Assembly: GCA_001871125.1 (NCBI GenBank) | Contig: MNXB01000105.1 | Location: 1-63,060, forward strand | Source: Elusimicrobia bacterium CG1_02_37_114 | GTDB taxonomy: Bacteria > Elusimicrobiota > Endomicrobiia > CG1-02-37-114 | Direction of reading: 5' to 3' | Length of the DNA stretch: 63,060 nt | In this document: positions 1 to 63,060 of the stretch, piece after piece | How positions within the stretch are numbered: position 1 is the stretch's first letter | How the letters are laid out: each line of letters opens with the position of its first letter | Program-made: the position numbers and the translations under genes | The notes under the pieces: generated by a model | Database searches by the model: none | Told to the model about the DNA's origin: nothing | What the model saw: the letters and a program-made list of their open reading frames with translations, nothing else

Positions 1-87
1 ATGGACATTGATTTGTACCTCCGTAGATACATTTTACAAAATTATGGGGGTATAAGTAAAATTTTGAATTATTAAAATAACGACGAC

Positions 88-111
88 AGAGGGTGTTTTT
101 TAACACCCTCT
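88..111. repeat. Perfect 10-bp hairpin (agagggtgtt-tttt-aacaccctct); terminator or REP-like
   Basis: Inverted repeat read directly, just after a TAA at 73-75. Confidence 0.5.
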
Positions 112-320
112 AAATGTTACGGGGGTAATCTGTTTTCGGCATGAAAAAATAAATAATGTATAAGTGTTATGAATAAACATGGCTTACTTTATTACAAAAA
201 CGTGCATTATTTACCTTGACTTTGTGACAAATATTTACTACACTATTTTTACTTGCCAATAAGAAAGTCAATCTCAAAGGGTGGAGATGGCGAGATTTTT
301 CAGCCCTTAGTGAGTTAGTT

Positions 321-1724
321 ATGTTTAACAGAGAAATTATAAAGTCCTTTAAGGAATGGGCGAAATTGCCTGAAAGAAAACCATTGGTCTTGAGAGGTGC
401 AAGACAGGTTGGAAAAACAACAGCGGTTAATATATTTTCAAAGGAATTTGATGTTTATATTTACTTAAATCTTGAAAAAAAGGAAGATGCCCTATTATTT
501 GAAAGAAATCTTTCGGTAAAAGAACTGTTTCAAGCAATTTTGTTATATAAGAATATTCAGTATAAAAATGGGACAGTTCTGTTATTTATTGACGAAATAC
601 AGAATTCTCCTGCCGCTGTCTCAGTACTGAGATTTTTTTATGAGGAAATGAAGGATTTATATATTATCGCGGCGGGTTCATTATTTGAAATTATGCTTGA
701 AAGAAAACACATCAGTTTTCCGGTCGGCAGGGTTGAATATCGGTTTATGTATCCTTTAACTTTTAAAGAATTCATGGAAGCGCTCGGTGAAACACCAACC
801 CTTGATTTACTTAAAACCATACCACTACCAGATTACGCACTGCCTAAACTCTATAAATTATTTCATACTTATTCTTTAGTGGGTGGTATGCCGGAGGTGG
901 TAAATAGATATGCTGACTCAAAAGAAATAACCACCCTATCTTCTATTTATCAATCTCTTTTAACATCGTTTACCGACGATATAAGTAAATATGCAAGAAA
1001 TGATAATATGGTCAATATTATCAAGCACTGTATGGAACATTCACCATATGAGACCGGTAAAAGAATAAAGTTTTCCGGCTTCGGCAATTCCAATTATCGC
1101 TCGCGTGAAATAGGGGAAGCGTTGAGAATCATGGAAAGAGCTATGTTACTTTATCTTATCTATCCTACTACTACCACAAAAATTCCTGTTATTCCGAACA
1201 AGAAAAAATCACCCAGGTTGCAGTTTTTAGATATCGGTCTTTTAAACTATGTAGCTGGATTACAGCAATATTTCTTTCAGTATGATGACCTTCTGTCTTT
1301 TTACAAGGGCATCCTTGCCGAACAGGTTGTAGGACAGGAGTTGATGGCTTCAAGTATGGGTTTATCTGTAAAACCGATATTCTGGGTTAGAGAAAAGAAA
1401 CAATCACATGCAGAGATTGACTTTCTGTACCGATTTAAGGAATATATAATTCCTGTTGAGGTTAAATCAGGGAAAGAAGGGAAAATGCGTTCACTACATC
1501 AGTTTATGAATTACGCTGAACATCCTTACGCTATCCGTTTATATTCTGGTGAGATAAAAATAAACAAAGCCAGGACACCTGATGGGAAGGTATTTTATCT
1601 CTTAAATCTTCCGTATTTCTGTATCTCGTGTCTTTCTGATTATATACAATGGTTTTTAAAAAAATGTGGCGGTCCCGATTTATCAAACAATTATGAAACT
1701 AAAAATATATCCTATTTTAACTAA
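321..1724 (+). CDS. AAA_14 ATPase with DUF4143 domain (COG1373 family)
   Basis: Walker A GARQVGKT, Walker B LFIDEIQ, AAGS motif, C-terminal EIDF..IPVEVKSG nuclease-like motif. Confidence 0.9.
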   Translation: MFNREIIKSFKEWAKLPERKPLVLRGARQVGKTTAVNIFSKEFDVYIYLNLEKKEDALLFERNLSVKELFQAILLYKNIQYKNGTVLLFIDEIQNSPAAVSVLRFFYEEMKDLYIIAAGSLFEIMLERKHISFPVGRVEYRFMYPLTFKEFMEALGETPTLDLLKTIPLPDYALPKLYKLFHTYSLVGGMPEVVNRYADSKEITTLSSIYQSLLTSFTDDISKYARNDNMVNIIKHCMEHSPYETGKRIKFSGFGNSNYRSREIGEALRIMERAMLLYLIYPTTTTKIPVIPNKKKSPRLQFLDIGLLNYVAGLQQYFFQYDDLLSFYKGILAEQVVGQELMASSMGLSVKPIFWVREKKQSHAEIDFLYRFKEYIIPVEVKSGKEGKMRSLHQFMNYAEHPYAIRLYSGEIKINKARTPDGKVFYLLNLPYFCISCLSDYIQWFLKKCGGPDLSNNYETKNISYFN

Positions 1725-1756
1725 CAGTAGGTTCTTTAGGAACTGGACGAATTCTC

Positions 1757-1785
1757 TTGACTTTACCCGTAAAAATAAGTATACT
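1757..1785 (+). promoter_or_regulatory. Sigma70-type promoter for the second ATPase
   Basis: TTGACT-17 bp-TATACT, followed by the palindrome ttattgcaataa (1787-1798). Confidence 0.55.
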
Positions 1786-1821
1786 ATTATTGCAATAACT
1801 GCAATAATAGTGAGGTAATTC

Positions 1822-3117
1822 ATGATTGTCCAGAGGGAACTGCTTAACCAGATTAAAATATTTATCAAAAGAAAGGAGTTTATTGCCATTACAGGTCCAC
1901 GTCAATGTGGGAAGTCAACTTTTCTGGAAATTATCAGGGATTATCTTATAAAAGAAATTAAAATTGACAGGGAATCCATCAATATACTGACCTTTGAAGA
2001 CAGGAAACTATTGGCACAGTTTGAATCAGACCCTGTTGAATTTGTGAATTCTTACCTATCACAAAATACCGGTAAAACCACTTATTTAATGCTTGATGAA
2101 TTTCAGTATGCCGAAGAAGGGGGACAGAAGCTTAAATTAATTTATGATACTGTTAAAAATGTCAAAATAATTATTACAGGTTCTTCCTCACTTGAAATTA
2201 AGGGATATATGGTTGGCAGGATTTTAACGTTTAACCTGTATCCCTTCAGTTTTAAAGAATACTTGAATGCAAAGGACAAACGGTTTGAAAAAATATACGT
2301 AGAAAAAAACAAAATGGTTCTTAACTGGTTATTCAAGCGTAAAAAACCGGTGCAAAAAATCGGACAGGACCTGTTTGCCGACGATTTTAATAAATTGTTT
2401 GAAAAATATTGTATATGGGGTGGTTACCCGGCAGTCGTTCTATCAAAAACTACTATTGAACGTAAAAAAGTGTTAAATGACATTTATAATAATTACCTTT
2501 TAAAAGATATAAAAGGATTACTTGAATTAACTACCGAACGCAACCTCGTTCTTTTAGCACAATTCATAGCTGCGCAAATCAGTAATATCCTTGTTTACCA
2601 GAACATGAGCCAAGCATCCGGATTAGAATTTCGGCAGTTAAAAAAGCATCTTAATATCTTACAAGAAACGTTTATTTGCAAAGAAGTTTCTCCATATTTT
2701 AAAAACAAACAAAAGGAATTAGTAAAAAACCCCAAAGCGTATTTTCTTGATTTAGGGTTCAGGAATAATTTGTTAGATAGCATGAATAATAATTTTATTC
2801 AACGGACAGATACCGGTGCTATTGTAGAAAACGTTATATTTATACGGTTAAGTGAATTATCTCAAGGAAGAGAAAGAATCAATTTCTGGCGGACCAAAAC
2901 AGGCAGTGAAATTGATTTTATATTTAAAATAAACGGTTATGTTGTACCGATTGAAGTAAAATATTCAAATTTTGACAGACCCCAGGTAACAAGAAGTTTC
3001 ATAGGTTTTATTGATACTTTTCATCCCAGACAGGGAGTTATCTTAACCAAAAATTATTGGGGTTTAATAAAACGTAATAATACTGAAATTTTGTTTGCTC
3101 CAGTTTATTATTTATAA
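1822..3117 (+). CDS. Second AAA_14/DUF4143 ATPase
   Basis: GPRQCGKST, LMLDEFQ, ITGSSS, EIDF..VPIEVK. Confidence 0.9.
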   Translation: MIVQRELLNQIKIFIKRKEFIAITGPRQCGKSTFLEIIRDYLIKEIKIDRESINILTFEDRKLLAQFESDPVEFVNSYLSQNTGKTTYLMLDEFQYAEEGGQKLKLIYDTVKNVKIIITGSSSLEIKGYMVGRILTFNLYPFSFKEYLNAKDKRFEKIYVEKNKMVLNWLFKRKKPVQKIGQDLFADDFNKLFEKYCIWGGYPAVVLSKTTIERKKVLNDIYNNYLLKDIKGLLELTTERNLVLLAQFIAAQISNILVYQNMSQASGLEFRQLKKHLNILQETFICKEVSPYFKNKQKELVKNPKAYFLDLGFRNNLLDSMNNNFIQRTDTGAIVENVIFIRLSELSQGRERINFWRTKTGSEIDFIFKINGYVVPIEVKYSNFDRPQVTRSFIGFIDTFHPRQGVILTKNYWGLIKRNNTEILFAPVYYL

Positions 3118-3246
3118 TCATGCAAGGCTGAAAAAGGTTAAACTAGCGAGGTTGGGTATCAGCGAGGTTTCGCTGATGGGTGTGGAATTGAAAATAAACT
3201 ATAATGTCCCGCTTGCCGACGGGCAGGCAAGACCTGACCCCGTCCC

Positions 3247-3276
3247 TTGACTTTATAGATATACATTTAGTAGAAT
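3247..3276 (+). promoter_or_regulatory. Promoter immediately upstream of HU (probably leaderless)
   Basis: TTGACT-18 bp-TAGAAT; ATG follows 8 nt later with no SD. Confidence 0.45.
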
Positions 3277-3284
3277 AATGCATT

Positions 3285-3608
3285 ATGAAAAGAAAAGAAT
3301 TATTGGAAAGCATTGCTCAGAAAACAGGAGTAACAGTTACTGAAATTGACAGGGTGCTAAAAGCACTTGTTAAGATTATTCAGCAGGCACTTAAGTCAGA
3401 CGATAAAGTACTTTTGTCAGGTTTAGGTTCATTCCAGTCCAAGAAGCGTAAAGCACATTTGGGAAGAAACATGAAGACGGGTGAAGCAGTAAAGATACCT
3501 GAAGGTAAAAAGGTATATTTTAAGCCCACACCATTGCTTCGGAAGATAGTATTATCACAACCGCCTGCCCAGGTTCAGCCAAATGAAGAAAAGCAAACTA
3601 CGATTTGA
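3285..3608 (+). CDS. HU/IHF family DNA-binding protein
   Basis: MKRKEL start, GLGSF, GRNMKTGEAVKIP, VYFKP motifs. Confidence 0.9.
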   Translation: MKRKELLESIAQKTGVTVTEIDRVLKALVKIIQQALKSDDKVLLSGLGSFQSKKRKAHLGRNMKTGEAVKIPEGKKVYFKPTPLLRKIVLSQPPAQVQPNEEKQTTI

Positions 3609-4782
3609 ATGTGCTGAAAAACTTAATAAACTACCCCCCTATCTATTGTCATCTATAAATAAGATTAAGCTTAAGGCATACGCAAAAAAACTTGATGTTA
3701 TTGATTTGGGTATGGGTAATTCTGACATACCGACGCCCCGCCACATTGTTGAGAGGTTGTGTGACACTGTAACCAATCATCCCAACACGATGAGATACCC
3801 TCAGGCAAAAGGGATGCCAAAATTCAGAAAGATAGTTAGTGAATGGATGACACAGCGGTTTGGAGTTAAGGTTGACCCTGAGACCGAAACACTTGCTTTG
3901 ATAGGTTCAAAAGAAGGCATAGCACATCTCTGTATGGCTTTTCTTAACCCGGGAGACATAGCGCTTATTCCCGACCCCGGATACCTGGTATATTATAACG
4001 GTGTGGTATTGGCCGGAGGAAAGGTTTACGGTATGTCGGTTTTAGAAAAAAATAATTATTTGCCCGATTTAACTAAAATACCGGAAAATATTGCCAGGAA
4101 GGCAAAAATAATGTTTTTGAATTATCCCAATAATCCCACAACTGCTGTTGTTGAAGACCTTAATTTTTTCAGGGAAGTTGTTAAGTTTGCCGAAAAGTAT
4201 AATATTATAATTGTCCATGACAATGCATATTCTGAGTTGACCTTTGACGGGTATGTTGCCCCGTCTTTTCTTGAAGTCCCGGGAGCAAAAGATGTAAGCG
4301 TGGAATTTTTTTCTTTTTCCAAGATGTTTTCCATGCCGGGCTGGCGGGTGGGGTTTGTCGTGGGTAATGAATATGTGATAAAGCACCTTACAAATTTTAA
4401 GTCTTATGTGGATTTCGGGATACCCACATTCATTCAACTTTCTGCACTGCATGCTTTAAAGGAACCGGGGGATTCCATAAAAGAAATAGCAAAAGTTTTT
4501 GAAAGAAGGGCAGAAAAATTTGTTAAGGAACTTAACAAGATCGGCTGGAAGGCAGAGAAGCCGAAAGCCACTATGTATCTTTGGACGAAAATACCCGAAA
4601 AGTTTATAAAAATGGGTTCATTAAAATTCTGTGAAATGTTGATAAGAGAAACCGGCGTTGTCGGTTTGCCGGGTATCGGGTTTGGCAAACACGGCGAGGG
4701 GTATGTAAGGTTTTCTCTTGTAACACACGATAATAGATTTCACGATGTATGCCTCAGGTTGAAGAGATTATTAAAAGGATAA
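3583..4782 (+). CDS. PLP-dependent class I/II aminotransferase (AlaC/DapL-like)
   Basis: LNYPNNPT, HDNAYSE, SFSKMFSMPGWRVG; located upstream of hom. Confidence 0.85.
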   Translation: MKKSKLRFECAEKLNKLPPYLLSSINKIKLKAYAKKLDVIDLGMGNSDIPTPRHIVERLCDTVTNHPNTMRYPQAKGMPKFRKIVSEWMTQRFGVKVDPETETLALIGSKEGIAHLCMAFLNPGDIALIPDPGYLVYYNGVVLAGGKVYGMSVLEKNNYLPDLTKIPENIARKAKIMFLNYPNNPTTAVVEDLNFFREVVKFAEKYNIIIVHDNAYSELTFDGYVAPSFLEVPGAKDVSVEFFSFSKMFSMPGWRVGFVVGNEYVIKHLTNFKSYVDFGIPTFIQLSALHALKEPGDSIKEIAKVFERRAEKFVKELNKIGWKAEKPKATMYLWTKIPEKFIKMGSLKFCEMLIRETGVVGLPGIGFGKHGEGYVRFSLVTHDNRFHDVCLRLKRLLKG

Positions 4783-4868
4783 AAGGGTAAACCCTTAATT
4801 CCAGGAATTTACCCTTTAGGGTTTTATCCTTCAGGATTTTACTGGAATTTATCCTTCAGGATTTTACT
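4780..4868 (+). repeat. Modular repeat family B, copy 1
   Basis: taaaagggtaaacccttaattcc..accctttagggttttatccttcaggattttact; recurs at 14969, 32181 (reverse), 47826 and 56935. Confidence 0.9.
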
Positions 4869-4870
4869 TG

Positions 4871-6181
4871 ATGAAAAAAATTAATTTAGGTCTTATAGGT
4901 TTTGGTGCTGTAGGAAACAACGTATTAAAGTTGTTTGAACGCAACAGGGATTCTATTGAGCAGAAGATAGGTTCTTCAATTGAATTTAGTTATGTCTGTG
5001 ATAAAAACTCTGCTCGTCTGAGGGAAATAAAGAAAAAAGTCAAAAAAGTGACAACTGACTGGCACAGGGTGGTTAAGAGTCAGTCCGTGGATATTGTTAT
5101 TGAACTCATCGGCGGAGAAAACCCTGCCAGGGATATAATAATAAGTGCGCTAAAAAACAATAAAAATATTGTAACGGCTAACAAACTTGTTCTGGCGAAG
5201 AACTGGGAAGAGATATTTTCATTAGCACGAAAAAAACAGAAATTAGTTTATTTTGAAGCAGCTGTAGGTGCAGGAATACCTGTAGTGCAGGCATTGAATG
5301 AAGGTTTGGCAGCAAACAGAATTAATCGTATCATAGGGATTTTAAACGGTACAACGAATTATATTTTAACAAAAATGACCAGAGAGGATATTGATTTTGA
5401 AACTGCATTAAAACACGCACAAAAACAGGGATTCGCTGAACTTAATCCAAAACTTGATATAATGGGATTTGATACTGCACATAAACTTTCCATACTAACA
5501 TCAATTGGCTGGTCAACCTGGCTTAAGTTAGAAAATATTTATGTTGAGGGCATAGAAAAAATTGCAGTTGAAGACGTTAAGTTTGCATATAATGAATTTG
5601 GTTATGTAATAAAACTCCTGGGTATTGCACGACAGATAGATAATAAATTGGAAATTGCTGTCAGACCCTGTCTTATACCGAAGACACATCCGTTTGCATC
5701 AGTTGACAATGAATATAATGCGGTTTTGCTTGACGGTGATGCCTGCGGTGAGATTATTTTCTACGGGAAAGGGGCAGGAGGATTTCCTGCTGCAAGTGCT
5801 GTTGTCAGTGATATAATGTTTCTTGCAAGGCAGATATCCGCAGGCACTGCAGGTAAAATACCGTATGTCAGTTATGAACCTGCAAAAAAGTTGTCGTTTT
5901 TGTCTGTTGAACAGACAGAAGGTTGTTATTACTTAAGGTTTAATATGGCTGACAGGCCGGGTGTATTATCAAAAATTTCCGGTATTTTAGGTAAATGTAA
6001 AGTCTCAATAGCAAGCGTATATCAGAAAGAACCCCTGTTTAAATACAGACGGGGTGTCCCGGTTCTTATGTTAACCCACAGCACGAATGAATCCGCATTG
6101 AAAGAAGCAATAGATGAAATTGATAAATTGAAAATAACAAAGTCCAGAACAGTATTTTTCAGAATAGAAGAATTGAAATAA
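4871..6181 (+). CDS. hom: Homoserine dehydrogenase with C-terminal ACT domain
   Basis: GFGAVG, VTANK, FEAAVGAGIP, GILNGTTNYIL, DRPGVLSKI; start placed at ATG 4871. Confidence 0.95.
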   Translation: MKKINLGLIGFGAVGNNVLKLFERNRDSIEQKIGSSIEFSYVCDKNSARLREIKKKVKKVTTDWHRVVKSQSVDIVIELIGGENPARDIIISALKNNKNIVTANKLVLAKNWEEIFSLARKKQKLVYFEAAVGAGIPVVQALNEGLAANRINRIIGILNGTTNYILTKMTREDIDFETALKHAQKQGFAELNPKLDIMGFDTAHKLSILTSIGWSTWLKLENIYVEGIEKIAVEDVKFAYNEFGYVIKLLGIARQIDNKLEIAVRPCLIPKTHPFASVDNEYNAVLLDGDACGEIIFYGKGAGGFPAASAVVSDIMFLARQISAGTAGKIPYVSYEPAKKLSFLSVEQTEGCYYLRFNMADRPGVLSKISGILGKCKVSIASVYQKEPLFKYRRGVPVLMLTHSTNESALKEAIDEIDKLKITKSRTVFFRIEELK

Positions 6182-6183
6182 TA

Positions 6184-6217
6184 ATTAAAAGCCTAAAGGC
6201 TTAATTCCATAATTTTA
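6184..6217 (+). repeat. Repeat family C, identical 34-bp copy also at 49704-49737
   Basis: attaaaagcctaaaggcttaattccataatttta occurs exactly twice. Confidence 0.9.
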
Positions 6218-6246
6218 ATAATAATTTTAGGAGAATAGAGAGAGAT

Positions 6247-7629
6247 ATGTATATTGAAACAGCAGATGTCAGGGAAATTACAGGGCCATTAATACTTGTG
6301 GGTAATGCAACAGGTGCAAAATATGGGGAACTTGTAGAAGTAATAATGGCAGCAGGAGAAAAGCGTCTTGGCCAGGTGTTAGAAGTCAACGAAGACAGGG
6401 CCCTGATACAACTTTTTGAATTAAGTACAGGTATGGGTATAGCGGACACCCGTATAAGATTTTTTGGCAGAGGTATACAACTCGGCGTTTCAATGGATAT
6501 GCTTGGAAGAATTTTTGACGGTTTTGGCAGGCCGATAGATGAAGGACCCGGAATAATACCCGAAGAAAAACCTGATATTAACGGTAACCCGATAAACCCT
6601 TCAGCAAGAGCATATCCGCAGGAGTTCATCCAGACAGGAATTTCCACTATTGACGGACTGAATACGCTTGTGCGCGGACAGAAGTTACCTATTTTTTCCG
6701 GGTTCGGTTTACCGCATGCACAGGTCGTTGCACAAATTGCCCGTCAGTCAAAGGTAATAGCAGGACACTCCGCGGAAAAATTTTCCGTTGTTTTTGCTGC
6801 AATCGGTATAACGTTTGAAGAAGCAAATTTTTTCATAACTGATTTTAAAAATACCGGTGCTATTGAAAGGGCGGTATTATTCATAAACCTTGCTGATGAC
6901 CCTGCTGTTGAAAGAATAGCCACCCCGCGTGTTGCCCTTACCTGTGCAGAATATTTAGCCTTTAAGCAGGGACACCAGGTCCTTGTCATAATGAGCGATA
7001 TGACAAATTATTGTGAAGCATTGAGGGAAGTCTCTGCTGCAAGAAAAGAGGTCCCGGGCAGAAGGGGATATCCGGGATACCTTTATACAGACCTTTCAGC
7101 CCTCTATGAACGTGCTGGCAGGATAAAAGACAAGAAAGGCTCCATTACGCTTATGCCGGTACTCTCAATGCCGGAAGACGATAAAACCCATCCGATACCT
7201 GACCTTACGGGTTACATTACCGAAGGACAGATTGTTTTAGATAGGGGGATTCACAGGAGAGGCATTTATCCGCCGATAGATGTGCTGGCATCCTTATCCC
7301 GTTTACGAGACAAAGGAATAGGTAAAGACAGAACACGCGAAGACCATGCTGATTGGGCAAACCAGCTTTTCAGTGCTTATGCCAGAGGTAAAGAGGCAAT
7401 GGAACTATCTGTGATTTTAGGTGAGGCGGCGCTATCAGATGCTGACAAACAATTCTTGAAATTTGCAGAAATGTTTGAAAAAGAATTCATTCAGCAGGAC
7501 GAGAATGAAAACCGGACAATTTTTGATAGTTTTGAAATCGGATATAAACTGTTGCGAACCCTGCCCGTTCAGGAAATAAAAAGAATTCGCCCGGAATTCC
7601 AGAAAAAATATTTAGAAAAATCAAAATGA
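6247..7629 (+). CDS. V/A-type ATP synthase subunit B
   Basis: [48 protein letters not shown]. Confidence 0.95.
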
Positions 7630-8249
7630 AGATACAGATAAACCCCAACAGGATGGAACTGCTCCGTTTAAAGAAGCGGTTATCTTTTGCCTACAGGGGA
7701 CATAAACTCTTAAGAGATAAACAGGAAGAAATGATGCATCAGTTCCTGAAACTTATTAATAAGACAAAATTACTTCGCGATGAAATTGAAGAGAAAATTG
7801 CCGGTGTTCATAAGCATTTTATTTCATTATCTATGACAGATTCAAAAGAAACCATTGACTTTGTGCTATCAATATTACCTCCACCGAAATTCACGGTAGA
7901 AACCCGCCAGTTGATGAACCTATCGCTGCCTAAATTTACATTTGATACATCAGATAGCGTGCCGGTTATCCCCTACGTATCTTCCGAAATAAACTATACC
8001 ATGAGATTGTTTAACCGGTTAATGAAGTTGCTTGTAGAACTCAGTGAAAAGGAAAAGACAATAGAATTGATTGCTTATGAACTTGAACGGACGAGACGCC
8101 GGGTGAATTCTCTGGAATATGTCCTGATACCTTCATTGAAGGAAACAATAAAACATATTACGGATAAACTCAACGAACTTGAACGGGGAAACATTGCCAG
8201 GTTAATGAAGTTTAAAGAAATATCCATTAGTAAACAAATACTTCAGTAA
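7626..8249 (+). CDS. V/A-type ATP synthase subunit D
   Basis: [37 protein letters not shown]. Confidence 0.92.
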
Positions 8250-8269
8250 CTTTCGTTTCACTTGTTCTA

Positions 8270-9028
8270 TTAACTGCAGAGTTGTTTTAGGGCACTTATT
8301 GCGGAAAGTATTGCAAGGTAACTCGTCCGGGGGTTCTCTTTAGAAGGTACATTCTCCGTTTTTGTAGTAAACCTGCCAAAATCACTTATCACTTCTATTT
8401 CGTGTTTATTGCTTTTTATTTTTGGGTCAACGACAATTTGGACTTTAGTTCTTTTTGCACCGATACTGCTTAATGCTAATGTTGCACAGACATTTATGTT
8501 AGCGGGATATTTCTTAACAGCTTCTTCTGCTGTGCCGTAAAAAACCACTTTTCTTTTAATGCATTTCTTAAAGCCCAGCGATTTGGGCGGCTTCGTTGTC
8601 GTAAGTGTCACACTCTTTATTTTGTTTTTTTCAATATTTAATGCATTTATACCGTCAAGTCCAACGATTGCACCTGAAGGGAAATAAATTTTAAAGTTAT
8701 ATTTTTTTGCTTTTTTGAGTATCTCCGGATGGACAATTAAGGCACCTACGGTTAATACAAAAATGTCCTTTTTAAGATTACATGACAATTTAAATATTTC
8801 TTTAACAGCATTCTGTGACGCACATTCTACGACTAAATCACAGGATTTCATTGCATCCCGGAGGTTTTTACTTATGGTGGGTTTTGTTTTAAGATGTGAG
8901 TATAACTTGTTTATCTTTGAAGAGTCCAGGTCATAAATACCAGCGAGTTTTGCCGGTATTATTTTCTTATCTATTGCTCTGGCTATTGCACTCCCGATAG
9001 CTCCGCAACCTATAATACTTATTCGCAT
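8270..9028 (-). CDS. nadX: L-aspartate dehydrogenase
   Basis: IGCGAIG, PSGAIVGLDG, TTTKPP, YPANINV, NPRTSYLA; start placed at MRISIIG. Confidence 0.88.
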   Translation of the reverse strand: MRISIIGCGAIGSAIARAIDKKIIPAKLAGIYDLDSSKINKLYSHLKTKPTISKNLRDAMKSCDLVVECASQNAVKEIFKLSCNLKKDIFVLTVGALIVHPEILKKAKKYNFKIYFPSGAIVGLDGINALNIEKNKIKSVTLTTTKPPKSLGFKKCIKRKVVFYGTAEEAVKKYPANINVCATLALSSIGAKRTKVQIVVDPKIKSNKHEIEVISDFGRFTTKTENVPSKENPRTSYLAILSAISALKQLCS

Positions 9029-9032
9029 ATCA

Positions 9033-9578
9033 TTATATCCTGAATTTTTCCAGCAGTGTTCCAAGCGTATGTTTTATTTCGGTCAATTTTGTTTTTATTA
9101 ATGGCAAATCAGATGTGTTAATCAGTTCATCAAGTTTAGATTGAATACTGTCTATTTTTGCCTTATCATTTTTTATAGTTTCACGCAAACTGCCACACAT
9201 TTGCTGTATCTCATTGCCGATGTCCTTTAACTCGTCAGTTTTGCGTATATGTAATTGTGCTGTCAAATCGCCGTTTTGTATCATTTTTATCACTCTTTCA
9301 AAAGCATAGATGGGTCCGAATATTCTGTGAAACAAAAAAATACTTTCCAGTCCTGTCGCCAGAATTAATACAAACAATATTAATCCAAAATTTTGAAAAA
9401 AAGCTATCCATAAAGAATTTTGTTCACTGGTGCCCAGATGTTTATAAACAGAACTGTTTGTTATTGATGAGCATAATGTCAGATATATAAAGATAGACAT
9501 TAATACTACAGACATTACCGTGAAAAACATATACTTTATCTGAAGGTGTGGTTTGATAATAAAAGTTGTTCTTTGCAT
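9033..9578 (-). CDS. Small membrane protein with two TM helices and a HAMP domain
   Basis: Two hydrophobic stretches followed by HRIFGPIYAF..GDLT..IRKTDEL. Confidence 0.7.
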   Translation of the reverse strand: MQRTTFIIKPHLQIKYMFFTVMSVVLMSIFIYLTLCSSITNSSVYKHLGTSEQNSLWIAFFQNFGLILFVLILATGLESIFLFHRIFGPIYAFERVIKMIQNGDLTAQLHIRKTDELKDIGNEIQQMCGSLRETIKNDKAKIDSIQSKLDELINTSDLPLIKTKLTEIKHTLGTLLEKFRI

Positions 9579-9650
9579 TTTTATCTCCTTTGCCTTGCAA
9601 AGCCCCAGAGTATTGTTTTACTTCGTTTTATGAAGTAAAACATCGTGGGG

Positions 9651-10496
9651 CTAAATTTCAATGTTATCAATTAACCTCGTTTTGCCATCCCATACAGCAA
9701 TTAATATTCTTGCCGGTGAATAAAGTTTTCCTTTAATTTCATCTAATGTTTTAGAATTGCAGATTTTTACATATTGAATACGCAAACCCGGCACGCGTCT
9801 TATTTCGTTTTTTATATAGTTAACAATTTTGTCTGCTGAAAGTAGTTTTTTCTCATGGAAAAGTTTTTTAACTCTTAAAAGTATTCTGTAAATCTTACCT
9901 GCCCTGATTCGTTCATTTTTTGATAGACATAAATTCCTGCTTGACAGAGCAAGTCCGTCATTTTCTCTTATTGTTGGACAGGGAATGATTTTTACGGGGA
10001 AATTTAAGTCGTTTACCATTTTTTGTATAATCATCAATTGCTGGTAATCTTTTTCACCAAAATATGCTCTGTCAGGTTGTGTTATGTTAAATAGCTTTGT
10101 CACGACTGTTGTAACACCGCGGAAGTGCCCCTGCCTGAATTCTCCACATAATATGTTTGATAATTTTTCTACGGTAACATAAGATAGGTGATTGATATCA
10201 TACATTTCTTTTGGTGTTGGAGCAAAAACATAGTTAACTCCATATTTTTTGCACATTCTTACATCTTTATTAAAAGGACGGGGATAACGCAGATAATCTT
10301 CATTTGGACCGAATTGCGTTGGATTGACGAAAATTGACACGATTACACAGTCATTTTCCTTTCTTGCACGCTGAATCAAAGAGATATGCCCGCCATGCAG
10401 TGCACCCATTGTCGGAACAAGTCCTATGGTTTTATTGGCAGAATGCAGTTTTTTTGTAATTTTCTGCATTTCTGGAATTTTGTGTATTATTTTCAT
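9651..10496 (-). CDS. panC: Pantoate--beta-alanine ligase
   Basis: VPTMGALHGGH, FVNPTQF, FGEKDYQQ, DGLALSSRN, RLIDN; true start MKIIHK. The longer ORF start lies in a repeat. Confidence 0.95.
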   Translation of the reverse strand: MKIIHKIPEMQKITKKLHSANKTIGLVPTMGALHGGHISLIQRARKENDCVIVSIFVNPTQFGPNEDYLRYPRPFNKDVRMCKKYGVNYVFAPTPKEMYDINHLSYVTVEKLSNILCGEFRQGHFRGVTTVVTKLFNITQPDRAYFGEKDYQQLMIIQKMVNDLNFPVKIIPCPTIRENDGLALSSRNLCLSKNERIRAGKIYRILLRVKKLFHEKKLLSADKIVNYIKNEIRRVPGLRIQYVKICNSKTLDEIKGKLYSPARILIAVWDGKTRLIDNIEI

Positions 10497-10556
10497 TTTG
10501 CTTGAACTCAAATGATAAATATTCAGTGAACCAACAGTAGGTTCCTTAGGAACCAC

Positions 10557-10776
10557 GTCATTCTGACCCCGATGATTTGTTGCTAAAGCAACCTACTGTT
10601 GGTATCGGGGGAAGAATCTAACTAAATGAGATTCTTCGTTGCCAGATTGTGTCGCAACCCCATTGGAATCCCGAACTTGTTCGGGTAGTACTATCAAGTT
10701 TGATTTCTTTTGTTATTTTTTAGCCCCAACAAGTTGGGGAATCCGGTTACGACACAGTCTGTTCACTCAGAATGAC
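10557..10776. repeat. Nested composite palindromic element
   Basis: Outer IR gtcattctga/tcagaatgac encloses several internal IR pairs. Confidence 0.8.
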
Positions 10777-10843
10777 AGATTGGCGTGTTTCACTGAGTAT
10801 TTACCCCAAATGATACTAAAATTTTAAAATGTTGTCAAAAAAC

Positions 10844-10872
10844 TTGCAAAAGAATTATAAATTTAGTAAATT
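10844..10872 (+). promoter_or_regulatory. Putative glgE promoter (short leader or leaderless)
   Basis: TTGCAA-17 bp-TAAATT, 9 nt before the ATG, no SD. Confidence 0.35.
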
Positions 10873-10881
10873 AATAGAATT

Positions 10882-12948
10882 ATGAAGAAAGAAAAGAATT
10901 TCTGTATAGTAAGAAATGTTTATCCGGAATTGGATGGCGGCAGATACCCGGTCAAAACAGAGATAGATAGAATTTTCATTGTTTCGGCAGATATCGTTTT
11001 TTCTGAAAATAAAATGCTCTCCGTTTCTGAAGTATACCTGAAATATCGCAATAAGCGCCTATCTAAAAAGTGGAATAATGTTGAGATGCAAAATATTGGG
11101 TGGCAGGGTCGCCAGTCACAACGAATAAGTTGTGACATGCCTTGGCGAGCCACCGAGTCGGTGAGGTGGCGGGGAGAGATAAAATTTGATTTACCTGGCA
11201 TCTATGAGTATACGATTGAAGTAGAGTCAGCTCTGCCCCCGAATAAAATCGTCAGGATAGAATATGAGCATATCCTTGAACTCGTTGTTGATTTACCGCA
11301 AGCAAGATTTGCCAACTGGTATGAAATGTTTCACAGGTCCCAGGGTAAAATTCCTAATAAGAGTGCAACATTTAAAGATTGTGAAGAAAGACTTATTGAT
11401 ATAAAAAGTATGGGGTTTAATGTCATATACTTGCCTCCAATACATCCCATCGGAAGGACAAATCGTAAAGGTCCCAATAACAGTGTTAATGCAGGAACTG
11501 ATGACCCGGGCTGTCCCTGGGCAATAGGTAATGAGCAGGGGGGGCATAAGTCTGTCAATCTCGAACTGGGAACTCTTGATGACTTTGAGAAATTTGTCCA
11601 TAGAGCAAAAGAATTTGGAATAGAAATTGCACTTGATATTGCGTTTAACTGTTCGTATGACCATCCGTACGTAAAAGAACATCCGGGCTGGTTTTTCTGG
11701 ACCCCCGACGGACAAATTAGATTTGCGGAAAACCCGCCCAAAAAATACGAAGATGTCTGCATGCTGAACTTTTACCCGAAAGACAGGCAGGAGATGTGGG
11801 ATGAAATGAAGGATATTTTTGTTTTCTGGATAAATTGTGGTGTAAAAATATTTCGGGTGGATAATCCGCATACAAAACCTACTGAATTCTGGACCTGGGT
11901 AATAAAGGAAATAAAGAAAGAGTACCCGGAAGTAATATTTTTTGCCGAAGCATTTACATATTATGAAAAGTTAGAGGGATTGGCAAAGGCTGGATTTACG
12001 CAGTCATATACTTATTTTACCTGGAGGAACAATAAGAACGAACTTCTGGAATATTTCACCAAACTTACACAGAGTGATTTAAGACAGTTCCTTCGTGCGA
12101 ATTTATTTGTTAACACTCCTGATATTTGCCCGCCGATTATACAGACAGGAGGCGTACCGGCATTTAAGATGAGAGCGGCATTGGCTTCTACTCTTTCCTC
12201 GCTGTATGGTATCTACAATGGTTATGAACTGTGTGAAGCGGATGCTTTTCCAGGGACGGAGATATACAGAAATTCAGAGAAGTATCAGTATAAGGTCTGG
12301 GACTGGAATAGACCGGGTAACATTAAGGACTATATCTCCAAACTCAACAGGGTAAGAGAAGAAAACCCTGCATTACATTATTATGATAATTTAAGATTTC
12401 ATGAATCAACGAATGATAATGTTATGGTTTATAGTAAAATATCGCCCGATGGAAAGAATATTATCATTACTGTAGTGAATTTAGATGTCAAAAATATCCA
12501 GGACAGCAGATTGACTCTACCTCTTGAAGAATTTGGTATCGGTTCCGGTGAAGAATACAATGTGCTGGAACTTATTACAGGGAATGAATATACATGGAAA
12601 GGAAGAGAAAACTACGTGAGGCTGGACCCCTATATTGAACCGGTATATATTTTTAGAGTTGAAAAATCTAAAAAATCTAAACAGTACAAAATAGATTCCT
12701 CGTCGGAATCTTCCAGACTTGCAAAACAGCATGGCGAGGAGTTTTTCAGACTCAGGGAAAAGGTTATAAAAGACTATGATTTTTATGCCAGAAGAGACTT
12801 TGTTTCTTTATATTATAGTGAGATTATCCGGCGCGTATATACAGGTCCGACATATGACAGAACTTACGAAGAAGAAATAAACAAAGTCAGCAGACAATAT
12901 GGCTATCTGACAATTATTAATGCTTATATGACCACCGCCGGACATTAG
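10882..12948 (+). CDS. glgE: Alpha-1,4-glucan:maltose-1-phosphate maltosyltransferase (GH13_3)
   Basis: YLPPIHPIG..RKGPNN, GGHKSV, ENPPKKYED, FRVDNPHTKP, FFAEAFT, GFTQSYTYFTWRN, NLFVNTPDI. Confidence 0.92.
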   Translation: MKKEKNFCIVRNVYPELDGGRYPVKTEIDRIFIVSADIVFSENKMLSVSEVYLKYRNKRLSKKWNNVEMQNIGWQGRQSQRISCDMPWRATESVRWRGEIKFDLPGIYEYTIEVESALPPNKIVRIEYEHILELVVDLPQARFANWYEMFHRSQGKIPNKSATFKDCEERLIDIKSMGFNVIYLPPIHPIGRTNRKGPNNSVNAGTDDPGCPWAIGNEQGGHKSVNLELGTLDDFEKFVHRAKEFGIEIALDIAFNCSYDHPYVKEHPGWFFWTPDGQIRFAENPPKKYEDVCMLNFYPKDRQEMWDEMKDIFVFWINCGVKIFRVDNPHTKPTEFWTWVIKEIKKEYPEVIFFAEAFTYYEKLEGLAKAGFTQSYTYFTWRNNKNELLEYFTKLTQSDLRQFLRANLFVNTPDICPPIIQTGGVPAFKMRAALASTLSSLYGIYNGYELCEADAFPGTEIYRNSEKYQYKVWDWNRPGNIKDYISKLNRVREENPALHYYDNLRFHESTNDNVMVYSKISPDGKNIIITVVNLDVKNIQDSRLTLPLEEFGIGSGEEYNVLELITGNEYTWKGRENYVRLDPYIEPVYIFRVEKSKKSKQYKIDSSSESSRLAKQHGEEFFRLREKVIKDYDFYARRDFVSLYYSEIIRRVYTGPTYDRTYEEEINKVSRQYGYLTIINAYMTTAGH
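11109..11170 (+). repeat. Two-hairpin element G, copy 1, in-frame inside glgE
   Basis: tcgcca-gtcacaac-GAATAA-gttgtgac-atgcct-tggcga-gccacc-GAGTCGGTGA-ggtggc. Confidence 0.8.
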
Positions 12949-12956
12949 GAGGCAGA

Positions 12957-14096
12957 ATGAAAGTAACGTATATAGCGAATGAATATCCACCGAATGTTTA
13001 TGGAGGAGCAGGGGTACACTTGAAATATTTATCAAAAGAGATTTCAAAATTAATGGATGTTGAGGTGAAATGTTTTGGCGGCGGTGAAAGAATGGAAGGT
13101 AACATTAAAGTCACCGGTTATGAAATGTGGGATAGATTAACAGGCGGGTATGACCCAAGGTTCAAAAGTGCACTCGGAGCTGTTTCTATAAATTTAGCGA
13201 TGGCCAGGGATGGCATTGATTCAGAAATAGTTCACACGCACACCTGGTATGCAGCATATGCAGGATATCTGGCAAAGCTGCTCTATGGAACAAAGTTCGT
13301 GTTGACCTGCCATAGTCTTGAACCGTTACGTCCCTGGAAGAAGGACCAGCTGGGCAGTGCGTATAATCTCAGTACCTGGTTAGAAAAAGTCGGTGTTGAA
13401 TCCGCTGACAAAGTTGTTGCTGTTTCATCATTTATGAAAGAAGATATTCTGAAGTACTTTAATATAAAGGAAGAAAACCTTGCCGTTGTCCATAATGGAA
13501 TAGATTTAGACATATGGAAGCGCAAACCATTAAGCGACTCTCTAAAAAAAGAGTATGGTATAGAAGACGACTATATACTTTTTGTTGGCAGACCGACGCC
13601 GCAGAAAGGCATGGAATATTTGGTAGAAGCTGCAGATGACATTGATGCGCAGATAGTAATGGGGGCTGCGGGCGCTGATACTAAAGAATACGAAGAAAGA
13701 ATGAAATCAAGAGTTGCAAAGAAAAAGAACATTTTGTGGATACATAAACTTCTGAAGGAAGATGAATACGTGCAACTCTACAGCAGTGCAAAAGTTTTTG
13801 TATGTCCATCAGTATATGAACCGTTCGGGATAATAAACCTGGAAGCGATGGCTTGCAAAACACCCGTTGTTGCAAGTGCAGTTGGCGGGATAAAAGATGT
13901 CGTTATACCGGAGAAAACAGGTCTGCTTGTCCAGCCGGCAGAACCCAAACAAATCTCCTCCGCAGTTAATAGATTGTTAAAAGATAAAGGACTATCTGAG
14001 AGAATGGGCGAAAACGGTAGAGCGAGAGTTGAAGAAAAATTCAGCTGGACAAAAATCGCTCAACAGACGAAAGAATTGTACGAATCCTTGATTTAA
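12957..14096 (+). CDS. glgM: GT4 glycosyltransferase, GlgM/GlgA Corynebacterium-type (maltose-1-phosphate synthase-like)
   Basis: EYPPNVYGGAGVH, HTHTWYA, HSLEPLRPWK..QLG, YEPFGIINLEAMAC; adjacent to glgE. Confidence 0.8.
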   Translation: MKVTYIANEYPPNVYGGAGVHLKYLSKEISKLMDVEVKCFGGGERMEGNIKVTGYEMWDRLTGGYDPRFKSALGAVSINLAMARDGIDSEIVHTHTWYAAYAGYLAKLLYGTKFVLTCHSLEPLRPWKKDQLGSAYNLSTWLEKVGVESADKVVAVSSFMKEDILKYFNIKEENLAVVHNGIDLDIWKRKPLSDSLKKEYGIEDDYILFVGRPTPQKGMEYLVEAADDIDAQIVMGAAGADTKEYEERMKSRVAKKKNILWIHKLLKEDEYVQLYSSAKVFVCPSVYEPFGIINLEAMACKTPVVASAVGGIKDVVIPEKTGLLVQPAEPKQISSAVNRLLKDKGLSERMGENGRARVEEKFSWTKIAQQTKELYESLI

Positions 14097-14164
14097 ACGG
14101 CAGCATAGTTGAATGCATGGGGCCGTTTATCCCAGCGAATAGTCCGAATTCGGACTGCGAGGGG
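14094..14164 (+). repeat. Bipartite element H, copy 1
   Basis: taaacggc..gccgttta-tcccagcgaatag-tccgaattcgga-ctgcgagggg; homologous to 32752-32841. Confidence 0.7.
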
Positions 14165-14207
14165 TAATTTTATTAATGGTTCCAAAATTTTTTCCGATTT
14201 CGGACTC

Positions 14208-14237
14208 TTGACAACCACTGAAAAATTTTGGTATAAT
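14208..14237 (+). promoter_or_regulatory. Consensus sigma70 promoter
   Basis: TTGACA-18 bp-TATAAT, with gggag SD before ATG 14264. Confidence 0.7.
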
Positions 14238-14263
14238 AAAACCAATGAAGGGAGATATAACAA

Positions 14264-14524
14264 ATGGCAATAGTAAATACTTTAAAGATTTATGAAGATT
14301 TAAGGACAAAACTTCAAGATGAGCCAGCAAAAGCAATTGCTGAAACTATTGAGCGTTCTCTTGAAGAATACCGAGAAAACCAGAAGGAGTTTCTCGTAAC
14401 GAAGACAGAGTTTAGAGAAACAATTGCTAATTTACGCGCAGAACTTATCAAATGGATGTTTATTTTCTGGATTGGACAAATAGGTGTAATAACAGGGATA
14501 CTTTTTGCATATTTTAAGAAGTAG
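14264..14524 (+). CDS. DUF1640-like small coiled-coil protein with C-terminal TM helix
   Basis: FLVTKTEF..LRAELIKWMFIFWIGQIGV pattern, good SD. Confidence 0.7.
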   Translation: MAIVNTLKIYEDLRTKLQDEPAKAIAETIERSLEEYRENQKEFLVTKTEFRETIANLRAELIKWMFIFWIGQIGVITGILFAYFKK

Positions 14525-14825
14525 ATTTAGAAATACTGAAATTAAATTGAATAAGTCGGGGGAAGTATTAGTTCGGGGGCAAGGAAAATTATTCCAAGAG
14601 TTATTCAAACAGCTGAAATTCACAGATGAAGAAATTGAAAAATTACTAGGTGAAAATTATAAGCGTCCCTTTTTTTTCAAGTTCAAATGATTTGTTTATA
14701 CGAAGTTATCGTAGTTCCATCTTTTACTATGTTTTACCGTCTTATATGCAAGCCGTTGCCGTTGACAAGTTTTTTTGGCGTATTGTGCTGTTGATAACTT
14801 CGTAAAAAAATTTTCCGCCCTCCTC

Positions 14826-14854
14826 TTGACAACGATAAATTATATTGTTATAAT
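14826..14854 (+). promoter_or_regulatory. rRNA operon promoter
   Basis: Perfect TTGACA-17 bp-TATAAT about 200 nt before 16S. Confidence 0.8.
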
Positions 14855-14884
14855 ATATGGTTTGGAAAATAGAATTTTATACAA

Positions 14885-14895
14885 TGTTCTTTGAA
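14885..14895 (+). promoter_or_regulatory. rrn leader boxA antitermination site
   Basis: tgttctttgaa; second copy in the ITS at 17016-17027. Confidence 0.6.
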
Positions 14896-14968
14896 TTACT
14901 TTGAATTATTTGTCGCATTCTAATGAGCATACTATATAGTTAACATTTCAAATTCTTGAAAAAAAGTA

Positions 14969-15036
14969 TAAAAGGGTAAACCCTTAATTCCTGGGTAAAC
15001 CCTTAACTCCTGGAGTTAATCCTTCAGGATTTTACT
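14969..15036 (+). repeat. Family B copy in the pre-16S leader
   Basis: Same modules as 4780-4868. Confidence 0.85.
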
Positions 15037-15052
15037 TGAAAATTTTTAAATT

Positions 15053-16628
<1,576 letters not shown>

Positions 16629-16738
16629 TAAGGAGTCAAAGTTTTAGATTTGATTCTAGGTCGGTTCATTAGCTATACTAGTGTGCTCATCGGATTGCGA
16701 TAAGTTGTTAAATAATTGGTAACTATTCAGTCAACCAG

Positions 16739-16814
16739 TAGGAATTAAATCTTTAGCCTTTTAATAAAAGCCTAAAGGCTAAATTCCTATAAAAGCCTAA
16801 AGGCTAAATTCCTA
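16739..16814. repeat. Family C cluster in the ITS: one degenerate inverted copy plus two tandem 25-bp units
   Basis: taaaagcctaaaggctaaattccta at 16765-16789 and 16790-16814. Confidence 0.85.
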
Positions 16815-16827
16815 TTTTTAAAAGAAG

Positions 16828-16901
16828 GGGCCTATAGCTCAGTTAGCTAGAGCGCACCCCTGATAAGGGTGAGGTGAGAGGTGCAATTCCTCTTAGGCCC
16901 A
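16828..16901 (+). tRNA. tRNA-Ile(GAT)
   Basis: gggccta/taggccc acceptor stem, caccc-ctGATaa-gggtg anticodon arm; CCA not encoded. Confidence 0.95.
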
Positions 16902-16927
16902 TTAGTAAAAAGTTCTTGACATGGCAC

Positions 16928-17000
16928 GGGGATGTAGTTCAGCTGGGAGAACATCCGGTTTGCATCCGGAAGGTCAGGGGTTCGATCCCCCTCATCTCCA
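16928..17000 (+). tRNA. tRNA-Ala(TGC)
   Basis: ggggatg/catctcc acceptor stem with G3:U70, tccgg-ttTGCat-ccgga, gttcga T-loop. Confidence 0.97.
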
Positions 17001-17015
17001 CTTTTGATTGAATAT

Positions 17016-17027
17016 TGTTCTTTGACA
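17016..17027 (+). promoter_or_regulatory. ITS boxA
   Basis: tgttctttgaca. Confidence 0.6.
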
Positions 17028-17067
17028 TTTTTTTATATTAAAGTAGGTATCAGCGTCTTAAAGAATT

Positions 17068-17106
17068 CATCCCGATGTCAGATTTCGTGAGAAATCTATC
17101 GGGATG
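17068..17106. repeat. Family A hairpin in the ITS before 23S
   Basis: catcccgat..agatttc-gtga-gaaatct..atcgggatg. Confidence 0.75.
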
Positions 17107-17634
17107 GGATGAAATGATATGGCCAAGTAAGAAAGGGCATACAGTGGATCTCTTGGTGAAGGTCGTTGATGAAGGCCGTGGTAAACTGCGATAAGGTGCG
17201 GTGAGGAGCAAACATCCTGTGATCCGCACATTGCCGAATGGGGAAAACCGCCCCGATGCAAATCGGGGCACTATGATATGAATACATAGTATCATAGGAA
17301 TAACCCAGGGAAGTGAAACATCTCAGTACCTGGAGGAAAAGAAATCGAAAGAGATTCCCTTAGTAGTGGCGAGCGAACAGGGAAGAGCCTAAACTTGTCC
17401 CGATGCAAATCGGGATGAGGGTTGTAGGGTTTTAACAGTCCCGCTTCGGTGGGACAGGAAGTTACAAATGGAGTCTATAGTTGAATGGTCCTGGAATGGC
17501 CAACCATAGATGGTGAAAGTCCAGTAGATAAAATAGATTTCACTTCCTCGTTAGAATTCCTGAGTATCATTGAACACGTGAAATTCAGTGAGAATCCGCC
17601 CGGACCATCGGGCAAGGCTAAATACGAACCTTCA

Positions 17635-17665
<31 letters not shown>

Positions 17666-19242
17666 ATGAAAAGAACCCCTGATGGGGAGTGAAATAGAAC
17701 ATGAAACTGTATGTCTACAAGCAGTCAAAGCACTATGTCCTGATTCCGAGCAATCGGGAGAAGGAAATGTGCGATGGCGTGCCTGTTGAAGAATGATCCG
17801 GCGAGTTACTTTAACGACCAAGTTTAAGTCCGGACTGAATAGGTCCGGATGAAACGTAGGGAAACCGAGTCTTAATAGGGCGAATAGGTCGTTGGAGTAG
17901 ACCCGAAGCCAAGTGATCTATCCCTGGCCAGGTTGAATCCTGCGTAATAGCAGGAGGAGGACCGAACCATTTAGTGTTGCAAAACTACTGGATGAGCTTG
18001 GGATAGGGGTGAAAGGCTAATCTAACTTGGTGATAGCTGGTTCTCCCCGAAATAGCTTTAGGGCTAGCCTGATAGTTTGAATTCGAGGGGTAGAGCACTG
18101 GATAATGTAGGACCTGCAACCCAGGTTCCGAATTTAACCAAACTCCGAATACTCGAATGGACACTATTGGAGTCAGTTTGTGCGGGATAAGCTGCACATG
18201 CAAAAGGGGAACAGCCCAGACCATCGGTTAAGGTCCCAAAATTGAAGTTAAGTGGAAAAGGACGTATTATTGCAAAGACAGCTAGGAGGTTAGCTTAGAA
18301 GCAGCTATCCTTTAAAGAGTGCGTAACAGCTCACTAGTCAAGCGATTTTGCGCCGAAAATGTCCGGGGCTAAACTTCATACCGAAACCATGGCTGTCCCG
18401 ATGTAAGTCCGAATTTGGACTATCGGGACGGGGTAGGGGAGCGTTCTATCAGCAATGAAGATAGACCGAGAGGACTATTGGAGTTGATGGAAGTGAGGAT
18501 GTCGGAATAAGTAGCGATAATGGTTGTGAAAATCAACCACGCCGAAAGCCCAAGGTTTCCTTGAGCAATGTTCGTCAGCTCAGGGTTAGTCGGTCCTAAG
18601 CTGAGGCCGAAAGGCGTAAGCGATGGATATCCGGTTAATATTCCGGAACCATTCTGGAGTCGTTAGTCACTAACTTTGTGCGCATTAGAGTATGGTTATC
18701 TCCGTGTTGAATTACGGGGTTTAATCCCGCCGTGAGGCGGGAGAATACGACCCTCGAGAAATCGGGGGGAAGTAACTGAATCTGGTGCCAAGAAAAGCAA
18801 AGTTTAGGAGTCTCCGGGATGACCGTACCGCAAACCAACACAGGTGGGTAGGGTGAATAACCTAAGGCGCGCGAGTGATTTGCCGCTAAGGAACTCGGCA
18901 AAATTGCCCTGTAACTTCGGGATAAAGGGTTCCCCCGATTTATCGGGGGATTCAATAAAGAGTCTCATGCGACTGTTTAACAAAAACACAGGTCTCTGCT
19001 TAAATCGTAAGATGATGTATAGGGACTGACGCCTGCCCGGTGCTAGAAGGTCAAGAGGAGTTGTCATCTCTGACGCAAGTTGGGGAGAAGCGATGAATTT
19101 AAGCCCTAGTAAACGGCGGCCGTAACTATTGTTTGGACCACAGTAGTTGTAAAATCTGGCTATATGCTGGAAAATCCTGGTATGCTAACAGTACTCCTGT
19201 TAATGTTGATAAGAACAGGACGTGACAATCTGTTAGATAGGG

Positions 19243-19303
19243 CTGCGTATTCGCACGAATAAGTGCGAATGAGTTACGCAGGACGGCGAGAAGGTGAGCC
19301 GGC
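19243..19303 (+). repeat. Element G, copy 2, inside the L1917 intron
   Basis: ctgcgta-ttcgcac-GAATAA-gtgcgaa-tgagt-tacgcag-gacggc-GAGAAGGTGA-gccggc. Confidence 0.8.
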
Positions 19304-19340
19304 GGGACAATCAGCAGGAAAGACCTGAAATGAGGGCTCC

Positions 19341-19835
19341 ATGCGAACAGAAACAGGCTATTACTTAGCAGGTTTTGCAGACGGAGAAGGAAGTTTTAAT
19401 ATTTCTTTCAGACCGAGGCAAGATTATAAGTTACCGTGGAAAATCTCTCTCTGCTTTAACATTTCCCAGAAGGATAAAGTTATTCTGTCGTTATTCAAAC
19501 GTTATTTGGTTTGTGGAACATTAAGGAGCAGACCCGATGGTGTTTGGTATTACGAAGTAAATAACTTCAATGCGATATGGGAAAAGGTAATACCTTTCTT
19601 TAAGAAATATAGATTCTTGTCCGCTAAGAAAAAACGTGACTTCTCAAAATTTTGCCAGATAGCAGAAATGGTAAAAAAAGGGGAGCATCTTAAAGAAGAT
19701 GGTATCAGAAGAATTGTTGAAATAAGACGAGAGATGAATGACGGTGGTAAACGCAAGTATAGCAATACGGAGATCCTAAGTAAATTTCAGGAATCCCCAG
19801 AGACTATACGCCAGATCCCGATAACTCGGGAATGA
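19341..19835 (+). CDS. Single-motif LAGLIDADG homing endonuclease (L1917 intron)
   Basis: YYLAGFADGEGSFNI, FNISQK, IPFFKKY. Confidence 0.93.
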   Translation: MRTETGYYLAGFADGEGSFNISFRPRQDYKLPWKISLCFNISQKDKVILSLFKRYLVCGTLRSRPDGVWYYEVNNFNAIWEKVIPFFKKYRFLSAKKKRDFSKFCQIAEMVKKGEHLKEDGIRRIVEIRREMNDGGKRKYSNTEILSKFQESPETIRQIPITRE

Positions 19836-19890
19836 TATAGTCCGGTCTCCGATGAAAATCGGAGTTAACATAAACGAACGGTCCTAAGGT

Positions 19891-20563
19891 TAGTTTAATG
19901 CTAGCCTGTTCCGGTAGTAATATCGGAAGTAATATTTAACTATATGCGGGGAACTCCCCAAAAAATGTTTGATACTAGTCTATTCATTTGAATGGGACAG
20001 TAAAAAATCAACATACATGAGGACAATCCGCAGGGAAGGCATATTATGGATAATAATATGAACCCTCAGAGACTACACGTTGAATATCCGAATTGCAACA
20101 GCTTGACTCCTGACTGGATTGTGGGATTCGTAGACGGGGAAGGTTGTTTTCACATAGGGATAAATAAGAATGACGAAGTTAAATCCGGGTACCAGGTTTT
20201 ACCCGAATTGACAGTCGTCCAACACAAACGAGACATTCAACTTCTTTATCGATTACGCACATTTATGAAATGTGGCGTGGTAAGAAGTAATCATGGAGAC
20301 CGTTTCTGTTGGCGTGTCAGATGTCTTAAAAACCTTGTGGAAATAATTCTTCCATTTTTTGAAAAGCATCCATTGAAATCAAAAAAAAATATTGAATTTC
20401 ACAGATTTGCAAAGGTGGTGCGAATGATGGAGAAAGATAAACACCTTACCCAGGAAGGATTCCAGAAGATTATTAAAATTGCGGAAGAGATGAACAGGCA
20501 AGAGCAAAGAGAAATTCGGATAAAGATATAGTCCACACTTCGATGAAAATCGAGGATTTTGTG
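19891..20563 (+). mobile_element. Group I intron at 23S position L1931
   Basis: Follows ctaaggt (U1931), ends in G before agcgaaattcc; Q aatccgcag, R tcagagactacacg, S aagatatagtcc. Confidence 0.93.
20046..20531 (+). CDS. Single-motif LAGLIDADG homing endonuclease (L1931 intron)
   Basis: WIVGFVDGEGCFHI, TVVQH, ILPFFEKHPL. Confidence 0.93.
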   Translation: MDNNMNPQRLHVEYPNCNSLTPDWIVGFVDGEGCFHIGINKNDEVKSGYQVLPELTVVQHKRDIQLLYRLRTFMKCGVVRSNHGDRFCWRVRCLKNLVEIILPFFEKHPLKSKKNIEFHRFAKVVRMMEKDKHLTQEGFQKIIKIAEEMNRQEQREIRIKI

Positions 20564-20610
<47 letters not shown>

Positions 20611-21053
20611 CGAAATGAGAACTGTCTCGGCGGCAAACTCGGCGAAATTGTGGTGTCCGTGAAGACGCGGACTACCTGCGGATAGACGAAAAGACCCCGT
20701 GGAGCTTTACTATAGCTTAATATTGAATTACGGGGTAGGATGCGTAGCATAGGTGGGAGGCTTTGATTCCCCGATTTTGGTCGGGGAGGAGCCGCCAGTG
20801 AAATACCACCCTTTCTGCTTTGTGGTTCTAATTCTAGTCCGTGAAACCGGACGGAAGACAGTGTTAGGTGGGTAGTTTGACTGGGGCGGTTACCTCCCAA
20901 AGAGTAACGGAGGCGTTCAAAGGTACCCTCATCCTGAATAAAAGTCAGGAGTTGAGTGCAAAGGCATAAGGGTGCTTGACTGCGAGTCCGACGGGACAAG
21001 CAGGTACGAAAGTAGGACTTAGTGATCCGGTGGTTGCGTATGGAAGTGCCATC

Positions 21054-21090
<37 letters not shown>

Positions 21091-21121
21091 TATCGAGCCC
21101 GAGAGTCCATATCGACGGCTC

Positions 21122-21162
<41 letters not shown>

Positions 21163-21657
21163 GAGCAGGTCCCAAGGGTTTGGCTGTTCGCCAATTAAAG
21201 CGGTACGTGAGCTGGGTTCAGTACGTCGTGAGACAGTACGGTCTCTATCTTCCGTAGGTGTTGGAAACTTGAGGGGAGCTGGCCTTAGTACGAGAGGACC
21301 AGGCTGGACAAGCCTCTGGTGTGCCTGCTATCGCGTCAGCGGTATTAGCAGGGTAGCCATTGCTTGGATAGAATAACCGCTGAAAGCATCTAAGCGGGAA
21401 GTCAACCCTAAAACAAGGTTTCCCTCCCGATGAAAGTCGGGACTGAAGGTCACCAGAAGACTACTGGTTTTATAGGTCGGGTGTGTAAGTCCAGTAATGG
21501 ATTGAGCTAACCGATACTAATCGACCGTGCGGCTTGGCCATATCTTTTGATCCAAAACATAAAAGTTTAAATGTACAGGACGTGGAAATTATTTTTGTAT
21601 TTCCTTGATTTTCCTGCCTTTTACTTTTTATAAAACAATCATTTGTTGAATTTAATT

Positions 21658-21777
21658 TCTCGGTAGTTTTACCGGTGGGGCAACACCTGTTCCCATTCCG
21701 AACACAGCAGTTAAGCCCACCAGGGCCGATGGTACTTGGTGCCAATCCGCACCCGGGAGAGTAGGTTACTACCGGGA
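21658..21777 (+). rRNA. rrf: 5S rRNA
   Basis: cacctgttcccattccgaacacagcagttaag, gccgatggtac, gggagagtagg; terminal stem. Confidence 0.96.
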
Positions 21778-21820
21778 TTATCAAAAATGTTTTCTTGGCG
21801 TAAATTATAAAAGCATTTTT

Positions 21821-21877
21821 GCAAGGCTGAAAGCCTTGCCCTACAAATATTATTGTAGGGCAACCCTTTAGGGTTGC
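21821..21877. repeat. Back-to-back pair of GTAG-type REP palindromes (REPIN-like)
   Basis: Reverse complement of tGTAGggcaaggctttcagccttgc, then aatattat, then tGTAGggcaaccctttagggttgc. Confidence 0.7.
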
Positions 21878-21922
21878 GGATTTCTTGGGGAGTTTTAAAT
21901 ACATAATCAATATTTAATATCT

Positions 21923-22675
21923 TTGTTTTGTATAATCTGCTGTTTCAGTGGTATCCTTTATAGTTCGGAAACCCTGGATACAGCAGAACAGATTTCAAAA
22001 GGGAAATTTCGCACAGTTGTTTATTACACACAGACGAAGGCAAAACCAACCTTTCAGATGGTGGATTTTTCAACGACAACCGGTTGGGGGATAAATAAGG
22101 TTGATGGAGATAGTTCCTTTGGAAACGTAGTCGTTAAACTTGTGTTAAATCCTTTTGATAAATTGAATTGGTGGGCAAGAGCGGGAATGGTATCTGATTA
22201 TAAATTAGGGGTCCCTTCAACCGATACTCCTAAAATTGAATACACAAATATCTCTTCTTATAATGGCTATACTATTGGAGCGGGAGCAAAATATCAGGTT
22301 TTTCCTCAGACAGATTTCAATTGCGGTATTTGTTTGGACTTTGGTGTTGTTTATACTAATTACATTTTTAATAGAAAATATCAGGAAAATATCGGATATT
22401 CTGATTTATCAGGTACTAAATTTGAAGATACTGAATTTCACGCAAAATTTAATCTCAGCAGGAAGATTCGCAAGACAGAGCCTTATGGCGGCGTTAGTAT
22501 TTACAGAAACTGGTATAAATTTGGAAGCAATTCAGGGACAAAAGACAATATAAATGTTTTCGCAGGTTTAAAAGTCAAACTGCGTCAGTTGAAATGGTTA
22601 ATGTGTGAGGCGAATCTGATTGGCGAAACCAGCCTGTCAGCTGGTTTTTGTATGGCTGTGGGTTCACACGAATAA
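21923..22675 (+). CDS. Putative outer-membrane beta-barrel protein (start uncertain)
   Basis: Hydrophobic signal-like N-terminus, alternating aromatic beta-strand pattern (YTIGAGAKY, EPYGGVSIY, LSAGF). Confidence 0.55.
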   Translation: MFCIICCFSGILYSSETLDTAEQISKGKFRTVVYYTQTKAKPTFQMVDFSTTTGWGINKVDGDSSFGNVVVKLVLNPFDKLNWWARAGMVSDYKLGVPSTDTPKIEYTNISSYNGYTIGAGAKYQVFPQTDFNCGICLDFGVVYTNYIFNRKYQENIGYSDLSGTKFEDTEFHAKFNLSRKIRKTEPYGGVSIYRNWYKFGSNSGTKDNINVFAGLKVKLRQLKWLMCEANLIGETSLSAGFCMAVGSHE

Positions 22676-22716
22676 GTGTGAACAAGATCCACAGGACGGC
22701 GAGTCGGTGAGCCGTC
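22656..22716 (+). repeat. Element G, copy 3; its GAATAA loop supplies the ORF stop codon
   Basis: ctgtgg-gttcacac-GAATAA-gtgtgaac-aagat-ccacag-gacggc-GAGTCGGTGA-gccgtc. Confidence 0.85.
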
Positions 22717-22726
22717 GGGGAAAGCT

Positions 22727-23260
22727 ATGGAACAAACAGCTCAAAGAAAATACAAGTATGACTATAACCAGATTGCTAAGGGATTTGAAAGTATATCGGG
22801 TGTGATATTTACAGAATATAGTGGACTAACAGTAGGCGAAATGACAGAACTACGCGGGAAATTAAAAAAGCAGGCAGCTAAATACATTGTTGTAAAGAAT
22901 AGAATCACATCAGCAGTTTTGAAGCAACTTAAAATAACTGATTTGAATGATTTATTTAAAGGGCCCACCGCATTACTTGTTATTAAAGAAAGTATTGAAG
23001 AACCAATAAAGATACTTGTAGATTTTTCAAAAGAGCATGAGAACCTGAAGATAAAAAAAGGACTTTTTTCAGGGAGAATATTTGAACACGATAAAATAGT
23101 TAGTATTGCAAAACTGCCGAATAGAAATGTTTTGATAGCGGAGCTGGCATCATTATTGAAAACAAATTTAGTGAATATTTTAACTGTCTTACAGGCGCCT
23201 ATGAGAGATTTTATTAATGTGTTAGAGCAGATAAAAGTAAAAAAAGAGAAAGGAGAGTGA
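22727..23260 (+). CDS. rplJ: 50S ribosomal protein L10
   Basis: [24 protein letters not shown]; located before rplL. Confidence 0.92.
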
Positions 23261-23267
23261 GGAAACA

Positions 23268-23669
23268 ATGACAGGTAAAATTGATTCTAAGGAGTCAGTT
23301 GTCGAAACAGTTGCAAATATGAGTGTACTGGAGTTGTCCGAACTTGTCAAAGCACTGGAAGAAAAATTTGGTGTTAAGGCAATGGCCGGTGTATCAATGG
23401 CTGTGGCTGCGGGCGGCACAACTGCATCTCAGTCCCAGGTTGCCCAGTCGGTGGACCAGACCGAGTTTGACGTAATACTGTCAAGCGTTGGACAAAACAA
23501 AATAGCAGTTATTAAGGCGGTACGTGAAATAACGGGACTTGGTTTAAAAGAATCAAAAGATTTGGTTGATTCGGCACCTAAACCTATTAAAGAAGGAATA
23601 GATAAAAACCAGGCAGAAGAGCTTCAGAAGAAACTCACAGAAACTGGCGCAACCGTAGAACTGAAATAG
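23268..23669 (+). CDS. rplL: 50S ribosomal protein L7/L12
   Basis: [37 protein letters not shown]. Confidence 0.98.
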
Positions 23670-23707
23670 TTTTGTTGAATGTTGAGACCTGACCCCAGGA
23701 GAAGAGC

Positions 23708-26700
23708 ATGAAACAAATAAGTTTTGCTAAACTAAAACCGTTAGTTAGTTTACCTGATTTACTTGAGTTACAAAAAAATTCTTTTGAGGATTTCTTACAG
23801 GCAAACGTTGCCCCGAAAGACCGTAAAAAGCAGGGATTGCACCAGGCGTTTCTTGATGTTTTTGGCGATGAATCTAAAGGTGAAGGGTTAGTAACTTCTG
23901 ATGGCAGTTTAACACTGCAGTATCTTTATTATGTTATTGATGAACCCAGACGCACTCCCGATGAAGCAAGGGATAGGGATATGACATACGAATCACAATT
24001 AAAAGTATGGTTCAGGTTTTTACAGAAACTTGAAACAGGCAAAATCAAGGAGTTGGCAGAACAGGAAATTTATCTCTGTGAGTTACCCGTTATGACTGAA
24101 AGCGGTTCGTTTGTCATTAATGGTGCAGAGAGAGTTGTTGTGGCACAGATACACAGATCCCCGGGAGTCATATTTGAAGAAGATGAAGAGAAAAAGGTTT
24201 CACAGTTAGGGAAAAAACTTTATAAGGCAAGTGTTATTCCCTACCGTGGTGCCTGGCTTGATTTTGAATATGATTTAAATAACATTTTATACGTACACAT
24301 TGATAAAAAACGTAAAATACCTGTTACAACGTTATTGCGGGCAATAGGAATTGAATCCAATGAAGAAATTATCAAATTATTCTATACAACGGAAACTTTA
24401 AACAAGAGACAATTTGAACATGCTGAGACAAGAGTCCTTGCAGAAGATGCGGTTGACAGAAAAACAGGCGAAGTTATAAGAGAAACAGGACAGGAAATAC
24501 GCAAAGAACATATTAATATCCTTAAAGAAAAAGTTGAAGAGATAGAAGTTATCAAATTTGACCCCATTCTAAACGACATTACTGTCCTGTATACTTTGCA
24601 GGCTGACCCCGCCAGGACAAGAAAGGAAGCAGTTGATATAATATATAAAATTCTCAGGACAGCTGGATTTATAACACCAGAGATTGCGAAAGATTATCTT
24701 GATAATCTTTTGTTTAAACCAAGGAAATATGGCCTGACAAAAGTTGGTCGTTACAAATTAAATAAAAAACTCGGTAGCATACTCGGGGAATTAGAGGAAA
24801 AGCATAAGGATTTTAATTTTACCGTACCTTCCGAGAAGAAACATACTTTGACTAAAGAAGATATCATCGCCACCATTAAATACATAATTAATCTAAATAA
24901 TGGAGCCGGCGGTGAGATTGATGATATTGACCATTTAGGTAATCGCAGAATACGTGCGGTTGGTGAACTTCTTGAAAATCAGGTACGAATAGGTTTAATC
25001 AATTTAGCAAGATTTACCCGTGACAGGATGAACGCTGCTGATAAGAAATCACTGATCACTCCACGGAATGTAGTTAATCCCACATCTTTGGTTATCTTTA
25101 TAAACAGGTTTTTTGGTACTTCACAATTATCGCAATTTTTGGACCAGACTAATCCACTTGCAGAAATAACGCACAAGAGAAGATTCAGTGCACTTGGACC
25201 CGGTGGACTTCATCGTAAACGTGCAGGGTTTGAGGTACGGGATGTCCATTATACACACTATGGAAGGATATGCCCGATTGAAACACCGGAGGGTCCCAAT
25301 ATTGGTCTTATTACTTCAATGGCATGTTATGCCAGGGTGAATGAATACGGGCTTATTGAAACGCCATATTGTAGAGTAGCCAATGGCAAATTATCCGATA
25401 AAGTTGAATATATGACTGCTGATCGTGAAGATGAATATGTCATTGCCCAGGCTAATACTGAACTTGATAGAAATAATCGCATAGCAAAAAAATCAGTTTC
25501 CTGTATGTATCGGGGAGATGTAAAAGTTGTTGCTCCTCAGAAAGTTGATTTTATGGATATTTCACCCAAACAGGTCGTTTCACTTTCTACAGCTCTTATT
25601 CCTTTTCTGGAACATGATGACGCTAACAGGGCGCTCATGGGTTCAAATATGCAACGTCAGGCAGTCCCTTTGTTTATTACTGAAGAGCCTCTTATTGCCA
25701 CCGGCGTTGAAGAAAAAATTGCAAAGGATTCTTATGCAGTAATAACAGCTCAGCAGTCCGGAGAAGTGGTGTCAGTTACTGCAAATCAAATTGCTGTTTA
25801 TAACGACGACGATAAAGTTGATATCTACAGATTGAAGAAATACATTCGGACCAATCAGGATACCTGTATCAATTTTATTCCAATAGTTAGTAAGGGAGAT
25901 AAAGTAAAAAAAGGGGAAGTTATTGCTGATGGTCCGGGAACATCTAACGGTAAAATAGCTCTCGGCAAAAATGTCCTGGTAGCATTTATGTCCTGGGAAG
26001 GATATAATTTTGAAGATGCAGTAGTAATGAGTGAAAGACTTGTACGTGAGGATATTTTTACTTCTGTTCATATTAAGGTGTTTAGAATTGAAGCGAGGGA
26101 TACTAAAATTGGTCCTGAAGAGATTACACGGGATATTCCTAATGTAGGGGCCGATGATTTACTAAACTTAGATGAAAGTGGTATTGTAAGAATGGGTGCT
26201 GAGGTGGGTCCTGGAGATATATTGGTGGGTAAAACCGCACCTAAAGGCGAACAGCAGGTAACAATGGAGGAAAGATTACTTAAAGCGATATTCGGTAAAA
26301 AGGCAGAAGATGTTGTTGATGAATCATTGCGTGTTCCACCGGGTGTCAGGGGTAAGGTTATAGGTATAGAAATATCTGTACGCTGGGAGAAAATGACCAG
26401 AAAAAACGAGGCGAAGCGATTGGAAGAAATTAATGCTACGTTCAAAAATTTAGCTAAAGATTTGAAAGAGAAATCTCAAAATGCAGTTAGCCAGAAACAG
26501 GATAAGGAAGAACGGGAAAAAATAAAAAAATACTACGCACAGAAAGAGAAGGAATTGGAAGAAAAGAAAAAAAAGGAGCAGAAGCAGATTGAACGCGGAG
26601 ACGAATTGCCTATTACCGTGAATAAAGTTGTCAAAGTTTATATATCAGCCAGACGAAAAATACAGGTTGGTGATAAAATTGCCGGTCGCCATGGCAACAA

Positions 26701-27469
26701 AGGTGTTGTAGGGAAAATACTTCCTGTTGAAGATATGCCTTACCTACCTGACGGCACTCCTGTTGATATGATTCTTTCACCGTTATCCGTTCCTTCCAGA
26801 ATGAACGTTGGCCAACTTATGGAAACCATGCTTGGTTGGGCAGCAAAGTTTTTAAACGTATCAATGATATGTCCTGTTTTTGAAAGTGCTACTGAAGAAG
26901 AAATTATAGAAAAAGTTCGTGAAGCAAAGACATTCCTGCGATCAAAAGAAGTTCCTGAGAAATACCTGCCTACGGATGACTGTCGCATAACACTTTATGA
27001 CGGACGAACCGGCGAACCATTTATGGAAAAAATCACAATTGGATATATGTATATGATGAAATTAGGACATTTAGTTGAGGACAAAATACATGCAAGGTCC
27101 ACGGGCCCGTATTCACTTATTACAAGACAACCTTTAGGCGGCAAAGCCCAGTTCGGAGGGCAGAGATTAGGCGAGATGGAGGTATGGGCATTAGAGGGAT
27201 ACGGGGCTGCACATACACTGCAGGAATTCCTTACCGTAAAAAGCGATGATGTTATAGGCAGGACCAGAGTTTATGAATCAATAATTAAGGGAGAAGTATT
27301 TTCTGAGACGGGAGTACCCGAGTCTTTTATAGTACTGGTAAGAGAACTGCAGGGATTAGGTTTGAATATAGAATTGTTACATAGTAGCAGAGGTGATAAA
27401 GAAATAAGAGAAGTTAAAGAATCCAGGCCAGAACCTGTAAAGGCAAGCGTCCCCATTAAAACATTATGA
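23708..27469 (+). CDS. rpoB: RNA polymerase beta subunit
   Basis: [45 protein letters not shown]. Confidence 0.99.
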
Positions 27470-30400
27470 TGAGATCAACTTTCATAAGTCTGAAGAAGAA
27501 AAAAGTTTCTTCGGAACTTAATTTTTTTGATTTTGATGCTATTCATATAACCATAGCATCACCCGAGAAGATGCATTCCTGGTCATACGGTGAAGTAAAA
27601 AAACCCGAAACAATTAATTACCGGACGTTTAAGCCTGAACGGGACGGACTTTTCTGTGAACGTATATTCGGACCTACCAGAGACTGGGAATGTAATTGCG
27701 GTAAATATAAATTTGTCAAACATAAGGGTGTAGTATGTGACCGCTGTGGCGTTGAAGTAACGGAATCAAAAGTCCGACGTGAACGCATGGGGCATATTGA
27801 ATTGACAATACCGATTGCACACATATGGTACTTAAGGAAGCAGCCTTCCAGAATTGGTATGATGTTAGAAATGCCGCTGATTGACATTGAGAGAGTGACG
27901 TACTATCTAAAGTATATAGTACTTGAAGATTTAAAAGACATTGATGGCGAGGTTATATTAAAAGAGAAAAGGCTGCTTAGTTTGGAAGAGCATTATAAGT
28001 ATAAAGAAGAGTACAAGGATAAATTGAAGACTGATATAGGTGCAAATGCAATCCGTAGATTACTTGAAAAAATAGATTTACAGAATGAATTGAAAAGAAT
28101 TGAAACACAGTTAAAGAAAACAGAATCGGATCTGGAAAGGAGTAAGTTAACACGCAGGGTGCGTCTCGTAGAAGGATTTATTGAATCAAAAACAAGACCT
28201 GAATGGATGATAATGACTGTCCTGCCCGTCATCCCACCGGACTTGCGTCCTTTAGTACCTCTTGAAGGCGGGAGGTTCGCTACAAGCGATCTCAACGACC
28301 TATACCGACGAATAATAAATCGCAACAACCGACTTAAACATATTCGCTCACTTAAAGCGCCTGAGATAATGATAAATAATGAAAAGCGCCTGCTCCAGGA
28401 AGCTGTTGATTCTTTGATAGAAAACGGGGCACGCTCTGCTCCTGTCACAGGTACGGGTGGCAGACCCCTTAAATCTTTTTCTGATATATTGAAGGGAAAA
28501 CAGGGACGATTCAGACAGAATCTCTTAGGTAAACGCGTGGATTATTCGGGTAGAAGCGTTATTGTTTCTGGACCCACTCTAAAACTGCACCAATGCGGTA
28601 TACCAAAGGAAATGGCTGTTGAACTTTTTAAGCCGTTCATTATACATGAACTTATAAAACGTGAAAACGTTACTCTTAAAGCTGCCAAGAGAATGTTTGA
28701 AAAAAACAGACCGGAAATATGGAACATACTTGAAGAAATTACAAAAAGACATCCTGTCCTGCTGAATCGTGCCCCGACATTGCATAGAATAGGTATCCAG
28801 GCTTTTGAACCGGTGCTTGTTGAAGGGAAATCAATACAACTGCATCCTTTAACATGCGCTGCCTTCAATGCAGATTTTGATGGCGACCAGATGGCTGTCC
28901 ATGTACCGCTTTCCCCGCAGGCACAACTTGAATGCCGGGTACTTATGTATGCACCTAACAATATACTTTCCCCTGCCAGTGGCAAACCTGTAGCAATTGC
29001 AAGTCAGGACATGGTTTTAGGTTGTGCATATCTTACAACTCCCAAGAAAGGCGAAAGAGGCGAAGGGAGAATATTTTCTTCACCCGAAGAAGTTGTCTCT
29101 GCCTATAATTTAAGCGATCTGGCATTACATTCAAAAATAAAAGTTCAAAACATAAACCAGCTGCGATTACCCGGTATGAAAAATACTGAATTATTTGATG
29201 TGGAGAAATGGGGAAATGATTATACCACCTGCGGCCGGGTAATATTTAATGAAATTCTAACCGAAGAATTGAAACGTCTTTACGATGAAGATGACCCCTA
29301 CGCAACATATAAGATAACCATAGACAAAAAACAATTAACAAAGCTTGTTGAATTGTGTTTCCATAAACTCGGTCAATCTAAAACCGTTGCTCTCTTAGAT
29401 GACCTGAAGAAGTTAGGTTATAAATATGCGACGATATCAGGAGTATCCATTTCTGTATCCGATATGCATATTCCAGAGGAAAAAGAGAAATTAGTAAAAA
29501 GAGCGAAGGAGCAGGTTGGAGAGATAGAGGCTCAATTTCAGCAGAGCTTGATTAGTGATACGGAAAGATACAATAAAATTATTGATATATGGACCCACGA
29601 AACAGATAGAATTGCTGATTTGATGTTTGAAAAAATGAAAAAAGAACAGGATCTGCCCTACGTTCCCGATAGAATTCGTTTCAATCCGGTATATATGATG
29701 GCAAATTCCGGAGCAAGAGGTAATCGGGATCAGGTCCGACAGCTTGCGGGTATGCGGGGTCTTATGGCCCGGCCACAGAGGAAAATGACGGGGCAGGTTG
29801 GAGAGATTATTGAATCACCGGTTATATCAAATTTCCGCGAGGGGTTATCCGTCCTGGAGTATTTTATATCCACCCACGGTGGACGCAAAGGTATTGCAGA
29901 TACTGCGCTTAAGACTTCCGATGCGGGTTATCTGACGAGAAGGCTTGTTGATGCAGCACATAATGTTGTTGTGACCGAAGAAGATTGTGGCACAATTAAT
30001 GGAATAAAAATCGGTGCCCTGCAGAGCGGGGAGGAAATGATTGAATCCTTCAAGGAACGTATAGTTGGCAGGGTTGCACTTGATAATATTGTGTGGGTTT
30101 TAACAACAGAAAACGGTGAACCCAAAGAGGAAATAATAGTAAAAGAAGATGAACTGATTACACCCGAAAAATCCGATAAAATTATCCAGGCAGGTATTGA
30201 GCAAATCCGTATAAGGTCAACCTTAACCTGTGAATCAAAGATTGGTGTATGCGCGAAATGTTATGGACTTGGTCTTGCAACAGGCAAACTTGTTGAAGTA
30301 GGTGAAGCAGTAGGAATAATCGGAGCACAGTCAATTGGTGAACCGGGGACCCAGCTCACACTCAGGACCTTTCATATAGGCGGTACAGCGAGCAGGGTTG

Positions 30401-31686
30401 TCCGTCAGTCACAAATTTTTTCCCAGAGACCATCAGTCGTTAAATTCCATAATTTAAAAGCGGTCCGGGATAAATCCGGCGACTATGTGGTAATGACACG
30501 CAATAGCGAAGTTATTTTCATGGAATCCGATACTAAACAGCGTGATTCATACAAACTTCCCTATGGAGCAAAACTAAAAGTAAGAAATAATGCTGAAGTC
30601 AAAGCCAATGAACTTGTTGTTGAGTGGGATCCATACTATCTGCCTATTGTCACCGAATATGAAGGCACGGTTAAATTTGAAGATATTATTGAAGGTAAAA
30701 CAATGCGGAAGGAAAAAAGTAAAGTTATGGGATTGGAAGAAAGAATGATGATTGAACATCGTGGTGAAAAACTCCGTCCCCAGGTTGTCATAGTTAATAA
30801 AGAAGGTAAACGGATTGCAATGTATCCTCTTCCTGTAGATACTCTCCTTTCAGTGGATGAAGGAGATAAATTACATGCGGGCGATACCCTGGCAAGGATT
30901 CCTCAGGAAGTCCTTAAGAGCAAAGACATAACGGGCGGATTACCGCGGGTGGCAGAACTATTTGAAGCCCGACACCCGCACAATGCAGCTATTATATCAG
31001 AAATTGACGGTGTTATTAAACTTGGCATCACATCAAAGGGTTCACCTAAAGTAACCGTAATGGATGAACAATCCGGCATGACAAGAGAATATATTATTCC
31101 GACAGGACGGCATTTAGTTGTCTATGAAGGAGATAAAGTAGGGGCGGGTGAACCGCTGACAGACGGAGCTATAGACCCACACGATATTCTCAAAGTGAGG
31201 GGTGCCAAGGAAGTACAGGAGTTTCTTGTTAATGAAATCCAGCAGGTTTACCGACTCCAGGGTGTTATAATAAATGACAAACATATAGAAATAATAGTTC
31301 GGCAGATGCTCTCAAATGTCCGAATCATAAATCCCGGCGGCAGCAAGTTTCTGTATGGTGAAATCATACCCAAGAGATGTTATGACGAAGAAAGAAGGAA
31401 AACAGAACAGTTAAGAAAAAAAATTATGAAGGATAAAGGACGTGAAGAAGCAAATAAAATTAAAGCACCTGAAATCCAGCCGGTATTGCTTGGAATCACC
31501 AAGGCCTCGCTCTCCAGCGAATCATTTATTTCAGCTGCGAGTTTTCAGGAGACAACACGCATATTAACCGAAGCCGCCACTATGGGACAGACAGACTATT
31601 TAGAGGGATTAAAAGAAAATGTTATAATCGGGCATTTAATACCAGCAGGTACAGGAATCAAACAAATAAGGGGGGACGCTACTTGA
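27466..31686 (+). CDS. rpoC: RNA polymerase beta' subunit
   Basis: [37 protein letters not shown]. Confidence 0.99.
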
Positions 31687-31782
31687 ATTTTGCTACTTTT
31701 TCACAAATGAAATGAATTCAAGATAATCGTCCGAATTCGGACGCTACAGTAGTAAAAAGTAGCAAAATTCAAGTAGCGTCCC
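31673..31782. mobile_element. MITE-like element D, copy 1, with perfect 29-bp TIRs
   Basis: gggacgctacttgaattttgctacttttt ... aaaaagtagcaaaattcaagtagcgtccc. Confidence 0.85.
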
Positions 31783-31796
31783 TATTAAGAGACAAT

Positions 31797-32183
31797 ATGC
31801 CAACAGTAAATCAACTTATAAGGTCTATTCGACAGAAAATCAGAGGAAAAACTAAATCACCCGCACTTACGGGATGTCCTCAGCGCAGAGGTGTGTGTAC
31901 CCGTGTCTACACGACTACACCAAAGAAACCTAACTCTGCACTTCGTAAGGTTGCACGGGTGAAATTGACTACGGGCATTGAAGTTACGGCATATATTCCT
32001 GGTGTAGGACATAATTTACAGGAACATTCAATTGTGTTGGTTCGCGGTGGCAGAATAAAAGATTTGCCGGGTGTGAGGTATCATATTATAAGGGGTAGTT
32101 TAGATGCTACGGGTGTTGAGGGAAGAAAGCAGGGACGTTCAAAATACGGTGCAAAACTGGTTAAAACAGCAGCACCAGCTTAA
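31797..32183 (+). CDS. rpsL: 30S ribosomal protein S12
   Basis: [25 protein letters not shown]. Confidence 0.99.
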
Positions 32184-32253
32184 CTCCAGGGTAAAATCCT
32201 GAAGGATAAAACCCTAAAGGGTAAATTCCAGGAATTAAGGGTTTACCCTTTTA
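32181..32253 (-). repeat. Family B copy in reverse orientation
   Basis: Reverse complement of the 4780 modules. Confidence 0.85.
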
Positions 32254-32274
32254 CTTCAAGAAAGGTAAGGTAAA

Positions 32275-32754
32275 ATGGCAAGAAAACCATTAAGACCAAG
32301 ACAGCGAAGAGAAAAAACCGCACCTGATTATAAATATAACAATATATCGGTGAACAGGTTCATCAATAAAATTAACTACAAAGGCAAAAAAACTGTTGCT
32401 GAAAAAATTTTATATGGTGCATTTGATATAATCAGGGAGAAGACCAAGCAAGAACCGTTAGAAGTTTTTACTAAGGCGATGGAAAACGCAAGACCGCTTG
32501 TCGTTGTGAAAGCTCGACGGATTGGCGGAGCTACTTATCAGGTGCCTGTGGAAATGTCCCGAACACGGGGTGAAACAATAGGAATGAGATGGATTATTAA
32601 TTCCGCACGGGAAAGAAAAGGTCTTCCAATGAAAATCAAACTTGCCGAGGAACTGATGTCAGCCTACAAAAAAGAAGGTTCGGCAGTAAAGAAAAAGGAA
32701 GATACTCACAAAATGGCTGATGCAAACAAGTCCTTTGCACATTACAGGTGGTAA
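32275..32754 (+). CDS. rpsG: 30S ribosomal protein S7
   Basis: RRIGGATYQVPVE, KKKEDTHKMADANKSFAHYRW. Confidence 0.99.
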   Translation: MARKPLRPRQRREKTAPDYKYNNISVNRFINKINYKGKKTVAEKILYGAFDIIREKTKQEPLEVFTKAMENARPLVVVKARRIGGATYQVPVEMSRTRGETIGMRWIINSARERKGLPMKIKLAEELMSAYKKEGSAVKKKEDTHKMADANKSFAHYRW

Positions 32755-32841
32755 ACGGTAGTCCCGAGTAATTCGGGACATGTCACCGTTTACCCCCAGC
32801 GATTAGTTTTCAAACTTGTCCTGTTTGAAAACTGCGAGGGG
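32752..32841 (+). repeat. Bipartite element H, copy 2
   Basis: taaacggt..accgttta-cccccagcgattag-[hairpin]-ctgcgagggg. Confidence 0.7.
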
Positions 32842-32854
32842 TTAGTTAAAGTTT

Positions 32855-34933
32855 ATGACAGAAAAAATTTTATTAGATAAAATTCGTAATATAGGTTTTG
32901 TAGCGCATATTGATGCTGGTAAAACCACTACGACCGAGCGTGTCCTTTTCTATACAGGACGTATACGCAAACTCGGAGAAGTGGATGAAGGTACTACTGT
33001 GATGGATTGGATGGCTCAGGAGAGAGAAAGAGGCATCACCATAACTTCCGCTGCCACCTCCTGCGTATGGGAAGGATATGACATAAATATAATTGATACG
33101 CCCGGTCATGTGGATTTTACCGTTGAGGTTGAAAGAGCACTGCGCGTGCTTGACGGGTGTGTCGTGATTCTTGATGGAGTTGGCGGGGTTGAACCACAAT
33201 CAGAAACCGTATGGCATCAGGCAGACAGGTATAAAGTCCCGAGAATGATTTTTGTAAATAAGATGGATAGAGTAGGTGCGGATTTTAATATGGTTATTGA
33301 ACATATTAAAAAGCGTCTATATGCTGTTCCTTTAGTTTTGCAAATACCCTGTTTCAGGCAGGACGAATTCGCTGGAATGATTGACATAGTCCAGATGAAA
33401 CCCTACCTGTGGCAGGACAAAGAGGGGAAAGAGTATACTGTATGTGGATTTCAAGGTGAGGAAGAAAAAGAAGCAAAAAAGTATCATGAAAAACTTATGG
33501 AGCAGTTATCGGAAACCGATGACCATTTTCTGGATAAATTTGTTCACCACAGGGAGATAACTATTGAGGAAATAAAAAAAATTATACGCAAGGCAACCGT
33601 ATCAGGCAAATTTTTTCCTGTTTTCTGCGGTTCATCATTGAAAAACAAAGGCGTTCAGCTTTTACTAAACGGTATTATTGATTATTTACCTTCGCCGGAG
33701 GACGTTTCCAAGATAAAAAAGTCCGAACATTTTTCTGCACTTGCGTTTAAAATCCAGGTTGATTCTTATGTGGGTAAATTGACATATATCCGTGTGTATT
33801 CAGGAAAAATAAGCCCCGGTATGAGCGTTTATAATTCACGAACATCTAAAACTGAACGTATAATGAAGATATTAAAAATGCATGCCAATCATCGCGAGGA
33901 AATACAGGAAACATCTACGGGAGATATCGTCGGTCTTATTGGATTGAAGGAAACAAGGACGGGCGATACATTATGCGAAAAGAAACATCCGGTGGTTCTG
34001 GAATCAATACACATACCTGAACCCGTAGTATGGATTTCAATTGAGCCGAAAACAAAAAAAGACCAGGAAAAACTTTCGTACGCACTGAGCAGGATGCGTG
34101 AGGAAGACCCGACCTTCAGAGTTAAAATTGATGAAGAAACGGCTCAGATGATAATATCCGGTATGGGCGAATTACATTTAGAAATCATAATTGACAGGAT
34201 GCATCGCGAGTTCGGGGTGGAGGCTCATATCGGCAGGCCTCAGGTAGCTTATCGTGAAGCAATAACGAAACATGTTGCAGTAGAGGGAAAATACATAAAA
34301 CAATCAGGCGGTCATGGACAGTATGGCCATGTAGAACTTGAAATTGAACCTATAAATGAGGGGTTTGAGTTTATTAATGAAGTAAAAAGAGGAGAAATAC
34401 CGAGAGAATATATCCCGGCAATAGAAAAGGGAGCAAAAGAAGCAGTTGAGTCGGGTCCTATTTCGGGATATCCGTTAATCAATCTACGGATAAGACTTAT
34501 TAGCGGTTCATATCATGAAGTAGATTCTTCTGATATAGCATTCAAACTTGCCACCATACAAGCCGTGAGAGATGGCACAAGGAAGGCTGATGCGGTATTA
34601 CTAGAACCTATAATGAAAATTGAAATTACTGTGTATGAAGAGTCCCTGGGTGATGTTTTATCTGACATAAATGCACGACGGGGCAAGGTTTTATCCTTAG
34701 AGTCAAGGGAGATACCTCTAACAGATGGCGGACACTTAAGCGACCAGTCAAGTGACAGGCATAACAGGCTGCACTATGTTAAAGGAATGGTGCCCCTGGC
34801 TGAGATGTTTGGTTATACAACCTCACTTCGCTCACTAACCCAGGGCCGTGCAACTTATACAATGGAATTATCACATTATGATAAAGTACCAAGAACTGTT
34901 GCTGAAAAATTATTACCAGCAGTACTTGTGTAA
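32855..34933 (+). CDS. fusA: Elongation factor G
   Basis: [34 protein letters not shown]; located in the str operon. Confidence 0.97.
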
Positions 34934-34947
34934 TGGAGGTAAAAAAT

Positions 34948-36150
34948 ATGGCAGCGAAAGAAAAATTTGATAGGACTAAACCACATTTAAACATCGGGAC
35001 AATAGGACATGTTGATCACGGTAAGACCACACTGACAGCAGCAATCACAACCTGTTTATCCAAGGCGAACCTGGCAGAGGCGAAAGGGATATGGGACATA
35101 GACAATGCCCCTGAGGAGAAAGAGCGGGGCGTAACAATCAACATAGCGCATGTGGAATACCAGACAGAGAAGAGGCACTATGCACACATAGACTGTCCGG
35201 GACATGCGGATTATATCAAGAACATGATAACGGGAACAGCCCAGATGGACGGTGCAGTATTAGTGGTATCAGCGTCTGATGGACCAATGCCTCAGACCCG
35301 GGAACATATACTTCTGGCAAGACAGGTGAACGTGCCTTCAATGGTAGTATTTATGAACAAGACAGACATGGTGACGGATAAGGAGTTATTAGATTTGGTG
35401 GAGATGGAAGTCAGGGATTTATTGAAGAAGTATGAATTTCCCGGTGACAAGACGCCAATAGTTAAGGGCAGTGCGCTAAAGGCTCTTGAGTGCGGGTGCG
35501 GTAAGAAAGAGTGCAATAACTGTAAGTGTATATGGGAATTGATGAGTGCAATAGACGAATATTTCCCGATGCCCAAGAGGGAAACAGACAAGCCGTTTTT
35601 GATGTCAGTGGAGGATGTATTTACAATCACAGGTAGAGGGACGGTAGCGACAGGCAGGGTAGATAGAGGGAAAATCAACACAGGTGATGCGGTAGAGATA
35701 GTAGGGATACAGGAGACGAGGAAGAGTGTGGCGACATCACTGGAAATGTTCAGGAAGATATTAGATTCAACGGAAGCAGGGGATAACATAGGGATATTGC
35801 TGAGGGGAATAGAGAAGGACCAGATAGAGCGGGGACAGGTAATAGCAAAGCCCGGCAGTATAACTCCGCATAAGAAGTTCAAGGCACAGGTATATGTGTT
35901 AAAGAAGGAAGAGGGCGGCAGACACACACCGTTTTTCACGGGGTACAGGCCGCAGTTTTATTTAAGGACCTGCGATGTTACGGGGAATATAAAGTTACCC
36001 CAGGGAGTAGAGATGGTGATGCCCGGGGATAATATAGAGATGGAGGCAGAGTTGCTCACGCCGATAGCTTTGGAGAAACAGTTAAGGTTTGCGATAAGAG
36101 AAGGCGGACACACGGTGGGTGCGGGTGTGGTTACGGAGATATTAGAATAA
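34948..36150 (+). CDS. tuf: Elongation factor Tu
   Basis: [17 protein letters not shown]; SD ggaggt before ATG 34948. Confidence 0.99.
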
Positions 36151-36151
36151 T

Positions 36152-36472
36152 ATGGCTACTCAAACAACACAACAAAAAATAAGAATAAGATTACGTGGAT
36201 ACGAGCATAAAATGCTTGATAACTCTATTGCTAAAATAGTTGATACAGTAAAACGTACAGGTGCGGTCATTTCCGGACCCGTGTTGTTGCCGACAAGAAT
36301 CAAAAAGTATACTGTTTTGCGTTCGCCTCATGTTGACAAAAAGTCACGGGAACAGTTTGAAATGCGTATTCATAAAAGGTTGATAGAAATAATTGATCCT
36401 ACACCTAGAACGCTTGAAGAATTGATGAAACTTGAATTGCCTGCAGGTGTTGATGTGGAGATAAAGTTATGA
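36152..36472 (+). CDS. rpsJ: 30S ribosomal protein S10
   Basis: [23 protein letters not shown]. Confidence 0.99.
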
Positions 36473-37197
36473 TAAAAGGACTTCTGGGCCAAGTAGGCCT
36501 ACTCGGTAAAAAACTTGGTATGACACAAATTTTTGGTACTACGGGAAACGTTATACCTGTGACTTTAATACATGCAGGTCCCTGTCCTATCGTAGAGGTA
36601 AAAACGAAGGAAAACGATGGCTATAATGCTATTCAGTTAGCTTATGGCGAATGCAGAGAGAAGAGTGTTAATAAATCGCTAGCAGGGCATTTCAAAAAAG
36701 CTAATGTCCAACCTTACAAATGGTTGAAGGAATTTAGAGTAGATAAACCGGAAGAATATAAGTGTGGTCAGGAAATAAAAGTTGATATATTTGCCGATGG
36801 TGATTTTGTTGATATTACGGGAGTAACTAAAGGCAAGGGATTTCAGGGTGTTATGAAAAGGCATGGGTTCCACGGCGGTCCCAAAACACACGGTCAATCT
36901 AATAGACAGCGCTCGCCGGGAGCCATTGGCTCACAGGGTCCCCAGCGTGTATTGAAAGGCACACGTATGGGAGGACATATGGGTTGTGAGTGGAAAACCA
37001 TACAGAAACTAACAGTAGTTAAATCTGACCAGGAGAAGAATTTGTTGCTTGTTAAAGGTTCTGTTCCCGGTGTAGTTAATGGGTTAGTTATTATAAATAA
37101 GACGATAAAAGCAGTAAAATCTAAAGTGGAAGTTAAGTTACAGAAAAAAGTGGCTGGTAAGGGTAAAGCACCAGCTGGAATTCCAAAAAAGAAATGA
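36469..37197 (+). CDS. rplC: 50S ribosomal protein L3
   Basis: [25 protein letters not shown]. Confidence 0.98.
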
Positions 37198-37877
37198 TGA
37201 ATGTAACTGTTTATGATATAGACGGAAAGAAATTAGAAGAATTAACTTTACCTGCAGTATTTTCTGACGTAAAGGTTTCTGTGCCATTGTTACATGAAGT
37301 GGTAACTGCATACCTGGCTAATCAGCGTGTGGGTACAGCCTGTGCGAAAACAAGAGCAGAGGTTGCTGGTGGTGGTGCCAAACCGTGGCGGCAGAAAGGC
37401 ACAGGGAGAGCACGTGCCGGTTCAATAAGATCACCTCTGTGGCGTAAAGGAGGGGTGGTATTCGGGCCAAGACCGAAGTCATACCGTCAGAATTTACCTA
37501 AAAGGAAAACTCGTAAGGCACTGCTAATGGCACTCTATAGCAAGATTGTCAATAATGAAATAATTGTAACTAAAGATTTCTCGCTCCCGGAACCCAAAAC
37601 GAAAAAAATTAAACAAATACTTGATAATCTCACAAATGAGATAGTCCTGCGGACAAATAAGAATGGAAATAGTCCCCAGCATCCCGATTCAATTCATCGG
37701 GATGGAAAAATATTACTGGTGGTAAAAAGCATTGAGAAGAATCTAAAGTTAGCAGCAAGAAACCTGAAATATGTCAGTTTGACTCCTGTAAATTCACTTA
37801 ATGCTTATGATGTATTGAATGCGAAGATAATAATTTTTACTCAGGAAGCATTTAACGAACTAAACTTAAAAAAATGA
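37194..37877 (+). CDS. rplD: 50S ribosomal protein L4 with internal insertion
   Basis: KPWRQKGTGRARAGS, LAARNL. Confidence 0.98.
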   Translation: MMNVTVYDIDGKKLEELTLPAVFSDVKVSVPLLHEVVTAYLANQRVGTACAKTRAEVAGGGAKPWRQKGTGRARAGSIRSPLWRKGGVVFGPRPKSYRQNLPKRKTRKALLMALYSKIVNNEIIVTKDFSLPEPKTKKIKQILDNLTNEIVLRTNKNGNSPQHPDSIHRDGKILLVVKSIEKNLKLAARNLKYVSLTPVNSLNAYDVLNAKIIIFTQEAFNELNLKK

Positions 37878-38164
37878 ACCCGTATAGTATAATAAAAAAA
37901 TCTCTTGTCACTGAACAGACGAGACAACTAAAAGAAAAAGAAAATAAATATGTGTTTGTAGTTGACAAAAAAGCGACCAAAAATCAAATAAGGCATGCTA
38001 TAAAACAACTTTTTGATATTGATGTAGAAAAAATTACGACAATGATTGTTCATGGCAAACTGCGCAGACTTGGTAAATACGCCGGGTACCGTCCCGATTG
38101 GAAAAAAGCCATTGTTAAATTGAAAAAGGGACAGGAAATAAAGGTTATTGAAGAAACCAGGTAA
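37874..38164 (+). CDS. rplW: 50S ribosomal protein L23
   Basis: [23 protein letters not shown]. Confidence 0.96.
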
Positions 38165-38166
38165 TC

Positions 38167-39000
38167 ATGGGAATAAAAACATATAGACCGTATACGCCGA
38201 CACGAAGGTTCATCACTATAGAAGATTTTTCTGACATAACAAAAACCGAGCCTGAAAAAAGTCTTACAGTTAGACTTTTTAAAAAAAGTGGACGCAATAA
38301 CACGGGACGTGTTACGATACCGCATCGCGGAGGCGGTCATAAACGGTTTTACAGGATAATAGATTTTAAGCGGGATAAGATAAATATTAAAGGTAAGGTT
38401 ACCGGAATAGAATATGACCCCAACAGGTCAAGCAGAATCGCTCTTATAGAATATGAAGATGGTGAAAAACGTTATATCATTCAACCCGAAGGACTCAAAT
38501 TAGGGGATGAAATAATATCGGGTCCCAATGCTGAAATAAAATCAGGTAATGCATTACCTTTAGAAAATATCCCTGTCGGGACGACAATACATAATATAGA
38601 ACTTATTCCGGGAGGGGGCGGGAAGTTTACCCGTTCAGCGGGTTCCTGGGCACAACTTATGGCTAAGGAAGGTAATTTATCTACAGTGCGTATGCCTTCG
38701 GGCGAGGCGAGATTCGTTCCAATAAAATGTATGGCAACTATCGGACAGGTTTCTAACTTAGACCATGAAAATGTGAGTTTAGGTTCAGCGGGTAGAAAGA
38801 GACATTTAGGGTTTAAGCCAATTGTCCGTGGAACAGCAATGAATGCTATTGACCATCCCCATGGGGGGGGACGGGGCAAGTCCAAAGGAAATAACCAGCC
38901 CAGGTCCTACAGTAATGTGCCGGCAAAAGGATATAAGACACGGCACAAAAGGAATAAGTGGGATTGGATGATAGTTCAAAGGCGGGGTGGAAATTTATGA
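38167..39000 (+). CDS. rplB: 50S ribosomal protein L2
   Basis: [24 protein letters not shown]. Confidence 0.99.
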
Positions 39001-39284
39001 GCAGGTCAAGTAAAAAGGGACCTTATATAGACGAAAAATTATATAGAAAAATACAACAACTCAGTCAAACCGGTGAGAAACGTGTCCTTAAAACCTGGGC
39101 GAGGGCATGTACCATAATACCTGAGTTTGTCGGTCATACTATTTCCGTACACAATGGAAAAAAGTTTATACCGGTATACATAACAGAACAGATGGTTGGC
39201 CACAAATTAGGTGAGTTTTCGCCGACAAGATTCTTTAGAGGACATGGTGAGGCACACACAAAGGGAGTAACGGAGTTAACTTAA
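38997..39284 (+). CDS. rpsS: 30S ribosomal protein S19
   Basis: [21 protein letters not shown]. Confidence 0.98.
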
Positions 39285-39619
39285 TGGAAGCAAGAGCAGT
39301 ATCACGGTTTGTAAGATATTCTCCGCGCAAGGTAGGTCTGGTGTTGGACCTGGTGCGGAATAAATCTGTCCCGGAGGCATTTCAGATTTTGCGGTTTGTC
39401 CCGAAATTAGTGACAGGATTTATTGGAAAAACATTGAAAAGTGCTGCTGCTAATGCGGGCAGGATGAAGAAACCCGGAGAATTATTTATTAAAACGTGTT
39501 ATGTCAATCAAGGTCCAAGTATAAAACGATGGCGTGCTCGTGCGTATGGACGAGCCGCACCTTATAGACACAGAACATGCCATTTGACAATAGTCGTCAG
39601 CGATCAAAGGGGAGTGTGA
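39284..39619 (+). CDS. rplV: 50S ribosomal protein L22
   Basis: SPRKVGLV, LKSAAANA, RARAYGRA. Confidence 0.97.
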   Translation: MEARAVSRFVRYSPRKVGLVLDLVRNKSVPEAFQILRFVPKLVTGFIGKTLKSAAANAGRMKKPGELFIKTCYVNQGPSIKRWRARAYGRAAPYRHRTCHLTIVVSDQRGV

Positions 39620-39622
39620 CCG

Positions 39623-40393
39623 ATGGGTCAGAAAGTTCCACCAAAGGCAAATAGATTGGGTTATATAGAAGATTGGACCTCAAGATGGTTCAACCTGAGA
39701 GAAATGCCCGAACTTATTGAAGAAGACCTTCATATAAGGCGATACGTGAAACAAAAACTGCGTTTTGCAGGAATGTCAAAATTAGTTATAGAACGTGCCG
39801 GGAAATACCTGAGATTGGCTATATATACTGCTCGTCCCGGGATAGTGATTGGCAGAGGCGGTCAGGAGATTGAGAACCTGCGTCAAGAGATAGAATCTAT
39901 GGTGGGTAAAAAGACTTTTGTAAATGTTATGGAAATAAAGGAACCCACGCTTGATGCTCAGCTTGTTGCTGATGCATTAGCAATGCAGATTGAGAAAAAT
40001 GTAAATTATCGCAGGGCTATTAAACGCGCCATAGGAAGTTCAATGAACAGCGGGGCCCTGGGTATAAAAATTATGGTTTCAGGCAGACTTGGAGGCGTTG
40101 ATATTGCCCGCACAGAATGGCTTAAAGAAGGAAGGATACCGCTTCATACATTTCGTGCGGATATAGATTACGGTTTTTCTGAAGCGATGATAAAAAAAGG
40201 TAAGATTGGTATTAAGGTGTGGCTGTTTAAAAAAGAATTTTTCCGTAAAACAGATAAAGACCTGATTGAAGAAGCACGACTTGTGGATAAAGAGACAATA
40301 GAATCCCTGCCTGAACCCGAGAGTGGACGGGTGAAAGAGATTATACCTGAAATTAAAACAGAGGAAACAGACGTAGTTGAAGAGAAAAAATAA
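39623..40393 (+). CDS. rpsC: 30S ribosomal protein S3
   Basis: [30 protein letters not shown]. Confidence 0.98.
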
Positions 40394-40806
40394 TGTTAAT
40401 GCCAAAACGGGTCAAATATCGTAAATCGCAAAGAGGCAAAATCAAGGGTTTCTCAACCAAGGGTTCAAAAATAGTTTTTGGTGAATATGGTTTGAAAGCA
40501 CTTGAACCTGCCTGGATTACTGCACGGCAGATTGAAGCAGCACGACTTACTCTGGCGAGAAGTCTAAAACATGGTGGTAAAATATGGATAAGGATATTTC
40601 CCGATAAATCCGTAACCAAAAAACCTGCGGAAACACGCATGGGTAAAGGTAAAGGTGACCCTGACCATTGGGTAAGCGTTGTAAGACCGGGTCGTGTGCT
40701 GATTGAACTTGAGGGCATTAACGTCGAAGAAGCCAAAAAATCATTGAAATTAGCTGCCGATAAAATGCCTATAAAAACTAAAATTATCTCAAGGATGCAT
40801 GCATGA
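40393..40806 (+). CDS. rplP: 50S ribosomal protein L16
   Basis: [20 protein letters not shown]. Confidence 0.99.
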
Positions 40807-40997
40807 AGACAAAAAACTGGCAGGAGATGAAAAACTTCACCGAACAGGAGTTGGCAATGCAGTTAGAAACAAAAGAGGAAAAACTGTTTAAGATTAAGTT
40901 GCAGCATGAACATGCAACACTTAAAAACCCGCTGGAAATCAGAAGTTTAAGACGTGATATCGCACGTATAAAAACTCTTTTGAATAAAAAAATATGA
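40803..40997 (+). CDS. rpmC: 50S ribosomal protein L29
   Basis: [19 protein letters not shown]. Confidence 0.96.
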
Positions 40998-41230
40998 AAA
41001 AGAAAACTCGTATAGGAACCGTTGTTTCAGATAAGATGAATAAGACACGTGTTGTGCTGGTTGAACGCACGGTCCGTCATCCTCTTTATAAGAAAGTCAT
41101 TCATAAGACTAAGAAGTATTATGTCCACGACGAAGAAAACATTTCCCATACCGGTGATAAAGTTAAAATAATAGAGACAAGACCGCTGTCTAAACTTAAA
41201 CGATGGAGAATAGAAGGGGACGCTACTTGA
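40994..41230 (+). CDS. rpsQ: 30S ribosomal protein S17 (C-terminus replaced by element D)
   Basis: [26 protein letters not shown]. Confidence 0.97.
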
Positions 41231-41340
41231 ATTTTGCTACTTTTTCACAAATGAAATTTTGTTTTGTATACACGAACTATGAATATTTATTAATGAATTT
41301 TTACTAGTATAGAAAGTAGCAAAATTCAAGTAGCGTCCCC
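41216..41340. mobile_element. MITE-like element D, copy 2
   Basis: Same TIRs as 31673-31782 (one internal mismatch in the right TIR) with a different interior. Confidence 0.85.
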
Positions 41341-41348
41341 CAAATAAA

Positions 41349-41717
41349 ATGATACAGGAAAGAACAATATTAACCGTTGCAGATAATACAGGCGCCAAAA
41401 AGCTTATGTGCATACGTGTCTCGGGTAGTACCGGTAAAAGGTATGCGCATCTCGGAGATGTCATAGTAGGTACGGTAAAAGAATCATTACCGACAGCAGC
41501 TGTTAAAAAAAGTGAAGTAGTAAAGGCAGTTATTATAAGGACGGCCAAAGAACATCGGCGCAAAGATGGCTCTTATATAAGATTTGATGGAAATGCATGC
41601 GTAATAATAGACAATGATGGTAATCCCCGCGGTACCAGAATATTTGGTCCTGTCGCAAGAGAATTGCGAGAGAGAGATTTTGTTAAGATTGTTTCTTTAG
41701 CTCCCGAGGTTATATAG
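41349..41717 (+). CDS. rplN: 50S ribosomal protein L14
   Basis: [21 protein letters not shown]. Confidence 0.99.
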
Positions 41718-42029
41718 ATGTTACCAATAAGGAAAAAAGATAAGGTAGTGGTTATTACGGGTAAAGATAGAGGAAAACGGGGTGAAGTGGTGAAAGTAGA
41801 GCCCACCGGTATGCGTGTTTTTGTATCAAAAATAAATATTATAAAAAAACATTCAAAACCTACGCAAACTGACCCGGGCGGCATAAAAGAAATAGAGGCA
41901 GCAATTCATATATCCAATGTGATGCTTGTTTGTCCTAAATGTGAGCAGCCGACACGTCCTAGGTTTGATTCTCTTGCAGATGGCAAAAAGGTCAGAGCGT
42001 GCCGCAAATGCGGCGAAATGATAGTATAA
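41718..42029 (+). CDS. rplX: 50S ribosomal protein L24
   Basis: [21 protein letters not shown]. Confidence 0.98.
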
Positions 42030-42583
42030 TGGAATACATACCAAGACTTAAAGAACTTTATAAGAAGAAAATTATAAATGAAATGACGAATAGATTTAAC
42101 TATAAGAATCATCTCCAGGTACCAAAACTTGAAAAAATTGTCGTGAACATTGGCTTGAAGGAAGCAAAGGATGATATTAAAGTAATTGATGTTGCAACCG
42201 CTGAACTTGCTTCCATGACCGGACAAAAACCACAGATAAGACGGGCAAAAAAGTCCATATCAAATTTCAAACTTCGTCAAGGTGTGCCTATAGGATTAAA
42301 AGTTACTCTGCGGGATTCAAGAATGTATGAATTTTTTGATAGATTTGTAAGTTGTGCTATTCCGCGTATTCGGGATTTCAGGGGACTCAATACAAAAGGA
42401 TTTGATGGTAATGGAAATTATAACCTGGGACTCCAGGAACAATATATATTTCCTGAAATTGATCTGGATAAATCAGATAGACCGCGTGGTATGAATATTA
42501 GTTTCGTCACTTCCGCAAAAACAGATGAGGAAGCAAAGGGACTGTTAACGTTACTCGGTATGCCCTTTAAGAAGGAAAAGTAA
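42029..42583 (+). CDS. rplE: 50S ribosomal protein L5
   Basis: [22 protein letters not shown]; start placed at MEYIPRLK. Confidence 0.98.
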
Positions 42584-42598
42584 AGGAACTAAAATATT

Positions 42599-42784
42599 AT
42601 GGCGACAATTTCTTCAATGGTGAAAATGCAGAAAATACAGAAATTCAAAGTCCGCTACAGAAATATCTGCAGAATATGCGGCAGACCACGCGGGTTCATA
42701 AGGGATTTTGGTCTCTGTAGAATATGTTTTCGGAAAATGGCTCATAGAGGAGAGATACCAGGAATAACCAAGTCCAGCTGGTAA
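42599..42784 (+). CDS. rpsN: 30S ribosomal protein S14, zinc-binding type
   Basis: [21 protein letters not shown]. Confidence 0.97.
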
Positions 42785-42798
42785 ATTAGGAGTAAGGT

Positions 42799-43194
42799 AT
42801 GTCAACTGATACTGTTGCTGATATGATTGCACAATTGCAAAATGCTAATATGAGGTATATTGAAAAAATTGATGTGCCCGCATCAAAGATTAAACAGGAA
42901 ATTGCCAGGATACTCAAAGAAGAGGGCTATATTGTATCATACAAGAGAATTGAACACTATAAACAGGATATATTGAGAATATTTCTTAAATACGGACCAA
43001 AAAAAGAGAGAGTAATAACCGGAATGAAACGTGTTTCAAAGCCAGGATTGAGAATATATAACCACTGGAATGAATTGCCAAGAGTACGGGGTGGATTAGG
43101 TATATCTATAGTTTCTACTCCAAAAGGTTTAATGACAGAAAAATCCGCACGGAAACAGCATTTAGGCGGTGAGGTAATCTGTACTGTCTGGTAA
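42799..43194 (+). CDS. rpsH: 30S ribosomal protein S8
   Basis: [22 protein letters not shown]. Confidence 0.98.
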
Positions 43195-43198
43195 TGTT

Positions 43199-43768
43199 AT
43201 GAGCAGGTTAGCAAAAAGACCAATAATTATATTAGAAAAGGTTAAGGTTGAATTAAAAGACCACGATATTGAAGTGACAGGTCCACTCGGTAAACTTTCT
43301 GTCAATAGAATTCCAGAAATAGACGTCAGTATAACAGGTGGTAAAATTATGGTTAATAGAAAGACTGATGACCGAAAAGGACGGATGCTTCAAGGGCTGG
43401 CCTGGTCTTTAATAAGAAATATGGTTGTCGGTGTTACCCGGGGATTTAAGAAAGAGCTTGAAATACGCGGAGTGGGATACCAGTCAGAGGTGGCTGGGAA
43501 TAAATTAGTCTTAAAACTTGGTTTCAGTCATCCTGTAGAGTATAAAATACCGGAAGGGATAAAGATTGATATAGGACCAAAGGGTGTATTAATCACTGTC
43601 GGCGGTATTGACAAACAGCTTGTCGGTGAGACAGCAGCGCAGATTCATCGTATAAAACCCCCGGAATCTTATAAAGGCACGGGTATAAGATATGTGGGTG
43701 AATATGTAATTAAGAAAGCAGGTAAGTCAGCTGTTTCTGTCACAGCAGGAGCGGGCGGTAAGAAATGA
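43199..43768 (+). CDS. rplF: 50S ribosomal protein L6
   Basis: [19 protein letters not shown]. Confidence 0.98.
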
Positions 43769-44082
43769 TAAAGAAAATATTCGGGACAGGTGATAGACCG
43801 AGGCTTAACGTATATCGCAGTTTAAAGAATATATATGCCCAGATAATAGATGATGAAAAAAGGCATGTTCTGGTTTCGGCCTCATCCCTGTCAGGTGAAT
43901 TAAAAGATAAAATACAAAAAAAACCCAAGACAGAATGCGCAAAAGATGTAGGCATACTTTTAGCAAAGAAAGCACTCCAAAAAGACATAAAAAAAGTTGT
44001 CTTTGACCGTGGCGGCAGAAAGTATCACGGTCGCCTAAAAGCTCTTGCTGAAGGAGCCAGGAGCGTCGGTTTAGTATTTTAA
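43765..44082 (+). CDS. rplR: 50S ribosomal protein L18 (short N-terminus)
   Basis: [21 protein letters not shown]. Confidence 0.97.
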
Positions 44083-44121
44083 AATAAAGGATATCTTTTT
44101 ATCCGCAGGATTATCTAATTT

Positions 44122-44613
44122 ATGGCAATTAATGAAGTCCCTCTTTCCGGAAGTTCAATTGTAAAAGAAACAGTTATATCAATAAACCGTGTTTCAAAAA
44201 CTGTTAAAGGTGGCAAAAGACTCTCGTTCAACGCTTGTGTCGTTGTAGGTGACAGTAATGGCAATGTGGGAGTTGCCGTTGGTAAAGCAAAAGAAGTTCA
44301 GCAGGCAATAGTAAAGGCAGGTAATAAAGCAAAAAAAGTACTGATAAAAGTGCCTATAGTAAAAAATACGATACCTCATGAAATTATTGGTGTTTGTGGC
44401 GCTGCAAAAGTTTTTCTGAAACCTGCATTACCCGGGACGGGTGTCATTGCGGGTGGTAGTGTCCGGGCTGTTGTTGAATCAGTAGGTATTAAGGATATAC
44501 TCACAAAATGTTTAGGGTCAAGGAACCCGATAAATGTAGCATATGCGACTATAGACGGATTGAAAAGATTGTATACAGAGGAAGAAATACTAAGTTTAAG
44601 AGGTAAAATATAA
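44122..44613 (+). CDS. rpsE: 30S ribosomal protein S5
   Basis: [18 protein letters not shown]. Confidence 0.98.
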
Positions 44614-44618
44614 ATAAT

Positions 44619-45068
44619 ATGAAATTATATGATTTGAAACCACAGCCGGGTGCAAAACACAAAAAGAAAATACTGGGACACGGTGAAGGCAGCGGACATA
44701 GCGGGTCCTCAACGCGTGGAATGAAAGGGCAGAAATCTCGTTCAGGCGGTGCCAAGCCTAAATGGTTTGAAGGCGGTCAGATGCCGTTATTGAGAAGAAT
44801 ACCCAAACGCGGATTTTCAAATACAAGGTTTGAGAAAAAATATTCTATTATTAATTTAGAGACTTTAGAAAAAAAATTCGATTCAAATAGTATTGTGGAC
44901 CCTGCTGTTCTTATTGAAAAGAAAATGATAAGAAAAGACTTTCCGGTTAAAATACTTGGCGACGGTGAGCTGACAAAATCATTAATTATAAAAGCACACA
45001 AATTTTCTAAAAGTGCTGTTGATAAGATTAATTCCCGTGGCGGTAAGGCAGAAATAATTCAATGTTAA
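44619..45068 (+). CDS. rplO: 50S ribosomal protein L15
   Basis: [27 protein letters not shown]. Confidence 0.98.
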
Positions 45069-46390
45069 AAGCGTTTGTTGATATTTTTAAAGTCCCGGAA
45101 CTCAAAAGACGTATTTTGGTTACGATAGGCATTCTTGCAGCATTTCGTTTAGGAGCAGCGGTCCCTATACCCAATATTGACCCGGAAGGGTTAAGGGCAC
45201 TCTTTGAAGCACACAAAGGTTCATTGCTGGGATTTTTAGACATGTTTTCAGGAGGTGCGCTGAGCAGATTATCCATATTCTCGCTTGGCATAATGCCGTA
45301 TATAAATGCATCAATCATAATGTCACTCTTACAGGGTGCACACGTATTACCATATTTAGACCATCTGGCAAAAGAAGGTGAACACGGCAGGAAGAAAATC
45401 AATCAAATTACCCGTTATGCCACAGTTGGACTTTCAATGATACAGTCTTTTGGTTTGACTATGATGATAATTAAGATGCCGACACCCGGTGGTGTCCCTA
45501 TCGTGCCTGACCCTTCGGTAGGGTTTATTATTATAACTGTGTTAACTGTAGTTACGGGCACTTTGCTTGTAATGTGGCTTGGTGAACAAATAACTGAATT
45601 CGGTATAGGCAACGGGATATCTCTTATAATATTTGCCGGCATTGTGGACCAGCTGCCCGGGGCAACAAAGAACATGTTCAGGTTACTGCGTCTTGAGGAA
45701 ATAACAATTTTAGCAAGTATGTTTTTAGTTATATTAGTAATATGTGTAACTGCTTTTGTCGTCTGGGTTGAAACAGCACAGAGAAAAATTCCTGTCCAGT
45801 ATGCAAAACGCATTGTCGGTCGTAAGATGTATGGCGGAGCATCTACATTTCTGCCAATAAAAGTTGACCAGGCAGGTGTTATTGCTGTAATATTTGCTGT
45901 GGCCGTCCTGTCTGCACCGCTGACATTACTCCAGTTTTTCCCGGCTGCAACCTGGGCACAAAAACTTACGCAGTTCTGGACACGAGGTTCAGTGATTTAT
46001 GAAATAATTTTTGCCGGGTTAATTGTTTTTTTCTGTTATTTTTATAATTCCATAATTATTAATCCGAATGACCTGGCAGATAATATGAAAAAATGGGGCG
46101 GTTTTATTTCCGGCATAAGACCGGGTGAAACAACAGCAAAGTATATTCAGCGAATAATTGAACGAATAACGCTTGGCGGGGCACTGTTTGTAACATGTAT
46201 CGCAATACTGCCGGATCTTTTGCGTGGTTGGTTCAACGCACCTTTTTTCTTTGGTGGGACAGCGATTCTTATAGTTGTCGGTGTTTCGCTTGACACTATT
46301 GGTCAGATAGAATCACAGATGATAATGCGTCATTATGAAGGGTTTATGAAGCAAGGGCGTATAAAAGGCCGCTGGTTTAACATAAAATGA
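45062..46390 (+). CDS. secY: Preprotein translocase SecY
   Basis: [44 protein letters not shown]. Confidence 0.99.
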
Positions 46391-47061
46391 ATCTGGTATT
46401 ATTAGGTCCACCTGGTTGTGGCAAGGGGACACAGGCAAAAATGCTCTTTGAAAAGTATGACTTAATGCATATATCCACCGGTGAGACGTTTCGTGAGTTA
46501 CTGAAAACCGATAAATTAGATAATCCTGCGGATGACCCGGGCGCAAAAGAGGTAAAGAAATATATTGATAAGGGATTGTTTGTTCCTGACGATATTGTTA
46601 TGAAAGTTGTAAGCAATCGGCTTGACCGGGAAGACTGTATAAAAAATGGTTTTTTACTTGATGGGTTTCCCAGAAATTTGTTTCAGGCGAAATTTCTGGA
46701 TAAGCACCTGGCTCAAAAGGACAGGAAGATATATAACGTGGTGTCCCTTGAATTATCAGATGAAACAATTATCGCTAGATTGTCATCCAGATTAATATGT
46801 CCATCATGCGGTGCAAACTATAATTTAATAAGTCAGCATCCAAAAGCTGATAAGAAATGCGACTCTTGTGGTAAGAAACTTGTTCAACGTAAAGACGATA
46901 CGGTTGAAGTTGTCAAACGGAGATTAGATATATATAAAAACGAAACTTTTCCTTTGATAAAATATTATACAACGAAACATTTACTGGTGAAAATAAATGC
47001 TGAAAATAATGTAGAAGAAGTGTTTAAGGACATTTGCAATGCAATTAATAACAAAATCTAA
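46387..47061 (+). CDS. adk: Adenylate kinase
   Basis: GPPGCGKGTQ, LDGFPR, CPSC..CDSC zinc lid. Confidence 0.97.
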   Translation: MNLVLLGPPGCGKGTQAKMLFEKYDLMHISTGETFRELLKTDKLDNPADDPGAKEVKKYIDKGLFVPDDIVMKVVSNRLDREDCIKNGFLLDGFPRNLFQAKFLDKHLAQKDRKIYNVVSLELSDETIIARLSSRLICPSCGANYNLISQHPKADKKCDSCGKKLVQRKDDTVEVVKRRLDIYKNETFPLIKYYTTKHLLVKINAENNVEEVFKDICNAINNKI

Positions 47062-47068
47062 CAACATT

Positions 47069-47809
47069 ATGGACATAAAAACAGCAAGAGAAATTAATGA
47101 TATCCGTGTTGCGGCAAAAATTAGCAGTGAAGTCTTGGAAATAGTACTAAAAAAGATACATCCGGGAATGTCCACAGCACAGTTGGACGAAATTGCACAT
47201 AAGGAAATAATTTCCCGTAAATCTAAACCGGCATTTTTGGGTTATAGAGGATACCCGGCAAGCATATGTGTCTCTATCAATAATGAACTGGTACATGGTA
47301 TCCCGTCTGAAAGTAAGATGCTTAAAGAAGGCGACCTGGTTTCCGTAGATTTAGGAGTAAACCATAAAGGATTTTATGGCGATATAGCTGAAACAGTCCC
47401 GGTAGGCAAAATTTCAATGTCTGCACAAAAATTGATGGATGTTACTTACCGTTCATTTCAACAAGCTTATAAAAATGCCTGTTGCGGAAAACGTATAGGT
47501 GATATATCGTTCAGTATACAATCATATGTAGAGCAGAATGGATTTTCTGTTGTTCGTGATTACTGCGGACATGGTATTGGAAGAGAATTACATGAAAAGC
47601 CTGAAGTGCCGGATTTTGGCAGAGCGGGTAGTGGTCAAGAACTTATCCAGGGTATGGTTATTGCAATAGAACCTATGGTTTGTGAGGGTGACTGGCGCCT
47701 GAGAATTTTGTCTGATGGATGGACAGCGGTGACTTTAGACAATAAACTATGTGCACATTATGAAAGAATGGTTTTGATAACAGAAAACGGACCGGAAATT
47801 TTAAATTAA
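47069..47809 (+). CDS. map: Methionine aminopeptidase type I
   Basis: VHGIP, YCGHGIG, AIEPM, AHYE. Confidence 0.96.
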   Translation: MDIKTAREINDIRVAAKISSEVLEIVLKKIHPGMSTAQLDEIAHKEIISRKSKPAFLGYRGYPASICVSINNELVHGIPSESKMLKEGDLVSVDLGVNHKGFYGDIAETVPVGKISMSAQKLMDVTYRSFQQAYKNACCGKRIGDISFSIQSYVEQNGFSVVRDYCGHGIGRELHEKPEVPDFGRAGSGQELIQGMVIAIEPMVCEGDWRLRILSDGWTAVTLDNKLCAHYERMVLITENGPEILN

Positions 47810-47825
47810 ATATAAGCATAAAGTA

Positions 47826-47874
47826 TAAAAGGGTAAACCCTTAATTCCTGGAATTAATCCTTCAGGATTTTACT
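47826..47874 (+). repeat. Family B copy, short form
   Basis: taaaagggtaaacccttaattcctggaattaatccttcaggattttact. Confidence 0.85.
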
Positions 47875-47883
47875 TAACTAAAT

Positions 47884-48102
47884 ATGGTAAAAGAACAAAA
47901 AATCCTGGTAGATGGAAAAATAAAGGAGGTTCTTCCCAATACAATGTTTAGAGTTGAAATAGAGGGTGGGCATATAGTTCTGGCACATCTGTCAGGCAAG
48001 ATGAGAATGAACTATATAAAAATTGTTATAGGAGACAAGGTAAAAGTGGAACTTTCTCCTTATGACCTTAGCCGGGGAAGAATCGTTTACAGAGAAAGAT
48101 GA
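47884..48102 (+). CDS. infA: Translation initiation factor IF-1
   Basis: [24 protein letters not shown]. Confidence 0.98.
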
Positions 48103-48212
48103 AAGTACGTTCGTCAGTTAAACCAATTTGTAAAAAGTGTAAGATTGTGAAACGCAAAAACGTTATAAGAATTATTTGTTCAGACCCAAGACATAAACAG
48201 AGACAAGGTTAA
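48099..48212 (+). CDS. rpmJ: 50S ribosomal protein L36 (not in the ORF track; 37 aa)
   Basis: Manual translation [37 protein letters not shown]. Confidence 0.97.
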
Positions 48213-48215
48213 TAA

Positions 48216-48231
48216 CCCCGATAAATCGGGG
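48216..48231. repeat. Family A hairpin ccccgataaatcgggg
   Basis: Identical copy at 56920-56935; reverse complement lies within 18931-18950 in 23S. Confidence 0.8.
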
Positions 48232-48250
48232 AATCCCTGGGGAGGAAAGA

Positions 48251-48667
48251 GTGGCACGAATTGCTGGCGTAGATTTGCCAAAGAACAAAAGGATAGATAT
48301 CGGGTTAAGATATATTTACGGTATCGGTCCAACTTTAGCAAAAAGAATAATTGAAGAAGCAAATATTAGACCTGAAGTGCGAGTAAAAGACCTATCTGAA
48401 TCTGATGTGAATAAAATTAATACCATTATAACAAATAATTATAAAGTAGAAGGTGAGTTACGTAGAGAATTACAGCAGAATGTCCGCAGGTTGATTGAAA
48501 TTGGTGCATATCGTGGTATGCGTCATAGACGGAATTTGCCTTGTCGGGGACAGAGAACCAAAACCAATGCCCGTGTCCGACGGGGTAAAAGAAGAACAGT
48601 CGGTGCGGTTCGTGTCCGTGCAGAGGTTAAGAAAAGAACAGTAGCCCCCGCTACTGAGAAAAAATAG
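48251..48667 (+). CDS. rpsM: 30S ribosomal protein S13
   Basis: [31 protein letters not shown]; GTG start. Confidence 0.98.
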
Positions 48668-48678
48668 GAATAGCTACT

Positions 48679-49059
48679 ATGGCAGAAAAGACAAAAAAGA
48701 GAAAATCCTGGACTGGTGGGCAGGCAAAGGTATACATACATTCATCTTTTAATAATACTATAGTTACAATTACTGATGACAGTGGTGCTACCATTGTTTG
48801 GGCCTCTGCTGGTTCTTGCGGTTTCAAGGGTACAAAAAAAGGCACACCCTATGCAGCACAAATAGCAGCCTCAACAGCAGCTAAAAAAGCAATTGATATG
48901 GGTGTCAAATATACCTCTGTGCTTGTAAAAGGTCCGGGTCCGGGACGTGAGATTGCTATAAGGTCTCTGCAGTCTGCAGGATTAACCATTACATCTATAC
49001 GTGACATTACCCCTATACCACATAATGGTTGTCGTCCTCCCAAGCCCAGAAGAGTATAA
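48679..49059 (+). CDS. rpsK: 30S ribosomal protein S11
   Basis: [29 protein letters not shown]. Confidence 0.99.
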
Positions 49060-49074
49060 ATTGGAGGTTTAAAA

Positions 49075-49701
49075 GTGGGACGTTATACAGGCCCTTTATG
49101 TAAATTATGTCGCAGGGAAAAGACGAAACTTTTCCTTAAAGGAGAGAAATGCGATAAAAATTGTGTTATTGACCGCATCAAACAAAAGGGCAAGTCAGGA
49201 CAATCCAGACAAAAGAGAATGGTAAAGTTAAGCGAATACGCTAAACGGCTGCATGAAAAACAAAAGATGAAACACATGGCAGGGCTTACAGAAGAACAAT
49301 TTCGTAATTATTATAGACAGGCATTAAAAATGCCAGGCATGACAGGCGAACAATTGCTTTTGTTGGTTGAAACAAGGCTGGATAGTGTTTTACATAGATT
49401 GGGTTTTGCACCGTCAAAACGTTTTGCACGGCAATTAGTAACACACAGGCATATAACTGTAAATGACCGTATTATGAAATTTGCAGGTTATCGGGTAAAA
49501 CCCGGTGATAAAATAAAACTTCGCGAAAGTGTTCATGAGAATCCGGTCATTAAAAAATCTTTGGAGAAAGACATTGAGTCACCTTCCTGGTTATCTGTTG
49601 ACAAAACGAATTTTGCTGCTGAAGTTTTATCTGTTCCATCACGGAGTGAAATATCCTATCCGATAGATGAAACACTTATAGTAGAATTATATTCAAGATA
49701 A
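49075..49701 (+). CDS. rpsD: 30S ribosomal protein S4 (Cys-containing form)
   Basis: CKLCRRE..KC..C, ETRLDSV, ARQLVTH. Confidence 0.98.
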   Translation: MGRYTGPLCKLCRREKTKLFLKGEKCDKNCVIDRIKQKGKSGQSRQKRMVKLSEYAKRLHEKQKMKHMAGLTEEQFRNYYRQALKMPGMTGEQLLLLVETRLDSVLHRLGFAPSKRFARQLVTHRHITVNDRIMKFAGYRVKPGDKIKLRESVHENPVIKKSLEKDIESPSWLSVDKTNFAAEVLSVPSRSEISYPIDETLIVELYSR

Positions 49702-49703
49702 TG

Positions 49704-49737
49704 ATTAAAAGCCTAAAGGCTTAATTCCATAATTTTA
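49704..49737 (+). repeat. Family C copy
   Basis: Identical to 6184-6217. Confidence 0.9.
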
Positions 49738-49761
49738 CGGTAGGAGGAGAATACATCCATT

Positions 49762-50715
49762 ATGGCCATTCCAGAGTTAGTTTTTCCGCAGAAACTTGTT
49801 GTAGAAAGACAAACGGATACTTACGGTAAGTTTATTGCTGAACCTTTTGAGCGCGGTTACGGACATACCCTTGGCAACTCATTAAGAAGGGTATTACTGT
49901 CGGGTCTGGAAGGGTCAGCGATAACTTCTGTCAAGATTAAAAATGTAGGGCATGAATATGATATAATAGAAGACGTTAAGGAAGATGTCCTGCAGATTAC
50001 CCTTAACCTGAAAAAAGTTAGACTTAAAATGTATTCTGAAGGTCCGGAAACATTACGTTTACAGGAGAAAGGCGAAAAGATTGTACGGGCAGGCGATTTT
50101 CAGCCAAATTCTAATGTGGAAATAGTTAACCCTGATACTGTGATTGCTACGCTTGAACCCAATGGTGTACTTGAAATGGAAATGGAAGTTAAGCACGGCA
50201 GGGGTTATGTTTCCGCTGAAGAGAACAAAAGAGCAGACCACCCCGTAAATACCATACCTCTGGATGCTTTATTTTCTCCCGTTGTAAGGGTGAATTATGA
50301 AGTTGAAAATGCAAGAGTCGGACAGAAAACAGATTATGACCGTTTAATCATTGAACTGCAGACCGACGGAACAGTGGTGCCATCGGATGTACTGGCATAC
50401 GCTGCTAAAATAGTTAAGAACAGTCTTGACATTTTGATTACTACCGAGAAGAAAGAAGAAAAGACCGTATCTACCATTGAGGTGATACAGGAAGAGAAGT
50501 TAAAAGAATTGTTGGGACAGCCAATAGAGATACTGAGTTTATCGTCACGACCCTTCAATTGTCTGAAAAATGCACGTGTAAAAACAATCCGTGACCTGGT
50601 AGGGAAGCGTGAAGAAGAAATTGTTTCATTACGTAATTTAGGTAAGAGCTCAATTACCGAAATAAAACAGAAACTCAGTGAACACAGTCTCAATCTGGGA
50701 ATGGTGCAACAGTGA
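49762..50715 (+). CDS. rpoA: RNA polymerase alpha subunit
   Basis: EPFERGYGHTLGNSLRR, RNLGKSS. Confidence 0.99.
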   Translation: MAIPELVFPQKLVVERQTDTYGKFIAEPFERGYGHTLGNSLRRVLLSGLEGSAITSVKIKNVGHEYDIIEDVKEDVLQITLNLKKVRLKMYSEGPETLRLQEKGEKIVRAGDFQPNSNVEIVNPDTVIATLEPNGVLEMEMEVKHGRGYVSAEENKRADHPVNTIPLDALFSPVVRVNYEVENARVGQKTDYDRLIIELQTDGTVVPSDVLAYAAKIVKNSLDILITTEKKEEKTVSTIEVIQEEKLKELLGQPIEILSLSSRPFNCLKNARVKTIRDLVGKREEEIVSLRNLGKSSITEIKQKLSEHSLNLGMVQQ

Positions 50716-51065
50716 TAAAAGCTTATTCCAGACGAAAACTATCCCGTGCTTCAAGCCATAGAACTGCAATGTTACGGAATCTTGCCACGGACCTTTTTAT
50801 GCACGAAAAAATTAAAACAACTTTTGCCAGAGCAAAGGAATTACAGAGATTCAGTGAAAGACTAATAACAAAAGCAAAAGGAAATAATTTAACTGCACGC
50901 AGAGCAGTAGACCGTGATATAAAGGATAAGGCGGTGTTAAAAAAAATTTTTGAAGTACTTCTACCAAGATACTCTGATAGAAAAGGCGGGTATACGCAGG
51001 TCTATAAGATTGGCCAGAGAATGGGTGATTCTGCATTAATGTCGTTGATAAGATTGGTGCAGTAA
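50712..51065 (+). CDS. rplQ: 50S ribosomal protein L17
   Basis: HRTAMLRNL, ERLITKAK, RKGGYT. Confidence 0.98.
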   Translation: MIKAYSRRKLSRASSHRTAMLRNLATDLFMHEKIKTTFARAKELQRFSERLITKAKGNNLTARRAVDRDIKDKAVLKKIFEVLLPRYSDRKGGYTQVYKIGQRMGDSALMSLIRLVQ

Positions 51066-51068
51066 TAA

Positions 51069-51158
51069 TCCCCTATATTCCCCCTTTACCAAAAGTAGGT
51101 TCTTTAGGAACCAAAAGTAGGTTCCGTAGGAATAAAAGGGGGAAATAATAAGGGGGAA
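51069..51158. repeat. Composite repeat: imperfect outer IR around two tandem 22-bp family E units
   Basis: ccaaaagtaggttctttaggaa and ccaaaagtaggttccgtaggaa; related units at 1723-1743 and 10533-10553. Confidence 0.75.
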
Positions 51159-51162
51159 AAGT

Positions 51163-52191
51163 ATGTTTAATTTTCTATTTAAGATTTGGTCAAATGATAT
51201 AGGCATTGACCTCGGTACCGCAAGTGTGCTGGTGTATGTGAAGGGACAGGGAATCGTGTTAAGAGAACCCAGTGTCGTTGCGATAGAGAAAAACACAAGA
51301 GATGTGGTGGCTATCGGTGCAGAAGCCAAGAGAATGATTGGTAAGACTCCTTCAAATATAGTAGCGGTTAAGCCTTTGTGTGACGGTGTAATTGCTGATT
51401 TTGATGTTACGGAAAAAATGATTAGATACTTCATAAAGAAAGTTCACAACCGCGGGAGTTTACTCCATCCCAGAATTGTCATAGGGATACCCTCGGGAAT
51501 AACAGAAGTTGAACGTCGGGCAGTAAGAGAGTCAGCGACACAGGCAGGAGCACGTGAAGTATATTTAATAGAAGAGCCGATTGCAGCAGCTATTGGTGCC
51601 AACATACCTATCCAGGAACCGACAGGCAATATGATTGTTGATATAGGCGGTGGGACGACAGAGGTTGCAGTGCTTTCTTTAGGTGATACCGTCGTTTCAA
51701 AGTCAATTGATATTGCCGGCGATGAAATGACCGATGCCATTGTCCAATATTTCAGACGTAAATATAATCTTCTTGTCGGGGAAAATACTGCTGAAATGAC
51801 AAAAATAAAAATCGGGTCAGCATATCCGACCGGTGAAGAACAAACAATGGAAGTAAAAGGACGTGACCAGGTCACGGGTCTTCCTAAAATAATAAATGTT
51901 ACATCTGAAGAAATCAGGCAGGCGATTACAGAACCTGTTAAGGCAATAATTGAGGTTATAAAAAGTACACTTGAAGAGACACCTGCGGAGTTATCTGCCG
52001 ATTTGGTTGACCGGGGCATAGTACTTGCTGGCGGAGGCTCTCTTTTAAGGGGGTTAATAGAATTAATTTCACAAGAGACAGAACTACCGGTGTTCCTTGC
52101 AGATGACCCCATTACCTGCGTAGTGCGGGGGGCAGGTAAATATCTGGAAGAACTGGATAACTTAAAAAGAATACGTAAAAGTTTAATTTGA
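51163..52191 (+). CDS. mreB: Rod shape-determining protein MreB
   Basis: [35 protein letters not shown]. Confidence 0.98.
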
Positions 52192-53003
52192 ATAAACCTA
52201 TCGTATTAGTCCTTTTAATAAGCATTTCTATAATATTAATTTCTCTTAATCTCACTCCCAAAATCGTTGCAATAAAGAACGTTTTGAATTATTTTCTATT
52301 CCCGGTTCCCGGACTATCTTTTAAAATAATGGACCAGGCTGAACAATTAGGAGAAAATATAAGTTCGCTTATAAAGTTAAACGAAGAAAACCGTGCATTA
52401 AAAGACAGAATTGAGAAATATGTGCATTTAGAAAATGAATATAAAACAATGCTGCAGGAAAATATACAACTGAAGGAAATATTAATCTTATCAGGACATG
52501 TAAAGTATGATTTAATTTCTGCAAGAATTATTGTCAGGAATCCTTTGGATTGGTTCAGGTCCGTAATAATTGATAAGGGGTACGAAGACAACATTAAGTT
52601 AGATATGCCTGTAGTGGCAATTATTGATACAAAAGAAACTCTTGTGGGACGCATTTTTGAAGTTAATAAGAATAACTCAAAAGTCTTATTGATTACTGAT
52701 AAACTATCCTCAGTGAGTGTCAGAATAAAAAGGTCAGGAACCGATGGCGTGATTGAGGGTAGAGGGAAATCATATTTGCTGCTTGATTATCTGCTTGTAG
52801 ATAGTGATATAAAATCAGGAGATGAGATTGTTACCAGCGGTGTTGGCGGTGTGTTTCCAGCAGGGCTACCTGTTGGTGTTGTGCAGGAGATATTTTTTGA
52901 TAAAAAGACTCACTTCAAGCAGGCATTCGTTAAGCCGGCAGTGAACCTTAATAAAATCGGTATAGTTTGTGTAATTATACCACAGCCCCTTGAGACGAAA
53001 TAA
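52188..53003 (+). CDS. mreC: Rod shape-determining protein MreC
   Basis: TM helix plus coiled coil, [25 protein letters not shown]. Confidence 0.93.
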
Positions 53004-53064
53004 GTCTCGTTTATAATTTTAGAATTATTTTCTGAAGCAGTAAGTGGGTAAAAAAGATGAGACA

Positions 53065-54561
53065 ATGAAAAAATATAAAATATTCGTCAGTGGTGTGCAG
53101 AAAGAACTAAAGCAGGAACGACGGACAATTAAAGATTTTGTCCTAAATGATACCCTTCTTTCTGAATATTTTGATGTTTTCCTGTTTGAGGATGCTCCCG
53201 CAAAGAGCAAGTCAGCCGAGATATCCTATCTGGAAGAGGTAAAAAAGAGCGATATCTACACAGGCATCCTTGGCACAAAATACGGAAGTTCTGCCAAAGG
53301 TAAAATATCTCCCACTGAGGCTGAGTTCCGTGAAGCCCAAAAATCACATAAGACAATTCTGCTCTACATTAAAGGTGAAAACAGTGGCAATGACAAAAAG
53401 CGTGAAGAAGGAATTCAGAATCTTATTAAAGAAATCAGAGATTCAAAAAGTGGATTCAGCTATAAAAGATTTGGTGATGCCACAGAACTTATCCGTTTAG
53501 TTTATAGAAGTTTGATTGAGTTTCTGAAAGAAAAAGGTATTGTAGGCCGTGGCGCTTTTGATGAACGTATCTGCGCCGATGCAAAAATGTCAGATATAGA
53601 CGAGGAAAAGGTTCGGTGGTTCCTAAAAGTTGCCAAAGCCGTACGTAAATATCCTTTAAAACAAGACACTCCAGTTGAGAATGTTTTAATCCACTTGGAT
53701 ATTCTTAAAGGCAAAGAACTTACTAATGCTGCGGTTCTTTTATTTGGCAAGAATCCGCATCGGTTTTTTATACAGGCTGAGGTTAAGTGTCTTCAGTTTT
53801 CAGGAACGGAAGTTAAGAAACCCTTTGTTAATTATCAGGTGTATAGTGGCAATTTATTTGAACATGTAGATAAGGCTGTTGCATTTGTACTTGACGCGAT
53901 TAAATTTCCCGTTATTCAGAAGGCTGGTTCAACACGTTTTCATCGTCCATACGAGATACCTGAATTTGCTATTCAGGAGGCGATCGTCAATGCTGTTACA
54001 CATCGTAACTACAATAATACTTCTGGTGTTCAAGTAATGGTTTTCGCAGACAGAGTGGAAGTTTGGAATTCAGGTAGTTTGCCACCAGAACTTACAGTTG
54101 AGGATTTAAGAAAACCGCACACTTCGTTCCCTGCGAATCCATTTATCGCTAATGTTCTTTATCTGGCTGACTATGCCCAGCGTGCCGGTTCCGGGACCAT
54201 TGAAATGATTGAACAATGTAAATCTCAAAATGCGCCGGAACCAGAATTTATGCTTATTAGAAACGTGGAATTTCGGACAATTCTGCCAAGGGATGTATTT
54301 ACCGAGGAGTTTCTGTCCCGTTTGGGATTGAATTGTCGTCAGATTAAAGCAATTAAGTATGTTAAAGAAAATGGCAAGATAACAAATAAAGAGTATACGG
54401 ATTTGACAAAAGTTAATAGTCGAACCTCATTGAGAGACTTAAACGATCTTTGTGATAAAAATATCCTTGAAAAAGTAGGATTTACCGGACGTAATACCCA
54501 ATATATTTTAACCAGACATAACCCCGACAAACCCGACACGAACTCGCCGAAGGCGACATAA
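53065..54561 (+). CDS. DUF4062 / RecG-C-like HATPase_c_4 / C-terminal wHTH protein
   Basis: KIFVSGVQKELKQER, EAIVNAVTHRNY, RAGSGT, C-terminal ITNKEY..TSLRDLNDL; ATG 53065 preferred over GTG 53044. Confidence 0.75.
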   Translation: MKKYKIFVSGVQKELKQERRTIKDFVLNDTLLSEYFDVFLFEDAPAKSKSAEISYLEEVKKSDIYTGILGTKYGSSAKGKISPTEAEFREAQKSHKTILLYIKGENSGNDKKREEGIQNLIKEIRDSKSGFSYKRFGDATELIRLVYRSLIEFLKEKGIVGRGAFDERICADAKMSDIDEEKVRWFLKVAKAVRKYPLKQDTPVENVLIHLDILKGKELTNAAVLLFGKNPHRFFIQAEVKCLQFSGTEVKKPFVNYQVYSGNLFEHVDKAVAFVLDAIKFPVIQKAGSTRFHRPYEIPEFAIQEAIVNAVTHRNYNNTSGVQVMVFADRVEVWNSGSLPPELTVEDLRKPHTSFPANPFIANVLYLADYAQRAGSGTIEMIEQCKSQNAPEPEFMLIRNVEFRTILPRDVFTEEFLSRLGLNCRQIKAIKYVKENGKITNKEYTDLTKVNSRTSLRDLNDLCDKNILEKVGFTGRNTQYILTRHNPDKPDTNSPKAT

Positions 54562-54655
54562 ACCTGATAAATGACAGATCGAATGGAGAAAATGTTGGGT
54601 ACAAAAGGTATGATTAGGGTGTGGGTAAACACCGCTCGGGAGTTGAGGCAATACA

Positions 54656-55150
54656 GTGAGAAAAAATCTATCTATTATTGCGACCATAATATTTGCGCTT
54701 GTTGGACAATTGTTATGGGTTGAGTTCTTACCTATTTTTGGGTATGCCCCTGACCTGGTTCTTATTACTATTATATATCTTTCTTTACATTACGGGAGTC
54801 TATCCGGAGAAATATATGGTTTTTTTTCCGGTATATTGGTGGATGTCTTTGATGTCTCTATATTTGGGCTGAAAGCTCTGGTTTTCACTATTATTGGATA
54901 TCTATGCGGGACATTCAGCAGACAACTTGATGAACTGGAAATAAAAACCCAGATACTGCTTGGTTTTTCTGCCTCTTATATTGTTATTATTTTTTCATAT
55001 TTAGTCTCATCAATTTTTGTAACTAAATTAGTAAAAGAAGTTTCTTTAGTTGTCTATCCTGTTGTCAACATTGTAATGGCTCCTTTTATGTTTAGATTAT
55101 ATGATTGGTGGTTTGAAAAGGTGGAAAAATGGAGTGGGAAGGGGAAATAG
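54656..55150 (+). CDS. mreD: Rod shape-determining protein MreD
   Basis: Hydrophobic; PDLVLI, GFFSGILVDVF, FGLKAL; located before mrdA. Confidence 0.85.
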   Translation: MRKNLSIIATIIFALVGQLLWVEFLPIFGYAPDLVLITIIYLSLHYGSLSGEIYGFFSGILVDVFDVSIFGLKALVFTIIGYLCGTFSRQLDELEIKTQILLGFSASYIVIIFSYLVSSIFVTKLVKEVSLVVYPVVNIVMAPFMFRLYDWWFEKVEKWSGKGK

Positions 55151-56919
55151 AGTTAGTTTATAAGAAGTTTTTGAGAAGGCTCAGTAAGTATTCTGCGTTT
55201 ATCATAATATTTTTTGTAGCGATTTTGCTAAAACTTGTCTATTTTCAGGTTTTAAAGGGAGATTATTTTTACAACCTGTCTGAACAAAATTGTGCGAATC
55301 TTTATGTTGAACAGGCACCCCGCGGAAAGATTTATGACTGTGCTCAAAATCCGCTCTGTGAAAACAGACCCTCGGTTACGGTTATGTTTTATCCCTTTCT
55401 GTATAAGGAAAATTATAAACTTCAGGCAGAGTTAGCCGATAGAGCGGAAAAGATATTGCCCGGGAGTAAATCCAAAATATTATCCGCGTACAAAACCACT
55501 AAAGCGGTACAATTAGGGAAGGATGTCTCGCGCGATATAATGTTCAAGTTTCTTGAACAAAGAATAAATTTTCAGGGTATCTCGGTCGTCACAGAACAGA
55601 GAAGATACTATCCCTACGGAGGGTTAGCCAGTCAGATGATAGGATATATTGGAGAAATCAGTCAGCATGAGTTAAAATACCTTCACCTCAAGGGCTACAA
55701 ACAGGGCGATATAATAGGTAAAATTGGTTTAGAAAAACAATATGACACTTATCTGCGCGGAGTAAATGGTGGCTGGCTGATAGAAACCGATGCCAGTGGC
55801 TGCCAGACAGACATCATTAAACACGTACTTCCACAGCCAGGCGATGATTTGTATTTGACAATAGACATTGGACTTCAACTGGTTGCCGAAAAAGCACTGG
55901 AAGAAACGGGTTGTAACGGTGCTATTGTCGGACTTGACCCGAATGACGGTTCTGTAAAGATATTGGTTTCTCAACCCACATTTGACCCTAACAGTTTTAT
56001 CTCAAACAGTGAGGAACGATTAAAATATATGAGTGATAAAGACCTGCCGTTATACAACAGGACAATACAGGCACAATATGCACCGGGTTCTGTATTCAAA
56101 ATAATAACCTCGTTAGCTGCTTTGGATACAAAAAGTATTACTCCTGAACGGAAATTTGTGTGCCCGGGATATTTCAAGCTGGGCAGAAAAACATTTAAAT
56201 GCTGGAAAAAAGAGGGACATGGCAGGATGTGTTTTTCTGAAGGTGTCAGGAATTCCTGTGATGTATATTTTTATAATGTTGGATTGATTACGGGTATTGA
56301 TGCCATTGTGAAATATGCAGAGAAGTTCGCCCTGGGAAAACCTACGGGTATTGACTTACCGTTTGAAAAGTCAGGTTTTATACCCGCAGCTTCCTGGCGT
56401 GAAAAAAAATTTGGTAAAAACTGGCTGAAGGGTGATACTGTAAACATTTCCATAGGCCAGGGATACCTTGATTTGACGCCACTGCAATTAGCCAGTCTGG
56501 TTTCATCAGTAGCAAACAGGGGTAAAATATACAAACCGTATATAGTAAAGAAAATAATCAGTCCCGAAGAGAAACTTATTTATGAACATGAACCGGAAAA
56601 AACAAAAGAGGTTAAATTGCCGGAAAATATATGGTTAAATTTAGAGTCAGCGCTCGTGGATGTTGTGGATTCCGGTACAGGACAGGCAGCACGTGTTCCC
56701 GGAGTGAAAATTGCCGGTAAAACAGGTACCTCAGAAAACCCTCATGGAAAAGACCATGCCTGGTTTGTCTGTTACATGCCTGTTGAGAACCCCAGATTAG
56801 CACTGGCTGTTTTGGTTGAACATGGCGGTATGGGTGGGGCAGTGGCCGCACCCGTAGCGGGTAAGATATTGAGATATATAGTAGATAGAGATAAATCAGG
56901 GACACATCCCATTTTTTAA
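55129..56919 (+). CDS. mrdA: Penicillin-binding protein 2
   Basis: APRGKIYD, PGSVFK (SxxK), SCD, AGKTGT. Confidence 0.95.
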   Translation: MEWEGEIELVYKKFLRRLSKYSAFIIIFFVAILLKLVYFQVLKGDYFYNLSEQNCANLYVEQAPRGKIYDCAQNPLCENRPSVTVMFYPFLYKENYKLQAELADRAEKILPGSKSKILSAYKTTKAVQLGKDVSRDIMFKFLEQRINFQGISVVTEQRRYYPYGGLASQMIGYIGEISQHELKYLHLKGYKQGDIIGKIGLEKQYDTYLRGVNGGWLIETDASGCQTDIIKHVLPQPGDDLYLTIDIGLQLVAEKALEETGCNGAIVGLDPNDGSVKILVSQPTFDPNSFISNSEERLKYMSDKDLPLYNRTIQAQYAPGSVFKIITSLAALDTKSITPERKFVCPGYFKLGRKTFKCWKKEGHGRMCFSEGVRNSCDVYFYNVGLITGIDAIVKYAEKFALGKPTGIDLPFEKSGFIPAASWREKKFGKNWLKGDTVNISIGQGYLDLTPLQLASLVSSVANRGKIYKPYIVKKIISPEEKLIYEHEPEKTKEVKLPENIWLNLESALVDVVDSGTGQAARVPGVKIAGKTGTSENPHGKDHAWFVCYMPVENPRLALAVLVEHGGMGGAVAAPVAGKILRYIVDRDKSGTHPIF

Positions 56920-56979
56920 CCCCGATAAATCGGGGAATTCCTGGAATTCACCCTTTAGGGTTTTATCCCTCAGGATTTT
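56920..56979 (+). repeat. Family A hairpin fused to family B modules
   Basis: ccccgataaatcgggg-aattcctggaattcaccctttagggttttatccctcaggatttt. Confidence 0.8.
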
Positions 56980-56994
56980 TCTTAAGTTTAAAAC

Positions 56995-58314
56995 ATGGTG
57001 AAAATCAAGGGTTTACACACTCAAGAAAGTGTTTTTGAAAGGATTCAACGGCATATTGACTGGATTCTTGTGGGTGCTGTTTTAGCACTTATTATAATCG
57101 GGTTGGTTATGGTCTATTCTGCTACAATACGTTTTGGAAATCCCGGCGTGTATGTAAGCAAACAATTTTTTGGCATAGTTATAGGCATTACCGCTTTGCT
57201 GATTATTATCGGGCTGGACTATGGAATTCTTAAGTCATACTATTATCACATATATGCAGTTTCCATAATTCTTTTGGTCCTTGTATTACTTATCGGGACA
57301 AAAATCCGCGGTACCCGTGCCTGGATTGACCTTGGATATTTTTCTTTTCAACCTTCGGAATTATCTAAATTGTTGTTTATAATTTCACTGGCGGGTTATC
57401 TGGATAAATACTGGCAGAAGATGAATAACTGGCGAAAATTGTGTATTCCATTAATTATGTTAATTGGTAATGTTGGTTTAATATTAATTCAGCCGGATTT
57501 TTCAGGTTCCCTTGTTTATTTCCCTGTATTTTTGGTTATGTTGTATGTGGCAAATACACGGTTATTACATCTTTTAGGGATTGTCTTTTATGCGTTAGTA
57601 ACGCTCAGCATACCTTTATTAAAAACTCTTTTTGGCTGGAAAGTAATTTTGGAAAACCATTTGCATACAGGACTCGGTATTGTTTGTTTTGGATTGCTAT
57701 TAATTTTTATCAGGTGGTTTTTAAAGCGGTGGCGTATATTTGTCCCTGCATTCTATTTTATAAGTATCTTTGCCATTTTTATCTCAGGAGTTGCATCTTC
57801 ATATGTAGTTAACCACAGTTTAAAGGAATATCAAAAAAAACGGTTAGTGGCATTTATTAACCCCCGGATAGACCCCCTTAATACAGGGTATAATATTATA
57901 CAATCAGAGATAGCCATTGGCAGTGGCAGAATCTTTGGTAAGGGGTTGTTTTCGGGTACACAATCACAGTTAGGATTTATCCCTGCGAGACATACGGATT
58001 TTATTTTTTCTTTAATAGCAGAAGAAATGGGTTTTATTTTTTCGCTGGCTGTCATTGGACTTTATATTTTATTACTCTGGCGTATTATTAATGTTGTCAA
58101 GGTCAGCAGTGATAAATACGGTGCCCTTATTGCAGTAGGTGTTCTGGCAATGTTTTCATTTTACGTTATTATTAACATAGGGATGACTTTGAGGCTTATG
58201 CCTGTAACAGGTCTGCCTTTACCGTTCCTGTCATACGGTGGTTCTTCAATTGTTTCTTCCATTATGGCAATAGGAATTTTGCTTTCAATTTATGTCAGGA
58301 GATACGTTTATTAA
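56995..58314 (+). CDS. rodA: Rod shape-determining protein RodA (SEDS family)
   Basis: FQPSELSK, IQPDF, GYNIIQSEIAIGSG, HTDFIF, LPFLSYGGSS. Confidence 0.96.
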   Translation: MVKIKGLHTQESVFERIQRHIDWILVGAVLALIIIGLVMVYSATIRFGNPGVYVSKQFFGIVIGITALLIIIGLDYGILKSYYYHIYAVSIILLVLVLLIGTKIRGTRAWIDLGYFSFQPSELSKLLFIISLAGYLDKYWQKMNNWRKLCIPLIMLIGNVGLILIQPDFSGSLVYFPVFLVMLYVANTRLLHLLGIVFYALVTLSIPLLKTLFGWKVILENHLHTGLGIVCFGLLLIFIRWFLKRWRIFVPAFYFISIFAIFISGVASSYVVNHSLKEYQKKRLVAFINPRIDPLNTGYNIIQSEIAIGSGRIFGKGLFSGTQSQLGFIPARHTDFIFSLIAEEMGFIFSLAVIGLYILLLWRIINVVKVSSDKYGALIAVGVLAMFSFYVIINIGMTLRLMPVTGLPLPFLSYGGSSIVSSIMAIGILLSIYVRRYVY

Positions 58315-58316
58315 AA

Positions 58317-60749
58317 ATGTATAATAAAATCCTGCCGTTTGTAACACGTCCTTCAAGGTATATTAATTCCGAATGGAACTCAATACACAAGAGCCGTTCA
58401 GATATAAAAATATGTTTTTGTTTTCCTGATATGTATGAGGTCGCCATGAGTAACTTAGGTATAGAAATATTATACCATACAGTCAATTCCCGTGACGATG
58501 CAGTCGCAGAGAGGTGTTACTGTCCCGCCACTGATATGGAACAACTGCTTCGTAAGGAAAAAATTCCTCTCCTGAGTTTAGAGTCAAAAACACCTCTCAA
58601 AGATTTTGACATTGTAGGATTTTCACTTCAGCATGAATTATGTTATACAAATGTATTGACAATGCTTGACCTGGCGGACATACCAATTTACAGTCCAGAC
58701 AGGACAGAAACTTCTCCGCTGGTTATTGCAGGCGGGCCCGCCTGCTCTAATCCGGAACCTGCATCGGATTTCTTTGATATAATGGTAATCGGTGAAGGCG
58801 AGGATATAATAAATGAAATAATAACCACAGTCAAACAATCAAAAAAATGTTCCAGAAAGGATTTACTGTTAAACTTAGCGCAGATTGAAGGAGTATACGT
58901 TCCACAGTTTTATGAAGTGGAATACAATACTGACGGAAGAATATCAAAAATTACAAGAAACTTCCAGAACATCCCGGAAAAAATAAAGAAACGCACCGTG
59001 GATTTAAAAACAGCATTCTATCCATTCAGCCCGATTGTCCCCTATGCTCAGATAGTCCACGACAGGCTGAACATAGAAATAAGTCGTGGATGCAGGAACA
59101 ACTGCAGGTTCTGCCAGGCATCAAACCTCTACCGTCCCTGGCGGGAAAGGCCTGTTGAAAAAATCCTGGAAATACTGGAAAACAGTGTTCAAAATACAGG
59201 ATATGAAGAATTAGCATTAACAAGTTTTTCAGTCAGCAGTTATTCAAAAATAGAGGAATTAATCAAATCAGTTAACCGGTATTGCCTTGACAACAACATA
59301 TTCCTCTCGGTTCCTTCATTGAGATGTGATATGAAGTCAGCCAGAATACTTCCATACCTGATATATCCCCACAGGTCAAACATCACCTTCGCCATAGAAA
59401 CAGGCACAGAGAGACTGAGAAAAGTTATCAATAAAGAAATACCTGATGAAGATATTATATCCACTGTCCTGTACACGCGCAAACTTGGCTGGAAATTAAT
59501 AAAACTTTATTTTATGATAGGACTTCCGACTGAAAAAGAAGAAGACATATCAGCTATAGTAGAACTTACGGGTAAAATCCAGCAGAGTGTGCCCGGTATG
59601 AAGTTCAATATCACAATATCGCCCTTTGTTCCGAAATCTCATACGCCGTTTCAGTGGTCAAAAATGGAATCTATGGATTCCCTGATTGACAAGGCAAAAC
59701 TTCTAAAACATAAACTCCACGGTGAAGTCAAAGTCCATGATATAAGAACATCCCTGCTGGAAGCAGTATTCTCAATGGGTGACAGGAAACTTGGCAGTGT
59801 AATATACACAGCATGGAATAACGGCTGTAAGTTTGATATGTGGAAAGAGAAATTTAATTTTGACTTATGGCTTGAAGCGTTTAAAAAGTGCGGTATAGAC
59901 TATGAATTTTATTTACGGGGGTATGATAGCGACGATATGCTCCCCTGGGAGCATATAAACTTCGGACCCGAAAAAAAGGTTTTGTATGAAGAATACGCGA
60001 AAATAGGGACAGCGACCATTTATGGTCATACTTTAGAAAAAACTCCTGTCCCGGATTTGCCTCCTGTCCCAATATCAGGAAACTATAAAAACCTGGAAGG
60101 ACAGTTTTTATACAGGTTACTATTTTCACGAAAGAATGACCTGCGGTTTCTATCACATCTTGAACAGATAGAATTAATCCGTAGATGCATCAAGCGTACA
60201 GGACTGCCTGTCTCATACACTTCCGGGTTCCATCCCCAGATGAAAATATCCTTCGGCACAGCAATATCCGTTGGATATGAGAGCGATACGGAATATGTTG
60301 ATTTGGAACTCTACAAAAAAACAGGTATAGAACAGGTCGCTAAAGAAATCATAAAACAGTTGCCGCAAAACTTCTCATTACTCAAGGTTGAGCAGATACC
60401 GCGTTTTCTGCCTTCATTAGATTCATCGTTCAGCAAAGTAACTTACAAGATAGATTTAAGTTGCTTGAAAGAACAGGTTGATTGGGGAAATATTGGTAAG
60501 ACCGTCCAGAATTTTTTGTCACAGAAAGAAGTTATAATCACAAAAATTAAAGGCGACAGAACAGAATCAATAGATGTAATACCTTTAATTCAGAAACTGG
60601 AGCCAAAAGATAACTACCGGATAGAACTCTCCTTGAAATTCGGCCCTAAAAAGAATGTCAAACCTGAAAAAATCATCCAAAGTCTGCTGAACCTTGATGA
60701 ATCCAGCACGAAACTCCTTAAAATCACCCGCACCACTCTGTTATCCTGA
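58317..60749 (+). CDS. B12-binding-type radical SAM protein (TIGR03960-like) fused to a DUF2344/TIGR03936-like domain
   Basis: FPDMYEVAMSNLG, RGCRNNCRFC (CX3CX2C), FVPKSHTPFQW, second domain LRFLSHL..YTSGFHP. Confidence 0.85.
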   Translation: MYNKILPFVTRPSRYINSEWNSIHKSRSDIKICFCFPDMYEVAMSNLGIEILYHTVNSRDDAVAERCYCPATDMEQLLRKEKIPLLSLESKTPLKDFDIVGFSLQHELCYTNVLTMLDLADIPIYSPDRTETSPLVIAGGPACSNPEPASDFFDIMVIGEGEDIINEIITTVKQSKKCSRKDLLLNLAQIEGVYVPQFYEVEYNTDGRISKITRNFQNIPEKIKKRTVDLKTAFYPFSPIVPYAQIVHDRLNIEISRGCRNNCRFCQASNLYRPWRERPVEKILEILENSVQNTGYEELALTSFSVSSYSKIEELIKSVNRYCLDNNIFLSVPSLRCDMKSARILPYLIYPHRSNITFAIETGTERLRKVINKEIPDEDIISTVLYTRKLGWKLIKLYFMIGLPTEKEEDISAIVELTGKIQQSVPGMKFNITISPFVPKSHTPFQWSKMESMDSLIDKAKLLKHKLHGEVKVHDIRTSLLEAVFSMGDRKLGSVIYTAWNNGCKFDMWKEKFNFDLWLEAFKKCGIDYEFYLRGYDSDDMLPWEHINFGPEKKVLYEEYAKIGTATIYGHTLEKTPVPDLPPVPISGNYKNLEGQFLYRLLFSRKNDLRFLSHLEQIELIRRCIKRTGLPVSYTSGFHPQMKISFGTAISVGYESDTEYVDLELYKKTGIEQVAKEIIKQLPQNFSLLKVEQIPRFLPSLDSSFSKVTYKIDLSCLKEQVDWGNIGKTVQNFLSQKEVIITKIKGDRTESIDVIPLIQKLEPKDNYRIELSLKFGPKKNVKPEKIIQSLLNLDESSTKLLKITRTTLLS

Positions 60750-60979
60750 CCCCGGATGGGGAATTTTCAGCAATAACGAATGAATAATTCTTCGCACCCG
60801 CGGTGAGCCCTACCTGTAAGACAGAAAGAAAAAAGCTGGTTTTGACTTTAAAAATGCTCGAGTCAAAAGAAATTCTTCGCACCCACCCTTTTTAACCCCC
60901 TATCTGATAAGTATAAATACATAGATGACTTTCTGGTAATTAAACAGGTAGAAATTTCCCGGATTTTTTTTGCTACCCC

Positions 60980-61607
60980 TGTTCTTTATCAGATTATTTT
61001 GCACCAATTTTATCAGATTATTTTGCACTGGGAAGACCGTTTTCAATCTGTTTAGCGTGTGAACAGATATTTGTTTAGACAGGATTATTCTATTTCTTTG
61101 GCAGACTGAACGATTACATTATCATCTACTGTATCTTTTTTCATTAGGTAGGCATGAAGTAAACTGATAGATGCAAGTTTATTTATTTTTCTTGGGATTC
61201 CTTTAGATAGGTCATAAATCTTTTCTATAGCAAGTGAACTGAATATAGAACCATCTCCGCCAGCAACTTTTAATCTATGTTTGATGTAATTGAATGTTTC
61301 TTCTTTGTCCATTCCATATAGATGAAATTTTATTCCTACTCTTTGATTAAATGCTTCGTAAGTATCCAGGGAAAGTTTCCTTTTTAGTTCTGATTGACCA
61401 ATAAGAATTATGGTGAGTAATTTATTTGTATTAATCTGATAATTAGTAAGTAAACGAATATTTTCTAATGTATAAGTGGACAAAGTCTGGGCTTCATCAA
61501 TTAACAATATTGGTTCCATATTCAACTCAGCATAACAACGTTCTACCACTTTCTGTAACTGATCTAATAAATTCCTTCTAAACCATTTTGGTTCTTCATT
61601 TCCCAGT
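60980..61607 (-). mobile_element. Remnant of a TG-ended transposon (IS21/Mu-like end) carrying an ExeA-type AAA helper ATPase
   Basis: Terminal TGT followed by two exact 20-bp repeats tttatcagattattttgcac (60985-61004, 61009-61028). Confidence 0.6.
61085..61607 (-). pseudogene. 5'-truncated ExeA/COG3267-like AAA ATPase
   Basis: Walker B LLIDEAQ, ILIGQSEL, SKGIPRKIN; no Walker A; the frame stays open up to the IS3 left end. Confidence 0.75.
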
Positions 61608-61693
61608 TATAATGATCGGGAAAAACTGGACCAAAATTTAGGCTGACTTAAGGTGAAAAAAGTAGTATAATAAAGTCTGAAGGGGGGTCTGGT

Positions 61694-61978
61694 ATGATGC
61701 GGAAGAAATTTGAAGCAGGATTTAAGGCTCGGGTGGCACTGGAATCTGTCAAAGGGGAAAAGACGCTTGCAGAAATAAGTTCCGACTACGGAGTGCATGC
61801 GAATCAGATAAGCAAATGGAAGTATGAGTTACTCAAAGGGGCAGCGCAATTATTTTGCAGAAAAAACGGTAAACAGGACAATGGACAGGAAGAAAAAATA
61901 GAAAAGTTGTATAAGAGTATCGGGGAACTGAAAGTAGAGAATGACTGGCTCAAAAAAAAACTGGATCTTTTGGGCTGA
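61694..61978 (+). CDS. IS3-family OrfA (HTH_Tnp_1)
   Basis: FKARVALE..KTLAEI..GVHANQISKWK, ENDWLKKK. Confidence 0.92.
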   Translation: MMRKKFEAGFKARVALESVKGEKTLAEISSDYGVHANQISKWKYELLKGAAQLFCRKNGKQDNGQEEKIEKLYKSIGELKVENDWLKKKLDLLG

Positions 61979-62892
61979 AAGAACGTAAAACGCTCATTGA
62001 CAGACAAGACAATTGTTTCAGTCTCAGGAAACAAAGTGAAATACTTGGGATAAACTGGTCAACGCTGTACTACAAACCAGTAGAGATAAGCGAGCTGGAC
62101 CGGGAAATGATGAATCTTCTGGACAAACAGTATACGGAAACACCGTTTTACGGAGTCCGGAAGATGAAAAAGTTTCTCCGCAGGAAAGGATTCAGGGTCG
62201 GCAATGCTCATGTGCGGACGTTATTGCGTAAAATGGGACTTTTTGCTGTATTTGCCAAGCCAAATACGTCAAAACCGCATCCGGAACACGCTGTGTATCC
62301 GTACTTATTGAAAGACGTGACAGTGGAAAGACCGAATCAGGTATGGAGTGCGGATATAACTTACATCCGTCTGGCACAGGGTTTTGCATATCTGGTAGCA
62401 GTAATAGACTGGTGCAGTCGTGCGGTGTTGAGTTGGCGGCTATCGAACACACTGGATAGTAGTTTTTGCGTAGAGGTATTGGAAGAAGCGCTGTGTAGAT
62501 ATGGCTGTCCGGAAATATTTAATAGCGACCAAGGTAGCCAGTTTACGAGCAATGACTTCGTAAGCAAATTGACAGGAGCGAATATTTCAATCAGTATGGA
62601 TGGCAGAGGCAGGGCATTTGACAATATATTTGTAGAACGGCTCTGGCGTTCCGTGAAGTATGAGTGTATATATTTGAATGGTTACCAGAATATCCCGGAT
62701 GCACGGGAAGGATTAAAAAACTATTTTGAGTTTTATAATAACGAACGGTTTCATCAGACACTGGATTACAGAACGCCTTGGGAAGTTTATGCTGGCGGAA
62801 ACAACAGGTATAAAACCCTTACCGTCCCTGTGAAAATTGATTGTAGGTCAAATGCGTGCGAGTTTCAAAGTGTTGTGGCAGTAGGAAATTAA
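61951..62892 (+). CDS. IS3-family OrfB DDE transposase, probably reached by -1 frameshift at the A9 run (61952-61960)
   Basis: WSADITY, NSDQGSQF, DNIFVERLWRSVKYE; the -1 frame is open from the A9 run. Confidence 0.9.
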   Translation, partial: QKKTGSFGLKERKTLIDRQDNCFSLRKQSEILGINWSTLYYKPVEISELDREMMNLLDKQYTETPFYGVRKMKKFLRRKGFRVGNAHVRTLLRKMGLFAVFAKPNTSKPHPEHAVYPYLLKDVTVERPNQVWSADITYIRLAQGFAYLVAVIDWCSRAVLSWRLSNTLDSSFCVEVLEEALCRYGCPEIFNSDQGSQFTSNDFVSKLTGANISISMDGRGRAFDNIFVERLWRSVKYECIYLNGYQNIPDAREGLKNYFEFYNNERFHQTLDYRTPWEVYAGGNNRYKTLTVPVKIDCRSNACEFQSVVAVGN

Positions 62893-63060
62893 ATATTTTG
62901 TAAAATTTCAAAAAACGGTCGATTCGCTCATTGAAAAGTTTCACCTTAACAAACCTTACAAATTGGTCTTGACAAACCCATACACTTTAGACTATATTTG
63001 TTATCATAGGTTATTTCTATACAGTTTTACGAATAAGTTTTATGTTTAGAGCGGATATAT

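Follow-up and report, generated by a model that had tools for sequence, protein, structure and literature searches.

In a 63,060-nt stretch of DNA from Elusimicrobia bacterium CG1_02_37_114 (MNXB01000105.1:1-63060; hereafter, the window), small hairpin-forming mobile repeats sit on or just after stop codons and sometimes supplant the gene's own stop. The intergenic DNA of the window (5.4 kb) holds 23 repeat blocks, and only 3-4 copies lie within genes.

Repeat blocks at gene ends

All of the elements that the original prediction had listed at stop codons were located in the sequence where it had placed them (Table 1). The two hairpins that it named at mreC and at the radical-SAM gene do exist, but they are single copies that fall outside any repeat family.

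Table 1. Repeat blocks of the window and the genes beside them. Offset, distance (nt) at which the repeat block begins, counted from the base that follows the stop codon; an overlap has a negative value.
Element	Position (strand)	Context	Offset (nt)
E unit AACAGTAGGTTCTTTAGGAAC, GTAG-headed hairpin	1723..1749 (+)	overlaps TAA stop of AAA_14 ATPase 1 (AAA14-1; 1722-1724)	-2
B array	4779..4871 (+)	whole aminotransferase-hom spacer; 5' linker TAAAAGGG provides the aminotransferase stop TAA (4780-4782); 3' end AGGATTTTACTTG adjoins hom start (4868/4871)	-4
C element ATAATAATTAAAAGCCTAAAGGCTTAATTCCATAATTTTA	6178..6218 (+)	holds hom stop (6179-6181); 98% identity to rpsD copy	-4
E units, inverted pair (REPIN-like)	10530..10619 (.)	divergent panC/glgE spacer, panC 5' end; among the few elements in contact with a start side	
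H element	14094..14165 (+)	glgM stop (14094-14096) in first stem (TAAACGG...CCGTTTA); TAA flanks both sides	-3
B array	14964..15039 (+)	rRNA leader, 13 nt upstream of 16S 5' end; away from any stop	
C-like tandem units, two exact 25-nt copies	16751..16821 (+)	16S-tRNA spacer; tRNA 6 nt further on	
G two-hairpin element	22651..22719 (+)	stop of unassigned 250-aa 'barrel' ORF (22673-22675) in GAATAA loop	-25
D, MITE-like, perfect 29-nt terminal inverted repeats	31671..31782 (+)	rpoC stop (31684-31686) in left repeat, gene ending GGG GAC GCT ACT TGA	-16
B array	32180..32253 (+)	begins at rpsL stop (32181-32183)	-4
H element	32752..32846 (+)	begins at rpsG stop (32752-32754); TAA at each end	-3
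D, second copy	41216..41341 (+)	rpsQ stop (41228-41230) in left repeat (...RIE-GDAT-TGA)	-15
ATCCGCAGGAT module	44098..44121 (+)	adjoins rpsE start (44122); rplR stop 15 nt before	
Complete 56-nt B element, AAGTATAAAA-GGGTAAACCC-TTAATTCC-T-GGAATTAA-TCCTTCAGGA-TTTTACTT	47821..47876 (+)	map stop 11 nt before, infA 7 nt after	
A element TAACCCCGATAAATCGGGGAAT	48213..48240 (+)	immediately 3' of rpmJ stop (48210-48212)	0
C element (49698-49739/40) and displaced TAG	49698..49743 (+)	rpsD stop TAA (49699-49701) from element; ancestral TAG (49741-49743) retained 3' of it, within TAGGAGG	-4
Composite palindrome CCCCTATATTCCCCCTTT ... AAAGGGGGAAATAATAAGGGGG	51069..51157 (+)	rplQ-mreB; begins 3 nt past rplQ stop (51063-51065); surrounds two tandem E units (51090-51132)	
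Single-copy hairpin GAGAC-GAAATAA-GTCTC	52992..53008 (+)	mreC stop (53001-53003) in loop	
GGGACACATCCC half-module, A and B modules	56898..56985 (+)	mrdA stop (56917-56919) is the A unit's TAA	-3 (A+B); -22 if GGGACACATCCC module counted
Single-copy hairpin CCCCGGATGGGG	60747..60761 (+)	immediately 3' of radical-SAM stop TGA	

Among the curated genes of the window, 12 of 18 stop-side blocks lay at most 3 nt from the stop, touching or overlapping it, compared with 3 of 24 blocks on the start side. Counted by gene, 12 of 60 stops and 3 of 60 starts were touched (Fisher p = 0.025), and uniform insertion across the ~4.2 kb of ancestral intergenic DNA would produce the pattern with p = 9e-10. We then turned to an independent set of 53 aquifer contigs with these repeats (384 kb non-redundant, including the window), where genes outside the window were called by a simple ORF rule. 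Here, of 55 co-directional spacers, 22 had an array in contact with the upstream stop (5.0 expected). Among the 26 spacers that leave 60 nt or more free, the number was 6 (0.24 expected), a value reached in 0 of 200,000 simulations under a null model that does not include promoters and other constraints of long spacers. Start contact was at chance level in both classes (4/55 and 1/26). The proposed clustering at stops therefore goes beyond random placement. Most arrays were intergenic (103/118), with a mean relative position in the spacer of 0.50 when 15 nt upstream of starts were excluded as ribosome-binding site (RBS; 0.50-0.58 across exclusions of 15-25 nt), so that the excess concerns only the stop-contacting class and no general shift. 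No orientation bias relative to transcription was seen (the B 3' module ran sense 18 times and antisense 12 times). The ORFs that ended within an element (n = 23) were long (median 351 aa), and several shared an element-coded tail: KRVNP* three times, SKILKD*, QVKS*, and KKSSSS* twice each, and GDAT* twice, with two further cases in the window.

Empty orthologous sites in close relatives

Comparison with relatives that lack a given insertion located the points of entry. Ancestral spacers in these relatives measure only -4 to 18 nt. At rpsL, relative L089 has a 17-nt spacer (TAA followed by TTGAAAGG...), while in the window a ~70-nt B array stands between TAA and TTCAAGAAAGG; at rpsG, the 5-nt spacer of the same relative (TAA, CAGTTATG) corresponds to TAA, a ~95-nt H element, and AGTTTATG; and at rpmJ, the window holds the 18-nt spacer of the relative together with an A unit of 20-22 nt placed at the stop. 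The insertion points lay at or within 1 base of the TAA for rpsL and rpsG, and within the first 7 nt after it for rpmJ.

Many of the stops come from the element itself, a point missed by the original prediction: at rpsD, rpoC, and rpsQ, and probably at mrdA, an insertion displaced the gene's original stop or C-terminal tail, and such element-coded tails recur in other contigs. At rpsD, the relative reads TTCAAGG-TAG-GAGG and the window TTCAAG[42-nt C with TAA]G-TAG-GAGG, where the protein end (..ELYSR) is identical despite the insertion and the former TAG stays in its Shine-Dalgarno context. S17 (rpsQ) of relative L094 ends in ..KRWWLTEVLEKTTYSHVK*, its gene overlapping rplN through ATGA, and is 8 residues longer than window S17; rpoC minus D would end in KQIRY-TAA, and in more distant relatives the end is KQILNL*. 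In both genes, the MITE-like D took the place of the C-terminal tail and brought GDAT-TGA with it.

In this slot, the relatives have other insertions of their own: in L15, CGCCCCGATTTATCGGGGCG comes immediately after the TAA; at infA, 70 nt lie between two copies of ATGA; at S11, ~500 nt lie between TAG-TTGG and TTGG-AGG; and an insertion ahead of the L29 stop added a 15-residue tail. The 4-bp duplications ATGA and TTGG mark true transposition beside stops. Across the empty sites, insertion points spanned about -33 to +4 nt without a shared motif, with C and D both entering after AAG, and 0-14 codons were lost; for A, B, C, and D, the compared empty and filled sites showed no consistent target duplication. 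Relatives whose proteins are 80-94% identical carry differing element insertions, which are thus young and not conserved.

Repeat families and comparable systems

A GTAG head is present in E (A-GTAG-GTTCYTTAGGAAC), at the D termini (GTAG-CGTC-CCC; GTAGCGTCCCC), and in the hairpins that lie inside H and D (GGTAGTCCCGAG.., GTAGCGTCCGAATTCGGACG), and the GTAG/CGTC tetranucleotide is absent from A, B, C, and G. The stems of A, B, and C have just 4-6 bp, with TAAA or TTCA loops and AT-rich linkers. B is a BIME-type mosaic on the plan TAAAA-[hairpin]-TWAATTCC-W-GGAATTAA-[hairpin]-TTTTA, whose arrays contain units in both orientations joined by TTAA, TTTA, or TTTTA. D resembles a MITE in the perfect 29-nt terminal repeats of its two window copies (112 and 126 nt), and its terminus recurs in at least five other contigs; the direct repeat expected of a MITE target-site duplication flanks neither window copy. 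As in REPs, copy number is high and copies are mostly extragenic, downstream of ORFs: k-mer depth was 90-158 over the B element at 47821..47876 versus ~4, and in four metagenomes that of the B array exceeded the depth of its flanks 20- to 40-fold. No ORF with GTAGCGTCC on both sides, a candidate RAYT, occurred in ~320 kb of related contigs, a sample too small to establish absence. The same 23-nt module was found in MAGs labelled as several phyla, and a 170-nt MITE in Candidatus Anammoxibacter carries the same inner modules at a median of ~100 nt from stops.

REP, BIME, and REPIN sequences are extragenic palindromes that carry a GTAG or CGTC tag (Di Nocera et al. 2013, PMC3733652; Bertels & Rainey 2011, PMC3116915, which also names the small dispersed repeats (SDR) of Nostoc). 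REPs lie <20 bp from, or overlap, the 3' end of the upstream ORF, at a variable distance to the next ORF, and a role as RNA elements has been suggested for them (PMC3733652). The repeats studied here share with them the short palindromic units, often arranged as dimers, tandems, or fixed-linker mosaics, the nearly exclusive extragenic location between co-directional genes at the upstream 3' end, occasional in-frame intragenic copies, and the GTAG head on E, D termini, and H-nested hairpins. They differ in the short-stemmed, AT-rich A, B, and C, which are without the GTAG/CGTC tag, and in units that are smaller and more modular, with loop nesting and 25-nt tandem duplications. In E. coli, 260 of 496 REPs follow the upstream stop at a distance of no more than 15 nt, and REPs within that distance were shown experimentally to stall ribosomes, with tmRNA involved (Liang, Rudd & Deutscher 2015, summarized in PMC12306157). 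A large share near the upstream stop is common to both systems (here, 12/18 stop-side blocks within 3 nt), but the E. coli REP follows an intact native stop, whereas here many stops lie within the element.

Closest to D at rpoC and rpsQ are QMITE1 and QMITE2 of Coxiella burnetii, which share 1-50 bp with the 3' ends of functional genes, and one of which gives EnhC its C-terminal extension and stop; for QMITE2, an RNase III/non-stop mRNA mechanism was proposed (PMC5896051). Lineage and sequences are different, and the genes affected here are core essential ones (RpoC, S17, S4, PBP2), with the recurring tail GDAT*. The SDR of Nostoc and other cyanobacteria, reportedly described by Elhai et al. 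in 2008, are said to be nested intergenic hairpins of ~20-30 nt without an element-encoded transposase, and the very small nested intergenic hairpin units of the window are likened to them by description, not by sequence. We know of no report of stop-codon replacement by SDR.

Selection, targeting, and function at the stop codon

We consider it probable (roughly 0.6) that a survival filter, not stop-seeking, mainly puts the elements at stops, with stops carried by the elements themselves. We favor this reading because several unrelated families behave alike, without orientation bias or a common target. It is also in line with the different insertions that relatives hold in the same slot, with the confinement of the stop excess to the contact class, with the position of the Anammoxibacter MITE away from stops despite its shared modules, and with arrays that adjoin the 5' ends of RNA genes (at 13 nt from 16S and 6 nt from a tRNA), where no RBS is needed. 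Survival bias inside operons had been one of the explanations originally offered, and it is well supported by the narrow ancestral spacers, by a Shine-Dalgarno-to-start module that insertions left intact in all cases, and by the similar behavior of at least five unrelated families. At rpsD, where the Shine-Dalgarno overlaps the stop (TAGGAGG), the C element entered ahead of the stop. Against the filter stand the 6 of 26 stop contacts in long spacers, which a pure filter would fit only if ~10 terminal codons were dispensable; this is plausible, since empty sites show losses of up to 14 codons. The TAA-flanked H copies, the constant frame of D, and the rpsL and rpsG insertions at TAA likewise speak against it.

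These latter observations lead to target-site preference, where a transposase recognizing TAA/TTAA/TA or another gene-end feature would hit stops, especially TAA, directly. The preference for TAA/TGA raised at the outset found weak support: each of the two H copies is bounded by TAA on either side, the BLAST alignment of H against the empty site overlapping by 3 nt (TAA), and D is read in the same frame (GGG GAC GCT ACT TGA) at 4/4 gene-terminal copies (p ~0.04). Moreover, the A unit starts with TAA right after the rpmJ TAA, and the mrdA stop is A's own TAA; the entry points at rpsL, rpsG, and rpmJ, the contacts in long spacers, and the ATGA and TTGG duplications point the same way. We nevertheless regard targeting as an unlikely main cause, given that the pattern is common to unrelated families, that entry points scatter without a shared motif (C and D after AAG), that no duplication is consistent for A, B, C, or D, that B tails are read in at least two frames, and that the Anammoxibacter MITE is not near stops. 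The frame bias of D could reflect selection for the shortest tail, which is 4 codons in the frame used versus 13-29 in the others.

Still less likely, in our view, is a selected RNA function, by which transcribed hairpins would shield the upstream 3' end, make RNase III sites, or slow terminating ribosomes, and stop-adjacent copies would be kept; the original prediction had raised such a role as a transcript processing or stability signal. Precedents exist (PMC3733652; PMC5896051; PMC12306157), and four kinds of element, but no others, are much more stable than shuffled sequence: D folds into a perfect ~30-bp stem enclosing the stop codon (-55.6 kcal/mol; z = -11 at rpoC and -12 at rpsQ), and H (z = -4.4 at glgM, -6 at rpsG), the G element (z = -4.6), and the composite at rplQ-mreB (z = -4.1) also fold stably. 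The single-copy mreC hairpin has z = -3.2. However, A, B, C, and E show no folding advantage over shuffled sequence (z = -0.5 to -1.9), orientation bias is absent, the insertions are young, and arrays also occupy the rRNA leader and internal transcribed spacer. In a search with Rfam 15 covariance models, the matches at or above the gathering score were confined to the rRNA, tRNA, and group I intron families, with no family for the elements; the microRNA-precursor matches of D were spurious and far below threshold. Intrinsic terminator-like sites (GC-rich stem and U-tract) were not enriched (23 versus 14.8 ± 4.6 in shuffled sequence) and only 2-3 of them fell in elements; with arrays lying within co-transcribed ribosomal operons and the rRNA leader, we rejected a role as intrinsic terminators. 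Chance placement in very short spacers, where any element is near a stop, would suit the ancestral spacer lengths, the elements also found near starts (6-30 nt), and the central mean position, but is already contradicted by stops within elements far outnumbering starts (12 versus 3 in the window, 22 versus 4 in the other contigs), by the long-spacer contacts, and by the demonstrable displacement of native stops and tails.

In this groundwater Elusimicrobiota genome, several unrelated miniature non-autonomous hairpin repeat families have colonized the spacers, namely REP-like units with a GTAG head (E, and hairpins lying within H and D), BIME-like modular mosaics (A, B, C), the MITE-like D (110-125 nt, 29-nt terminal repeats), and the structured elements G and H. 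Under the favored survival filter, in packed operons, where the ancestral gap of -4 to ~18 nt is mostly the next gene's ribosome-binding site, insertion would be tolerated only in the last few dispensable upstream codons or in the 0-7 nt between the stop and the next Shine-Dalgarno. The AT-rich element ends (TAA, TTAA, TGA) offer stops in all three frames within 1-17 codons, so that insertion just before the native stop would give a short element-written tail, and the 3' ends AGGATTTTACTT and GCGAGGGG of some elements, as putative ribosome-binding sites, could substitute for a displaced Shine-Dalgarno. Stop-proximal REPs and MITEs have already been described, and docking at stops is a known habit of such repeats, for which selection, over targeting, would be the main cause here.

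Contact between repeat blocks and stop codons

Nearly all spacers longer than ~30 nt in the window (G+C 39.6%) were found to be made of short repeats, which the original prediction held to cluster at stop codons. All the cases that it listed were found in place, and the mreC and radical-SAM hairpins are likewise real, but each is a single copy. On the curated gene set, the window has 23 repeat blocks. Of the 18 located after a protein gene, 12 overlap its stop codon or lie within 3 nt of it; on the start side, contacts numbered 3 of 24. Counted per gene end, 12 of 60 stops were touched versus 3 of 60 starts (Fisher p = 0.025; p = 9e-10 under a naive uniform-insertion null).

For an independent sample, a metagenome scan with the 3' module of family B gave 112 loci, 53 of them aquifer contigs with arrays, amounting to 384 kb of non-redundant sequence with the window included. 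Repeat blocks were delimited by shared 12-mers, and a CRISPR array that had contaminated the first block statistics was removed; its repeat, GTTTCAATCCACGCTCCCGTACAGGGAGCGAC, has no sequence kinship with the modules. An earlier measure of distance from single 12-nt module cores was dropped as well, as it overestimated distances (34 nt at L016, a locus that, as L097, overlaps the stop with k-mer-defined blocks). In this sample, 22 of 55 co-directional spacers had an array in contact with the stop upstream, where uniform placement predicts 5.0; among the 26 that leave 60 nt or more free, 6 did so, against an expected 0.24. Contact with the start stayed at chance level (4/55 overall; 1/26 where at least 60 nt were free). 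With 15 nt set aside to allow for ribosome binding, arrays had a mean relative position of 0.50; the signal is thus an excess of a stop-contacting class and no general shift. No orientation bias relative to transcription was found. With a median of 351 aa, the 23 ORFs that stop inside an element are long; they bear recurrent element-coded tails, namely KRVNP, SKILKD, QVKS, KKSSSS and GDAT, each ending at the stop.

Build, folding and copy number of the repeats

Units of families A, B and C are assembled into mosaics through TTAA, TTTA or TTTTA linkers (see the table). Modules also nest in each other's loops in L153, L154, L178 and other aquifer contigs, as in CCCCGATAAAT[AAGATAATCCTGCGGATAAAT]CGGGG, where GATAAAT is duplicated and sometimes reiterated 2-3 times. 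Recent mobility is suggested by contigs L116 and L133, in which two GTAGCGTCC hairpins are found with and without a 43-nt insert between them. When folded as RNA, A, B, C and E are no more stable than shuffled sequence (z -0.5 to -1.9), and stability far above that level was found for D, H, G and the rplQ-mreB composite (z -4 to -12). The elements match no Rfam family, and a reading of them as intrinsic terminators was rejected, since a terminator scan found them not terminator-like.

In metagenome runs X16 and X22-X24, Logan k-mer depth rose sharply both at the B array and at the E units, with contigs breaking at either; these modules are therefore highly repeated in the aquifer metagenomes. 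Contigs over the window displayed these depth spikes only, with no presence/absence polymorphism of elements seen. A 23-nt module had no match in the viral contigs searched, and a REPtron search of related contigs found no ORF flanked by GTAGCGTCC; a putative autonomous element would end in GGGGACGCTACTTGAATTTTGCTAC. Copies were also seen within genes (rplD, adk and glgE), apparently as in-frame insertions comparable to Rickettsia RPEs or intragenic REPs.

Repeat families, junctions and other features (positions in the window unless a locus is named)
Feature	Position	Relative	Window or description
A, B, C			modular; 10-16-nt units GGGTAAACCC, CCCTAAAGGG, TTCCWGGAA, TCCTTCAGGA, GCCTAAAGGC, CCCCGATAAATCGGGG
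Complete B			~56 nt; AAGTATAAAA-hairpin-TTAATTCC-W-GGAATTAA-hairpin-TTTTACTT
E			hairpin with GTAG head
D			112/126 nt; perfect 29-nt terminal inverted repeats
G, H			larger structured elements
B array	within 47705-47986		Logan depth ~4 to 90-158
E units	within 51089-51200		Logan depth ~4 to 25-42
Module in L4 (rplD)	37639-37658		AGATAGTCCTGCGGACAAAT
Module in adenylate kinase (adk)	46509-46533		CGATAAATTAGATAATCCTGCGGAT
G copy in GlgE (glgE)	11109-11170
Array end ...TCAGGATTTTACTT	4860-4873; L116, L133, L145, L168		gene starts 1-5 nt past it
rpsL-rpsG		TAA + 17-nt spacer	TAA, ~70-nt B array, same Shine-Dalgarno and start
rpsG-fusA		TAA + 5 nt	TAA, ~95-nt H, start; TAA flanks H at both ends
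rpmJ-rpsM		18-nt spacer	same spacer + 20-22-nt A unit at stop
rpsD-rpoA		TTCAAGG-TAG-GAGG	TTCAAG[42-nt C]G-TAG-GAGG
rpsQ-rplN		S17 ends ..KRWWLTEVLEKTTYSHVK-stop; stop overlaps rplN start	S17 ends inside left repeat of D
L15 stop		A-type hairpin immediately 3'
infA/rpmJ		70-nt insert duplicating ATGA overlap
rpsK-rpsD	L095 6853-7373	~500-nt insert 4 nt after S11 stop, TTGG duplication (80% relative)	15-nt spacer
rpmC	L094 95-334	59-nt hairpin insert just 5' of rpmC/rpsQ stop-start overlap (94% relative)
CRISPR array	L145 9645-12000		period ~66 nt; aquifer contig also with a B array
rRNA operon	window		23S gene with group I introns
23S rRNA gene	17121-21541		4.4 kb long because of two group I introns inside
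Group I introns	19635-19864; 19881-20555		Rfam matches
ORFs in 23S region	19341-19835; 20046-20531		homing endonuclease-like in appearance
rplJ-rplL-rpoBC-rpsL...rplQ	window		ribosomal super-operon
mreBCD-mrdA-rodA	window
DUF4062/HATPase_c_4 gene	53044-54561		between mreC and mreD
Radical-SAM gene; metabolic genes	window
IS3-like element	61694-62892		window's end; two frames joined at A-run; adjoins truncated AAA_22 gene

Junctions in relatives and explanations of the placement

Empty sites, i.e., orthologous junctions without the window's insertion, were supplied by L089 and L094 (91-94% protein identity) and L095 (80%). Assembly ERZ27247683 contains the closest relative, at about 91-94% identity. 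At rpsD, the insertion point of C is the native stop or one base before it; C provides a TAA (then a TGA), leaving the protein sequence unaltered, and the old TAG persists within the Shine-Dalgarno context. Removal of D from rpoC leaves KQIRY-TAA, and the end in more distant relatives is KQILNL-stop. At four further sites (L15, infA/rpmJ, rpsK-rpsD and rpmC), the relatives' own, different insertions occupy the same slot, and that in L094 gives L29 a new 15-residue tail and a new TAA (79 aa versus 64 aa in the window). Consistent target-site duplications were found for none of A, B, C and D; only H has TAA...TAA.

The best explanation, to which we give a probability of roughly 0.58, is a selection filter combined with stops borne by the elements themselves. 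Few positions at ancestral junctions are permissive, namely the final codons that can be dispensed with and the stretch of 0-7 nt from the stop to the next Shine-Dalgarno. Six points together favor it: at least five unrelated families take the same slot; insertion points span about -33 to +4 nt and share no motif; where the Shine-Dalgarno overlaps the stop, the element is placed ahead of the stop; every frame of the elements meets a stop within 1-17 codons; arrays lie right next to the starts of RNA genes, which need no ribosome-binding site; and a 170-nt MITE of Anammoxibacter with the same inner modules lies at a median of ~100 nt from stops. The original interpretation is thus supported in part: survival bias inside operons, one of the causes that it offered, is backed by the shared slot and by the empty sites.

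Target preference of some families is unlikely. Pointing toward it are the TAA found on both sides of H, the reading frame that stays constant in D and the stop-contact excess in long spacers. A fixed frame holds for D alone, with B in at least two frames, and a shared motif is lacking; the TAA/TGA preference originally offered is weakly supported. A selected RNA role, proposed for D, G and H, whose folds are stable, appears quite improbable, as the elements are not conserved between relatives and orientation bias is absent. Pure chance placement is rejected, stop contacts in the window and in the independent contigs exceeding those of random placement.

Sharing among aquifer bacteria and significance

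GCA_002781045.1 and JGI sample 3300008095 both encode the exact S17 of the window, the window's S7 has Elusimicrobiota as best named relatives, and metagenome matches to the window came only from groundwater/aquifer DNA metagenomes. The 23-nt module occurred at no fewer than 85 loci in a scan of species-representative genomes, with hosts including Candidatus Anammoxibacter, other Brocadiales, Planctomycetes RIFCSPLOWO2_12_FULL_40_19, Patescibacteria and Nitrospirota. In contigs of Candidatus Anammoxibacter OFTM214 (L001-L085), it sits within dozens of copies of the 170-nt MITE, which has the ends TATAGTCAAACAAATCAGGTTTTCGAAAA...TTTCGAAAACCTAATGCTTTTGAGTATA and a central TTCC...GGAG hairpin that differs among copies with pairing seemingly kept.

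A very doubtful further reading takes the A, B and C units as "operon-compatible intercistronic cassettes" from a cross-phylum aquifer pool that could replace stop-to-start junctions without an element-encoded transposase. The pool may span Elusimicrobiota, anammox Planctomycetota, Patescibacteria and Nitrospirota; a cassette may bring stops for every frame on its 5' side and, ~8 nt before its 3' end, an AGGA resembling a Shine-Dalgarno, could take the place of the whole junction between translationally coupled essential genes and may spread by a mechanism acting on gene ends or hairpin loops. Apart from this reading, several genes start just past an array end, and the last hairpin's AGGA, which then precedes the start codon by ~8-13 nt, may serve as the Shine-Dalgarno; AGGATTTTACTT ahead of ATG may be a candidate initiation context.

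Placement at gene ends is already known from other systems. REPs lie <20 bp from upstream 3' ends and at times overlap coding regions (PMC3733652); about half of E. coli REPs lie within 15 nt of a stop and stall ribosomes there, according to the summary of Liang et al. 2015 in PMC12306157; and Coxiella MITEs overlap 3' ends of genes and can provide tails and stops (PMC5896051). What appears undescribed is these families, their presence in ribosomal operons of Elusimicrobiota and the fact that aquifer MAGs of several phylum labels share them, which rests on those labels and carries the caveat of binning errors; a literature search by sequence found no published occurrence of the elements.

As the empty sites show, a streamlined uncultured bacterium can have the ends of highly conserved essential genes (RpoC, S17, S4 and PBP2) rewritten by tiny mobile repeats, resulting in identical short peptide tails on unrelated proteins. 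For annotation, stops and C-termini in such genomes can derive from elements, and spacer length is an unreliable guide to operon structure. For mobile-element biology, the data distinguish mere presence at stop codons from targeting of them, and they point to undescribed repeat families that aquifer bacteria share.

Follow-up and report, generated by a model that had tools for sequence, protein, structure and literature searches.

The window, by which we mean the whole 63,060-nt stretch of DNA that was analysed, contains three copies of a two-hairpin element, or module, of a family of about 61–65 nt that is previously uncatalogued. The module is an insertion that is precisely missing at homologous sites, and it lands in runs of G, with GG on its 5' side and GG(G) at its end. 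The copies and their host genes are as follows.

10882–12948, + strand: glgE, encoding a GlgE-type maltosyltransferase of 688 aa (Pfam GLGE_C, Alpha-amylase, GlgE_dom_N_S)
11109–11170, + strand: copy 1 of the two-hairpin element, in frame within glgE; covariance-model score 79.9 bits
19130–19864, + strand: L1917 group I intron, host of copy 2, inserted after ...GUAACUAU of the 23S rRNA
19243–19303, + strand: copy 2, within the L1917 group I intron of the 23S rRNA gene; 75.5 bits
19341–19835, + strand: LAGLIDADG ORF in the L1917 intron, confirmed by Pfam
21923–22675, + strand: orphan ORF of 250 aa, whose last 8 codons and stop lie within copy 3
22656–22716, + strand: copy 3, between the orphan ORF and rplJ; 77.8 bits
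22727–23260, + strand: rplJ, ribosomal protein L10 (Pfam)

All three copies adopt the same fold, in which a 6-bp outer stem and a 7–8-bp inner stem closed by C-GAAUAA-G are followed by a 5–6-nt 3' bulge and then by an abutting 6-bp hairpin with the loop GAG-NN-GGUGA; the second hairpin of copy 2 contains one A·G mismatch. For the window copies the minimum free energy ranges from −26.7 to −31.5 kcal/mol (z-scores −3.8 to −5.0). Folding and a covariance model reproduced the positions, the sense strand and the fold that an earlier note on this DNA had described. Its observation of GG before and GGG after the element also holds for all three copies; copy 1 is flanked by GGG at 11106–11108 and GGGG at 11171–11174, and copy 2 by GGG at 19240–19242 and 19304–19306. 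The same note had the stems differing almost entirely between copies, which is true of copy 1 (52–55% identity to copies 2 and 3, stems largely different) but not of copies 2 and 3, which are 79% identical and differ in 4 of 14 stem-1 pairs, all 4 of them compensated. The pattern CGAATAAG-N15-40-GAGNNGGTGAG occurs three times in the window against an expectation of 0.00, and the covariance model run without filters returned only these three copies, at 75–80 bits and E-values of about 1e-16. The best remaining match in the window, at 16.9 bits, lies inside the ORF at 34933–36150, presumed to be tuf only from gene order (it follows a 692-aa ORF), and we take this match as chance.

Empty homologous sites, which the earlier note had proposed as a check, were found in L1917 introns, in orthologues of GlgE and in a paralogous repeat. 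Five homologous L1917 introns, whose endonucleases are 81–86% identical to that of the window, read TTAGATA-GGG-AYMATCAGCAGG; in the alignment copy 2 is exactly missing from them, and the covariance model finds no match in any of the five. The filled site carries 64 extra nt between two GGG, counting one flanking GGG, and has gained three flanking G's, one above the prediction of a simple GG exchange. Copy 2 is therefore no peripheral element native to this group I intron. In GlgE, a protein whose best homologues are from Elusimicrobia, copy 1 inserts about 19–22 aa in frame, and the roughly 20 added residues that had been claimed are indeed missing from 11 orthologues. At locus L126 the element occupies one paralogous repeat, where it sits within a G5 run, and is missing from the other. 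Precise presence and absence at homologous sites favours insertion over an ancestral regulator.

The anatomy of the GG-type junction is drawn from the empty L1917 site and from about 130 copies. The 5' G is present in 49 of 51 copies and the 3' GG in 44–51 of 51. Homology between flank and module end does not extend beyond 2–3 nt, and only the flanking G's are repeated. There are no terminal inverted repeats (TIRs), the 5' and 3' ends of the module not being reverse complements. A classical MITE mobilised by a DDE transposase was rejected because the module has no TIR and, with only G's repeated, no target-site duplication (TSD) of fixed length.

A wider search with the covariance model, also suggested earlier, gave matches far above chance: 50 model matches at 47 loci in the genome scan, and 103 in 96 stretches (80 listed as loci) in the metagenome scan. 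About 150 further copies are present in public genome and metagenome contigs, in Nitrospirota, Elusimicrobiota, Clostridia-like bacteria and others. Every match is from an uncultivated organism, a possible reason why the element has escaped cataloguing. Single MAGs carry 4–5 copies, loci L100 and L127 contain tandem arrays with an 87-nt period, and no copies were found in viral contigs. The comparison with Rfam 15 covered ribozymes, riboswitches, leaders including the L10 leader, and the IS605-orfB and HEARO RNAs. Neither the window nor five loci gave a match at the gathering score; nothing meaningful appeared around window copy 3, L010 and L100 at E-values up to 10, nor around window copy 2 at E-values up to 1. 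The earlier note could match the element neither to hammerhead, twister or pistol nor to a known REP class; no known ribozyme model fits it, and it also falls outside the definition of a REP. With these matches, the empty sites and the Rfam comparison, none of the three outcomes that the note had named as refuting it came about. Just three copies in 63 kb, two of them 79% identical and conceivably a local duplication, could be chance similarity or native parts of their host genes, with no distinct element. We consider this refuted, and its probability close to nil, by the expectation of zero copies for the pattern, the model E-values, the copies in other phyla, and the homologous introns and orthologous proteins that are without the element.

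Covariation was examined in two independent sets of sequences, in which 17 and 18 of the 20 base pairs show compensatory double changes. About 90% of cells are paired, compared with at most 46% in shifted controls, and mutual information singles out just the three helices of the module. Across phyla these helices are kept by compensatory changes and about 25 unpaired nucleotides are almost invariant, the near-invariant parts being the 5' G, the GAAUAA loop, the A-N-G-U-Y-U bulge, the GAG-NN-GGUGA loop and the 3' GG. The covariation with near-invariant loops first noticed in the window therefore held on both sets, which supports a mobile structured RNA or ssDNA motif as the right class. Fixed loops together with co-varying stems suggest that some machinery reads the folded single strand, and invariant loops with rewritten stems across phyla are the signature of a specific, conserved reader. 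Whereas REP, RPE, BOX and MITE sequences normally stay within one genus and change quickly, the unpaired nucleotides of the module span phyla. Candidate readers include an HUH enzyme, a host RNA-binding machine and a recombinase that acts on hairpins and exchanges GG; identifying the reader would uncover a new mobilisation system or else a new RNA function in cis.

We think it somewhat probable that the module is a non-autonomous element family that is moved in trans into (G)GG targets and is recognised in its folded, single-stranded form. The enzyme responsible would be encoded at another place in the genome and would recognise the folded top strand, the fold would place the two G-flanked ends side by side, and the enzyme would then exchange strands at GG. 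We favour a single-strand mechanism, as duplex DNA of 61 bp would be too short for synapsis. The element itself contains no ORF. In about 120 loci, no transposase, recombinase or reverse transcriptase (RT) recurs within 2 kb of the copies; a Y1/HUH gene was not found near them, and no serine recombinase was seen near copies or among the annotated ORFs of the window; the co-occurring HUH/RAYT or RT gene for which the earlier note had hoped did not appear beside them. The sole transposase in the annotated parts of the window is of the IS3 type with a DDE motif (62107–62892). Movement in trans is favoured by a strand asymmetry, G·U exceeding A·C by 44 to 22, and by the lack of a partner gene adjoining the copies and of copies in phages; the lack of any mobilising enzyme in the annotated parts of the window or beside the copies speaks against it.

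Among known systems, the IS607 family has no TIR and no TSD, uses a (G)GG target and has GG at its termini (PMC6188088). The module is similar in lacking TIRs, in leaving host sequence unduplicated, in its (G)GG target and in GG at both ends, so that GG junctions and absence of TIRs agree with IS607, whereas a serine TnpA within 2 kb does not co-occur. IS607 is moreover about 2 kb long, encodes TnpA with or without TnpB, moves as duplex DNA circles and needs several subterminal TnpA-binding repeats, whereas the module, at 61–65 nt, has no coding capacity and relies on its two conserved hairpins. By eye, the two loops of the module can be read as a degenerate direct repeat, CGAA-UA-AGG / CGAG-NN-GGU, 32 nt apart, which might be a candidate for such short subterminal repeats. 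Miniature IS200/IS605 elements (PATEs) and REP/RAYT systems resemble it in being short, non-autonomous and hairpin-based without TIR or TSD, in inserting after a short specific sequence with strand asymmetry, and in reaching high copy numbers with tandem or composite clusters. For PATEs the hairpins, the G-run target and the missing TSD fit; the two hairpins, however, differ from each other and lie directly at the ends, and a TnpA was not found. REPs are imperfect palindromes of 20–40 nt with a GTAG-type 5' tetranucleotide, lie outside genes and are accompanied by, or adjacent to, a RAYT gene; the REP/RAYT assignment was rejected on the lack of GTAG, the two unlike hairpins, the copies in a CDS and an intron, and the lack of a nearby Y1/HUH gene. 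In IS608 the left and right hairpins are alike and cleavage occurs 10–19 nt from the hairpin, in contrast to the unlike hairpins and stem-abutting ends of the module, and the unlikeness of the hairpins counts against movement in trans, as does the surplus flanking G at the L1917 site. The module further differs from IS200/IS605 and REP in its loops, conserved across phyla. Rickettsia palindromic elements (RPEs) and similar small mobile sequences are reviewed in PMC2229807. Like the module, RPEs are structured repeats tolerated in frame in protein-coding genes and in RNA genes, but their sequence is unrelated to it. They are about 100–150 bp long, are not known outside one genus and are not known to keep their loops across phyla. 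The BOX elements of Streptococcus pneumoniae, likewise not known outside one genus, are intergenic and modular, the middle module being repeated in tandem; they share stable folding in transcripts and a location close to gene starts, but differ from the module in sequence and architecture.

The orientation of copies bears on a second explanation, a functional RNA domain. In AT-rich lineages about 90–95% of copies are sense to neighbouring genes (downstream gene sense 49 vs 6, upstream gene sense 54 vs 3), a bias which is confounded with replication direction and which exceeds the sense-strand asymmetry of G runs (62–67%). In high-GC lineages orientation is random to genes, with 39 sense and 42 antisense (about 50%). 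The earlier claim that copies are always sense accordingly applies to the window and to AT-rich lineages but not to high-GC ones. ATG ORFs of at least 150 aa starting within 70 nt downstream number about 18 sense vs 2 antisense, and the tandem arrays directly precede a Shine-Dalgarno sequence and ATG. In the Clostridia-like type the tail UCACC pairs with GGUGA beside the Shine-Dalgarno sequence, and this pairing co-varies (UCCCC:GGGGA, UCGCC:GGCGA, UGACC:GGUUA). A pseudo-tRNA-Glu locus found on several contigs shows a compensatory change in the second hairpin, from CCCGC/GCGGG to CCAGC/GCTGG.

These observations, together with loops kept across phyla and tandem G·A positions that alternate with Watson-Crick pairs, would fit a "plug-in" to which a protein, the ribosome or a ligand binds and which works in cis on transcripts, possibly on translation initiation or coupling, processing or stability, with selection on the RNA and with spread by duplication or recombination only secondary; we consider this possible but unlikely. 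The downstream genes are mutually unrelated by their start sequences, resembling dnaK, yggT, an HU-type gene, proC, phoU and tldD (Pfam confirmed just rplJ and the LAGLIDADG ORF), and copies also occur inside a CDS, an intron and truncated tRNA copies. The random orientation in high-GC lineages and the exact presence or absence at homologous sites also speak against it, as does the fact that the overall excess of G·U over A·C (44 to 22) is gone in the AT-rich set (14 to 11). A Shine-Dalgarno sequence split between the loops, for which the 16S rRNA end CCUCCUUUCU was compared, fails for the window copies, where loop 1 is followed by U and not by GGAG. Movement in trans is in turn disfavoured by the AT-rich sense bias, by the co-varying helix of tail and Shine-Dalgarno region, which looks like an RNA-level feature, and by the near-identical loops over distant phyla, since transposase sites normally diverge fast and a conserved host factor or RNA function fits such loops better.

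A further, doubtful idea is an RNA-level mobile "plug-in" that would spread via RNA or by transcription-coupled insertion and whose conserved loops some universal host machine would recognise, for example the ribosome, a processing enzyme or RNA polymerase. It would then be a bacterial counterpart of a SINE, bringing its own stop codon and Shine-Dalgarno sequence, to which one lineage adds a helix that sequesters the latter. Chimeras in which the 5' portion of a tRNA, broken off at GG within the D-loop, anticodon arm or variable region, is joined directly to the module (L021, L043, L009, L017, L004 and L036) would fit another route. An RT could copy a small RNA, switching templates at GG microhomologies into host transcripts, and the cDNA could recombine into the chromosome. 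GG at both junctions, sense copies in highly expressed transcripts (the rRNA intron, tRNA operons and the regions upstream of rplJ and a dnaK-like gene) and flanks duplicated in direct or inverted orientation would fit; L117 has a 38-nt repeat, and inverted flank copies occur at L043, L009 and L117. We nevertheless regard this route as improbable, because no RT gene was found near any copy, poly-A and other hallmarks of retro-elements are lacking, orientation is random in high-GC lineages, the microhomology is at most 2–3 nt, and each mechanistic step is inferred.

Under movement in trans, the element would after insertion simply ride along in its host transcript. In GlgE, copy 1 would be read through in its single open frame, and in the L1917 intron, where the earlier note had correctly placed copy 2, it lies 38 nt upstream of the LAGLIDADG ORF and would occupy a tolerant region. 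Upstream of rplJ, copy 3 would give the preceding ORF a stop and a G-run at the Shine-Dalgarno place. Its loop-1 TAA (22673–22675) does terminate the ORF at 21923–22675, as had been claimed, an ORF with no Pfam match and no homologue beyond its own cluster; the copy ends 10 nt before the rplJ ATG (22727), and its 3' G-run lies 6 nt before that ATG. At L027 an ORF likewise runs through the module, and the read-through copies there and in GlgE argue against obligatory self-cleavage. The element matters for MAG annotation, since it lengthens enzymes by extra residues, shifts stop codons, takes the place of Shine-Dalgarno sequences, lies within rRNA introns and gives rise to truncated look-alikes of tRNAs. 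Nitrospira has the module embedded in a larger unit, about 200 nt long, whose termini are inverted (CAGGATGCTCAAAAAGG...CCTTTTTCAGCATCCTG).

The window holds three copies of a two-hairpin module of about 61–65 nt, which lie among the following features.

11109–11170, + strand: module copy 1, inside glgE
Near the copies: rRNA operon, 16S, tRNA-Ile, tRNA-Ala, 23S and 5S
19130–19864: group I intron 1 of the 23S gene (site L1917), with a LAGLIDADG ORF at 19341–19835; 36 bits, below the Rfam gathering score
19243–19303, + strand: module copy 2, inside group I intron 1
19881–20555: group I intron 2 of the 23S gene, with a LAGLIDADG ORF at 20046–20531; reaches the Rfam gathering score
22656–22716, + strand: module copy 3, between ORF 21923–22675 and rplJ
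23708–27469: long ORF, presumably rpoB, by position only

A sequence check and folding confirmed all three copies at the coordinates reported in the earlier note, each folding alone into one common shape. The fold features a 6-bp outer stem and a 7–8-bp inner stem closed by C-GAAUAA-G, with a 5–6-nt bulge on the 3' side and, directly adjoining, a 6-bp hairpin whose 10-nt loop reads GAG-NN-GGUGA. Free energies range from −26.7 to −31.5 kcal/mol (z = −3.8 to −5.0 relative to dinucleotide shuffles), and the reverse strand folds about equally well, so that folding energy alone cannot tell the strand. The number of loop-to-loop matches expected in the window is 0.00, and three are present. The claim that the stems differ almost entirely between copies is true of copy 1, which is 52–55% identical to copy 2 or 3, and not of copies 2 and 3, which are 79% identical to each other; four stem-1 pairs differ between these two and every one is compensated. 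A covariance model built from 32 sequences scored copies 1–3 at 75–80 bits and found nothing else convincing in the window, a fourth match at 35964–36029 (16.9 bits, within the presumed tuf gene) being attributed to chance. A split Shine-Dalgarno, with UAAGGAG of loop 1 and GGUGA of loop 2 pairing with the 16S 3' end, was unsupported by the window copies. Copy 1 also resembles the SpCas9 tracrRNA in its motifs AAUAAGG and CACCGAGUCGGUG, a likeness regarded as coincidence because the CACC part falls in a variable stem. The 10 nt immediately 5' of copy 1 (11099–11108, GGTGGCAGGG) are identical at nine of ten positions to the end of that copy plus flank (11165–11174, GGTGGCGGGG), giving GlgE the W-x-G motif twice; the other copies lack a flank match of this length.

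Scanning one genome per species for the exact pattern gave 47 loci, five of which (L013, L016, L033, L038 and L042) were dropped by eye as chance matches without the architecture, and all 42 that remained score with the covariance model. Their hosts are mostly Nitrospira MAGs, together with Elusimicrobiota, uncultured Clostridia, Firestonebacteria, Planctomycetia and one deltaproteobacterial MAG, and several MAGs carry four or five copies each. The exact pattern was also present in 96 stretches of metagenome contigs. Searching beyond the window with the model, as the earlier note had proposed, detected 50 copies in genome loci and 103 in metagenome loci, some of which the exact pattern had missed because of varied loops. 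The variants comprise a change from CGAAUAAG to UGAAUAAA with the closing pair compensated, GGGUAA and GAGUAA in place of GAAUAA in loop 1, and CAG in place of CGG at the 3' end. None of the 22 pattern matches in viral contigs passed the model, and a phage origin was rejected for this reason. Rfam searches, some of them with E values up to 10, matched no known RNA family, and literature searches by sequence and keyword returned no published description of the element.

In the genome set of 32 sequences, aligned with plain MAFFT, 90% of the cells pair and 17 of the 20 pairs are changed on both sides. No shuffle reached the observed value for four of the five measures and 11 of 500 did so for pairs changed on both sides, while the best shifted register was 42% paired. 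The metagenome set (88 distinct sequences), whose alignment was fitted to the model and is hence biased towards structure, gave 90% of cells paired, 18 of 20 pairs changed on both sides, no shuffle reaching the observed values and 46% pairing in the best shifted register. Mutual information picked out the three helices alone, and a pseudoknot was discarded since no covariation was detected beyond them. At two inner-stem positions, some copies have tandem G.A/A.G and others Watson-Crick pairs. Outside the helices, the nucleotides that hardly vary are the 5' G, the loop GAAUAA, the bulge A-N-G-U-Y-U (G kept in 49 of 51 copies), the loop GAG-NN-GGUGA and the 3' GG; the invariance of the loops is partly imposed by the search pattern, and copies found only by the model show slight loop variation.

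Comparison with empty orthologous sites, suggested in the earlier note for glgE and the L1917 introns, was possible at both, in 11 GlgE orthologues and five introns that lack the module. The first intron encodes a LAGLIDADG protein with many relatives at 80–88% identity, and the introns of five relatives align base for base with the window except for one 64-nt gap. These five introns read TTAGATA-GGG-AYMATCAGCAGG at the site where, in the window, a GGG stands on either side of the module, and the model found no copy in them. In GlgE, 22 residues lie between two conserved positions that are separated by two or three residues in the 11 orthologues; the full-length (688-aa) members of the GlgE 90% cluster all already carry the insertion. 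No orthologues exist of ORF 21923–22675, which were sought as an empty site for copy 3. At locus L126, two copies of a 77-nt repeat lie side by side, with the module after one and none after the other; five consecutive G's are interrupted by the insertion. Around this module (9509–9911), direct repeats of 77 and 82 nt are nested within one another. Such filled and empty sites show that the module is an insertion and that it lands in G-runs. In roughly 130 distinct copies, similarity between the element's 3' end and its 5' flank is confined to two or three G's, a match no longer than in shuffled pairings, and a longer target duplication or microhomology was rejected on that basis. The module has no terminal inverted repeats. 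Its junction anatomy matches that described for the IS607-family serine transposons (PMC6188088), with which it shares the G-run target and junctions without qualifying as a full member; likewise, it depends on hairpins as do IS200/IS605 and REP elements, and falls short of full membership of each. It is most aptly classed as a new variant, found across phyla, of the small non-autonomous structured repeats. The original observation and the cautious reading given with it both stand.

The varied surroundings in each lineage show that the module is the conserved core and that what surrounds it is interchangeable. On Clostridia-like contigs, the module carries the tail GUCACCGACUGAAGCGAAGCGAAAGGAGG and is inserted directly after the host Shine-Dalgarno, so that its own terminal Shine-Dalgarno leaves the distance to the start codon unchanged. 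Judged by their start sequences, the genes downstream have no relation to one another (they resemble dnaK, yggT, an HU-type gene and others), and the module can form arrays of two to four units. The first part of the tail forms a co-varying pairing with the GGUGA 3' of the Shine-Dalgarno. A pairing of the tail with loop 2 (UCACCGACU with AGUCGGUGA) is complementary yet shows no covariation with the two variable loop positions, and was set aside. The Shine-Dalgarno-like repeat at both ends was also rejected as a target duplication, as it is part of the element tail and the tail variant GCGTAAGGAGG occurs with unrelated 5' flanks. Within tRNA operons, Elusimicrobiota and their relatives have the module joined to a tRNA's 5' part that breaks off at a GG in the D-loop, anticodon arm or variable region; the intact tRNA follows 100–150 nt downstream, and the sequence 3' of the module is often a reverse-complement or direct copy of the flank. 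In Nitrospira it lies within a larger unit, about 200 nt long, whose termini are inverted, and in a fourth group within a conserved unit of about 130 nt.

Truncated tRNA look-alikes were seen at L043 (720–850), L009 (7110–7240), L117 (3845–3970), L004, L076, L087, L106 and L140, in the order tRNA 5' part, module, reverse-complement copy of a tRNA segment and intact tRNA downstream; a tRNA-Glu look-alike is kept in at least six contigs with differing spacers. At L007 (2295–2371), L106 (1246–1311) and L116 (1852–1917), the 5' strands of the module's first two stems give way to a second, tiny hairpin, CCCGAT-nnn-ATCGGG, which also occurs as free copies nearby in L024 and L072, and L017 has another small palindrome (TCCGCCGCGGCGGA) in a pseudo-tRNA D-loop. 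A close relative of window copy 3 lies between yggS-like and proC-like genes at L134 (13552–13623; the same as L071 and L146), where the upstream ORF enters the module and stops at the loop-1 TAA as in the window (..CSHE* versus ..GSHE*), and the next gene begins 5 nt past the module.

The earlier note had every copy sense to its host transcript, which stands for the window copies and for AT-rich loci and fails at high-GC loci. Counts at AT-rich loci, which take in tandem and duplicate loci, were 54 sense versus 3 for the upstream neighbour and 49 versus 6 for the downstream one, a bias exceeding the 62–67% G-run excess on the window's sense strand. At high-GC loci, orientation is random (39 versus 42), and the gene calls there look sound, with adjacent calls on one strand 97 versus 48. 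Cumulative GC skew climbs along the entire window and nearly all genes are on the + strand, so that "sense" and "leading-strand sequence" are inseparable in it. Two individual loci point opposite ways on RNA versus DNA: at L078 two modules face opposite ways, and each is sense to divergent genes, whereas a module at L003 is antisense to both neighbours. G.U pairs outnumber A.C pairs by 44 to 22, which indicates that the top strand is the folding strand; the excess stems from the high-GC set (30 versus 11), with 14 versus 11 in the AT-rich set. Together, the orientation and G.U counts fail to distinguish a folded transcript from folded top-strand DNA. The mode of movement and any RNA activity are matters that we infer: we lean, with reserve, towards trans-mobilisation of the module as a folded single strand, consider it unlikely that its primary function is as RNA, and regard its spread through RNA as more unlikely still.

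No HUH/RAYT or reverse transcriptase gene, proposed in the earlier note as a possible partner, recurs within 2 kb of the copies, where ORF clustering gave only housekeeping genes as recurrent protein families. A neighbouring transposase or reverse transcriptase was rejected, the clusters being housekeeping genes and spurious translations of the repeat itself. Among the annotated window ORFs, which lie outside the mid-window ribosomal-protein cluster, the search for a mobilising gene gave housekeeping genes and an IS3-type transposase only. The latter (62107–62892, DDE type, rve and HTH_21) lies at the contig end; no other transposase was recognised in the window, and nothing evident ties this one to the module.

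The contig comes from an uncultivated bacterium, the G+C content of the window is 34–47%, and the nearest proteins to its GlgE are from Elusimicrobia. The two 23S group I introns are just 16 nt apart, at L1917 and at a site about 14 nt beyond. After the rRNA operon (from the region 21778–22727 on), an orphan 250-aa ORF (21923–22675) alone intervenes before rplJ, rplL and the long ORF, and no rplA is recognisable by Pfam before rplJ. The orphan has no Pfam match and no homologue beyond its own cluster, and its sequence resembles that of a small beta-barrel outer-membrane protein, with ..SAGF at the end. A terminator-like hairpin (AAACCAGC-CUGUCA-GCUGGUUU, then UUGU) at 22618–22647 lies in its last codons, directly 5' of copy 3, and leaves the true end of the ORF and the transcript bearing copy 3 uncertain. 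A 505-aa gene with DUF4062 and HATPase_c_4 (53044–54561), between mreC and mreD, oddly interrupts the mreBCD operon and is perhaps a defence-type or mobile gene. Two tandem paralogous genes for AAA_14 + DUF4143 ATPases are found at 321–3117.

Follow-up and report, generated by a model that had tools for sequence, protein, structure and literature searches.

Short structured repeats between bacterial genes are known from several families, and the REP/BIME and REPIN sequences of the proteobacteria, which are mobilised by RAYT, come close to the element analysed here (element H), as they too are short, structured and extragenic and are found just behind stop codons. REP/BIME sequences are also lineage-specific, form stable hairpins and are co-transcribed with the upstream gene, as we infer for H. 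REPs near a stop codon can influence translation and mRNA decay. In contrast to REP and REPIN sequences, H has no GTAG foot (its feet are GGYAG and WTAG), is made of two unlike modules and not of an inverted doublet of like units, and includes the stop codon; its stems, and with them the palindrome, vary around constant loops and junctions. We saw no RAYT in the DNA that was covered. BOX elements of Streptococcus pneumoniae (boxA-boxB(n)-boxC) share exchangeable sub-units, an intergenic position and stable RNA structures with H, but the two have no sequence relation, and BOX modules are whole blocks which are not stop-anchored, whereas in H the scaffold is constant and the hairpin tips can be replaced.

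MIRUs are likewise found in operons between cistrons, with ends that coincide with the flanking stop and start codons, but they are tandem sequences of 40–100 bp with small ORFs for translational coupling, whereas H is a single hairpin-dominated unit. A conserved small ORF of this type was rejected for H because the ORFs starting at its conserved internal ATG differ in frame and end across the three copies, as a result of the differing linker lengths. MITEs, Correia elements and Rickettsia palindromic elements resemble H in being small non-autonomous insertions tolerated at gene ends; however, no autonomous IS related to H is known, and its 3-bp TAA duplication is a candidate one. MITE-type terminal inverted repeats were rejected as the 5' TAAACGG and 3' GCGAGGGG are not complementary, and TAAACGGY/RCCGTTTA are inverted repeats that enclose no more than module 1. 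An integron attC site was also rejected, as no RYYYAAC...GTTRRRY cores were seen by eye in copies 1 and 2; the neighbours of H (rpsG/fusA, glgE/glgM and fhs/hydrogenase) are ordinary operons.

Copies of H and their distribution

The host is an uncultured groundwater Elusimicrobiota bacterium. In the window, that is, the whole 63,060-nt stretch of DNA that was analysed, two copies of H share a scaffold of ~45 bases, and the positions and sequences given for them by an earlier sequence-only reading were found to be exact. The features are as follows:

14094–14164 (+): H copy 1, 71 nt, directly 3' of the GlgM-type GT4 gene; covariance model 68 bits; order TAAACGGC-A-GCATAGTTGAATGC-ATGGG-GCCGTTTA-T-CCCAGCGAATAG-TCCGAATTCGGA-CTGCGAGGGG
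Copy 1, module 1: TAA stop 14094–14096; outer stem 14094–14101 with 14122–14129; hairpin 1 14103–14116
Copy 1, junctions: 3' bulge ATGGG 14117–14121; linker T 14130
14131–14164 (+): copy 1, module 2, with tip hairpin 14143–14154
Copy 1, putative kink-turn, C stem: CCC 14131–14133 with GGG(G) 14161–14164; three-nucleotide bulge AGC 14134–14136
Copy 1, putative kink-turn, G.A/A.G: GA 14137–14138 opposite GA 14159–14160; 3b.3n is A14139.C14158
Copy 1, putative kink-turn, NC stem: TAG 14140–14142 with CTG 14155–14157
14165–14175 (+): copy 1, 3' flank TAATTTTATTA, with TAA directly after GGGG
32752–32841 (+): H copy 2, 90 nt, in the rpsG–fusA spacer; covariance model 104 bits; order TAAACGGT-A-GTCCCGAGTAATTCGGGAC-ATGTC-ACCGTTTA-CC-CCCAGCGATTAG-TTTTCAAACTTGTCCTGTTTGAAAA-CTGCGAGGGG
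Copy 2, module 1: TAA stop 32752–32754; outer stem 32752–32759 with 32785–32792; hairpin 1 32761–32779
Copy 2, junctions: bulge ATGTC 32780–32784; linker CC 32793–32794
Copy 2, module 2: 32795–32841; tip hairpin 32807–32831
L075:13305–13393: H copy 3, same species, outside the window; full copy with intact scaffold
9589–9650 (+): degenerate inverted relative of H; covariance model 32.5 bits, E ~2e-6

Copies 1 and 2 are the only sites with an exact match to the 12-mer CCCAGCGAWTAG, and likewise the only ones for the 10-mer CTGCGAGGGG. Module 1 of copy 3 is perfectly conserved, though it lay outside the search pattern that found this copy, and the linker after module 1 is 1, 2 and 1 nt long in copies 1, 2 and 3. 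The description of a fixed scaffold with variable hairpins is upheld by the three full copies, in which the scaffold is invariant. The similarity between the copies might have been put down to chance or to an assembly artefact, for which the small copy number speaks and nothing else, but this explanation is refuted: instead of two loci that shuffled sequences match equally well, there is a third full copy and a degenerate relative, and a 20-nt scaffold probe found no match in 100 dinucleotide shuffles with up to three mismatches allowed. The rpsG–fusA copy is identical across six independent assemblies (NCBI, JGI, ENA), and copies 1 and 3 were each found in two metagenome contigs.

In the degenerate relative, module 1 has shrunk to TTTGC-ctt-GCAAA and module 2 reads CCCCAGAGTATTG-TTTTACTTC-gttttat-GAAGTAAAA-CATCGTGGGG. 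The flanking genes run antisense to it, and its GGGG end adjoins the TAG stop of panC (CTA 9651–9653). This brings the tally to three full copies and one degenerate copy in ~125 kb of DNA from the species. Some 46 kb of additional same-species DNA had no copy, so that H may be rather scarce for a mobile repeat. No transposase or other enzyme that could mobilise H was identified; a Y1 transposase is missing from the genes listed for the examined loci and lies beside no H copy.

Small structured repeats are known from many bacteria, and H is a new relative of these, specific to its lineage, for which any function is putative. Rfam 15 gave no match at gathering thresholds, and only sub-threshold noise was returned with E-values up to 10. 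There was no genuine match in GTDB genomes and viral contigs, and the metagenome matches are from the same species only, bar one doubtful partial match.

Fold, covariation and the putative kink-turn of module 2

Copies 1 and 2 fold with z-scores of -4.2 and -5.95 (0/200 shuffles were equally good), and the range across copies is -4.2 to -7.3. When the copies were aligned, 99.1% of cells were paired, compared with 37–53% in slid controls, and 14 pairs had changed on both sides, a value reached by none of 500 shuffles. The outer stem covaries from C-G to U-A, and the 9 bp of hairpin 2 carry four double substitutions between copies 2 and 3. These compensatory changes back the two-hairpin layout which had been proposed from the sequence. 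As the variable stems are all Watson–Crick and both strands fold about equally well, a hairpin at the DNA level is also conceivable.

Standard kink-turns occur in Kt-7, U4 snRNA and box C/D RNAs as well as in the bacterial SAM-I riboswitch, T-box and OLE RNA. They are defined by a Watson–Crick C helix, a three-nucleotide bulge on one strand, and tandem trans sugar-Hoogsteen G.A/A.G pairs that open an NC helix, with one GA after the bulge and the other immediately 5' of the C-helix strand (PMC5061560). The internal loop of module 2 (CCC-AGC-GA-W-UAG / CUG-C-GA-GGG) agrees with this definition in sequence: the C stem ends in C-G, none of the three full copies departs from CCC(C)/GGG(G) with AGC after it, corresponding to the C helix and bulge, and GA opposite GA, the sequence requirement of the tandem pairs, is present in each of them. 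Judged in this way, the conserved loop fits the standard consensus exactly, and H would carry a putative k-turn while belonging to no known k-turn-bearing RNA. The GA/GA is replaced by GU/GU in the degenerate copy, and the MFE program favours another pairing of the module 2 loop (a 2x2 loop, 2 bp and a 2-nt bulge). The 3b.3n pair, A/U.C, is of neither ion-folding type and predicts no folding in Mg2+ alone (PMC4382518), so that a protein or tertiary contact would be required for the k-turn to fold.

Stop-codon anchoring and hairpin cassettes

All three full copies are in sense orientation and begin at a TAA stop codon. The ORF at 12957–14096 ends at TAA 14094–14096 and matches TIGR02149 glgA_Coryne (GlgM-type) over its full length (471 bits); rpsG ends at TAA 32752–32754 and is separated from the fusA start at 32855 by a 100-nt spacer; and the TAA stop of the formate-THF ligase gene is the start of copy 3. 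The ORF ends and the TIGR02149 match agree with the earlier assignment of the leading TAA to glgM and rpsG. The empty rpsG–fusA site reads TAA-cagtt-ATG in a relative with 91%-identical S7 (two independent assemblies, L042/L043) and TAA-aaaaa-ATG in another (L119), and because these two closest relatives have a 5-nt spacer only, H at this site is a recent insertion. The S7 C-terminus next to H is the same as in the relatives, and the GT4 and Fhs proteins encoded next to H match full-length family profiles through the last residue, so H lies flush with native stops. H is a family of structured repeats which has inserted exactly at the TAA stops of at least three genes and is anchored to them.

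Copies 1 and 3 are both followed by GGGG-TAATTTT, whereas in copy 2 the TAA comes 5 nt after GGGG and not immediately; the TAA...GGGG-TAA 'duplication' is exact in two of the three full copies. The TAA past GGGG is either a target-site duplication or displaced original stop, or the element's own U-rich 3' tail.

Hairpin 2 of copy 1, GTCCGAATTCGGAC, has a further occurrence at 31729, within a different repeat family, and one with a single mismatch at 18407, within 23S rRNA, while the GTCCCGA..TCGGGAC hairpin type occurs 10 times in the window where 0.015 are expected. Since both recur elsewhere, part of the H hairpin set was drawn from a shared pool. The pool is genome-wide, and its mini-hairpins are also present in a second repeat family and in the insertions of the 23S rRNA. 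The proposal that the copies carry swapped, unrelated cassettes is supported in part, by these pool-derived hairpins; in copies 2 and 3 and in the degenerate copy, however, the second hairpin is a single 9-bp stem with a 7-nt loop in several versions, which differ by paired substitutions. H is a mosaic: copies 2 and 3 have the same hairpin 1, and copies 1 and 3 agree in the Y:R pair, the W position and the 3' tail.

Explanations for H and its repeat-rich surroundings

The explanation we favour, with a probability of roughly 55%, is that H is a dispersed repeat, modular, structured and specific to its lineage, inserted in sense flush with TAA stops and transcribed in the 3' or intercistronic regions of mRNAs. 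Its core is 71–90 nt long, it resembles REP/BIME, BOX, MIRU and Correia elements in kind, and it would have spread inside one uncultured Elusimicrobiota species by sense insertions flush with TAA stops, which it would target or where alone it would be tolerated. The initial TAA belongs to its own 8-bp outer stem, and because H itself begins with TAA, sense insertion elsewhere in a gene would truncate the protein, so that surviving copies would be expected only at or behind a genuine stop. Host mRNA would carry H in a 3' UTR or intercistronic spacer and two adjacent stem-loops would form, with module 1 locking the stop codon in a helix and setting a hairpin 6 nt downstream of it, and module 2 forming a hairpin whose invariant internal loop carries the standard kink-turn sequence. 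We infer that this k-turn may fold, that a protein may bind it and that expression may be affected. As the scaffold is invariant while the hairpin tips vary freely and are partly pool-derived, it can be argued that a protein reads the scaffold, and this protein could be one that binds k-turns or an enzyme that mobilises H. The likely effect on the host would be a stable RNA structure buffering mRNA ends and separating neighbouring cistrons.

If this explanation is right, this organism offers a miniature view of a compact genome with 5-nt spacers colonised by structured repeats, and it becomes clear why such repeats come to lie exactly at stops, as an element starting with TAA survives only there. 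A fixed scaffold with swappable tips would suggest copy-and-paste of mini-hairpins, which is undescribed for the classical REP, BOX and MITE families, and so would the finding that mRNA spacers share their mini-hairpins with the second repeat family and with the insertions of the 23S rRNA. The kink-turn consensus offers a concrete and cheap biochemical test, and for annotation, H-type elements would account for unusually long, highly structured spacers in the conserved operons of this lineage.

It is possible, if on balance unlikely, that H is not a selfish repeat but a host-beneficial cis-regulatory RNA, namely a protein-binding k-turn element of 3' or intercistronic regions selected at stops, which would control termination, ribosome release or re-initiation on the following gene, or mRNA processing and stability. 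This would suit a scaffold that stays invariant while stems drift by compensatory change, the sense orientation of all three full copies flush with the stop codon, and a hairpin 1 that starts 6 nt past it, since a spacing of ~6 nt after the stop is typical of ribosome-pausing structures. In the relatives, a distance of 5 nt between the rpsG stop and fusA is compatible with translational coupling, and here 100 structured nt precede fusA with no well-spaced Shine-Dalgarno by eye; the 3b.3n sequence also predicts a protein-dependent k-turn (PMC4382518). However, the nearest relatives have no H at the same site, which suggests that the host recently managed without it, the host genes are unrelated (glycogen metabolism, a ribosomal protein and C1 metabolism), the degenerate copy is antisense to its neighbour genes, other hairpin repeats crowd similar places in the genome, and no gene for a k-turn-binding protein was identified. 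A more elaborate proposal, which we consider speculative and decidedly improbable, would make H a new stop-codon-targeting class of protein-dependent k-turn RNA device, in which the stop is clamped by module 1, the passage of ribosomes or RNases to the next cistron depends on a k-turn-binding factor bound to module 2, and the tips are exchangeable cassettes from a genome-wide pool that also builds rRNA expansion segments.

We doubt that H is a DNA-level single-strand hairpin site for recombination or transposition (IS200/IS605-derived, REP/RAYT or attC-like) with the RNA fold as a by-product, even with strands that fold about equally well, variable stems that are perfect Watson–Crick palindromes, the same palindromes in unrelated contexts (rRNA genes included), the REP-like GTAG-hairpin family D5 in the same window, and an internal TTTA that pairs with the flanking TAAA and recalls the guide-target pairing of the IS200/IS605 family. 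The H modules are dissimilar whereas IS200/IS605 ends and REPIN arms are alike, the stems read by such enzymes are the variable part of H, and H lacks both a GTAG at the hairpin foot and the R''/R' core sites of attC. The neighbours are housekeeping genes in conserved order and not cassettes, neither a Y1 transposase nor an integrase lies beside any H copy, and the conserved U.G pair of module 2 becomes a C.A mismatch on the opposite strand. An unconventional transcription terminator or attenuator, formed by the module 2 hairpin followed by UAAUUUU, is very improbable: copy 1 does stand at the end of the glgE–glgM unit, with no other terminator ahead of a perfect sigma-70 promoter (14208–14237), and GGGG-UAAUUUU is present in copies 1 and 3, but a scan for a G+C-rich stem with an immediate U run called none of the three copies. 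The U run is broken and offset from the stem, copy 2 lies within the conserved rpsL-rpsG-fusA-tuf run and has the tail UUAGUUAAAG, and termination would leave no role for the conserved internal loop or for module 1.

The sequence-only reading had also suggested a grammar related to that of another element, G, which we could not sustain, as the likeliest G candidate (31665–31782 and 41209–41339) is MITE-like, with terminal inverted repeats of 29–30 bp and a different architecture, and the H covariance model has no match there. All that the G candidate and H have in common is a hairpin cassette and a tendency to lie against stop codons or to provide them. Within the window, D5 is a separate family, and the 31665–31782/41209–41339 family contributes the final codons and the stop of rpoC and rpsQ.

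Element H as a structured repeat

Element H is a two-module hairpin repeat of about 71–90 nt, in which module 1 comprises an outer stem and hairpin 1, and module 2 a second hairpin with an internal loop. The sequence-only reading of its two window copies, as a fixed scaffold that starts at a stop codon and carries variable hairpin tips, matched the sequence exactly at both sites (hairpins are shown in brackets):

14094–14164, H copy 1: TAAACGGC-A-(GCAT agttga ATGC)-ATGGG-GCCGTTTA-T-CCCAGCGAATAG-(TCCG aatt CGGA)-CTGCGAGGGG
32752–32841, H copy 2: TAAACGGT-A-(GTCCCGA gtaat TCGGGAC)-ATGTC-ACCGTTTA-CC-CCCAGCGATTAG-(TTTTCAAAC ttgtcct GTTTGAAAA)-CTGCGAGGGG

The leading TAA is a stop codon as had been claimed, in copy 1 that of ORF 12957..14096, which encodes a full-length TIGR02149 'glgA_Coryne' (GlgM-type) glycosyltransferase and has a GlgE-like gene upstream, and in copy 2 that of rpsG, with fusA starting 3' of the element at 32855. 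The similarity of the two copies is not due to chance. An exact scaffold 12-mer and an exact scaffold 10-mer were each confined to these two sites in the window, a 20-nt scaffold probe gave no matches in 100 shuffles with three mismatches permitted, and both copies fold far better than their shuffled versions (z = −4.2 for copy 1 and −5.95 for copy 2). The rpsG–fusA copy was also identical, base for base, across six independent public assemblies. We note that a perfect sigma-70 promoter (14208–14237; TTGACA, an 18-nt spacer, TATAAT and an extended −10 TG) is found 44 nt 3' of copy 1, with a small membrane-protein ORF (14264–14524) downstream of it and no canonical terminator between the promoter and the upstream operon.

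The source of the window, an uncultured Elusimicrobiota bacterium, is also represented by the MAGs GCA_002323695.1 and GCA_002781045.1 and in several groundwater metagenomes (its nearest S7 relatives share 91% identity and the next at most 69%). Long ENA contigs from it occur in samples such as ERZ27293347, ERZ27293351 and ERZ27293413. A scan of JGI and ENA metagenome contigs with the module 2 pattern, module 1 not being included, returned 64 hits, of which the only genuine ones were copy 1 and a third copy, on two contigs apiece (for copy 3, L075:13305–13393 and L092). The scan missed copy 2, though this is present on a JGI contig, and the collection is therefore incomplete. Copy 3 starts with the TAA stop of a full-length formate–tetrahydrofolate ligase gene, with a NiFe-hydrogenase small-subunit gene beginning 29 nt past it, and its module 1 scaffold is perfectly conserved despite being absent from the search pattern. 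Copy 3 shares hairpin 1 unchanged with copy 2, and in hairpin 2 it has another variant of the 9-bp stem and 7-nt loop of copy 2.

A covariance model search, as proposed in the sequence-only reading, took the three full copies as its model. Run unfiltered across the window and about 125 kb of DNA from the same species, it detected one additional, degenerate relative (window 9589–9650; 32.5 bits, E about 2e-6). In this relative, which is antisense to the neighbouring genes and has its GGGG end abutting the panC TAG stop, module 1 has shrunk to a 5-bp hairpin and module 2 keeps about 74% of its scaffold. From two copies in about 109 kb sampled independently of H, the number per genome is estimated at between a few and about a hundred, and no H copy was found in about 46 kb of extra same-species DNA sampled through other IS3 transposase insertions and the window ends. 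An IS3-family insertion sequence with HTH_Tnp_1 and rve ORFs is located at 61694–62892, and is found at several different sites in metagenome assemblies of the same species.

Covariation was computed on a model-guided alignment of only four sequences which was itself fitted to the model, and in this 99.1% of cells were in standard pairs and 14 of 31 pairs showed changes on both sides. These pairing values were reached by none of 500 shuffles, and pairing fell to 37–53% when the 3' partners were slid by 1–3 columns. Single stems are also persuasive on inspection. One outer stem pair is C-G in two copies (1 and 3) but U-A in copy 2, and in the 9-bp stem of hairpin 2, copies 2 and 3 agree at five positions and at the other four have changed on both sides so that pairing is kept. 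The scaffold, by contrast, has about 45 bases that do not vary, the exceptions being one covarying pair, a W position and a linker of 1–2 nt. The copies are mosaics, with hairpin 1 uniting copies 2 and 3, and the Y:R pair, the W position and the 3' tail uniting copies 1 and 3, and these conflicting groupings imply recombination between copies or modular assembly.

Judged by sequence, the module 2 loop (5'-CCC AGC GA W UAG-hairpin-CUG C GA GGG-3') fits what is defined as a standard kink-turn (PMC5061560), having a C helix with C-G as its last pair, then a bulge of three nucleotides followed by GA, a second GA directly 5' of the C-helix strand, and an NC helix. Folding in Mg2+ alone requires 3n=G or 3b=C (PMC4382518); the 3b.3n position in H is A.C or U.C, and by this rule the putative kink-turn would need help from a protein or a tertiary contact to fold. 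The energy model instead predicts a 2x2 loop, 2 bp and a bulge of 2 nt for these bases, and the degenerate copy has GU/GU where the full copies have GA/GA.

Position at TAA stop codons

The rpsG–fusA junction of the relative with 91% S7 identity reads ...TGG TAA cagtt ATG... in two independent assemblies, and that of a further contig (L119) reads TAA aaaaa ATG. A 67% relative has an element-free spacer of 33 nt, and no H was detected by the covariance model in the 125-nt spacer of the 69% S7 relative; the window spacer is 100 nt. This comparison of junctions shows H at rpsG–fusA to be an insertion. It should be noted that L119 (ENA ERZ27293413 k141_745718; 642 nt) is near the window sequence over the 5' four-fifths of rpsG, with the 3' end of rpsG and fusA clearly diverged and separated by a 5-nt spacer, and is either an assembly chimera or from a recombinant strain.

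The host proteins are intact, as S7 ends in ...HYRW like its relatives and both the GT4 glycosyltransferase and the ligase (Fhs) reach the ends of their family profiles, and H therefore lies flush against the last sense codon and TAA in all three full copies. This TAA also belongs to H itself, within the 8-bp outer stem (TAAACGGY/RCCGTTTA). A second TAA follows directly after GGGG in copies 1 and 3, and is 5 nt farther away in copy 2. The simplest reading would be that H brings a TAA with it and inserts where a TAA already stands, though the second TAA might also be part of a common tail, GGGG-TAATTTT. If H brings its own TAA, a sense insertion at any other point of a gene would introduce an early stop, and copies would thus survive only at genuine stops or in very short spacers.

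Lineage distribution and comparison with known elements

Rfam gave nothing at H, either at gathering thresholds over the whole window or with E up to 10 on both loci, its matches being limited to rRNA, tRNA and a group I intron. The module 2 pattern had 35 hits in 185,579 GTDB species genomes, which is roughly what chance would give. Every hit fell in an unrelated genome, usually a G+C-rich one, and most hits looked coding; none had a hairpin, and the source species was not among them. Two scans of viral contigs produced no genuine match, and a match from another organism (L068:8407–8455; 15.5 bits) covers module 2 only, codes in its 3' part for the end of hemL in the reverse direction, and is probably due to chance. 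As none of these searches gave a genuine match, the H family in recognisable form is confined to this species-level lineage. A literature search found nothing relevant on Elusimicrobia repeats.

H differs from a MITE in that its ends are not inverted repeats, from a REP in lacking the GTAG foot and having variable stems, and from an attC site in having no core sites and a housekeeping context. A terminator scan rejected H as an intrinsic (canonical) terminator. A small ORF starting from the conserved internal ATG was discounted as the frames differ between copies, and stop-codon read-through because copy 1 has an in-frame TAG after three codons. Mimicry of rRNA, as in the rplJ leader, was also rejected, as the rRNA genes lack both scaffold motifs (the 12-mer at up to two mismatches and the 10-mer at up to one).

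H is a genuine structured repeat of modular build that is specific to this lineage. It has inserted at TAA stop codons, and is very probably transcribed into mRNA 3' or intercistronic regions. Its most likely mode would combine selfish spread limited by its own stop codon with an RNA that has a stop-codon-sequestering helix and a probable protein-dependent hairpin of kink-turn type. This RNA may act as a stable structural block between cistrons.

Hairpin tips and other repeats in the window

The suggestion that the tips are swapped cassettes held in part, as a shared pool supplies some of them and others have diverged from each other by drift. The sequence GTCCGAATTCGGAC, which forms hairpin 2 of copy 1, is also present at 31729 in another repeat family and, with one mismatch, at 18407 within the 23S rRNA gene. 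Hairpin 1 of copies 2 and 3 is of the YCCCGA-loop-TCGGGR type, which occurs 10 times in the window against 0.015 expected (six are in 23S rRNA insertions). Many spacers in this genome are mini-hairpin arrays. In the sister lineage of 91% S7 identity, present in samples ERZ27247683 and JGI 3300032046, the rpsL–rpsG spacer is 17 nt long and the rpsG–fusA spacer 5 nt.

Another bipartite element, G, had been proposed to share a related grammar with H. The best candidate, which is probably this element, is MITE-like with perfect terminal inverted repeats of 29–30 bp (GGGGACGCTACTTGAATTTTGCTACTTTTT...) and unrelated centres (fold z-scores −12 and −10):

31665–31782, element G candidate
41209–41339, element G candidate

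The 5' arm encodes the last codons and TGA stop of rpoC (...IRGDAT*) and rpsQ/S17 (...RIEGDAT*), and these genes thus take a new C-terminal tail, and their stop, from the element. The H covariance model detected neither site, and for this candidate the proposed kinship is not supported, as only one hairpin cassette and the association with stop codons, and not the architecture, are common to both.

A REP-like family (1706–1743, 10516–10553 and 51074–51133) consists of ACAGTAG followed by the hairpin GTTCYTTAGGAAC (a GTAG foot plus palindrome), with one copy directly 3' of a TAA stop and a tandem pair at one locus, and suggests a RAYT-type system in this genome. The rplA end and rplJ leader (22651–22719) share 80% identity over 69 nt with the genome's own 23S rRNA (19238–19306), which we read as apparent L10-leader mimicry of the L10 binding site; Rfam made no L10-leader call here at the gathering threshold.

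The mini-hairpins form a genome-wide pool and recur far above chance, and include YCCCGA..TCGGGR, GTCCGAATTCGGAC, GGGTAAACCC, CCCTTTAGGG, TCCTTCAGGA, GCCTAAAGGC and AATTCCWGGAATT:

In the 23S rRNA gene: 17251, 17398, 18407, 18933, 19816, 20769, 21425
In spacers: 4780–4867, 14963–15044, 32181–32274, 47807–47882, 56917–56994

The 23S rRNA gene (17121–21541) spans 4421 nt, with a group I intron (19881–20555; 69 bits), several hairpin expansion segments, and nested insertions of pool hairpins such as that at 18395–18428 (GTCCCGAT-gta-AGTCCGAATTTGGACT-ATCGGGAC). The 16S gene (15053–16627) has about 43 nt inserted close to its 5' end.

Follow-up and report, generated by a model that had tools for sequence, protein, structure and literature searches.

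The window, a 63,060-nt stretch of DNA, comes from an uncultivated groundwater bacterium (contig MNXB01000105.1, also deposited under GCA_002785445.1) and carries an rrn operon in the order 16S (15053-16627), two tRNAs, 23S and 5S (21659-21777), which is present in a single copy as judged by depth. The 23S rRNA gene is complete and bacterial, and it extends over 4421 nt against the 2925 positions of the Rfam model. Two insertions separated by a very short exon were found in it, the first of which contains a small insertion of its own:

17121 to 21541, plus strand: 23S rRNA gene, host of both introns (Rfam LSU_rRNA_bacteria, 2529 bits, model positions 1-2925)
19130 to 19876, plus strand: intron 1, L1917-family group I intron, 747 nt, omega-G at 19876
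19243 to 19303, plus strand: copy A of the two-hairpin insertion, at the intron 1 P5/P5a junction, with GGG on both sides (covariance model R1, 73.7 bits)
19877 to 19890, plus strand: micro-exon AACGGUCCUAAGGU, 14 nt, E. coli 1918-1931 (sequence reading)
19891 to 20563, plus strand: intron 2, L1931-family group I intron, 673 nt, omega-G at 20563

The upstream exon ends in GGCGGCCGTAACTAT at position 19129, which was read as E. coli U1917, and is followed by intron 1, with TGTTTGGACC at its start and ATAAACG at its end. The micro-exon between the introns has the sequence aacggtcctaaggt, intron 2 begins with TAGTTTAAT and ends in TTTTGTG, and the downstream exon restarts at 20564 with AGCGAAATTCC. 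In the resulting exon context (CCGTAACTAT, AACGGTCCTAAGGT and AGCGAAATTCC, with an intron at each of the two breaks), the insertions lie directly after E. coli U1917 and U1931, and since the flanking bases differ on either side, no shift of the boundaries is possible. A G was present as the last base of both introns, as expected of omega-G. The sequence reading matched exactly the coordinates, the lengths of 747 and 673 nt and the 14-nt spacing given by the original prediction; its assignment of two group I introns to L1917 and L1931 was borne out by Rfam and by alignment with the intron families, and its statement that introns are known at both sites in bacteria by the published survey of such introns (PMC1995217). 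A twintron, in which one intron is nested within the other, was ruled out, as the 14 nt between the introns are genuine exon and each intron has a complete P1-P9.

The ribozyme structures of the two introns were then assigned, and the exon-guide pairings and catalytic cores were located as follows:

19124 to 19129, plus strand: 5' exon strand of intron 1 P1, AACUAU, in which U1917 (19129) forms the U.G pair
19135 to 19139, plus strand: intron 1 P10 guide GGACC, pairing with micro-exon GGUCC at 19880-19884 (bases 4-8)
19143 to 19148, plus strand: intron 1 internal guide sequence GUAGUU, 3' strand of P1, complementary to AACUAU
19801 to 19864, plus strand: intron 1 catalytic 3' core (Rfam alignment, alifold)
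19901 to 19907, plus strand: intron 2 internal guide sequence CUAGCCU (Rfam P1 alignment)
20513 to 20553, plus strand: intron 2 3' core (Rfam alignment)

Intron 2 was recognized by the full Rfam Intron_gpI model with 69.4 bits (threshold 50), and intron 1 scored 36 bits on its 3' core (local E 3.8e-7), a sub-threshold value that arises because the model misplaces the ORF in P6. The core of intron 1 aligned throughout with 27 L1917 introns lacking an endonuclease gene, and an RNAalifold analysis of intron 1 together with 12 L1917 introns recovered P1, P3, P4, P5, P6, P8 and P9, with two or more standard pair types at 31 of the 68 pairs. In this structure, P6 is formed by 19324-19330 and 19785-19791, P7 by a 5' strand at 19801-19806 and a 3' strand at 19838-19842, P8 by 19816-19831 and P9 by 19847-19864, while P3' (19810-19815) pairs with 19155-19160. 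In intron 2, the 3' strand of P8 (20513-20520) pairs with 20087-20094 and that of P7 (20529-20533) with 20070-20075, and P9 spans 20540-20553. Both introns of the window matched same-site introns of the loci L118, L117, L078 and L077.

The guide sequence GUAGUU is conserved across the aligned L1917 introns, as is a GACC-type element upstream of it, and the GGACC/GGUCC pairing was the longest exon/guide helix found for P10 of intron 1. In intron 2, GCCU (19904-19907) pairs with exon AGGU at 19887-19890 (micro-exon bases 11-14), the U.G pair included, while the CUA of the same guide pairs with the first bases of the intron itself, UAG (19891-19893). The P1 and P10 pairings had been claimed to overlap of necessity; P10 of intron 1 (19880-19884) and P1 of intron 2 (19887-19890) instead occupy separate parts of the micro-exon. 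Intron 1 would need just the upstream exon 19124-19129 for P1 and micro-exon bases 4-8 for P10, and intron 2 would need just micro-exon bases 11-14 for P1 and the downstream exon. With the micro-exon split in this way between the two guides, the introns would be expected to splice independently, in either order and with none imposed. On paper, this answers the earlier question of splicing order: the guides share out the micro-exon, and no order is needed.

Each intron contains an open reading frame for a single-motif LAGLIDADG protein:

19341 to 19835, plus strand: HE1, single-motif LAGLIDADG homing endonuclease gene, 164 aa (Pfam PF00961, E 1.5e-21)
20046 to 20531, plus strand: HE2, single-motif LAGLIDADG homing endonuclease gene, 161 aa (Pfam PF00961, E 6.6e-26)

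The HE1 frame, preceded by GAGGG 8 nt 5' of its ATG, starts in the P6 loop, crosses P6', P7, P3' and P8 and ends with a TGA stop in J8/7. The HE2 frame, for which an alternative start at 20058 would give 157 aa, opens within P6 and reads across P7, P3' and the 5' strand of P8; its main part lies in the P8 loop, and a TAG stop inside the 3' strand of P7 closes it. One LAGLIDADG_1 domain covering the full Pfam profile was found per protein (residues 9-107 of HE1 and 25-125 of HE2). The PDB homologues of HE1 were halves of I-SmaMI/I-OnuI-type enzymes and the single-domain structures 3e54 and 5gkk; the best match of HE2 was 5gkk, a "putative homing endonuclease" (E 6e-52). In alignments with the I-SmaMI/I-OnuI-type enzymes and 5gkk, the acidic metal-binding residue was kept at the end of the motif helix in both proteins (YYLAGFADGEGSF and DWIVGFVDGEGCF). 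Against the orthologues of L118, dN/dS was 0.06 for HE1 and 0.09 for HE2; judged from these ratios, both reading frames are under strong purifying selection. The Pfam matches bore out the claim that each intron has an intact LAGLIDADG ORF. The LAGLIDADG helix of HE1 begins 6 residues after the start, and the protein lacks the N-terminal extension of about 25 residues seen in its relatives; because of this short N-terminus, the activity of HE1 is less certain than that of HE2.

Taken together, these data most probably reflect two side-by-side group I introns of the L1917 and L1931 families, each with a homing endonuclease, that are spliced from the sole 23S gene of the organism. Removal of the introns from the rRNA precursor would proceed by ordinary guanosine-initiated self-splicing, a chemistry that we infer for both introns. 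HE1 and HE2 are expected to be homodimer-type enzymes and are predicted to cut the intron-less 23S site, each triggering the copying of its own intron. This prediction rests on purifying selection and on the analogy with I-ShaI, a comparable enzyme encoded in a CPR 23S insertion at hotspot 23IS7; I-ShaI cuts its own insertion site in vitro and forms a dimer (PMC11270868). On an empty allele, the predicted homing targets of about 20-22 bp would overlap each other. Half-sites of about 10-12 bp should fit within the 14-nt micro-exon, and therefore occupation of one site should leave the target of the other enzyme intact. As the 14-bp spacing exceeds a LAGLIDADG half-site, the enzymes should not block each other and could mobilise each other's intron by co-conversion. 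Since the neighbouring intron is just 14 bp away, well within normal co-conversion tracts, the pair probably moves as one cassette, as judged from the one close relative with both introns (L118).

A different role for the reading frames was also considered, namely that they are kept as maturases or for some other benefit to the host and that the introns are vertically inherited passengers. Some LAGLIDADG proteins are maturases, and the introns of the window are fixed in a single-copy gene with no target left in their own genome, yet the ORFs show dN/dS of only about 0.06-0.09. The overlap of the ORFs with the ribozyme core itself constrains their sequence, but it is confined to the last ~14 codons of HE1 and to the first ~17 and last ~6 codons of HE2. 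The acidic residue retained in the motifs (..GFADGEG.. and ..GFVDGEG..) and the cleavage activity of I-ShaI also argue against this role. Intron 1 was 82% identical to the L118 intron and 80% identical to the L117 intron, while the flanking 23S exons were 75-76% identical to those of the same two loci, less than the median of 77.5% against the remaining loci, and the 16S was at most 78% identical to that of any locus compared, an Omnitrophota MAG included. The introns are thus more alike than the rRNAs of their phylum-level-distant hosts, which runs against vertical inheritance and points to continuing horizontal homing. We consider the maturase or passenger role unlikely and favor that of homing endonucleases.

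We further examined whether the introns occur in RNA from groundwater metatranscriptomes, using assembled Logan contigs, in which contig depth is a poor gauge of RNA abundance. In the RNA run X26, organism-specific exon contigs were present at 57-95x and both introns at 0. No RNA of intron 1 was observed in any of the four metatranscriptome runs (0 of 4), though the organism's own 23S exons were covered. Intron 2, on the other hand, was recovered in three metatranscriptomes as identical RNA contigs whose first base is 19891 or 19892 and whose last is 20563, and which run on into neither the exons nor intron 1. These results showed that both introns are absent from the mature rRNA, and that excised intron 2 persists as abundant RNA in situ while intron 1 does not. 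The reading of excision rests on the absence of the introns from the exon RNA contigs and on the ends of the intron 2 RNA at the predicted sites. RNA joints from 19129 to 20564 with AACGGTCCTAAGGT between them were abundant, but they were rejected as proof of ligation in this organism, as their flanks cover only 18-21 nt and occur community-wide; the ligated junction cannot be assigned to the organism because universal conservation extends over about 30 nt to either side of it. At the ends of intron 2, 2-5 unmatched bases were seen in X39 and X25, and contigs of X29 joined 20196 to 19891 and 20563 to 20417. These joints were not taken as evidence of a circular intron 2 RNA, a form that may nevertheless occur: a junction that goes back in the same way was also present in exon rRNA of X39 (17637 to 17155), and such joints were treated as a library artefact.

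The RNA data also bear on whether the insertions are decayed relics that host RNases remove, leaving a fragmented 23S rRNA, or whether the gene is a pseudogene. Intron 1 scores under the Rfam threshold and has a foreign insertion of 61 nt, an organism-specific ligated junction was not recovered in the RNA contigs, and fragmented 23S rRNAs are frequent in bacteria. All core helices, the P1 U.G pair and omega-G are nevertheless intact in both introns, and the 61-nt insertion sits at a peripheral junction. Further, the rrn operon is the sole one, exon RNA is plentiful on both sides, and the intron 2 RNA ends precisely at the splice sites. Fragmentation would place a break within H69-H71, and a break in this functional core of the large subunit is unlikely to be tolerated. 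Decay therefore seems very improbable, and excision of two functional introns is the better account.

The linkage of the two introns was examined in independent groundwater DNA runs, in which single k=31 Logan contigs spanned both introns at single-copy depth. Contigs X2 (19014-20591) and X3 (19014-20592) showed zero differences from the window, and X1 and X4 also spanned both introns. The depths of the intron contigs (22.5, 24.8, 6.8 and 90.6) equalled those of the single-copy glgE region (21.6, 20.9, ~7 and 73.7), and therefore both introns are fixed in the sole rrn operon. The double-intron arrangement was present on at least eight independent assemblies (ENA, NCBI, JGI). A chimera of two single-intron alleles or strains merged across the conserved micro-exon is hardly credible and is rejected at the contig level: the flanks are universally conserved, metagenome assemblers do make chimeras at such places, and the first 127 nt of L124 (upstream exon) are 79% identical to the window with everything downstream identical, but any 31-mer over the 14-nt micro-exon reaches 8 nt or more into each of the two introns, 31-mers of this kind with both intron ends were seen in four independent DNA runs, the depth is single-copy in assemblies that are alike, and no joint skipping just one intron with organism-specific flanks was found among the contigs. 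The linkage is thus real by the very test that had been named for a chimeric assembly.

An intron on L123 that is otherwise identical to intron 1 lacks the 61-nt block, as do the relatives L117 and L118. The block belongs to a family of two-hairpin elements of about 60-75 nt, with CGAAUAAG in the loop of hairpin 1 and the form GCCGGC-GAG-NN-GGUGA-GCCGGC in hairpin 2, whose sequence is conserved and whose stems covary across at least 118 contigs of soil, sediment and groundwater metagenomes. Besides the copy in intron 1, the element occurs at two other places in the window, and it sits in frame inside the window's glgE protein gene. The sites of the family also comprise structured RNAs, namely the P5 junction of intron 1 and the variable-loop position of tRNA-Pro-like genes, and short intergenic gaps. 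No family of Rfam 15 matched the element, and a literature search by sequence strings returned irrelevant matches only. Several identities were considered and set aside: an rplJ (L10) leader, proposed for the 66-nt repeated motif (heterogeneous downstream genes in the 118 contigs, no match to Rfam L10_leader); an rRNA mimic (no likeness to H42-H44 of the window itself); a riboswitch (no conserved neighbouring gene); an integron attC site (no R'/R'' boxes by eye); and a phage element (no IMG/VR match). A general habit of in-frame coding was likewise dropped, as the metagenome set gave only spurious GC-rich ORFs and glgE is the sole solid example. We tentatively regard the block as possibly a small, structured mobile element that inserted recently, perhaps an undescribed one. 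If so, intron 1 would be a nested mobile element, in which the rRNA gene hosts a homing intron and the homing intron in turn hosts an insertion element, and the element, if truly undescribed, could matter more than the intron pair. The locus itself offers a convenient natural substrate for testing the predictions on splicing order and homing interference.

The co-occurrence of the two introns is not new. In Synechococcus sp. C9, introns with a LAGLIDADG gene each are present at L1917, L1931 and L2593 (Haugen et al. 2007, PMC1995217), the plastid rrl of the diatom Navicula vanseea has L1917 and L1931 IB4 introns, each with a putative LAGLIDADG gene (2024, PMC11019260), and in CPR bacteria LAGLIDADG_1 insertions lie at 1917, 1931 and 1952, among other sites, and a single gene can hold as many as 16 insertions (Tsurumaki et al. 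2024, PMC11270868). The survey of MAGs that had been proposed for occupancy of both sites showed both sites filled in at least 51 23S genes of the GTDB representative genomes, with both endonuclease genes (Pfam LAGLIDADG_1) in at least five of them (L118, L078, L088, L107 and L110). In the same scan, a Coxiella endosymbiont (L022) had both sites occupied, by 670 and 287 nt. The arrangement in the window is an ordinary case of an already known pattern, to which it adds one well-documented bacterial example.

Among the closest described systems is that of Synechococcus sp. C9, in which one 23S gene has introns at both of these sites, each with a full-length single-motif LAGLIDADG gene as in the window, and in which the introns measure 743 and 666 nt and the proteins 181 and 167 aa, compared with 747 and 673 nt and 164 and 161 aa here. 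The L1917 ORF of Synechococcus sp. C9 starts in P6 and passes through P7, P3 and P8, as does that of the window, but it stops in P9, whereas HE1 stops in J8/7. By its published description, the window further differs from this system in lacking an L2593 intron and in having the extra 61-nt element in intron 1, and its host is not a cyanobacterium, having an unsplit rpoC, a GC content of 39% and a groundwater habitat. Navicula vanseea, likened by description, shares the occupation of both sites with LAGLIDADG genes, in an organelle genome instead. The CPR hotspots 23IS6-8 (positions 1917, 1931 and 1952) resemble the window in that single-domain LAGLIDADG_1 genes sit in group I-like insertions at matching positions and that a gene carries several insertions; the organism of the window has just two insertions, a normal-length 16S and an outer-membrane-like ORF. 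[quoted passage not shown] For Coxiella burnetii, Table 1 of PMC1995217 gives an L1951 intron, and PMC11019260 cites an L1917 IB2 intron with a LAGLIDADG gene. The closest relatives of both window introns among the GTDB representatives listed were those of L118 (unclassified bacterium Yes70-31), with 82% and 74% nucleotide identity for the introns and 82% and 77% identity for the HE proteins. L118, L078, L088, L107 and L110 are without the 61-nt element and have HE1 orthologues with a longer N-terminus, the opposite of the window in both respects.

The window carries a single rRNA operon on the + strand, and its 23S gene matched all 2925 model positions over a span of 4421 nt. Two group I introns had been proposed to lie in H69–H71, after the equivalents of E. 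coli U1917 (L1917; intron 1) and U1931 (L1931; intron 2), and a reading of the bases around this region confirmed the coordinates of both as exact. The 5′ exon (...GGCGGCCGTAACTAT) ends at 19129, the equivalent of U1917, and the downstream exon restarts at 20564 with AGCGAAATTCCTTGTCGG; a U precedes each intron, and G is the last base of each. Together, the introns account for 1420 of the approximately 1496 surplus bases of the 23S gene, indicating that there is no third large insertion. The features are as follows:

15053-16627, + strand, 16S rRNA gene
between 16S and 23S, + strand, two tRNA genes
17121-21541, + strand, 23S rRNA gene
19130-19876, + strand, intron 1, 747 nt
19341-19835, + strand, ORF1, encoding the LAGLIDADG protein HE1, 164 aa
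19877-19890, + strand, micro-exon AACGGTCCTAAGGT, 14 nt
19891-20563, + strand, intron 2, 673 nt
20046-20531, + strand, ORF2, encoding the LAGLIDADG protein HE2, 161 aa
21659-21777, + strand, 5S rRNA gene

At least 24 metagenome runs from groundwater or aquifers contained the region, and in four independent DNA runs (X1–X4) both introns were found on single Logan assembled contigs (k=31) with zero differences:

X2, 19014-20591, both introns covered, depth 22.5
X3, 19014-20592, both introns covered, depth 24.8
X1, 19150-20593, both introns covered, depth 6.8
X4, 19150-20510, both introns covered, depth 90.6

As the micro-exon is 14 nt long, every 31-mer that crosses it includes at least 8 nt from each intron, and such 31-mers can only derive from molecules with both introns. 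The depths of these contigs equalled those over glgE, a single-copy region in this genome (22.5, 24.8, 6.8, and 90.6 versus 21.6, 20.9, ~7, and 73.7), indicating that the operon is single copy and that both introns are fixed. This arrangement recurred on at least 8 independently assembled contigs from ENA, NCBI (GCA_002785445.1), and JGI. Given the spanning contigs, the depths, and these assemblies, a chimeric joining of two alleles with one intron each, named in the original prediction as its possible undoing, fails as an explanation. On one ENA contig (L124; ERZ27293375 k141_696171), the introns and downstream exon were identical to the window, and the first 127 nt, the upstream exon, were 79% identical; either the assembler made a chimera within the conserved stretch of H69, or another host carries this pair of introns.

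Intron 2 matched the Rfam group I model from end to end with 69.4 bits (threshold, 50). Intron 1 scored 36 bits (local E 3.8e-7) against the same threshold, because the model is unable to accommodate its large P6 insertion. As an independent test, intron 1 was compared with L1917 introns taken from other genomes. Its core was alignable throughout with 27 ORF-less introns of the same site, and RNAalifold analysis of 13 L1917 sequences recovered P1, P3, P4, P5/P5a, P6, P8, and P9, with at least two standard pair types at 31 of the 68 pairs. The pairings (all + strand) are as follows:

Intron 1 P1, AACUAU 19124-19129 with GUAGUU 19143-19148
Intron 1 P10, GGACC 19135-19139 with GGUCC 19880-19884
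Intron 1 P3, 19155-19160 with 19810-19815
Intron 1 P4, 19165-19170 with 19311-19316
Intron 1 P6, 19324-19330 with 19785-19791
Intron 1 P7, 19801-19806 with 19838-19842
Intron 1 P8, 19816-19831
Intron 1 P9, 19847-19864
Intron 2 P1, exon AGGU plus intron UAG with CUAGCCU 19901-19907
Intron 2 P4, 19945-19951 with 20027-20032
Intron 2 P7, 20070-20075 with 20529-20533
Intron 2 P8, 20087-20094 with 20513-20520, loop of 418 nt
Intron 2 P9, 20540-20553

In contigs from the same communities (DNA runs X2–X4 and metatranscriptome run X25), 19323 was joined to 19792 via a 19-nt hairpin (TCCAGGCAAAATGCCTGGA). These contigs represent a close relative of intron 1 at L1917 that lacks an endonuclease gene; by comparison with it, the HE1 ORF can be recognised as inserted into the P6 loop, and ORF-bearing and ORF-less L1917 forms are seen to coexist in these communities. 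Intron 2, with a P4 of TGCGGGG/TCCGCA, is of a different type from many ORF-less L1931 introns. In many phyla (L002–L116), the core of the ORF-less L1931 introns is almost identical in sequence to that of the L1917 intron of the same gene (..AAATCTGGCTATATGCTGG..CAATCAGCAGGAAAG..), and from their sequences they look like paralogues shifted by 14 nt.

A single complete Pfam LAGLIDADG_1 domain is present in HE1 (E 1.5e-21) and in HE2 (E 6.6e-26). In a comparison with solved structures, both resembled half-domains of I-SmaMI, I-OnuI, and I-PanMI; HE1 also matched the single-domain 3e54, and the nearest structure to HE2 was the single-domain 5gkk (E 6e-52). The motifs of the two proteins, YYLAGFADGEGSF and DWIVGFVDGEGCF, show that the acidic residue is retained in both. 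ORF1 starts in the P6 loop, passes through P6′, P7, P3′, and P8, and stops in J8/7. ORF2 starts in P6; its main part occupies the P8 loop, and it ends with a stop codon within the P7 3′ strand. The dN/dS values against the nearest relatives, both in L118 (unclassified bacterium Yes70-31, with both sites occupied), were 0.06 for HE1 and 0.09 for HE2, indicating strong purifying selection on both genes. HE1 starts 6 residues ahead of the motif helix, without the N-terminal extension of approximately 25 residues found in its relatives; their frame opens about 25 codons upstream in the P4/P5 region (..DNQQERPE..), and the window stretch (19307-19343) is out of frame.

The original prediction held that the P1 and P10 pairings must overlap. 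This was not borne out in the window, where the P10 guide of intron 1 pairs with E. coli positions 1921–1925 and the P1 guide of intron 2 with 1928–1931, so that the two are adjacent and non-competing, with a 2-nt gap. Across 52 genes (51 other doubly occupied genes among the matches listed below, plus the window), P1 of intron 2 uses 7 exon bases (1925–1931) in 33, and P10 of intron 1 is mostly at 1920–1924 or 1920–1925, so any overlap amounts to at most one base. Since the pairing needs of each intron are met with or without its neighbour, the two would be expected to splice independently and in either order. LAGLIDADG enzymes recognise approximately 20–22 bp centred near the insertion site. 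A half-site of 10–12 bp could be accommodated within the 14-bp micro-exon, so an allele with one intron should still be cut by the enzyme of the second site. Repair from a doubly occupied donor would be predicted to co-convert both introns, and co-conversion is known in intron homing. The questions of splicing order and homing interference are largely answered by this anatomy, as predictions.

Intron 1 was 82% identical to the L118 intron and 80% identical to that of another relative, L117, versus 75–76% for the flanking, highly conserved 23S exons of these loci (median to all other loci, 77.5%) and at most 78% for the 16S gene against any compared locus. The nearest relative of intron 2 was also in L118 (74%). 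These identities fit with transfer between hosts.

The rRNA of this organism was also found in metatranscriptomes of similar sites. With RNA contigs assigned at ≥99% identity, the depths of exon-specific contigs were 12.7–54 in run X25, 57–95 in X26, 2.8 in X29, and 5.8 in X39. Intron 1 RNA had a depth of 0 in all four runs, as did intron 2 RNA in X26. In X25, X29, and X39, intron 2 RNA was present as window-identical contigs with depths of 5–15, comparable to or above those of the exon contigs in X29 and X39. These contigs started at 19891 or 19892 and ended at 20563, and in the three runs none was seen to extend past these ends, whether upstream into the micro-exon and intron 1 or downstream into the exon. 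DNA contamination would equally cover intron 1 and the junctions, and the contigs therefore represent excised RNA with the predicted ends. We conclude that both introns are removed and absent from mature rRNA, and that excised intron 2 persists while excised intron 1 does not; after splicing, intron 2 thus seems to be far more stable than its neighbour. No ligated-exon junction was attributable to this organism among the RNA contigs, because the flanks are universally conserved. Permuted junctions, in which a contig goes back to an earlier position, were seen for intron 2 in X29 (20196 to 19891 and 20563 to 20417). As the same kind of junction occurred in exon rRNA in X39 (17637 to 17155), they are probably an artefact of RT-PCR-type libraries and say nothing for or against intron circles.

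Intron 1 also carries one of three window copies of an element of approximately 60–75 nt with two hairpins, the first with the loop CGAAUAAG and the second of the form GCCGGC-GAG-NN-GGUGA-GCCGGC:

19232-19306, copy A, in intron 1; inserted block 19243-19303, 61 nt
22645-22719, copy B, between an unannotated 250-aa ORF and rplJ
11098-11173, copy C, in frame in glgE; 64.6 bits with the covariance model of the element (R1)

Neither an otherwise identical intron on contig L123 nor the related introns of L117 and L118 contain the block 19243-19303. At the empty site the sequence is GTTAGATA-GGG-ACAATC; the filled site has GGG on each side of the 61 nt, a duplication of GGG relative to the empty sites. 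Copies A and B were 79.7% identical, with the matching stretch of copy B at about 22651-22719, and showed compensatory differences in the stems. The glgE gene is genuine, and copy C forms an insertion of approximately 19 aa in domain N of GlgE; this insertion was absent from nine homologues and fixed in the four DNA runs. The 250-aa ORF (21923-22675), between 5S and rplJ, takes its last 8 codons from copy B; it had no Pfam match, and by eye its composition looks like that of an outer-membrane beta-barrel protein.

In a metagenome scan, the pattern CGAATAAG-N(14-30)-GGCGAGNNGGTGAGCC was found on at least 118 contigs from many habitats (L128–L245). The stems covary strongly: in 26 non-redundant copies, both sides change at 15 of the 19 pairs, and the covariation score was 0.508, compared with 0.148 for shuffles and 0.055–0.14 for slid partners. 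Among very dissimilar hosts, the sequences of the loop and of the second hairpin are conserved. Among the matches listed, the element is elsewhere multi-copy and at times in tandem, its neighbouring genes are heterogeneous, and it often adjoins tRNA genes or lies within tRNA-like sequences, at the variable-loop position in tRNA-Pro copies:

L218 1840-2352, and L197, L131, and L179, element at the variable-loop position of degenerate tRNA-Pro(TGG) copies beside an intact tRNA-Pro
L243 4257-4700, element repeated jointly with the tRNA-Gly 3′ end
L177 2677-2893, tandem element pair abutting tRNA-Leu

This suggests that the element has an affinity for tRNA genes or belongs to a tRNA-linked duplication unit. 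It had no match in Rfam 15 or in a literature search by sequence, and none was found in viral contigs. In its behaviour, the element may be comparable to the Rickettsia palindromic elements and other small insertion elements.

The frequency of double occupancy, for which the original prediction had proposed a survey, was examined by scanning one genome per GTDB species with the pattern G-AACGGTCCTAAGGT-B, which gave at least 119 matches. Among the 119 matches listed, at least 51 genes had both flanking exons located and an insertion at each site, and a further 11 extended past the locus end; double occupancy is thus common. Hosts among these matches included Gammaproteobacteria, Solirubrobacterales, Acidobacteriota, Nitrospirota, Gemmatimonadota, Chloroflexota, a Coxiella endosymbiont, Omnitrophota, and others. 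By a strict motif test of the 51 genes among the matches listed, endonuclease genes were present in neither intron in at least 19, in intron 2 only in at least 15, in intron 1 only in at least 12, and in both in at least 5, and all ten ORFs of the last five matched Pfam LAGLIDADG_1. Doubly occupied genes with an endonuclease gene in both introns are less frequent but recur.

The two-intron observation is correct, and its biology is textbook. CPR 23S genes carry up to 16 insertions, with LAGLIDADG_1 genes concentrated at 1917, 1931, 1952, 2593, and other sites, and one such CPR enzyme, I-ShaI, cleaves its own insertion site and dimerises (Tsurumaki et al. 2024, PMC11270868). Both L1917 and L1931 are occupied in the plastid of Navicula vanseea (PMC11019260). 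In Synechococcus sp. C9, introns occupy L1917 (743 nt), L1931 (666 nt), and L2593, and each of the three carries a single-motif LAGLIDADG gene (Haugen et al. 2007, PMC1995217). In the Synechococcus introns, the ORFs overlap the core as they do in both introns of the window.

Follow-up and report, generated by a model that had tools for sequence, protein, structure and literature searches.

Common GDAT termini of RpoC and ribosomal protein S17 in an Elusimicrobia-like genome and their putative origin in TIRYT-type inverted-repeat elements

How do the genes for the RNA polymerase beta-prime subunit and for ribosomal protein S17 come to end in the same four residues? In the window analyzed here, i.e., the whole 63,060-nucleotide stretch of contig MNXB01000105.1 from Elusimicrobia bacterium CG1_02_37_114, the ORF list places two genes on the forward strand: rpoC (1406 aa) at 27466-31686, the identical gene at locus L001 carrying the RNA_pol_Rpb1 Pfam domains, and rpsQ (78 aa) at 40994-41230, supported by an alignment with 23 relatives. 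In each, the final four codons and the TGA stop (31672-31686 and 41216-41230, respectively) fall inside the left terminal inverted repeat (TIR) of a short element, which in both copies is read as GGG GAC GCT ACT TGA, such that both proteins end in GDAT. A sequence-only reading of this DNA had proposed as much, and translation bears it out. When the C-termini are aligned, the relatives of RpoC and S17 (23 in the S17 alignment) show no GDAT ending, and among 360 fetched proteins none besides RpoC and S17 had this C-terminus.

The two elements, both given here on the forward strand, are non-autonomous TIR doublets with identical TIRs of 29-30 nt and interiors that are dissimilar in both sequence and length. 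Copy 1 (31672-31782; left TIR 31672-31701, right TIR 31754-31782) measures 110 or 111 bp, the latter from GGGG to CCC, and copy 2 (41216-41340; left TIR 41216-41245, right TIR 41313-41340) 123 or 125 bp, the latter from GGGG to CCCC. A 27-nt TIR core, GGGACGCTACTTGAATTTTGCTACTTT, has four exact matches in the window (31673 and 41217 on the forward strand, 31782 and 41339 on the reverse) against an expectation of zero in shuffled sequence, and the 29-nt arms, the same in all four cases, pair with 100% complementarity. Exact matching and pairing thus uphold the earlier description of two elements of one family with ~29-bp TIRs and different interiors of unequal length. As RNA, the copies are predicted to fold into hairpins of -58.3 kcal/mol (z = -10.3) and -56.3 kcal/mol (z = -10.5), respectively.

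Repeats are able to cause misjoins in metagenome assemblies, and misassembly was the concern raised with the original observation. However, copy 2 is found in six independent contigs from ENA, NCBI and JGI with an identical 250-nt region (L001 also has copy 1), and an index of public assemblies lists the exact S17 sequence in 92 blocks. At least six assemblies, independent of one another and drawn from three archives, share the same junctions, both of which leave gene order and reading frames intact, and an artefact or chimera is scarcely credible.

The insertion sites can be reconstructed by in-silico excision. Removal of 31672-31782 restores RpoC to ...GTGIKQIRY followed by a stop, and removal of copy 2 restores S17 to ...RWRIEQIK followed by a stop. 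At rpoC, rpsQ and a third gene, uvrB (see below), precise removal, with no target duplication assumed, regains the frame with a stop one to three codons downstream, and the restored stops of S17 and uvrB overlap the ATG of the following gene. Putative remnants of the native ends lie directly beyond the elements on the forward strand. The first, now non-coding, is TAT TAA (Y-stop) at 31783-31788, followed by GAGACAAT and the start codon of S12 (rpsL, 31797-32183, forward strand, starting 14 nt past copy 1). The second is CAA ATA AAA TGA (QIK-stop) at 41341-41352, whose TGA overlaps the ATG of L14 (rplN, 41349-41717, forward strand, starting 8 nt past copy 2). The closest relative (L007) has the same arrangement at its empty site, an element-free S17-L14 junction with an ATGA overlap. 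Because excision restores these endings, only about one native residue of RpoC, a non-conserved one, and about three of S17 appear to have been replaced. In relatives, the RpoC tail beyond the conserved PAGTG runs to 3-53 unconserved residues, ending in LKQIVS, LRQAE and similar. The suggestion that truncation of two core proteins is tolerated is hence not sustained, as any truncation would be minimal.

The elements had also been called MITE-like, a label of which the non-autonomous, inverted-repeat part stands. Perfect 29-nt TIRs, small size and absence of coding capacity would likewise suit a conventional MITE derived from a DDE transposase, e.g., of the IS630/Tc1 or IS5 kind. However, the check for target duplications, run at six sites, revealed none, nor any flanking direct repeats, and the sole coding unit with these TIRs has a Y1_Tnp gene and no DDE gene, which makes a classical DDE MITE very improbable. 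Further, the flanks of the copies show neither a target consensus nor conserved nucleotides. Correia/NEMIS, ERIC and RUP are DDE-derived MITEs with target duplications (TA for Correia); the present elements resemble them as 100-150 bp TIR elements that are co-transcribed with their neighbours and form long RNA hairpins, but have neither the DDE origin nor the duplications. IS200/IS605 elements lack TIRs, possess subterminal hairpins and insert 3' of a fixed tetra- or pentanucleotide; an identity with these is ruled out by the perfect TIRs and the flanks without conserved nucleotides.

A scan of a genome-contig collection for the TIR returned no match, and metagenome contigs, scanned with exact 20-mers, gave 17 stretches that represent five additional sites bearing these TIRs. 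Compositionally matching contigs hold three further doublets and at least two solo TIRs, giving about five doublets by exact-match scan (two in the window and three elsewhere). The tetranucleotide correlation of the TIR contigs with the window is 0.84-0.95, as against 0.77-0.78 for another Elusimicrobia lineage, and they have a GTAG-CGTCCGAATTCGGACG REP in common with it. From composition, identical TIRs and shared REPs, we infer that all these loci belong to one genome. Across the five doublets, the left 32 nt and right 25 nt are identical and the interiors diverge, with that of copy 2 being a sibling of the interior of one other doublet (site C, L017 9969-10100). The uvrB gene (L015; Pfam UvrB/UVR) also ends in GDAT, and two other doublets lie 6 and 10 nt past native stops, the ORFs in question being glnA-like and response-regulator-like according to their translations; all five doublets lie between -9 and +10 nt of a native stop. 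Within the species, no true polymorphism between empty and occupied sites was found, so mobility is something that we infer rather than observe.

The same TIRs additionally bracket a 1.1-kb unit (L018 1452-2550; also L016/L024 and L025), and the TIR search in metagenome contigs thus yielded both further copies and the autonomous member that the sequence-only reading had suggested seeking. This transposase-bearing unit lies outside the window. At L018, the arms (1448-1496 and 2506-2554) contain a 34-nt perfect core, the stop codon of the transposase gene falls within the right TIR, and a 468-aa GATase1-like gene also ends in GDAT, for which in-silico excision of the unit restores no nearby stop. 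The product, of 322 aa, joins a Y1 HUH transposase to a DnaA-C helix-turn-helix domain (Pfam Y1_Tnp, 46.6 bits, cutoff 23; Bac_DnaA_C, 43.6 bits, cutoff 31.5), and its best NCBIfam match is 'REP-associated tyrosine transposase' (REP_Tyr_transpos) at 62 bits, under the cutoff of 80. The HUH histidines H60 and H62 and the tyrosine Y119 of RYIHLNP are invariant in 30 homologues, and the C-terminal domain, searched against structures, matches DnaA domain IV at E = 1e-13; the family profile failed to retrieve the solved RAYT structure by sequence. That a partner with these TIRs encodes a transposase upholds the view of the window copies as non-autonomous members of one family.

RAYT-like genes lying between TIRs with the motif GGGGWSAS, accompanied by dispersed single or dimeric TIRs, have been described as TIRYTs or TIRtrons (Di Nocera, De Gregorio & Rocco 2013, PMC3733652), and TnpA_REP subclass 2.1 has a C-terminal HTH of the Bac_DnaA_C, HTH_23 or HTH_28 type (Quentin et al. 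2018, PMC6006769). Because the same TIRs here flank a Y1_Tnp plus DnaA-C unit, which is the published architecture, the window elements are classified by sequence as non-autonomous TIR doublets of the TIRYT/TIRtron system, i.e., mini-relatives of a known kind of element, comparable in function to MITEs or REPINs. They share with it the Y1 HUH RAYT-like gene, long TIRs with a GGGG tip, the C-terminal Bac_DnaA_C domain, TIRs scattered singly and as dimers, and a transposase ORF whose 3' end overlaps a TIR. They differ in a TIR tip, GGGGACGC, that fits 7/8 positions of GGGGWSAS, in their host, an Elusimicrobia-like groundwater MAG, and in doublets that overlap the coding ends of essential genes. 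A TIR pair could be called at 41 of 80 homologue loci (with three earlier loci and L018), and most of these TIRs start with GGGGTCAG, a full match to GGGGWSAS. A further difference is the GTAG-tagged REP carried by both element and genome, whose GTAGCGTCC is common to the TIR tip and makes the element a REPtron/TIRtron hybrid. REPINs and their RAYTs (Bertels & Rainey 2011, PMC3116915) are similar in being non-autonomous inverted-repeat doublets with a less conserved spacer and long hairpins, which a Y1 transposase is believed to mobilise, which leave no target duplication and which are found at gene 3' ends. However, the REPIN repeat is a short GTAG palindrome present in up to hundreds of copies alongside a single-copy, vertically inherited RAYT, whereas the arms here are non-palindromic TIRs of 29-32 nt in about five doublets by exact-match scan; lacking self-complementarity, these arms are not REPs.

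The REP itself sits within copy 1, where the inner hairpin represents one unit of a GTAG-tagged family with dispersed members (31726-31747, reverse strand, 5'-GTAG-CGTCCGAATTCGGACG-AT). It matches a subterminal hairpin followed by CTAC that occurs on only one side of the autonomous unit, upstream of the transposase gene (L018 1491-1545), and further copies of this 22-nt unit lie at L012 2763 and 9290, L014 5378 and 14167, and L024 3851. As first noted, its GTCCGAATTCGGAC palindrome has an exact second occurrence at 14142 and a single-mismatch one at 18407, the latter within the 23S gene; the AT...CTAC flanks of the family are confined to the copy in element 1. The palindrome AGTCCGAATTCGGACT at 14141-14156, downstream of a gene ending at 14096, has the same core without the GTAG/CTAC tag and may be a degenerate REP.

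Taken together, the GDAT caps very probably reflect TIRYT/TIRtron doublets mobilised by the Y1 HUH transposase and filtered by selection at gene ends in a compact genome. The transposase, which has a DnaA-domain-IV-like DNA-binding tail and whose gene lies between inverted repeats of 30-34 nt, would act on the doublets in trans, and these would probably move as single-stranded hairpins, inserting without target duplication. Genes in this very compact genome overlap their neighbours or stand only a few bases from them, and at such junctions the only survivable landing sites may be the last codons of the upstream gene or a tiny spacer. In one of three frames, the TIR, read as GGG GAC GCT ACT TGA, would swap one to three native residues for GDAT and an immediate stop; since its other two frames add 13-33 residues, purifying selection would leave GDAT-capped genes, namely rpoC and rpsQ here and uvrB and the GATase1-like gene elsewhere in the population.

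A reading that need not exclude this one takes the hairpins as host RNA elements for processing, stability or attenuation, their mobile origin being secondary; as such they could keep the transcription units at rpoBC|str and S10|spc apart or reset the coupling of translation. Both window copies lie exactly at rpoC|rpsL and rpsQ|rplN, which in the E. coli layout are classical operon junctions, the hairpins (-56 to -58 kcal/mol, z about -10) are in principle long enough for RNase III, the S17 insertion broke the ancestral ATGA overlap with L14, and the TIRs are perfectly conserved as the interiors drift. However, the same doublets are also present at junctions with no relation to these (uvrB, glnA-like, response-regulator-like) and around the transposase gene, no T-run follows either hairpin, a terminator scan gives nothing for the long stems, and the closest relatives do without any element at these junctions. 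Such a host role is possible, though unlikely.

All four gene-overlapping insertions are in the stop-giving frame, for which chance gives about 1/81. We tentatively attribute this to selection, although targeting could also produce such a bias. An improbable alternative is that the in-frame stop is an evolved self-terminating end, coupled to active targeting of stop-proximal sites and enabling the element to colonise gene ends in spacer-poor genomes. Besides the frame bias and the five doublets near native stops, this would fit the many TIRYT TIRs of other phyla that hold TGA at 13-15 in the register of the leading GGG/GGT (GGTGTCAGGTCTTGA, read as GVRS-stop), a stop that some neighbouring genes use. 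However, the conserved TTGA(C/A)A at this position resembles a -35-type or protein-binding motif, its register shifts in many homologues (GGGGTCAGGCTTGACA), and it is absent from the TIR of the nearest relative (L029, ...CTTCAA); only a very small sample is at hand, the same pattern is what purifying selection by itself would predict, and the flanks lack a target consensus. Equally doubtful in its broader form is the notion of TIRYT-type TIRs as 'gene-end adaptors', whose in-register TGA and stop-proximal preference open spacer-free operons and rewrite C-termini across many phyla; if true, GDAT or GVRS tails would mark the uncoupling of stop/start-overlapped genes even in core rpoBC and ribosomal-protein operons.

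The ending of two core genes by one element had been presented as unusual, and it is less so than claimed, since GTAG REPs are reported to supply stop codons to flanking ORFs (PMC3733652) and TIRYTs in other phyla do so in the loci analyzed here. Several real genes next to these TIRYTs have their stop within the TIR: PurE, ending in ...GVRS (L043), a TPR protein (L090) and HsdR (L117). GTAG REPs, intragenic REPs and Rickettsia RPEs (PMC3733652) are comparable in that repeat sequence forms the terminus or some portion of a real protein, including uvrB-type DNA-repair genes. In those cases the GTAG tag itself provides the stop through its TAG, or else translation continues in frame across the repeat, whereas the present elements stop translation with a TGA located 12 nt into the TIR and leave a constant GDAT tail.

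With selection at gene ends as the favoured explanation, the GDAT caps are a neat but rather unremarkable result of mobile DNA in a genome with little spare room, and no new kind of system. They provide a worked example of a TIRYT with a Y1 HUH and DnaA-like HTH transposase from an uncultivated Elusimicrobia-like lineage, in a poorly studied transposase class for which we know of no reported biochemistry. The autonomous unit, defined doublets, GTAG-REP family and reconstructable sites together offer good substrates for in-vitro cleavage and strand-transfer assays. For annotation, constant odd C-terminal tails may flag repeats. With regard to the organism, mobile hairpins can occupy the terminal codons of rpoC, rpsQ and uvrB, and stop/start coupling in a ribosomal-protein cluster can be broken by an element in a bacterium abundant enough to be assembled repeatedly, which bears on the tolerance of mobile DNA by compact genomes.

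The window holds two short elements, copy 1 at 31672/3-31782 and copy 2 at 41216/7-41339/40, which lie at the ends of rpoC (27466-31686) and of rpsQ, the gene for S17 (40994-41230). Each is bounded by terminal inverted repeats (TIRs) with 29-nt arms of perfect complementarity, and the 27-nt TIR core GGGACGCTACTTGAATTTTGCTACTTT occurs exactly four times in the window, as two inverted pairs, against none expected in shuffled sequence; the interiors differ in both sequence and length. In both genes the left TIR is translated over its leading 15 nt, as the codons GGG GAC GCT ACT TGA, and both proteins terminate in GDAT. The core count, arms and translations confirm the sequence-only reading, in which elements with shared TIRs cap both genes. 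Misassembly at either site, the objection raised with that reading, is excluded by identical junctions in independent contigs: 250 nt around copy 2 are identical across six such contigs (ENA, NCBI, JGI), and contig L001 carries copy 1 besides copy 2. Further, the exact S17 protein is found in 92 blocks of public assemblies in an index (one S17 contig, L003, comes from GCA_002781045.1), its closest named relatives being from Endomicrobiia/Elusimicrobia MAGs; the GC content of the window is about 0.40. An Rfam search at gathering thresholds gave no match at either element.

A scan of genome contigs with a 22-mer of the TIR core returned zero matches. In metagenome contigs, exact 20-mer matching recovered 17 stretches, which reduce to another five sites bearing the TIRs of the window elements. 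Three are doublets, i.e., two TIRs and an interior with no transposase gene: site A (128 bp; contigs L012/L014/L020), site B (75 bp; L013/L015/L021) and site C (130 bp; L017/L023/L026), the interior of the last being a sibling of that of window copy 2. Site D is a 1.1-kb unit (L018 1452-2550; also L016+L024 and L025) and site E a solo TIR (L019/L022/L027). As the window's short intergenic palindromes (GGGTAAACCC etc.) proved uninformative as a same-genome marker for these contigs, tetranucleotide correlation with the window (r = 0.84-0.95, as compared with 0.77-0.78 for another Elusimicrobia lineage) and a specific GTAG-tagged REP (short palindromic repeat) shared with it were used instead. 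In all five doublets the left-end 32 nt and the right-end 25 nt are identical and the interiors diverged, and these distinct conserved ends give the doublets a polarity. Additional solo TIRs were seen at L021 ~8585 (minus strand) and at L019 3905 / L027 2001. One solo TIR is diverged (AGCAATTTTCAAGTAGCGTCCCC) and was overlooked by the exact-match scan; hence, the seven sites counted do not make up the whole TIR family.

The 1.1-kb unit, found in compositionally matching metagenome contigs, is the autonomous, transposase-bearing member for which the sequence-only reading had proposed a search. Its product is a 322-aa protein, whose stop codon falls within the right TIR, with Y1_Tnp (IS200-like) and Bac_DnaA_C domains, both above Pfam gathering cutoffs; the best NCBIfam match, 'REP-associated tyrosine transposase', scores below its cutoff. 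More than 7,700 homologues have the identical two-domain architecture, and an alignment of 30 shows no variation at the HUH histidines or at the tyrosine of RYIHLNP. For the C-terminal domain the hits are structures of DnaA domain IV (1e-13); the PDB matches comprised the DnaA-like domain only, and the transposase-family sequence profile fell short of the solved RAYT structure of E. coli. RAYT-like genes between long TIRs have been named TIRYT/TIRtrons; their TIR tips show a GGGGWSAS motif, and TIR copies, single or dimeric, are dispersed in moderate abundance (Di Nocera et al. 2013, PMC3733652). TnpA_REP subclass 2.1, with Bac_DnaA_C or HTH tails, holds most TIRYTs (Quentin et al. 2018, PMC6006769). 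A homologue scan of named genomes provided 80 loci, to which three earlier loci and L018 were added; 41 of these have a callable TIR pair, and the majority of TIRs start GGGGTCAG. The nearest transposase relative, in an Elusimicrobiota MAG (L029), is 44% identical and its TIR, GGGACGCTACTTC..., has the tip of the window system. Many TIRYT homologues occupy contigs of just 1.0-1.3 kb, close to the element's own length, which suggests that in other organisms these elements are multi-copy and break assemblies. The system is thus a new member of the known TIRYT/TIRtron kind, the architecture of which is already described; it has an Elusimicrobia-like host, the TIR tip GGGGACGC, which agrees with the published GGGGWSAS (PMC3733652) at 7 of 8 positions, and an associated GTAG-REP. 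Since their TIRs are common to the TIRYT-type 1.1-kb unit, the window elements are the non-autonomous TIR doublets of such a system.

The hairpin GTCCGAATTCGGAC, described earlier in copy 1, is the core of this GTAG-tagged REP, 5'-GTAG-CGTCCGAATTCGGACG-AT, located at 31726-31747 on the minus strand. The REP in full context recurs five times in related contigs, where variants keep GTAG-CGTCC...GGACG and change the loop, and its counterpart in L018 is a hairpin plus CTAC directly upstream of the transposase start. Given that the TIR tip ends in GTAGCGTCCCC, that GTAGCGTCC is common to TIR tip and REP, and that the unit carries the REP, the system is a REPtron/TIRtron hybrid. The reported recurrence of the hairpin holds for the sequence itself: at 14142 the core is present and the tag absent, and this copy may be a degenerate REP relative, whereas the match at 18407, within 23S, has none of the REP's context and was not accepted into the family. 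Four window copies, all on the plus strand (1726-1743, 10536-10553, 51094-51111 and 51116-51133), belong to another GTAG-REP family, AGTAG-GTTCYTTAGGAAC; the last two form a tandem pair upstream of the gene at 51163, and the unit adjoins GTAGCGTCCAGTTTTAACC in related contigs.

The window contains other repeats as well. Arrays of short intergenic hairpins (GGGTAAACCC, GCCTAAAGGC, TCCTTCAGGA and AATTCCAGGAATT, with TAAAA ahead of each) resemble BIME-like clusters and lie at 4772-4876, 6178-6217, 14963-15044, 16764-16821, 32191-32263, 47818-47882, 49698-49752 and 56913-56990, among them the spacer between S12 and S7 and the stretch preceding 16S. A two-hairpin motif of about 77 nt with a conserved ACGAATAAGT loop (11103-11181, 19236-19312 and 22649-22725) displays compensatory changes in 12 of 20 predicted pairs; one copy ends directly at the L10 (rplJ) start codon, another is within a GlgE-like ORF, and another in a 23S insertion, where a LAGLIDADG ORF follows closely. 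Rfam gave no match for the two copies searched within 22560-22760 and 19150-19900, nor for 11103-11181, which was covered by the whole-window gathering scan only. The 23S rRNA (17121-21541) exceeds the Rfam model by about 1.5 kb and includes two LAGLIDADG homing-endonuclease ORFs (19341-19835 and 20046-20531) and group I intron matches at 19881-20555 (69 bits) and, below gathering, 19635-19864 (36 bits).

The GDAT tail extends to further genes: uvrB at site B, identified by Pfam UvrB_inter, Helicase_C, UvrB and UVR, ends ...AAVYRDILRSVGDAT with GDAT before the stop, and the GATase1-like gene (468 aa) that precedes the autonomous unit also ends in GDAT. The remaining two doublets start 6 nt and 10 nt past the native stops of glnA-like and response-regulator-like genes, respectively, named from translations alone. 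When the element (GGGG...CCC(C)) is taken out in silico, rpoC ends ...IKQIRY, followed by its stop, 8 nt and the S12 ATG; rpsQ ends ...RWRIEQIK, and its TGA shares bases with the L14 ATG; and uvrB ends ...RSVRTL, likewise with an ATGA overlap. In the closest relative, L007 (S17 94% identical), the S17-L14 junction is empty with the same AAATGATACAGGAAAG overlap. These restored stops and the empty junction place the insertions one to three codons ahead of the native stops. At the uvrB site, a 7-bp tandem duplication (CAGAACG CAGAACG) distinguishes strain variants (L013 456-470 versus L015 2893-2900); it abuts the right end of the element within the would-be last codons, which fits with the uvrB remnant now being non-coding.

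One of the three TIR reading frames stops immediately and the other two continue for 13-33 codons; the stop-giving frame is used in all four gene-overlapping insertions (chance about 1/81). On the simplest reading, purifying selection at gene junctions with little or no spacer would account for this. Active targeting, rather than selection, may instead lie behind the shared frame; as regards the flanks, no direct repeats are seen at any copy, nor any consistent target-site duplication (a check proposed earlier), target consensus or palindromic target, and the 10-nt inverted complementarity around the L018 unit has no counterpart at the other sites.

At the protein level, one shared non-autonomous element does write both C-termini, as supported by the common left TIR, but the degree of truncation had been overstated. 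RpoC loses about one residue and gains four, because its tail past the conserved PAGTG is variable (3-53 unconserved residues in 110 relatives); the nearest relatives end in LKQIVS, LRQAE or LNK. S17 relatives end KRWR[LI][LV]E[IV][IV]xK; the window protein retains RWRIE and has about three residues swapped (QIK to GDAT), which changes the tip of the last β-strand without removing it. Nor is the arrangement as unusual as had been supposed, as other TIRYT loci and GTAG REPs also give stops to neighboring ORFs. In a Nitrospirales MAG (L043), PurE ends ...KKIGVRS with its stop in the TIR in the same register as in the window (GGT GTC AGG TCT TGA), and a TPR protein (L090) and an HsdR protein (L117) stop inside TIRYT TIRs. 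At about 18 of 82 TIR ends, the stop of an incoming ORF (at least 100 codons) falls between -20 and +25 nt relative to the TIR boundary, a raw count with no null model. GTAG REP termini often give flanking ORFs their stop codon (Di Nocera et al., PMC3733652).

The element hairpins are predicted at -56 to -58 kcal/mol (z about -10), with the stop codon in the stem; they may be processed, attenuate transcription or affect coupling. No T-run follows them, a terminator scan did not call the long hairpins as intrinsic terminators, and a promoter scan returned weak, uninformative promoter-like matches only; that TTGAAT of the TIR is a -35 box is a guess. REP hairpins near stop codons, together with tmRNA, are reportedly the subject of work by Liang, Rudd and Deutscher in 2015. 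The S17 stop now precedes the L14 start by 119 nt, and the ancestral overlap is therefore abolished. The more notable consequence of these insertions is at the level of the RNA, rather than in the change to the proteins.
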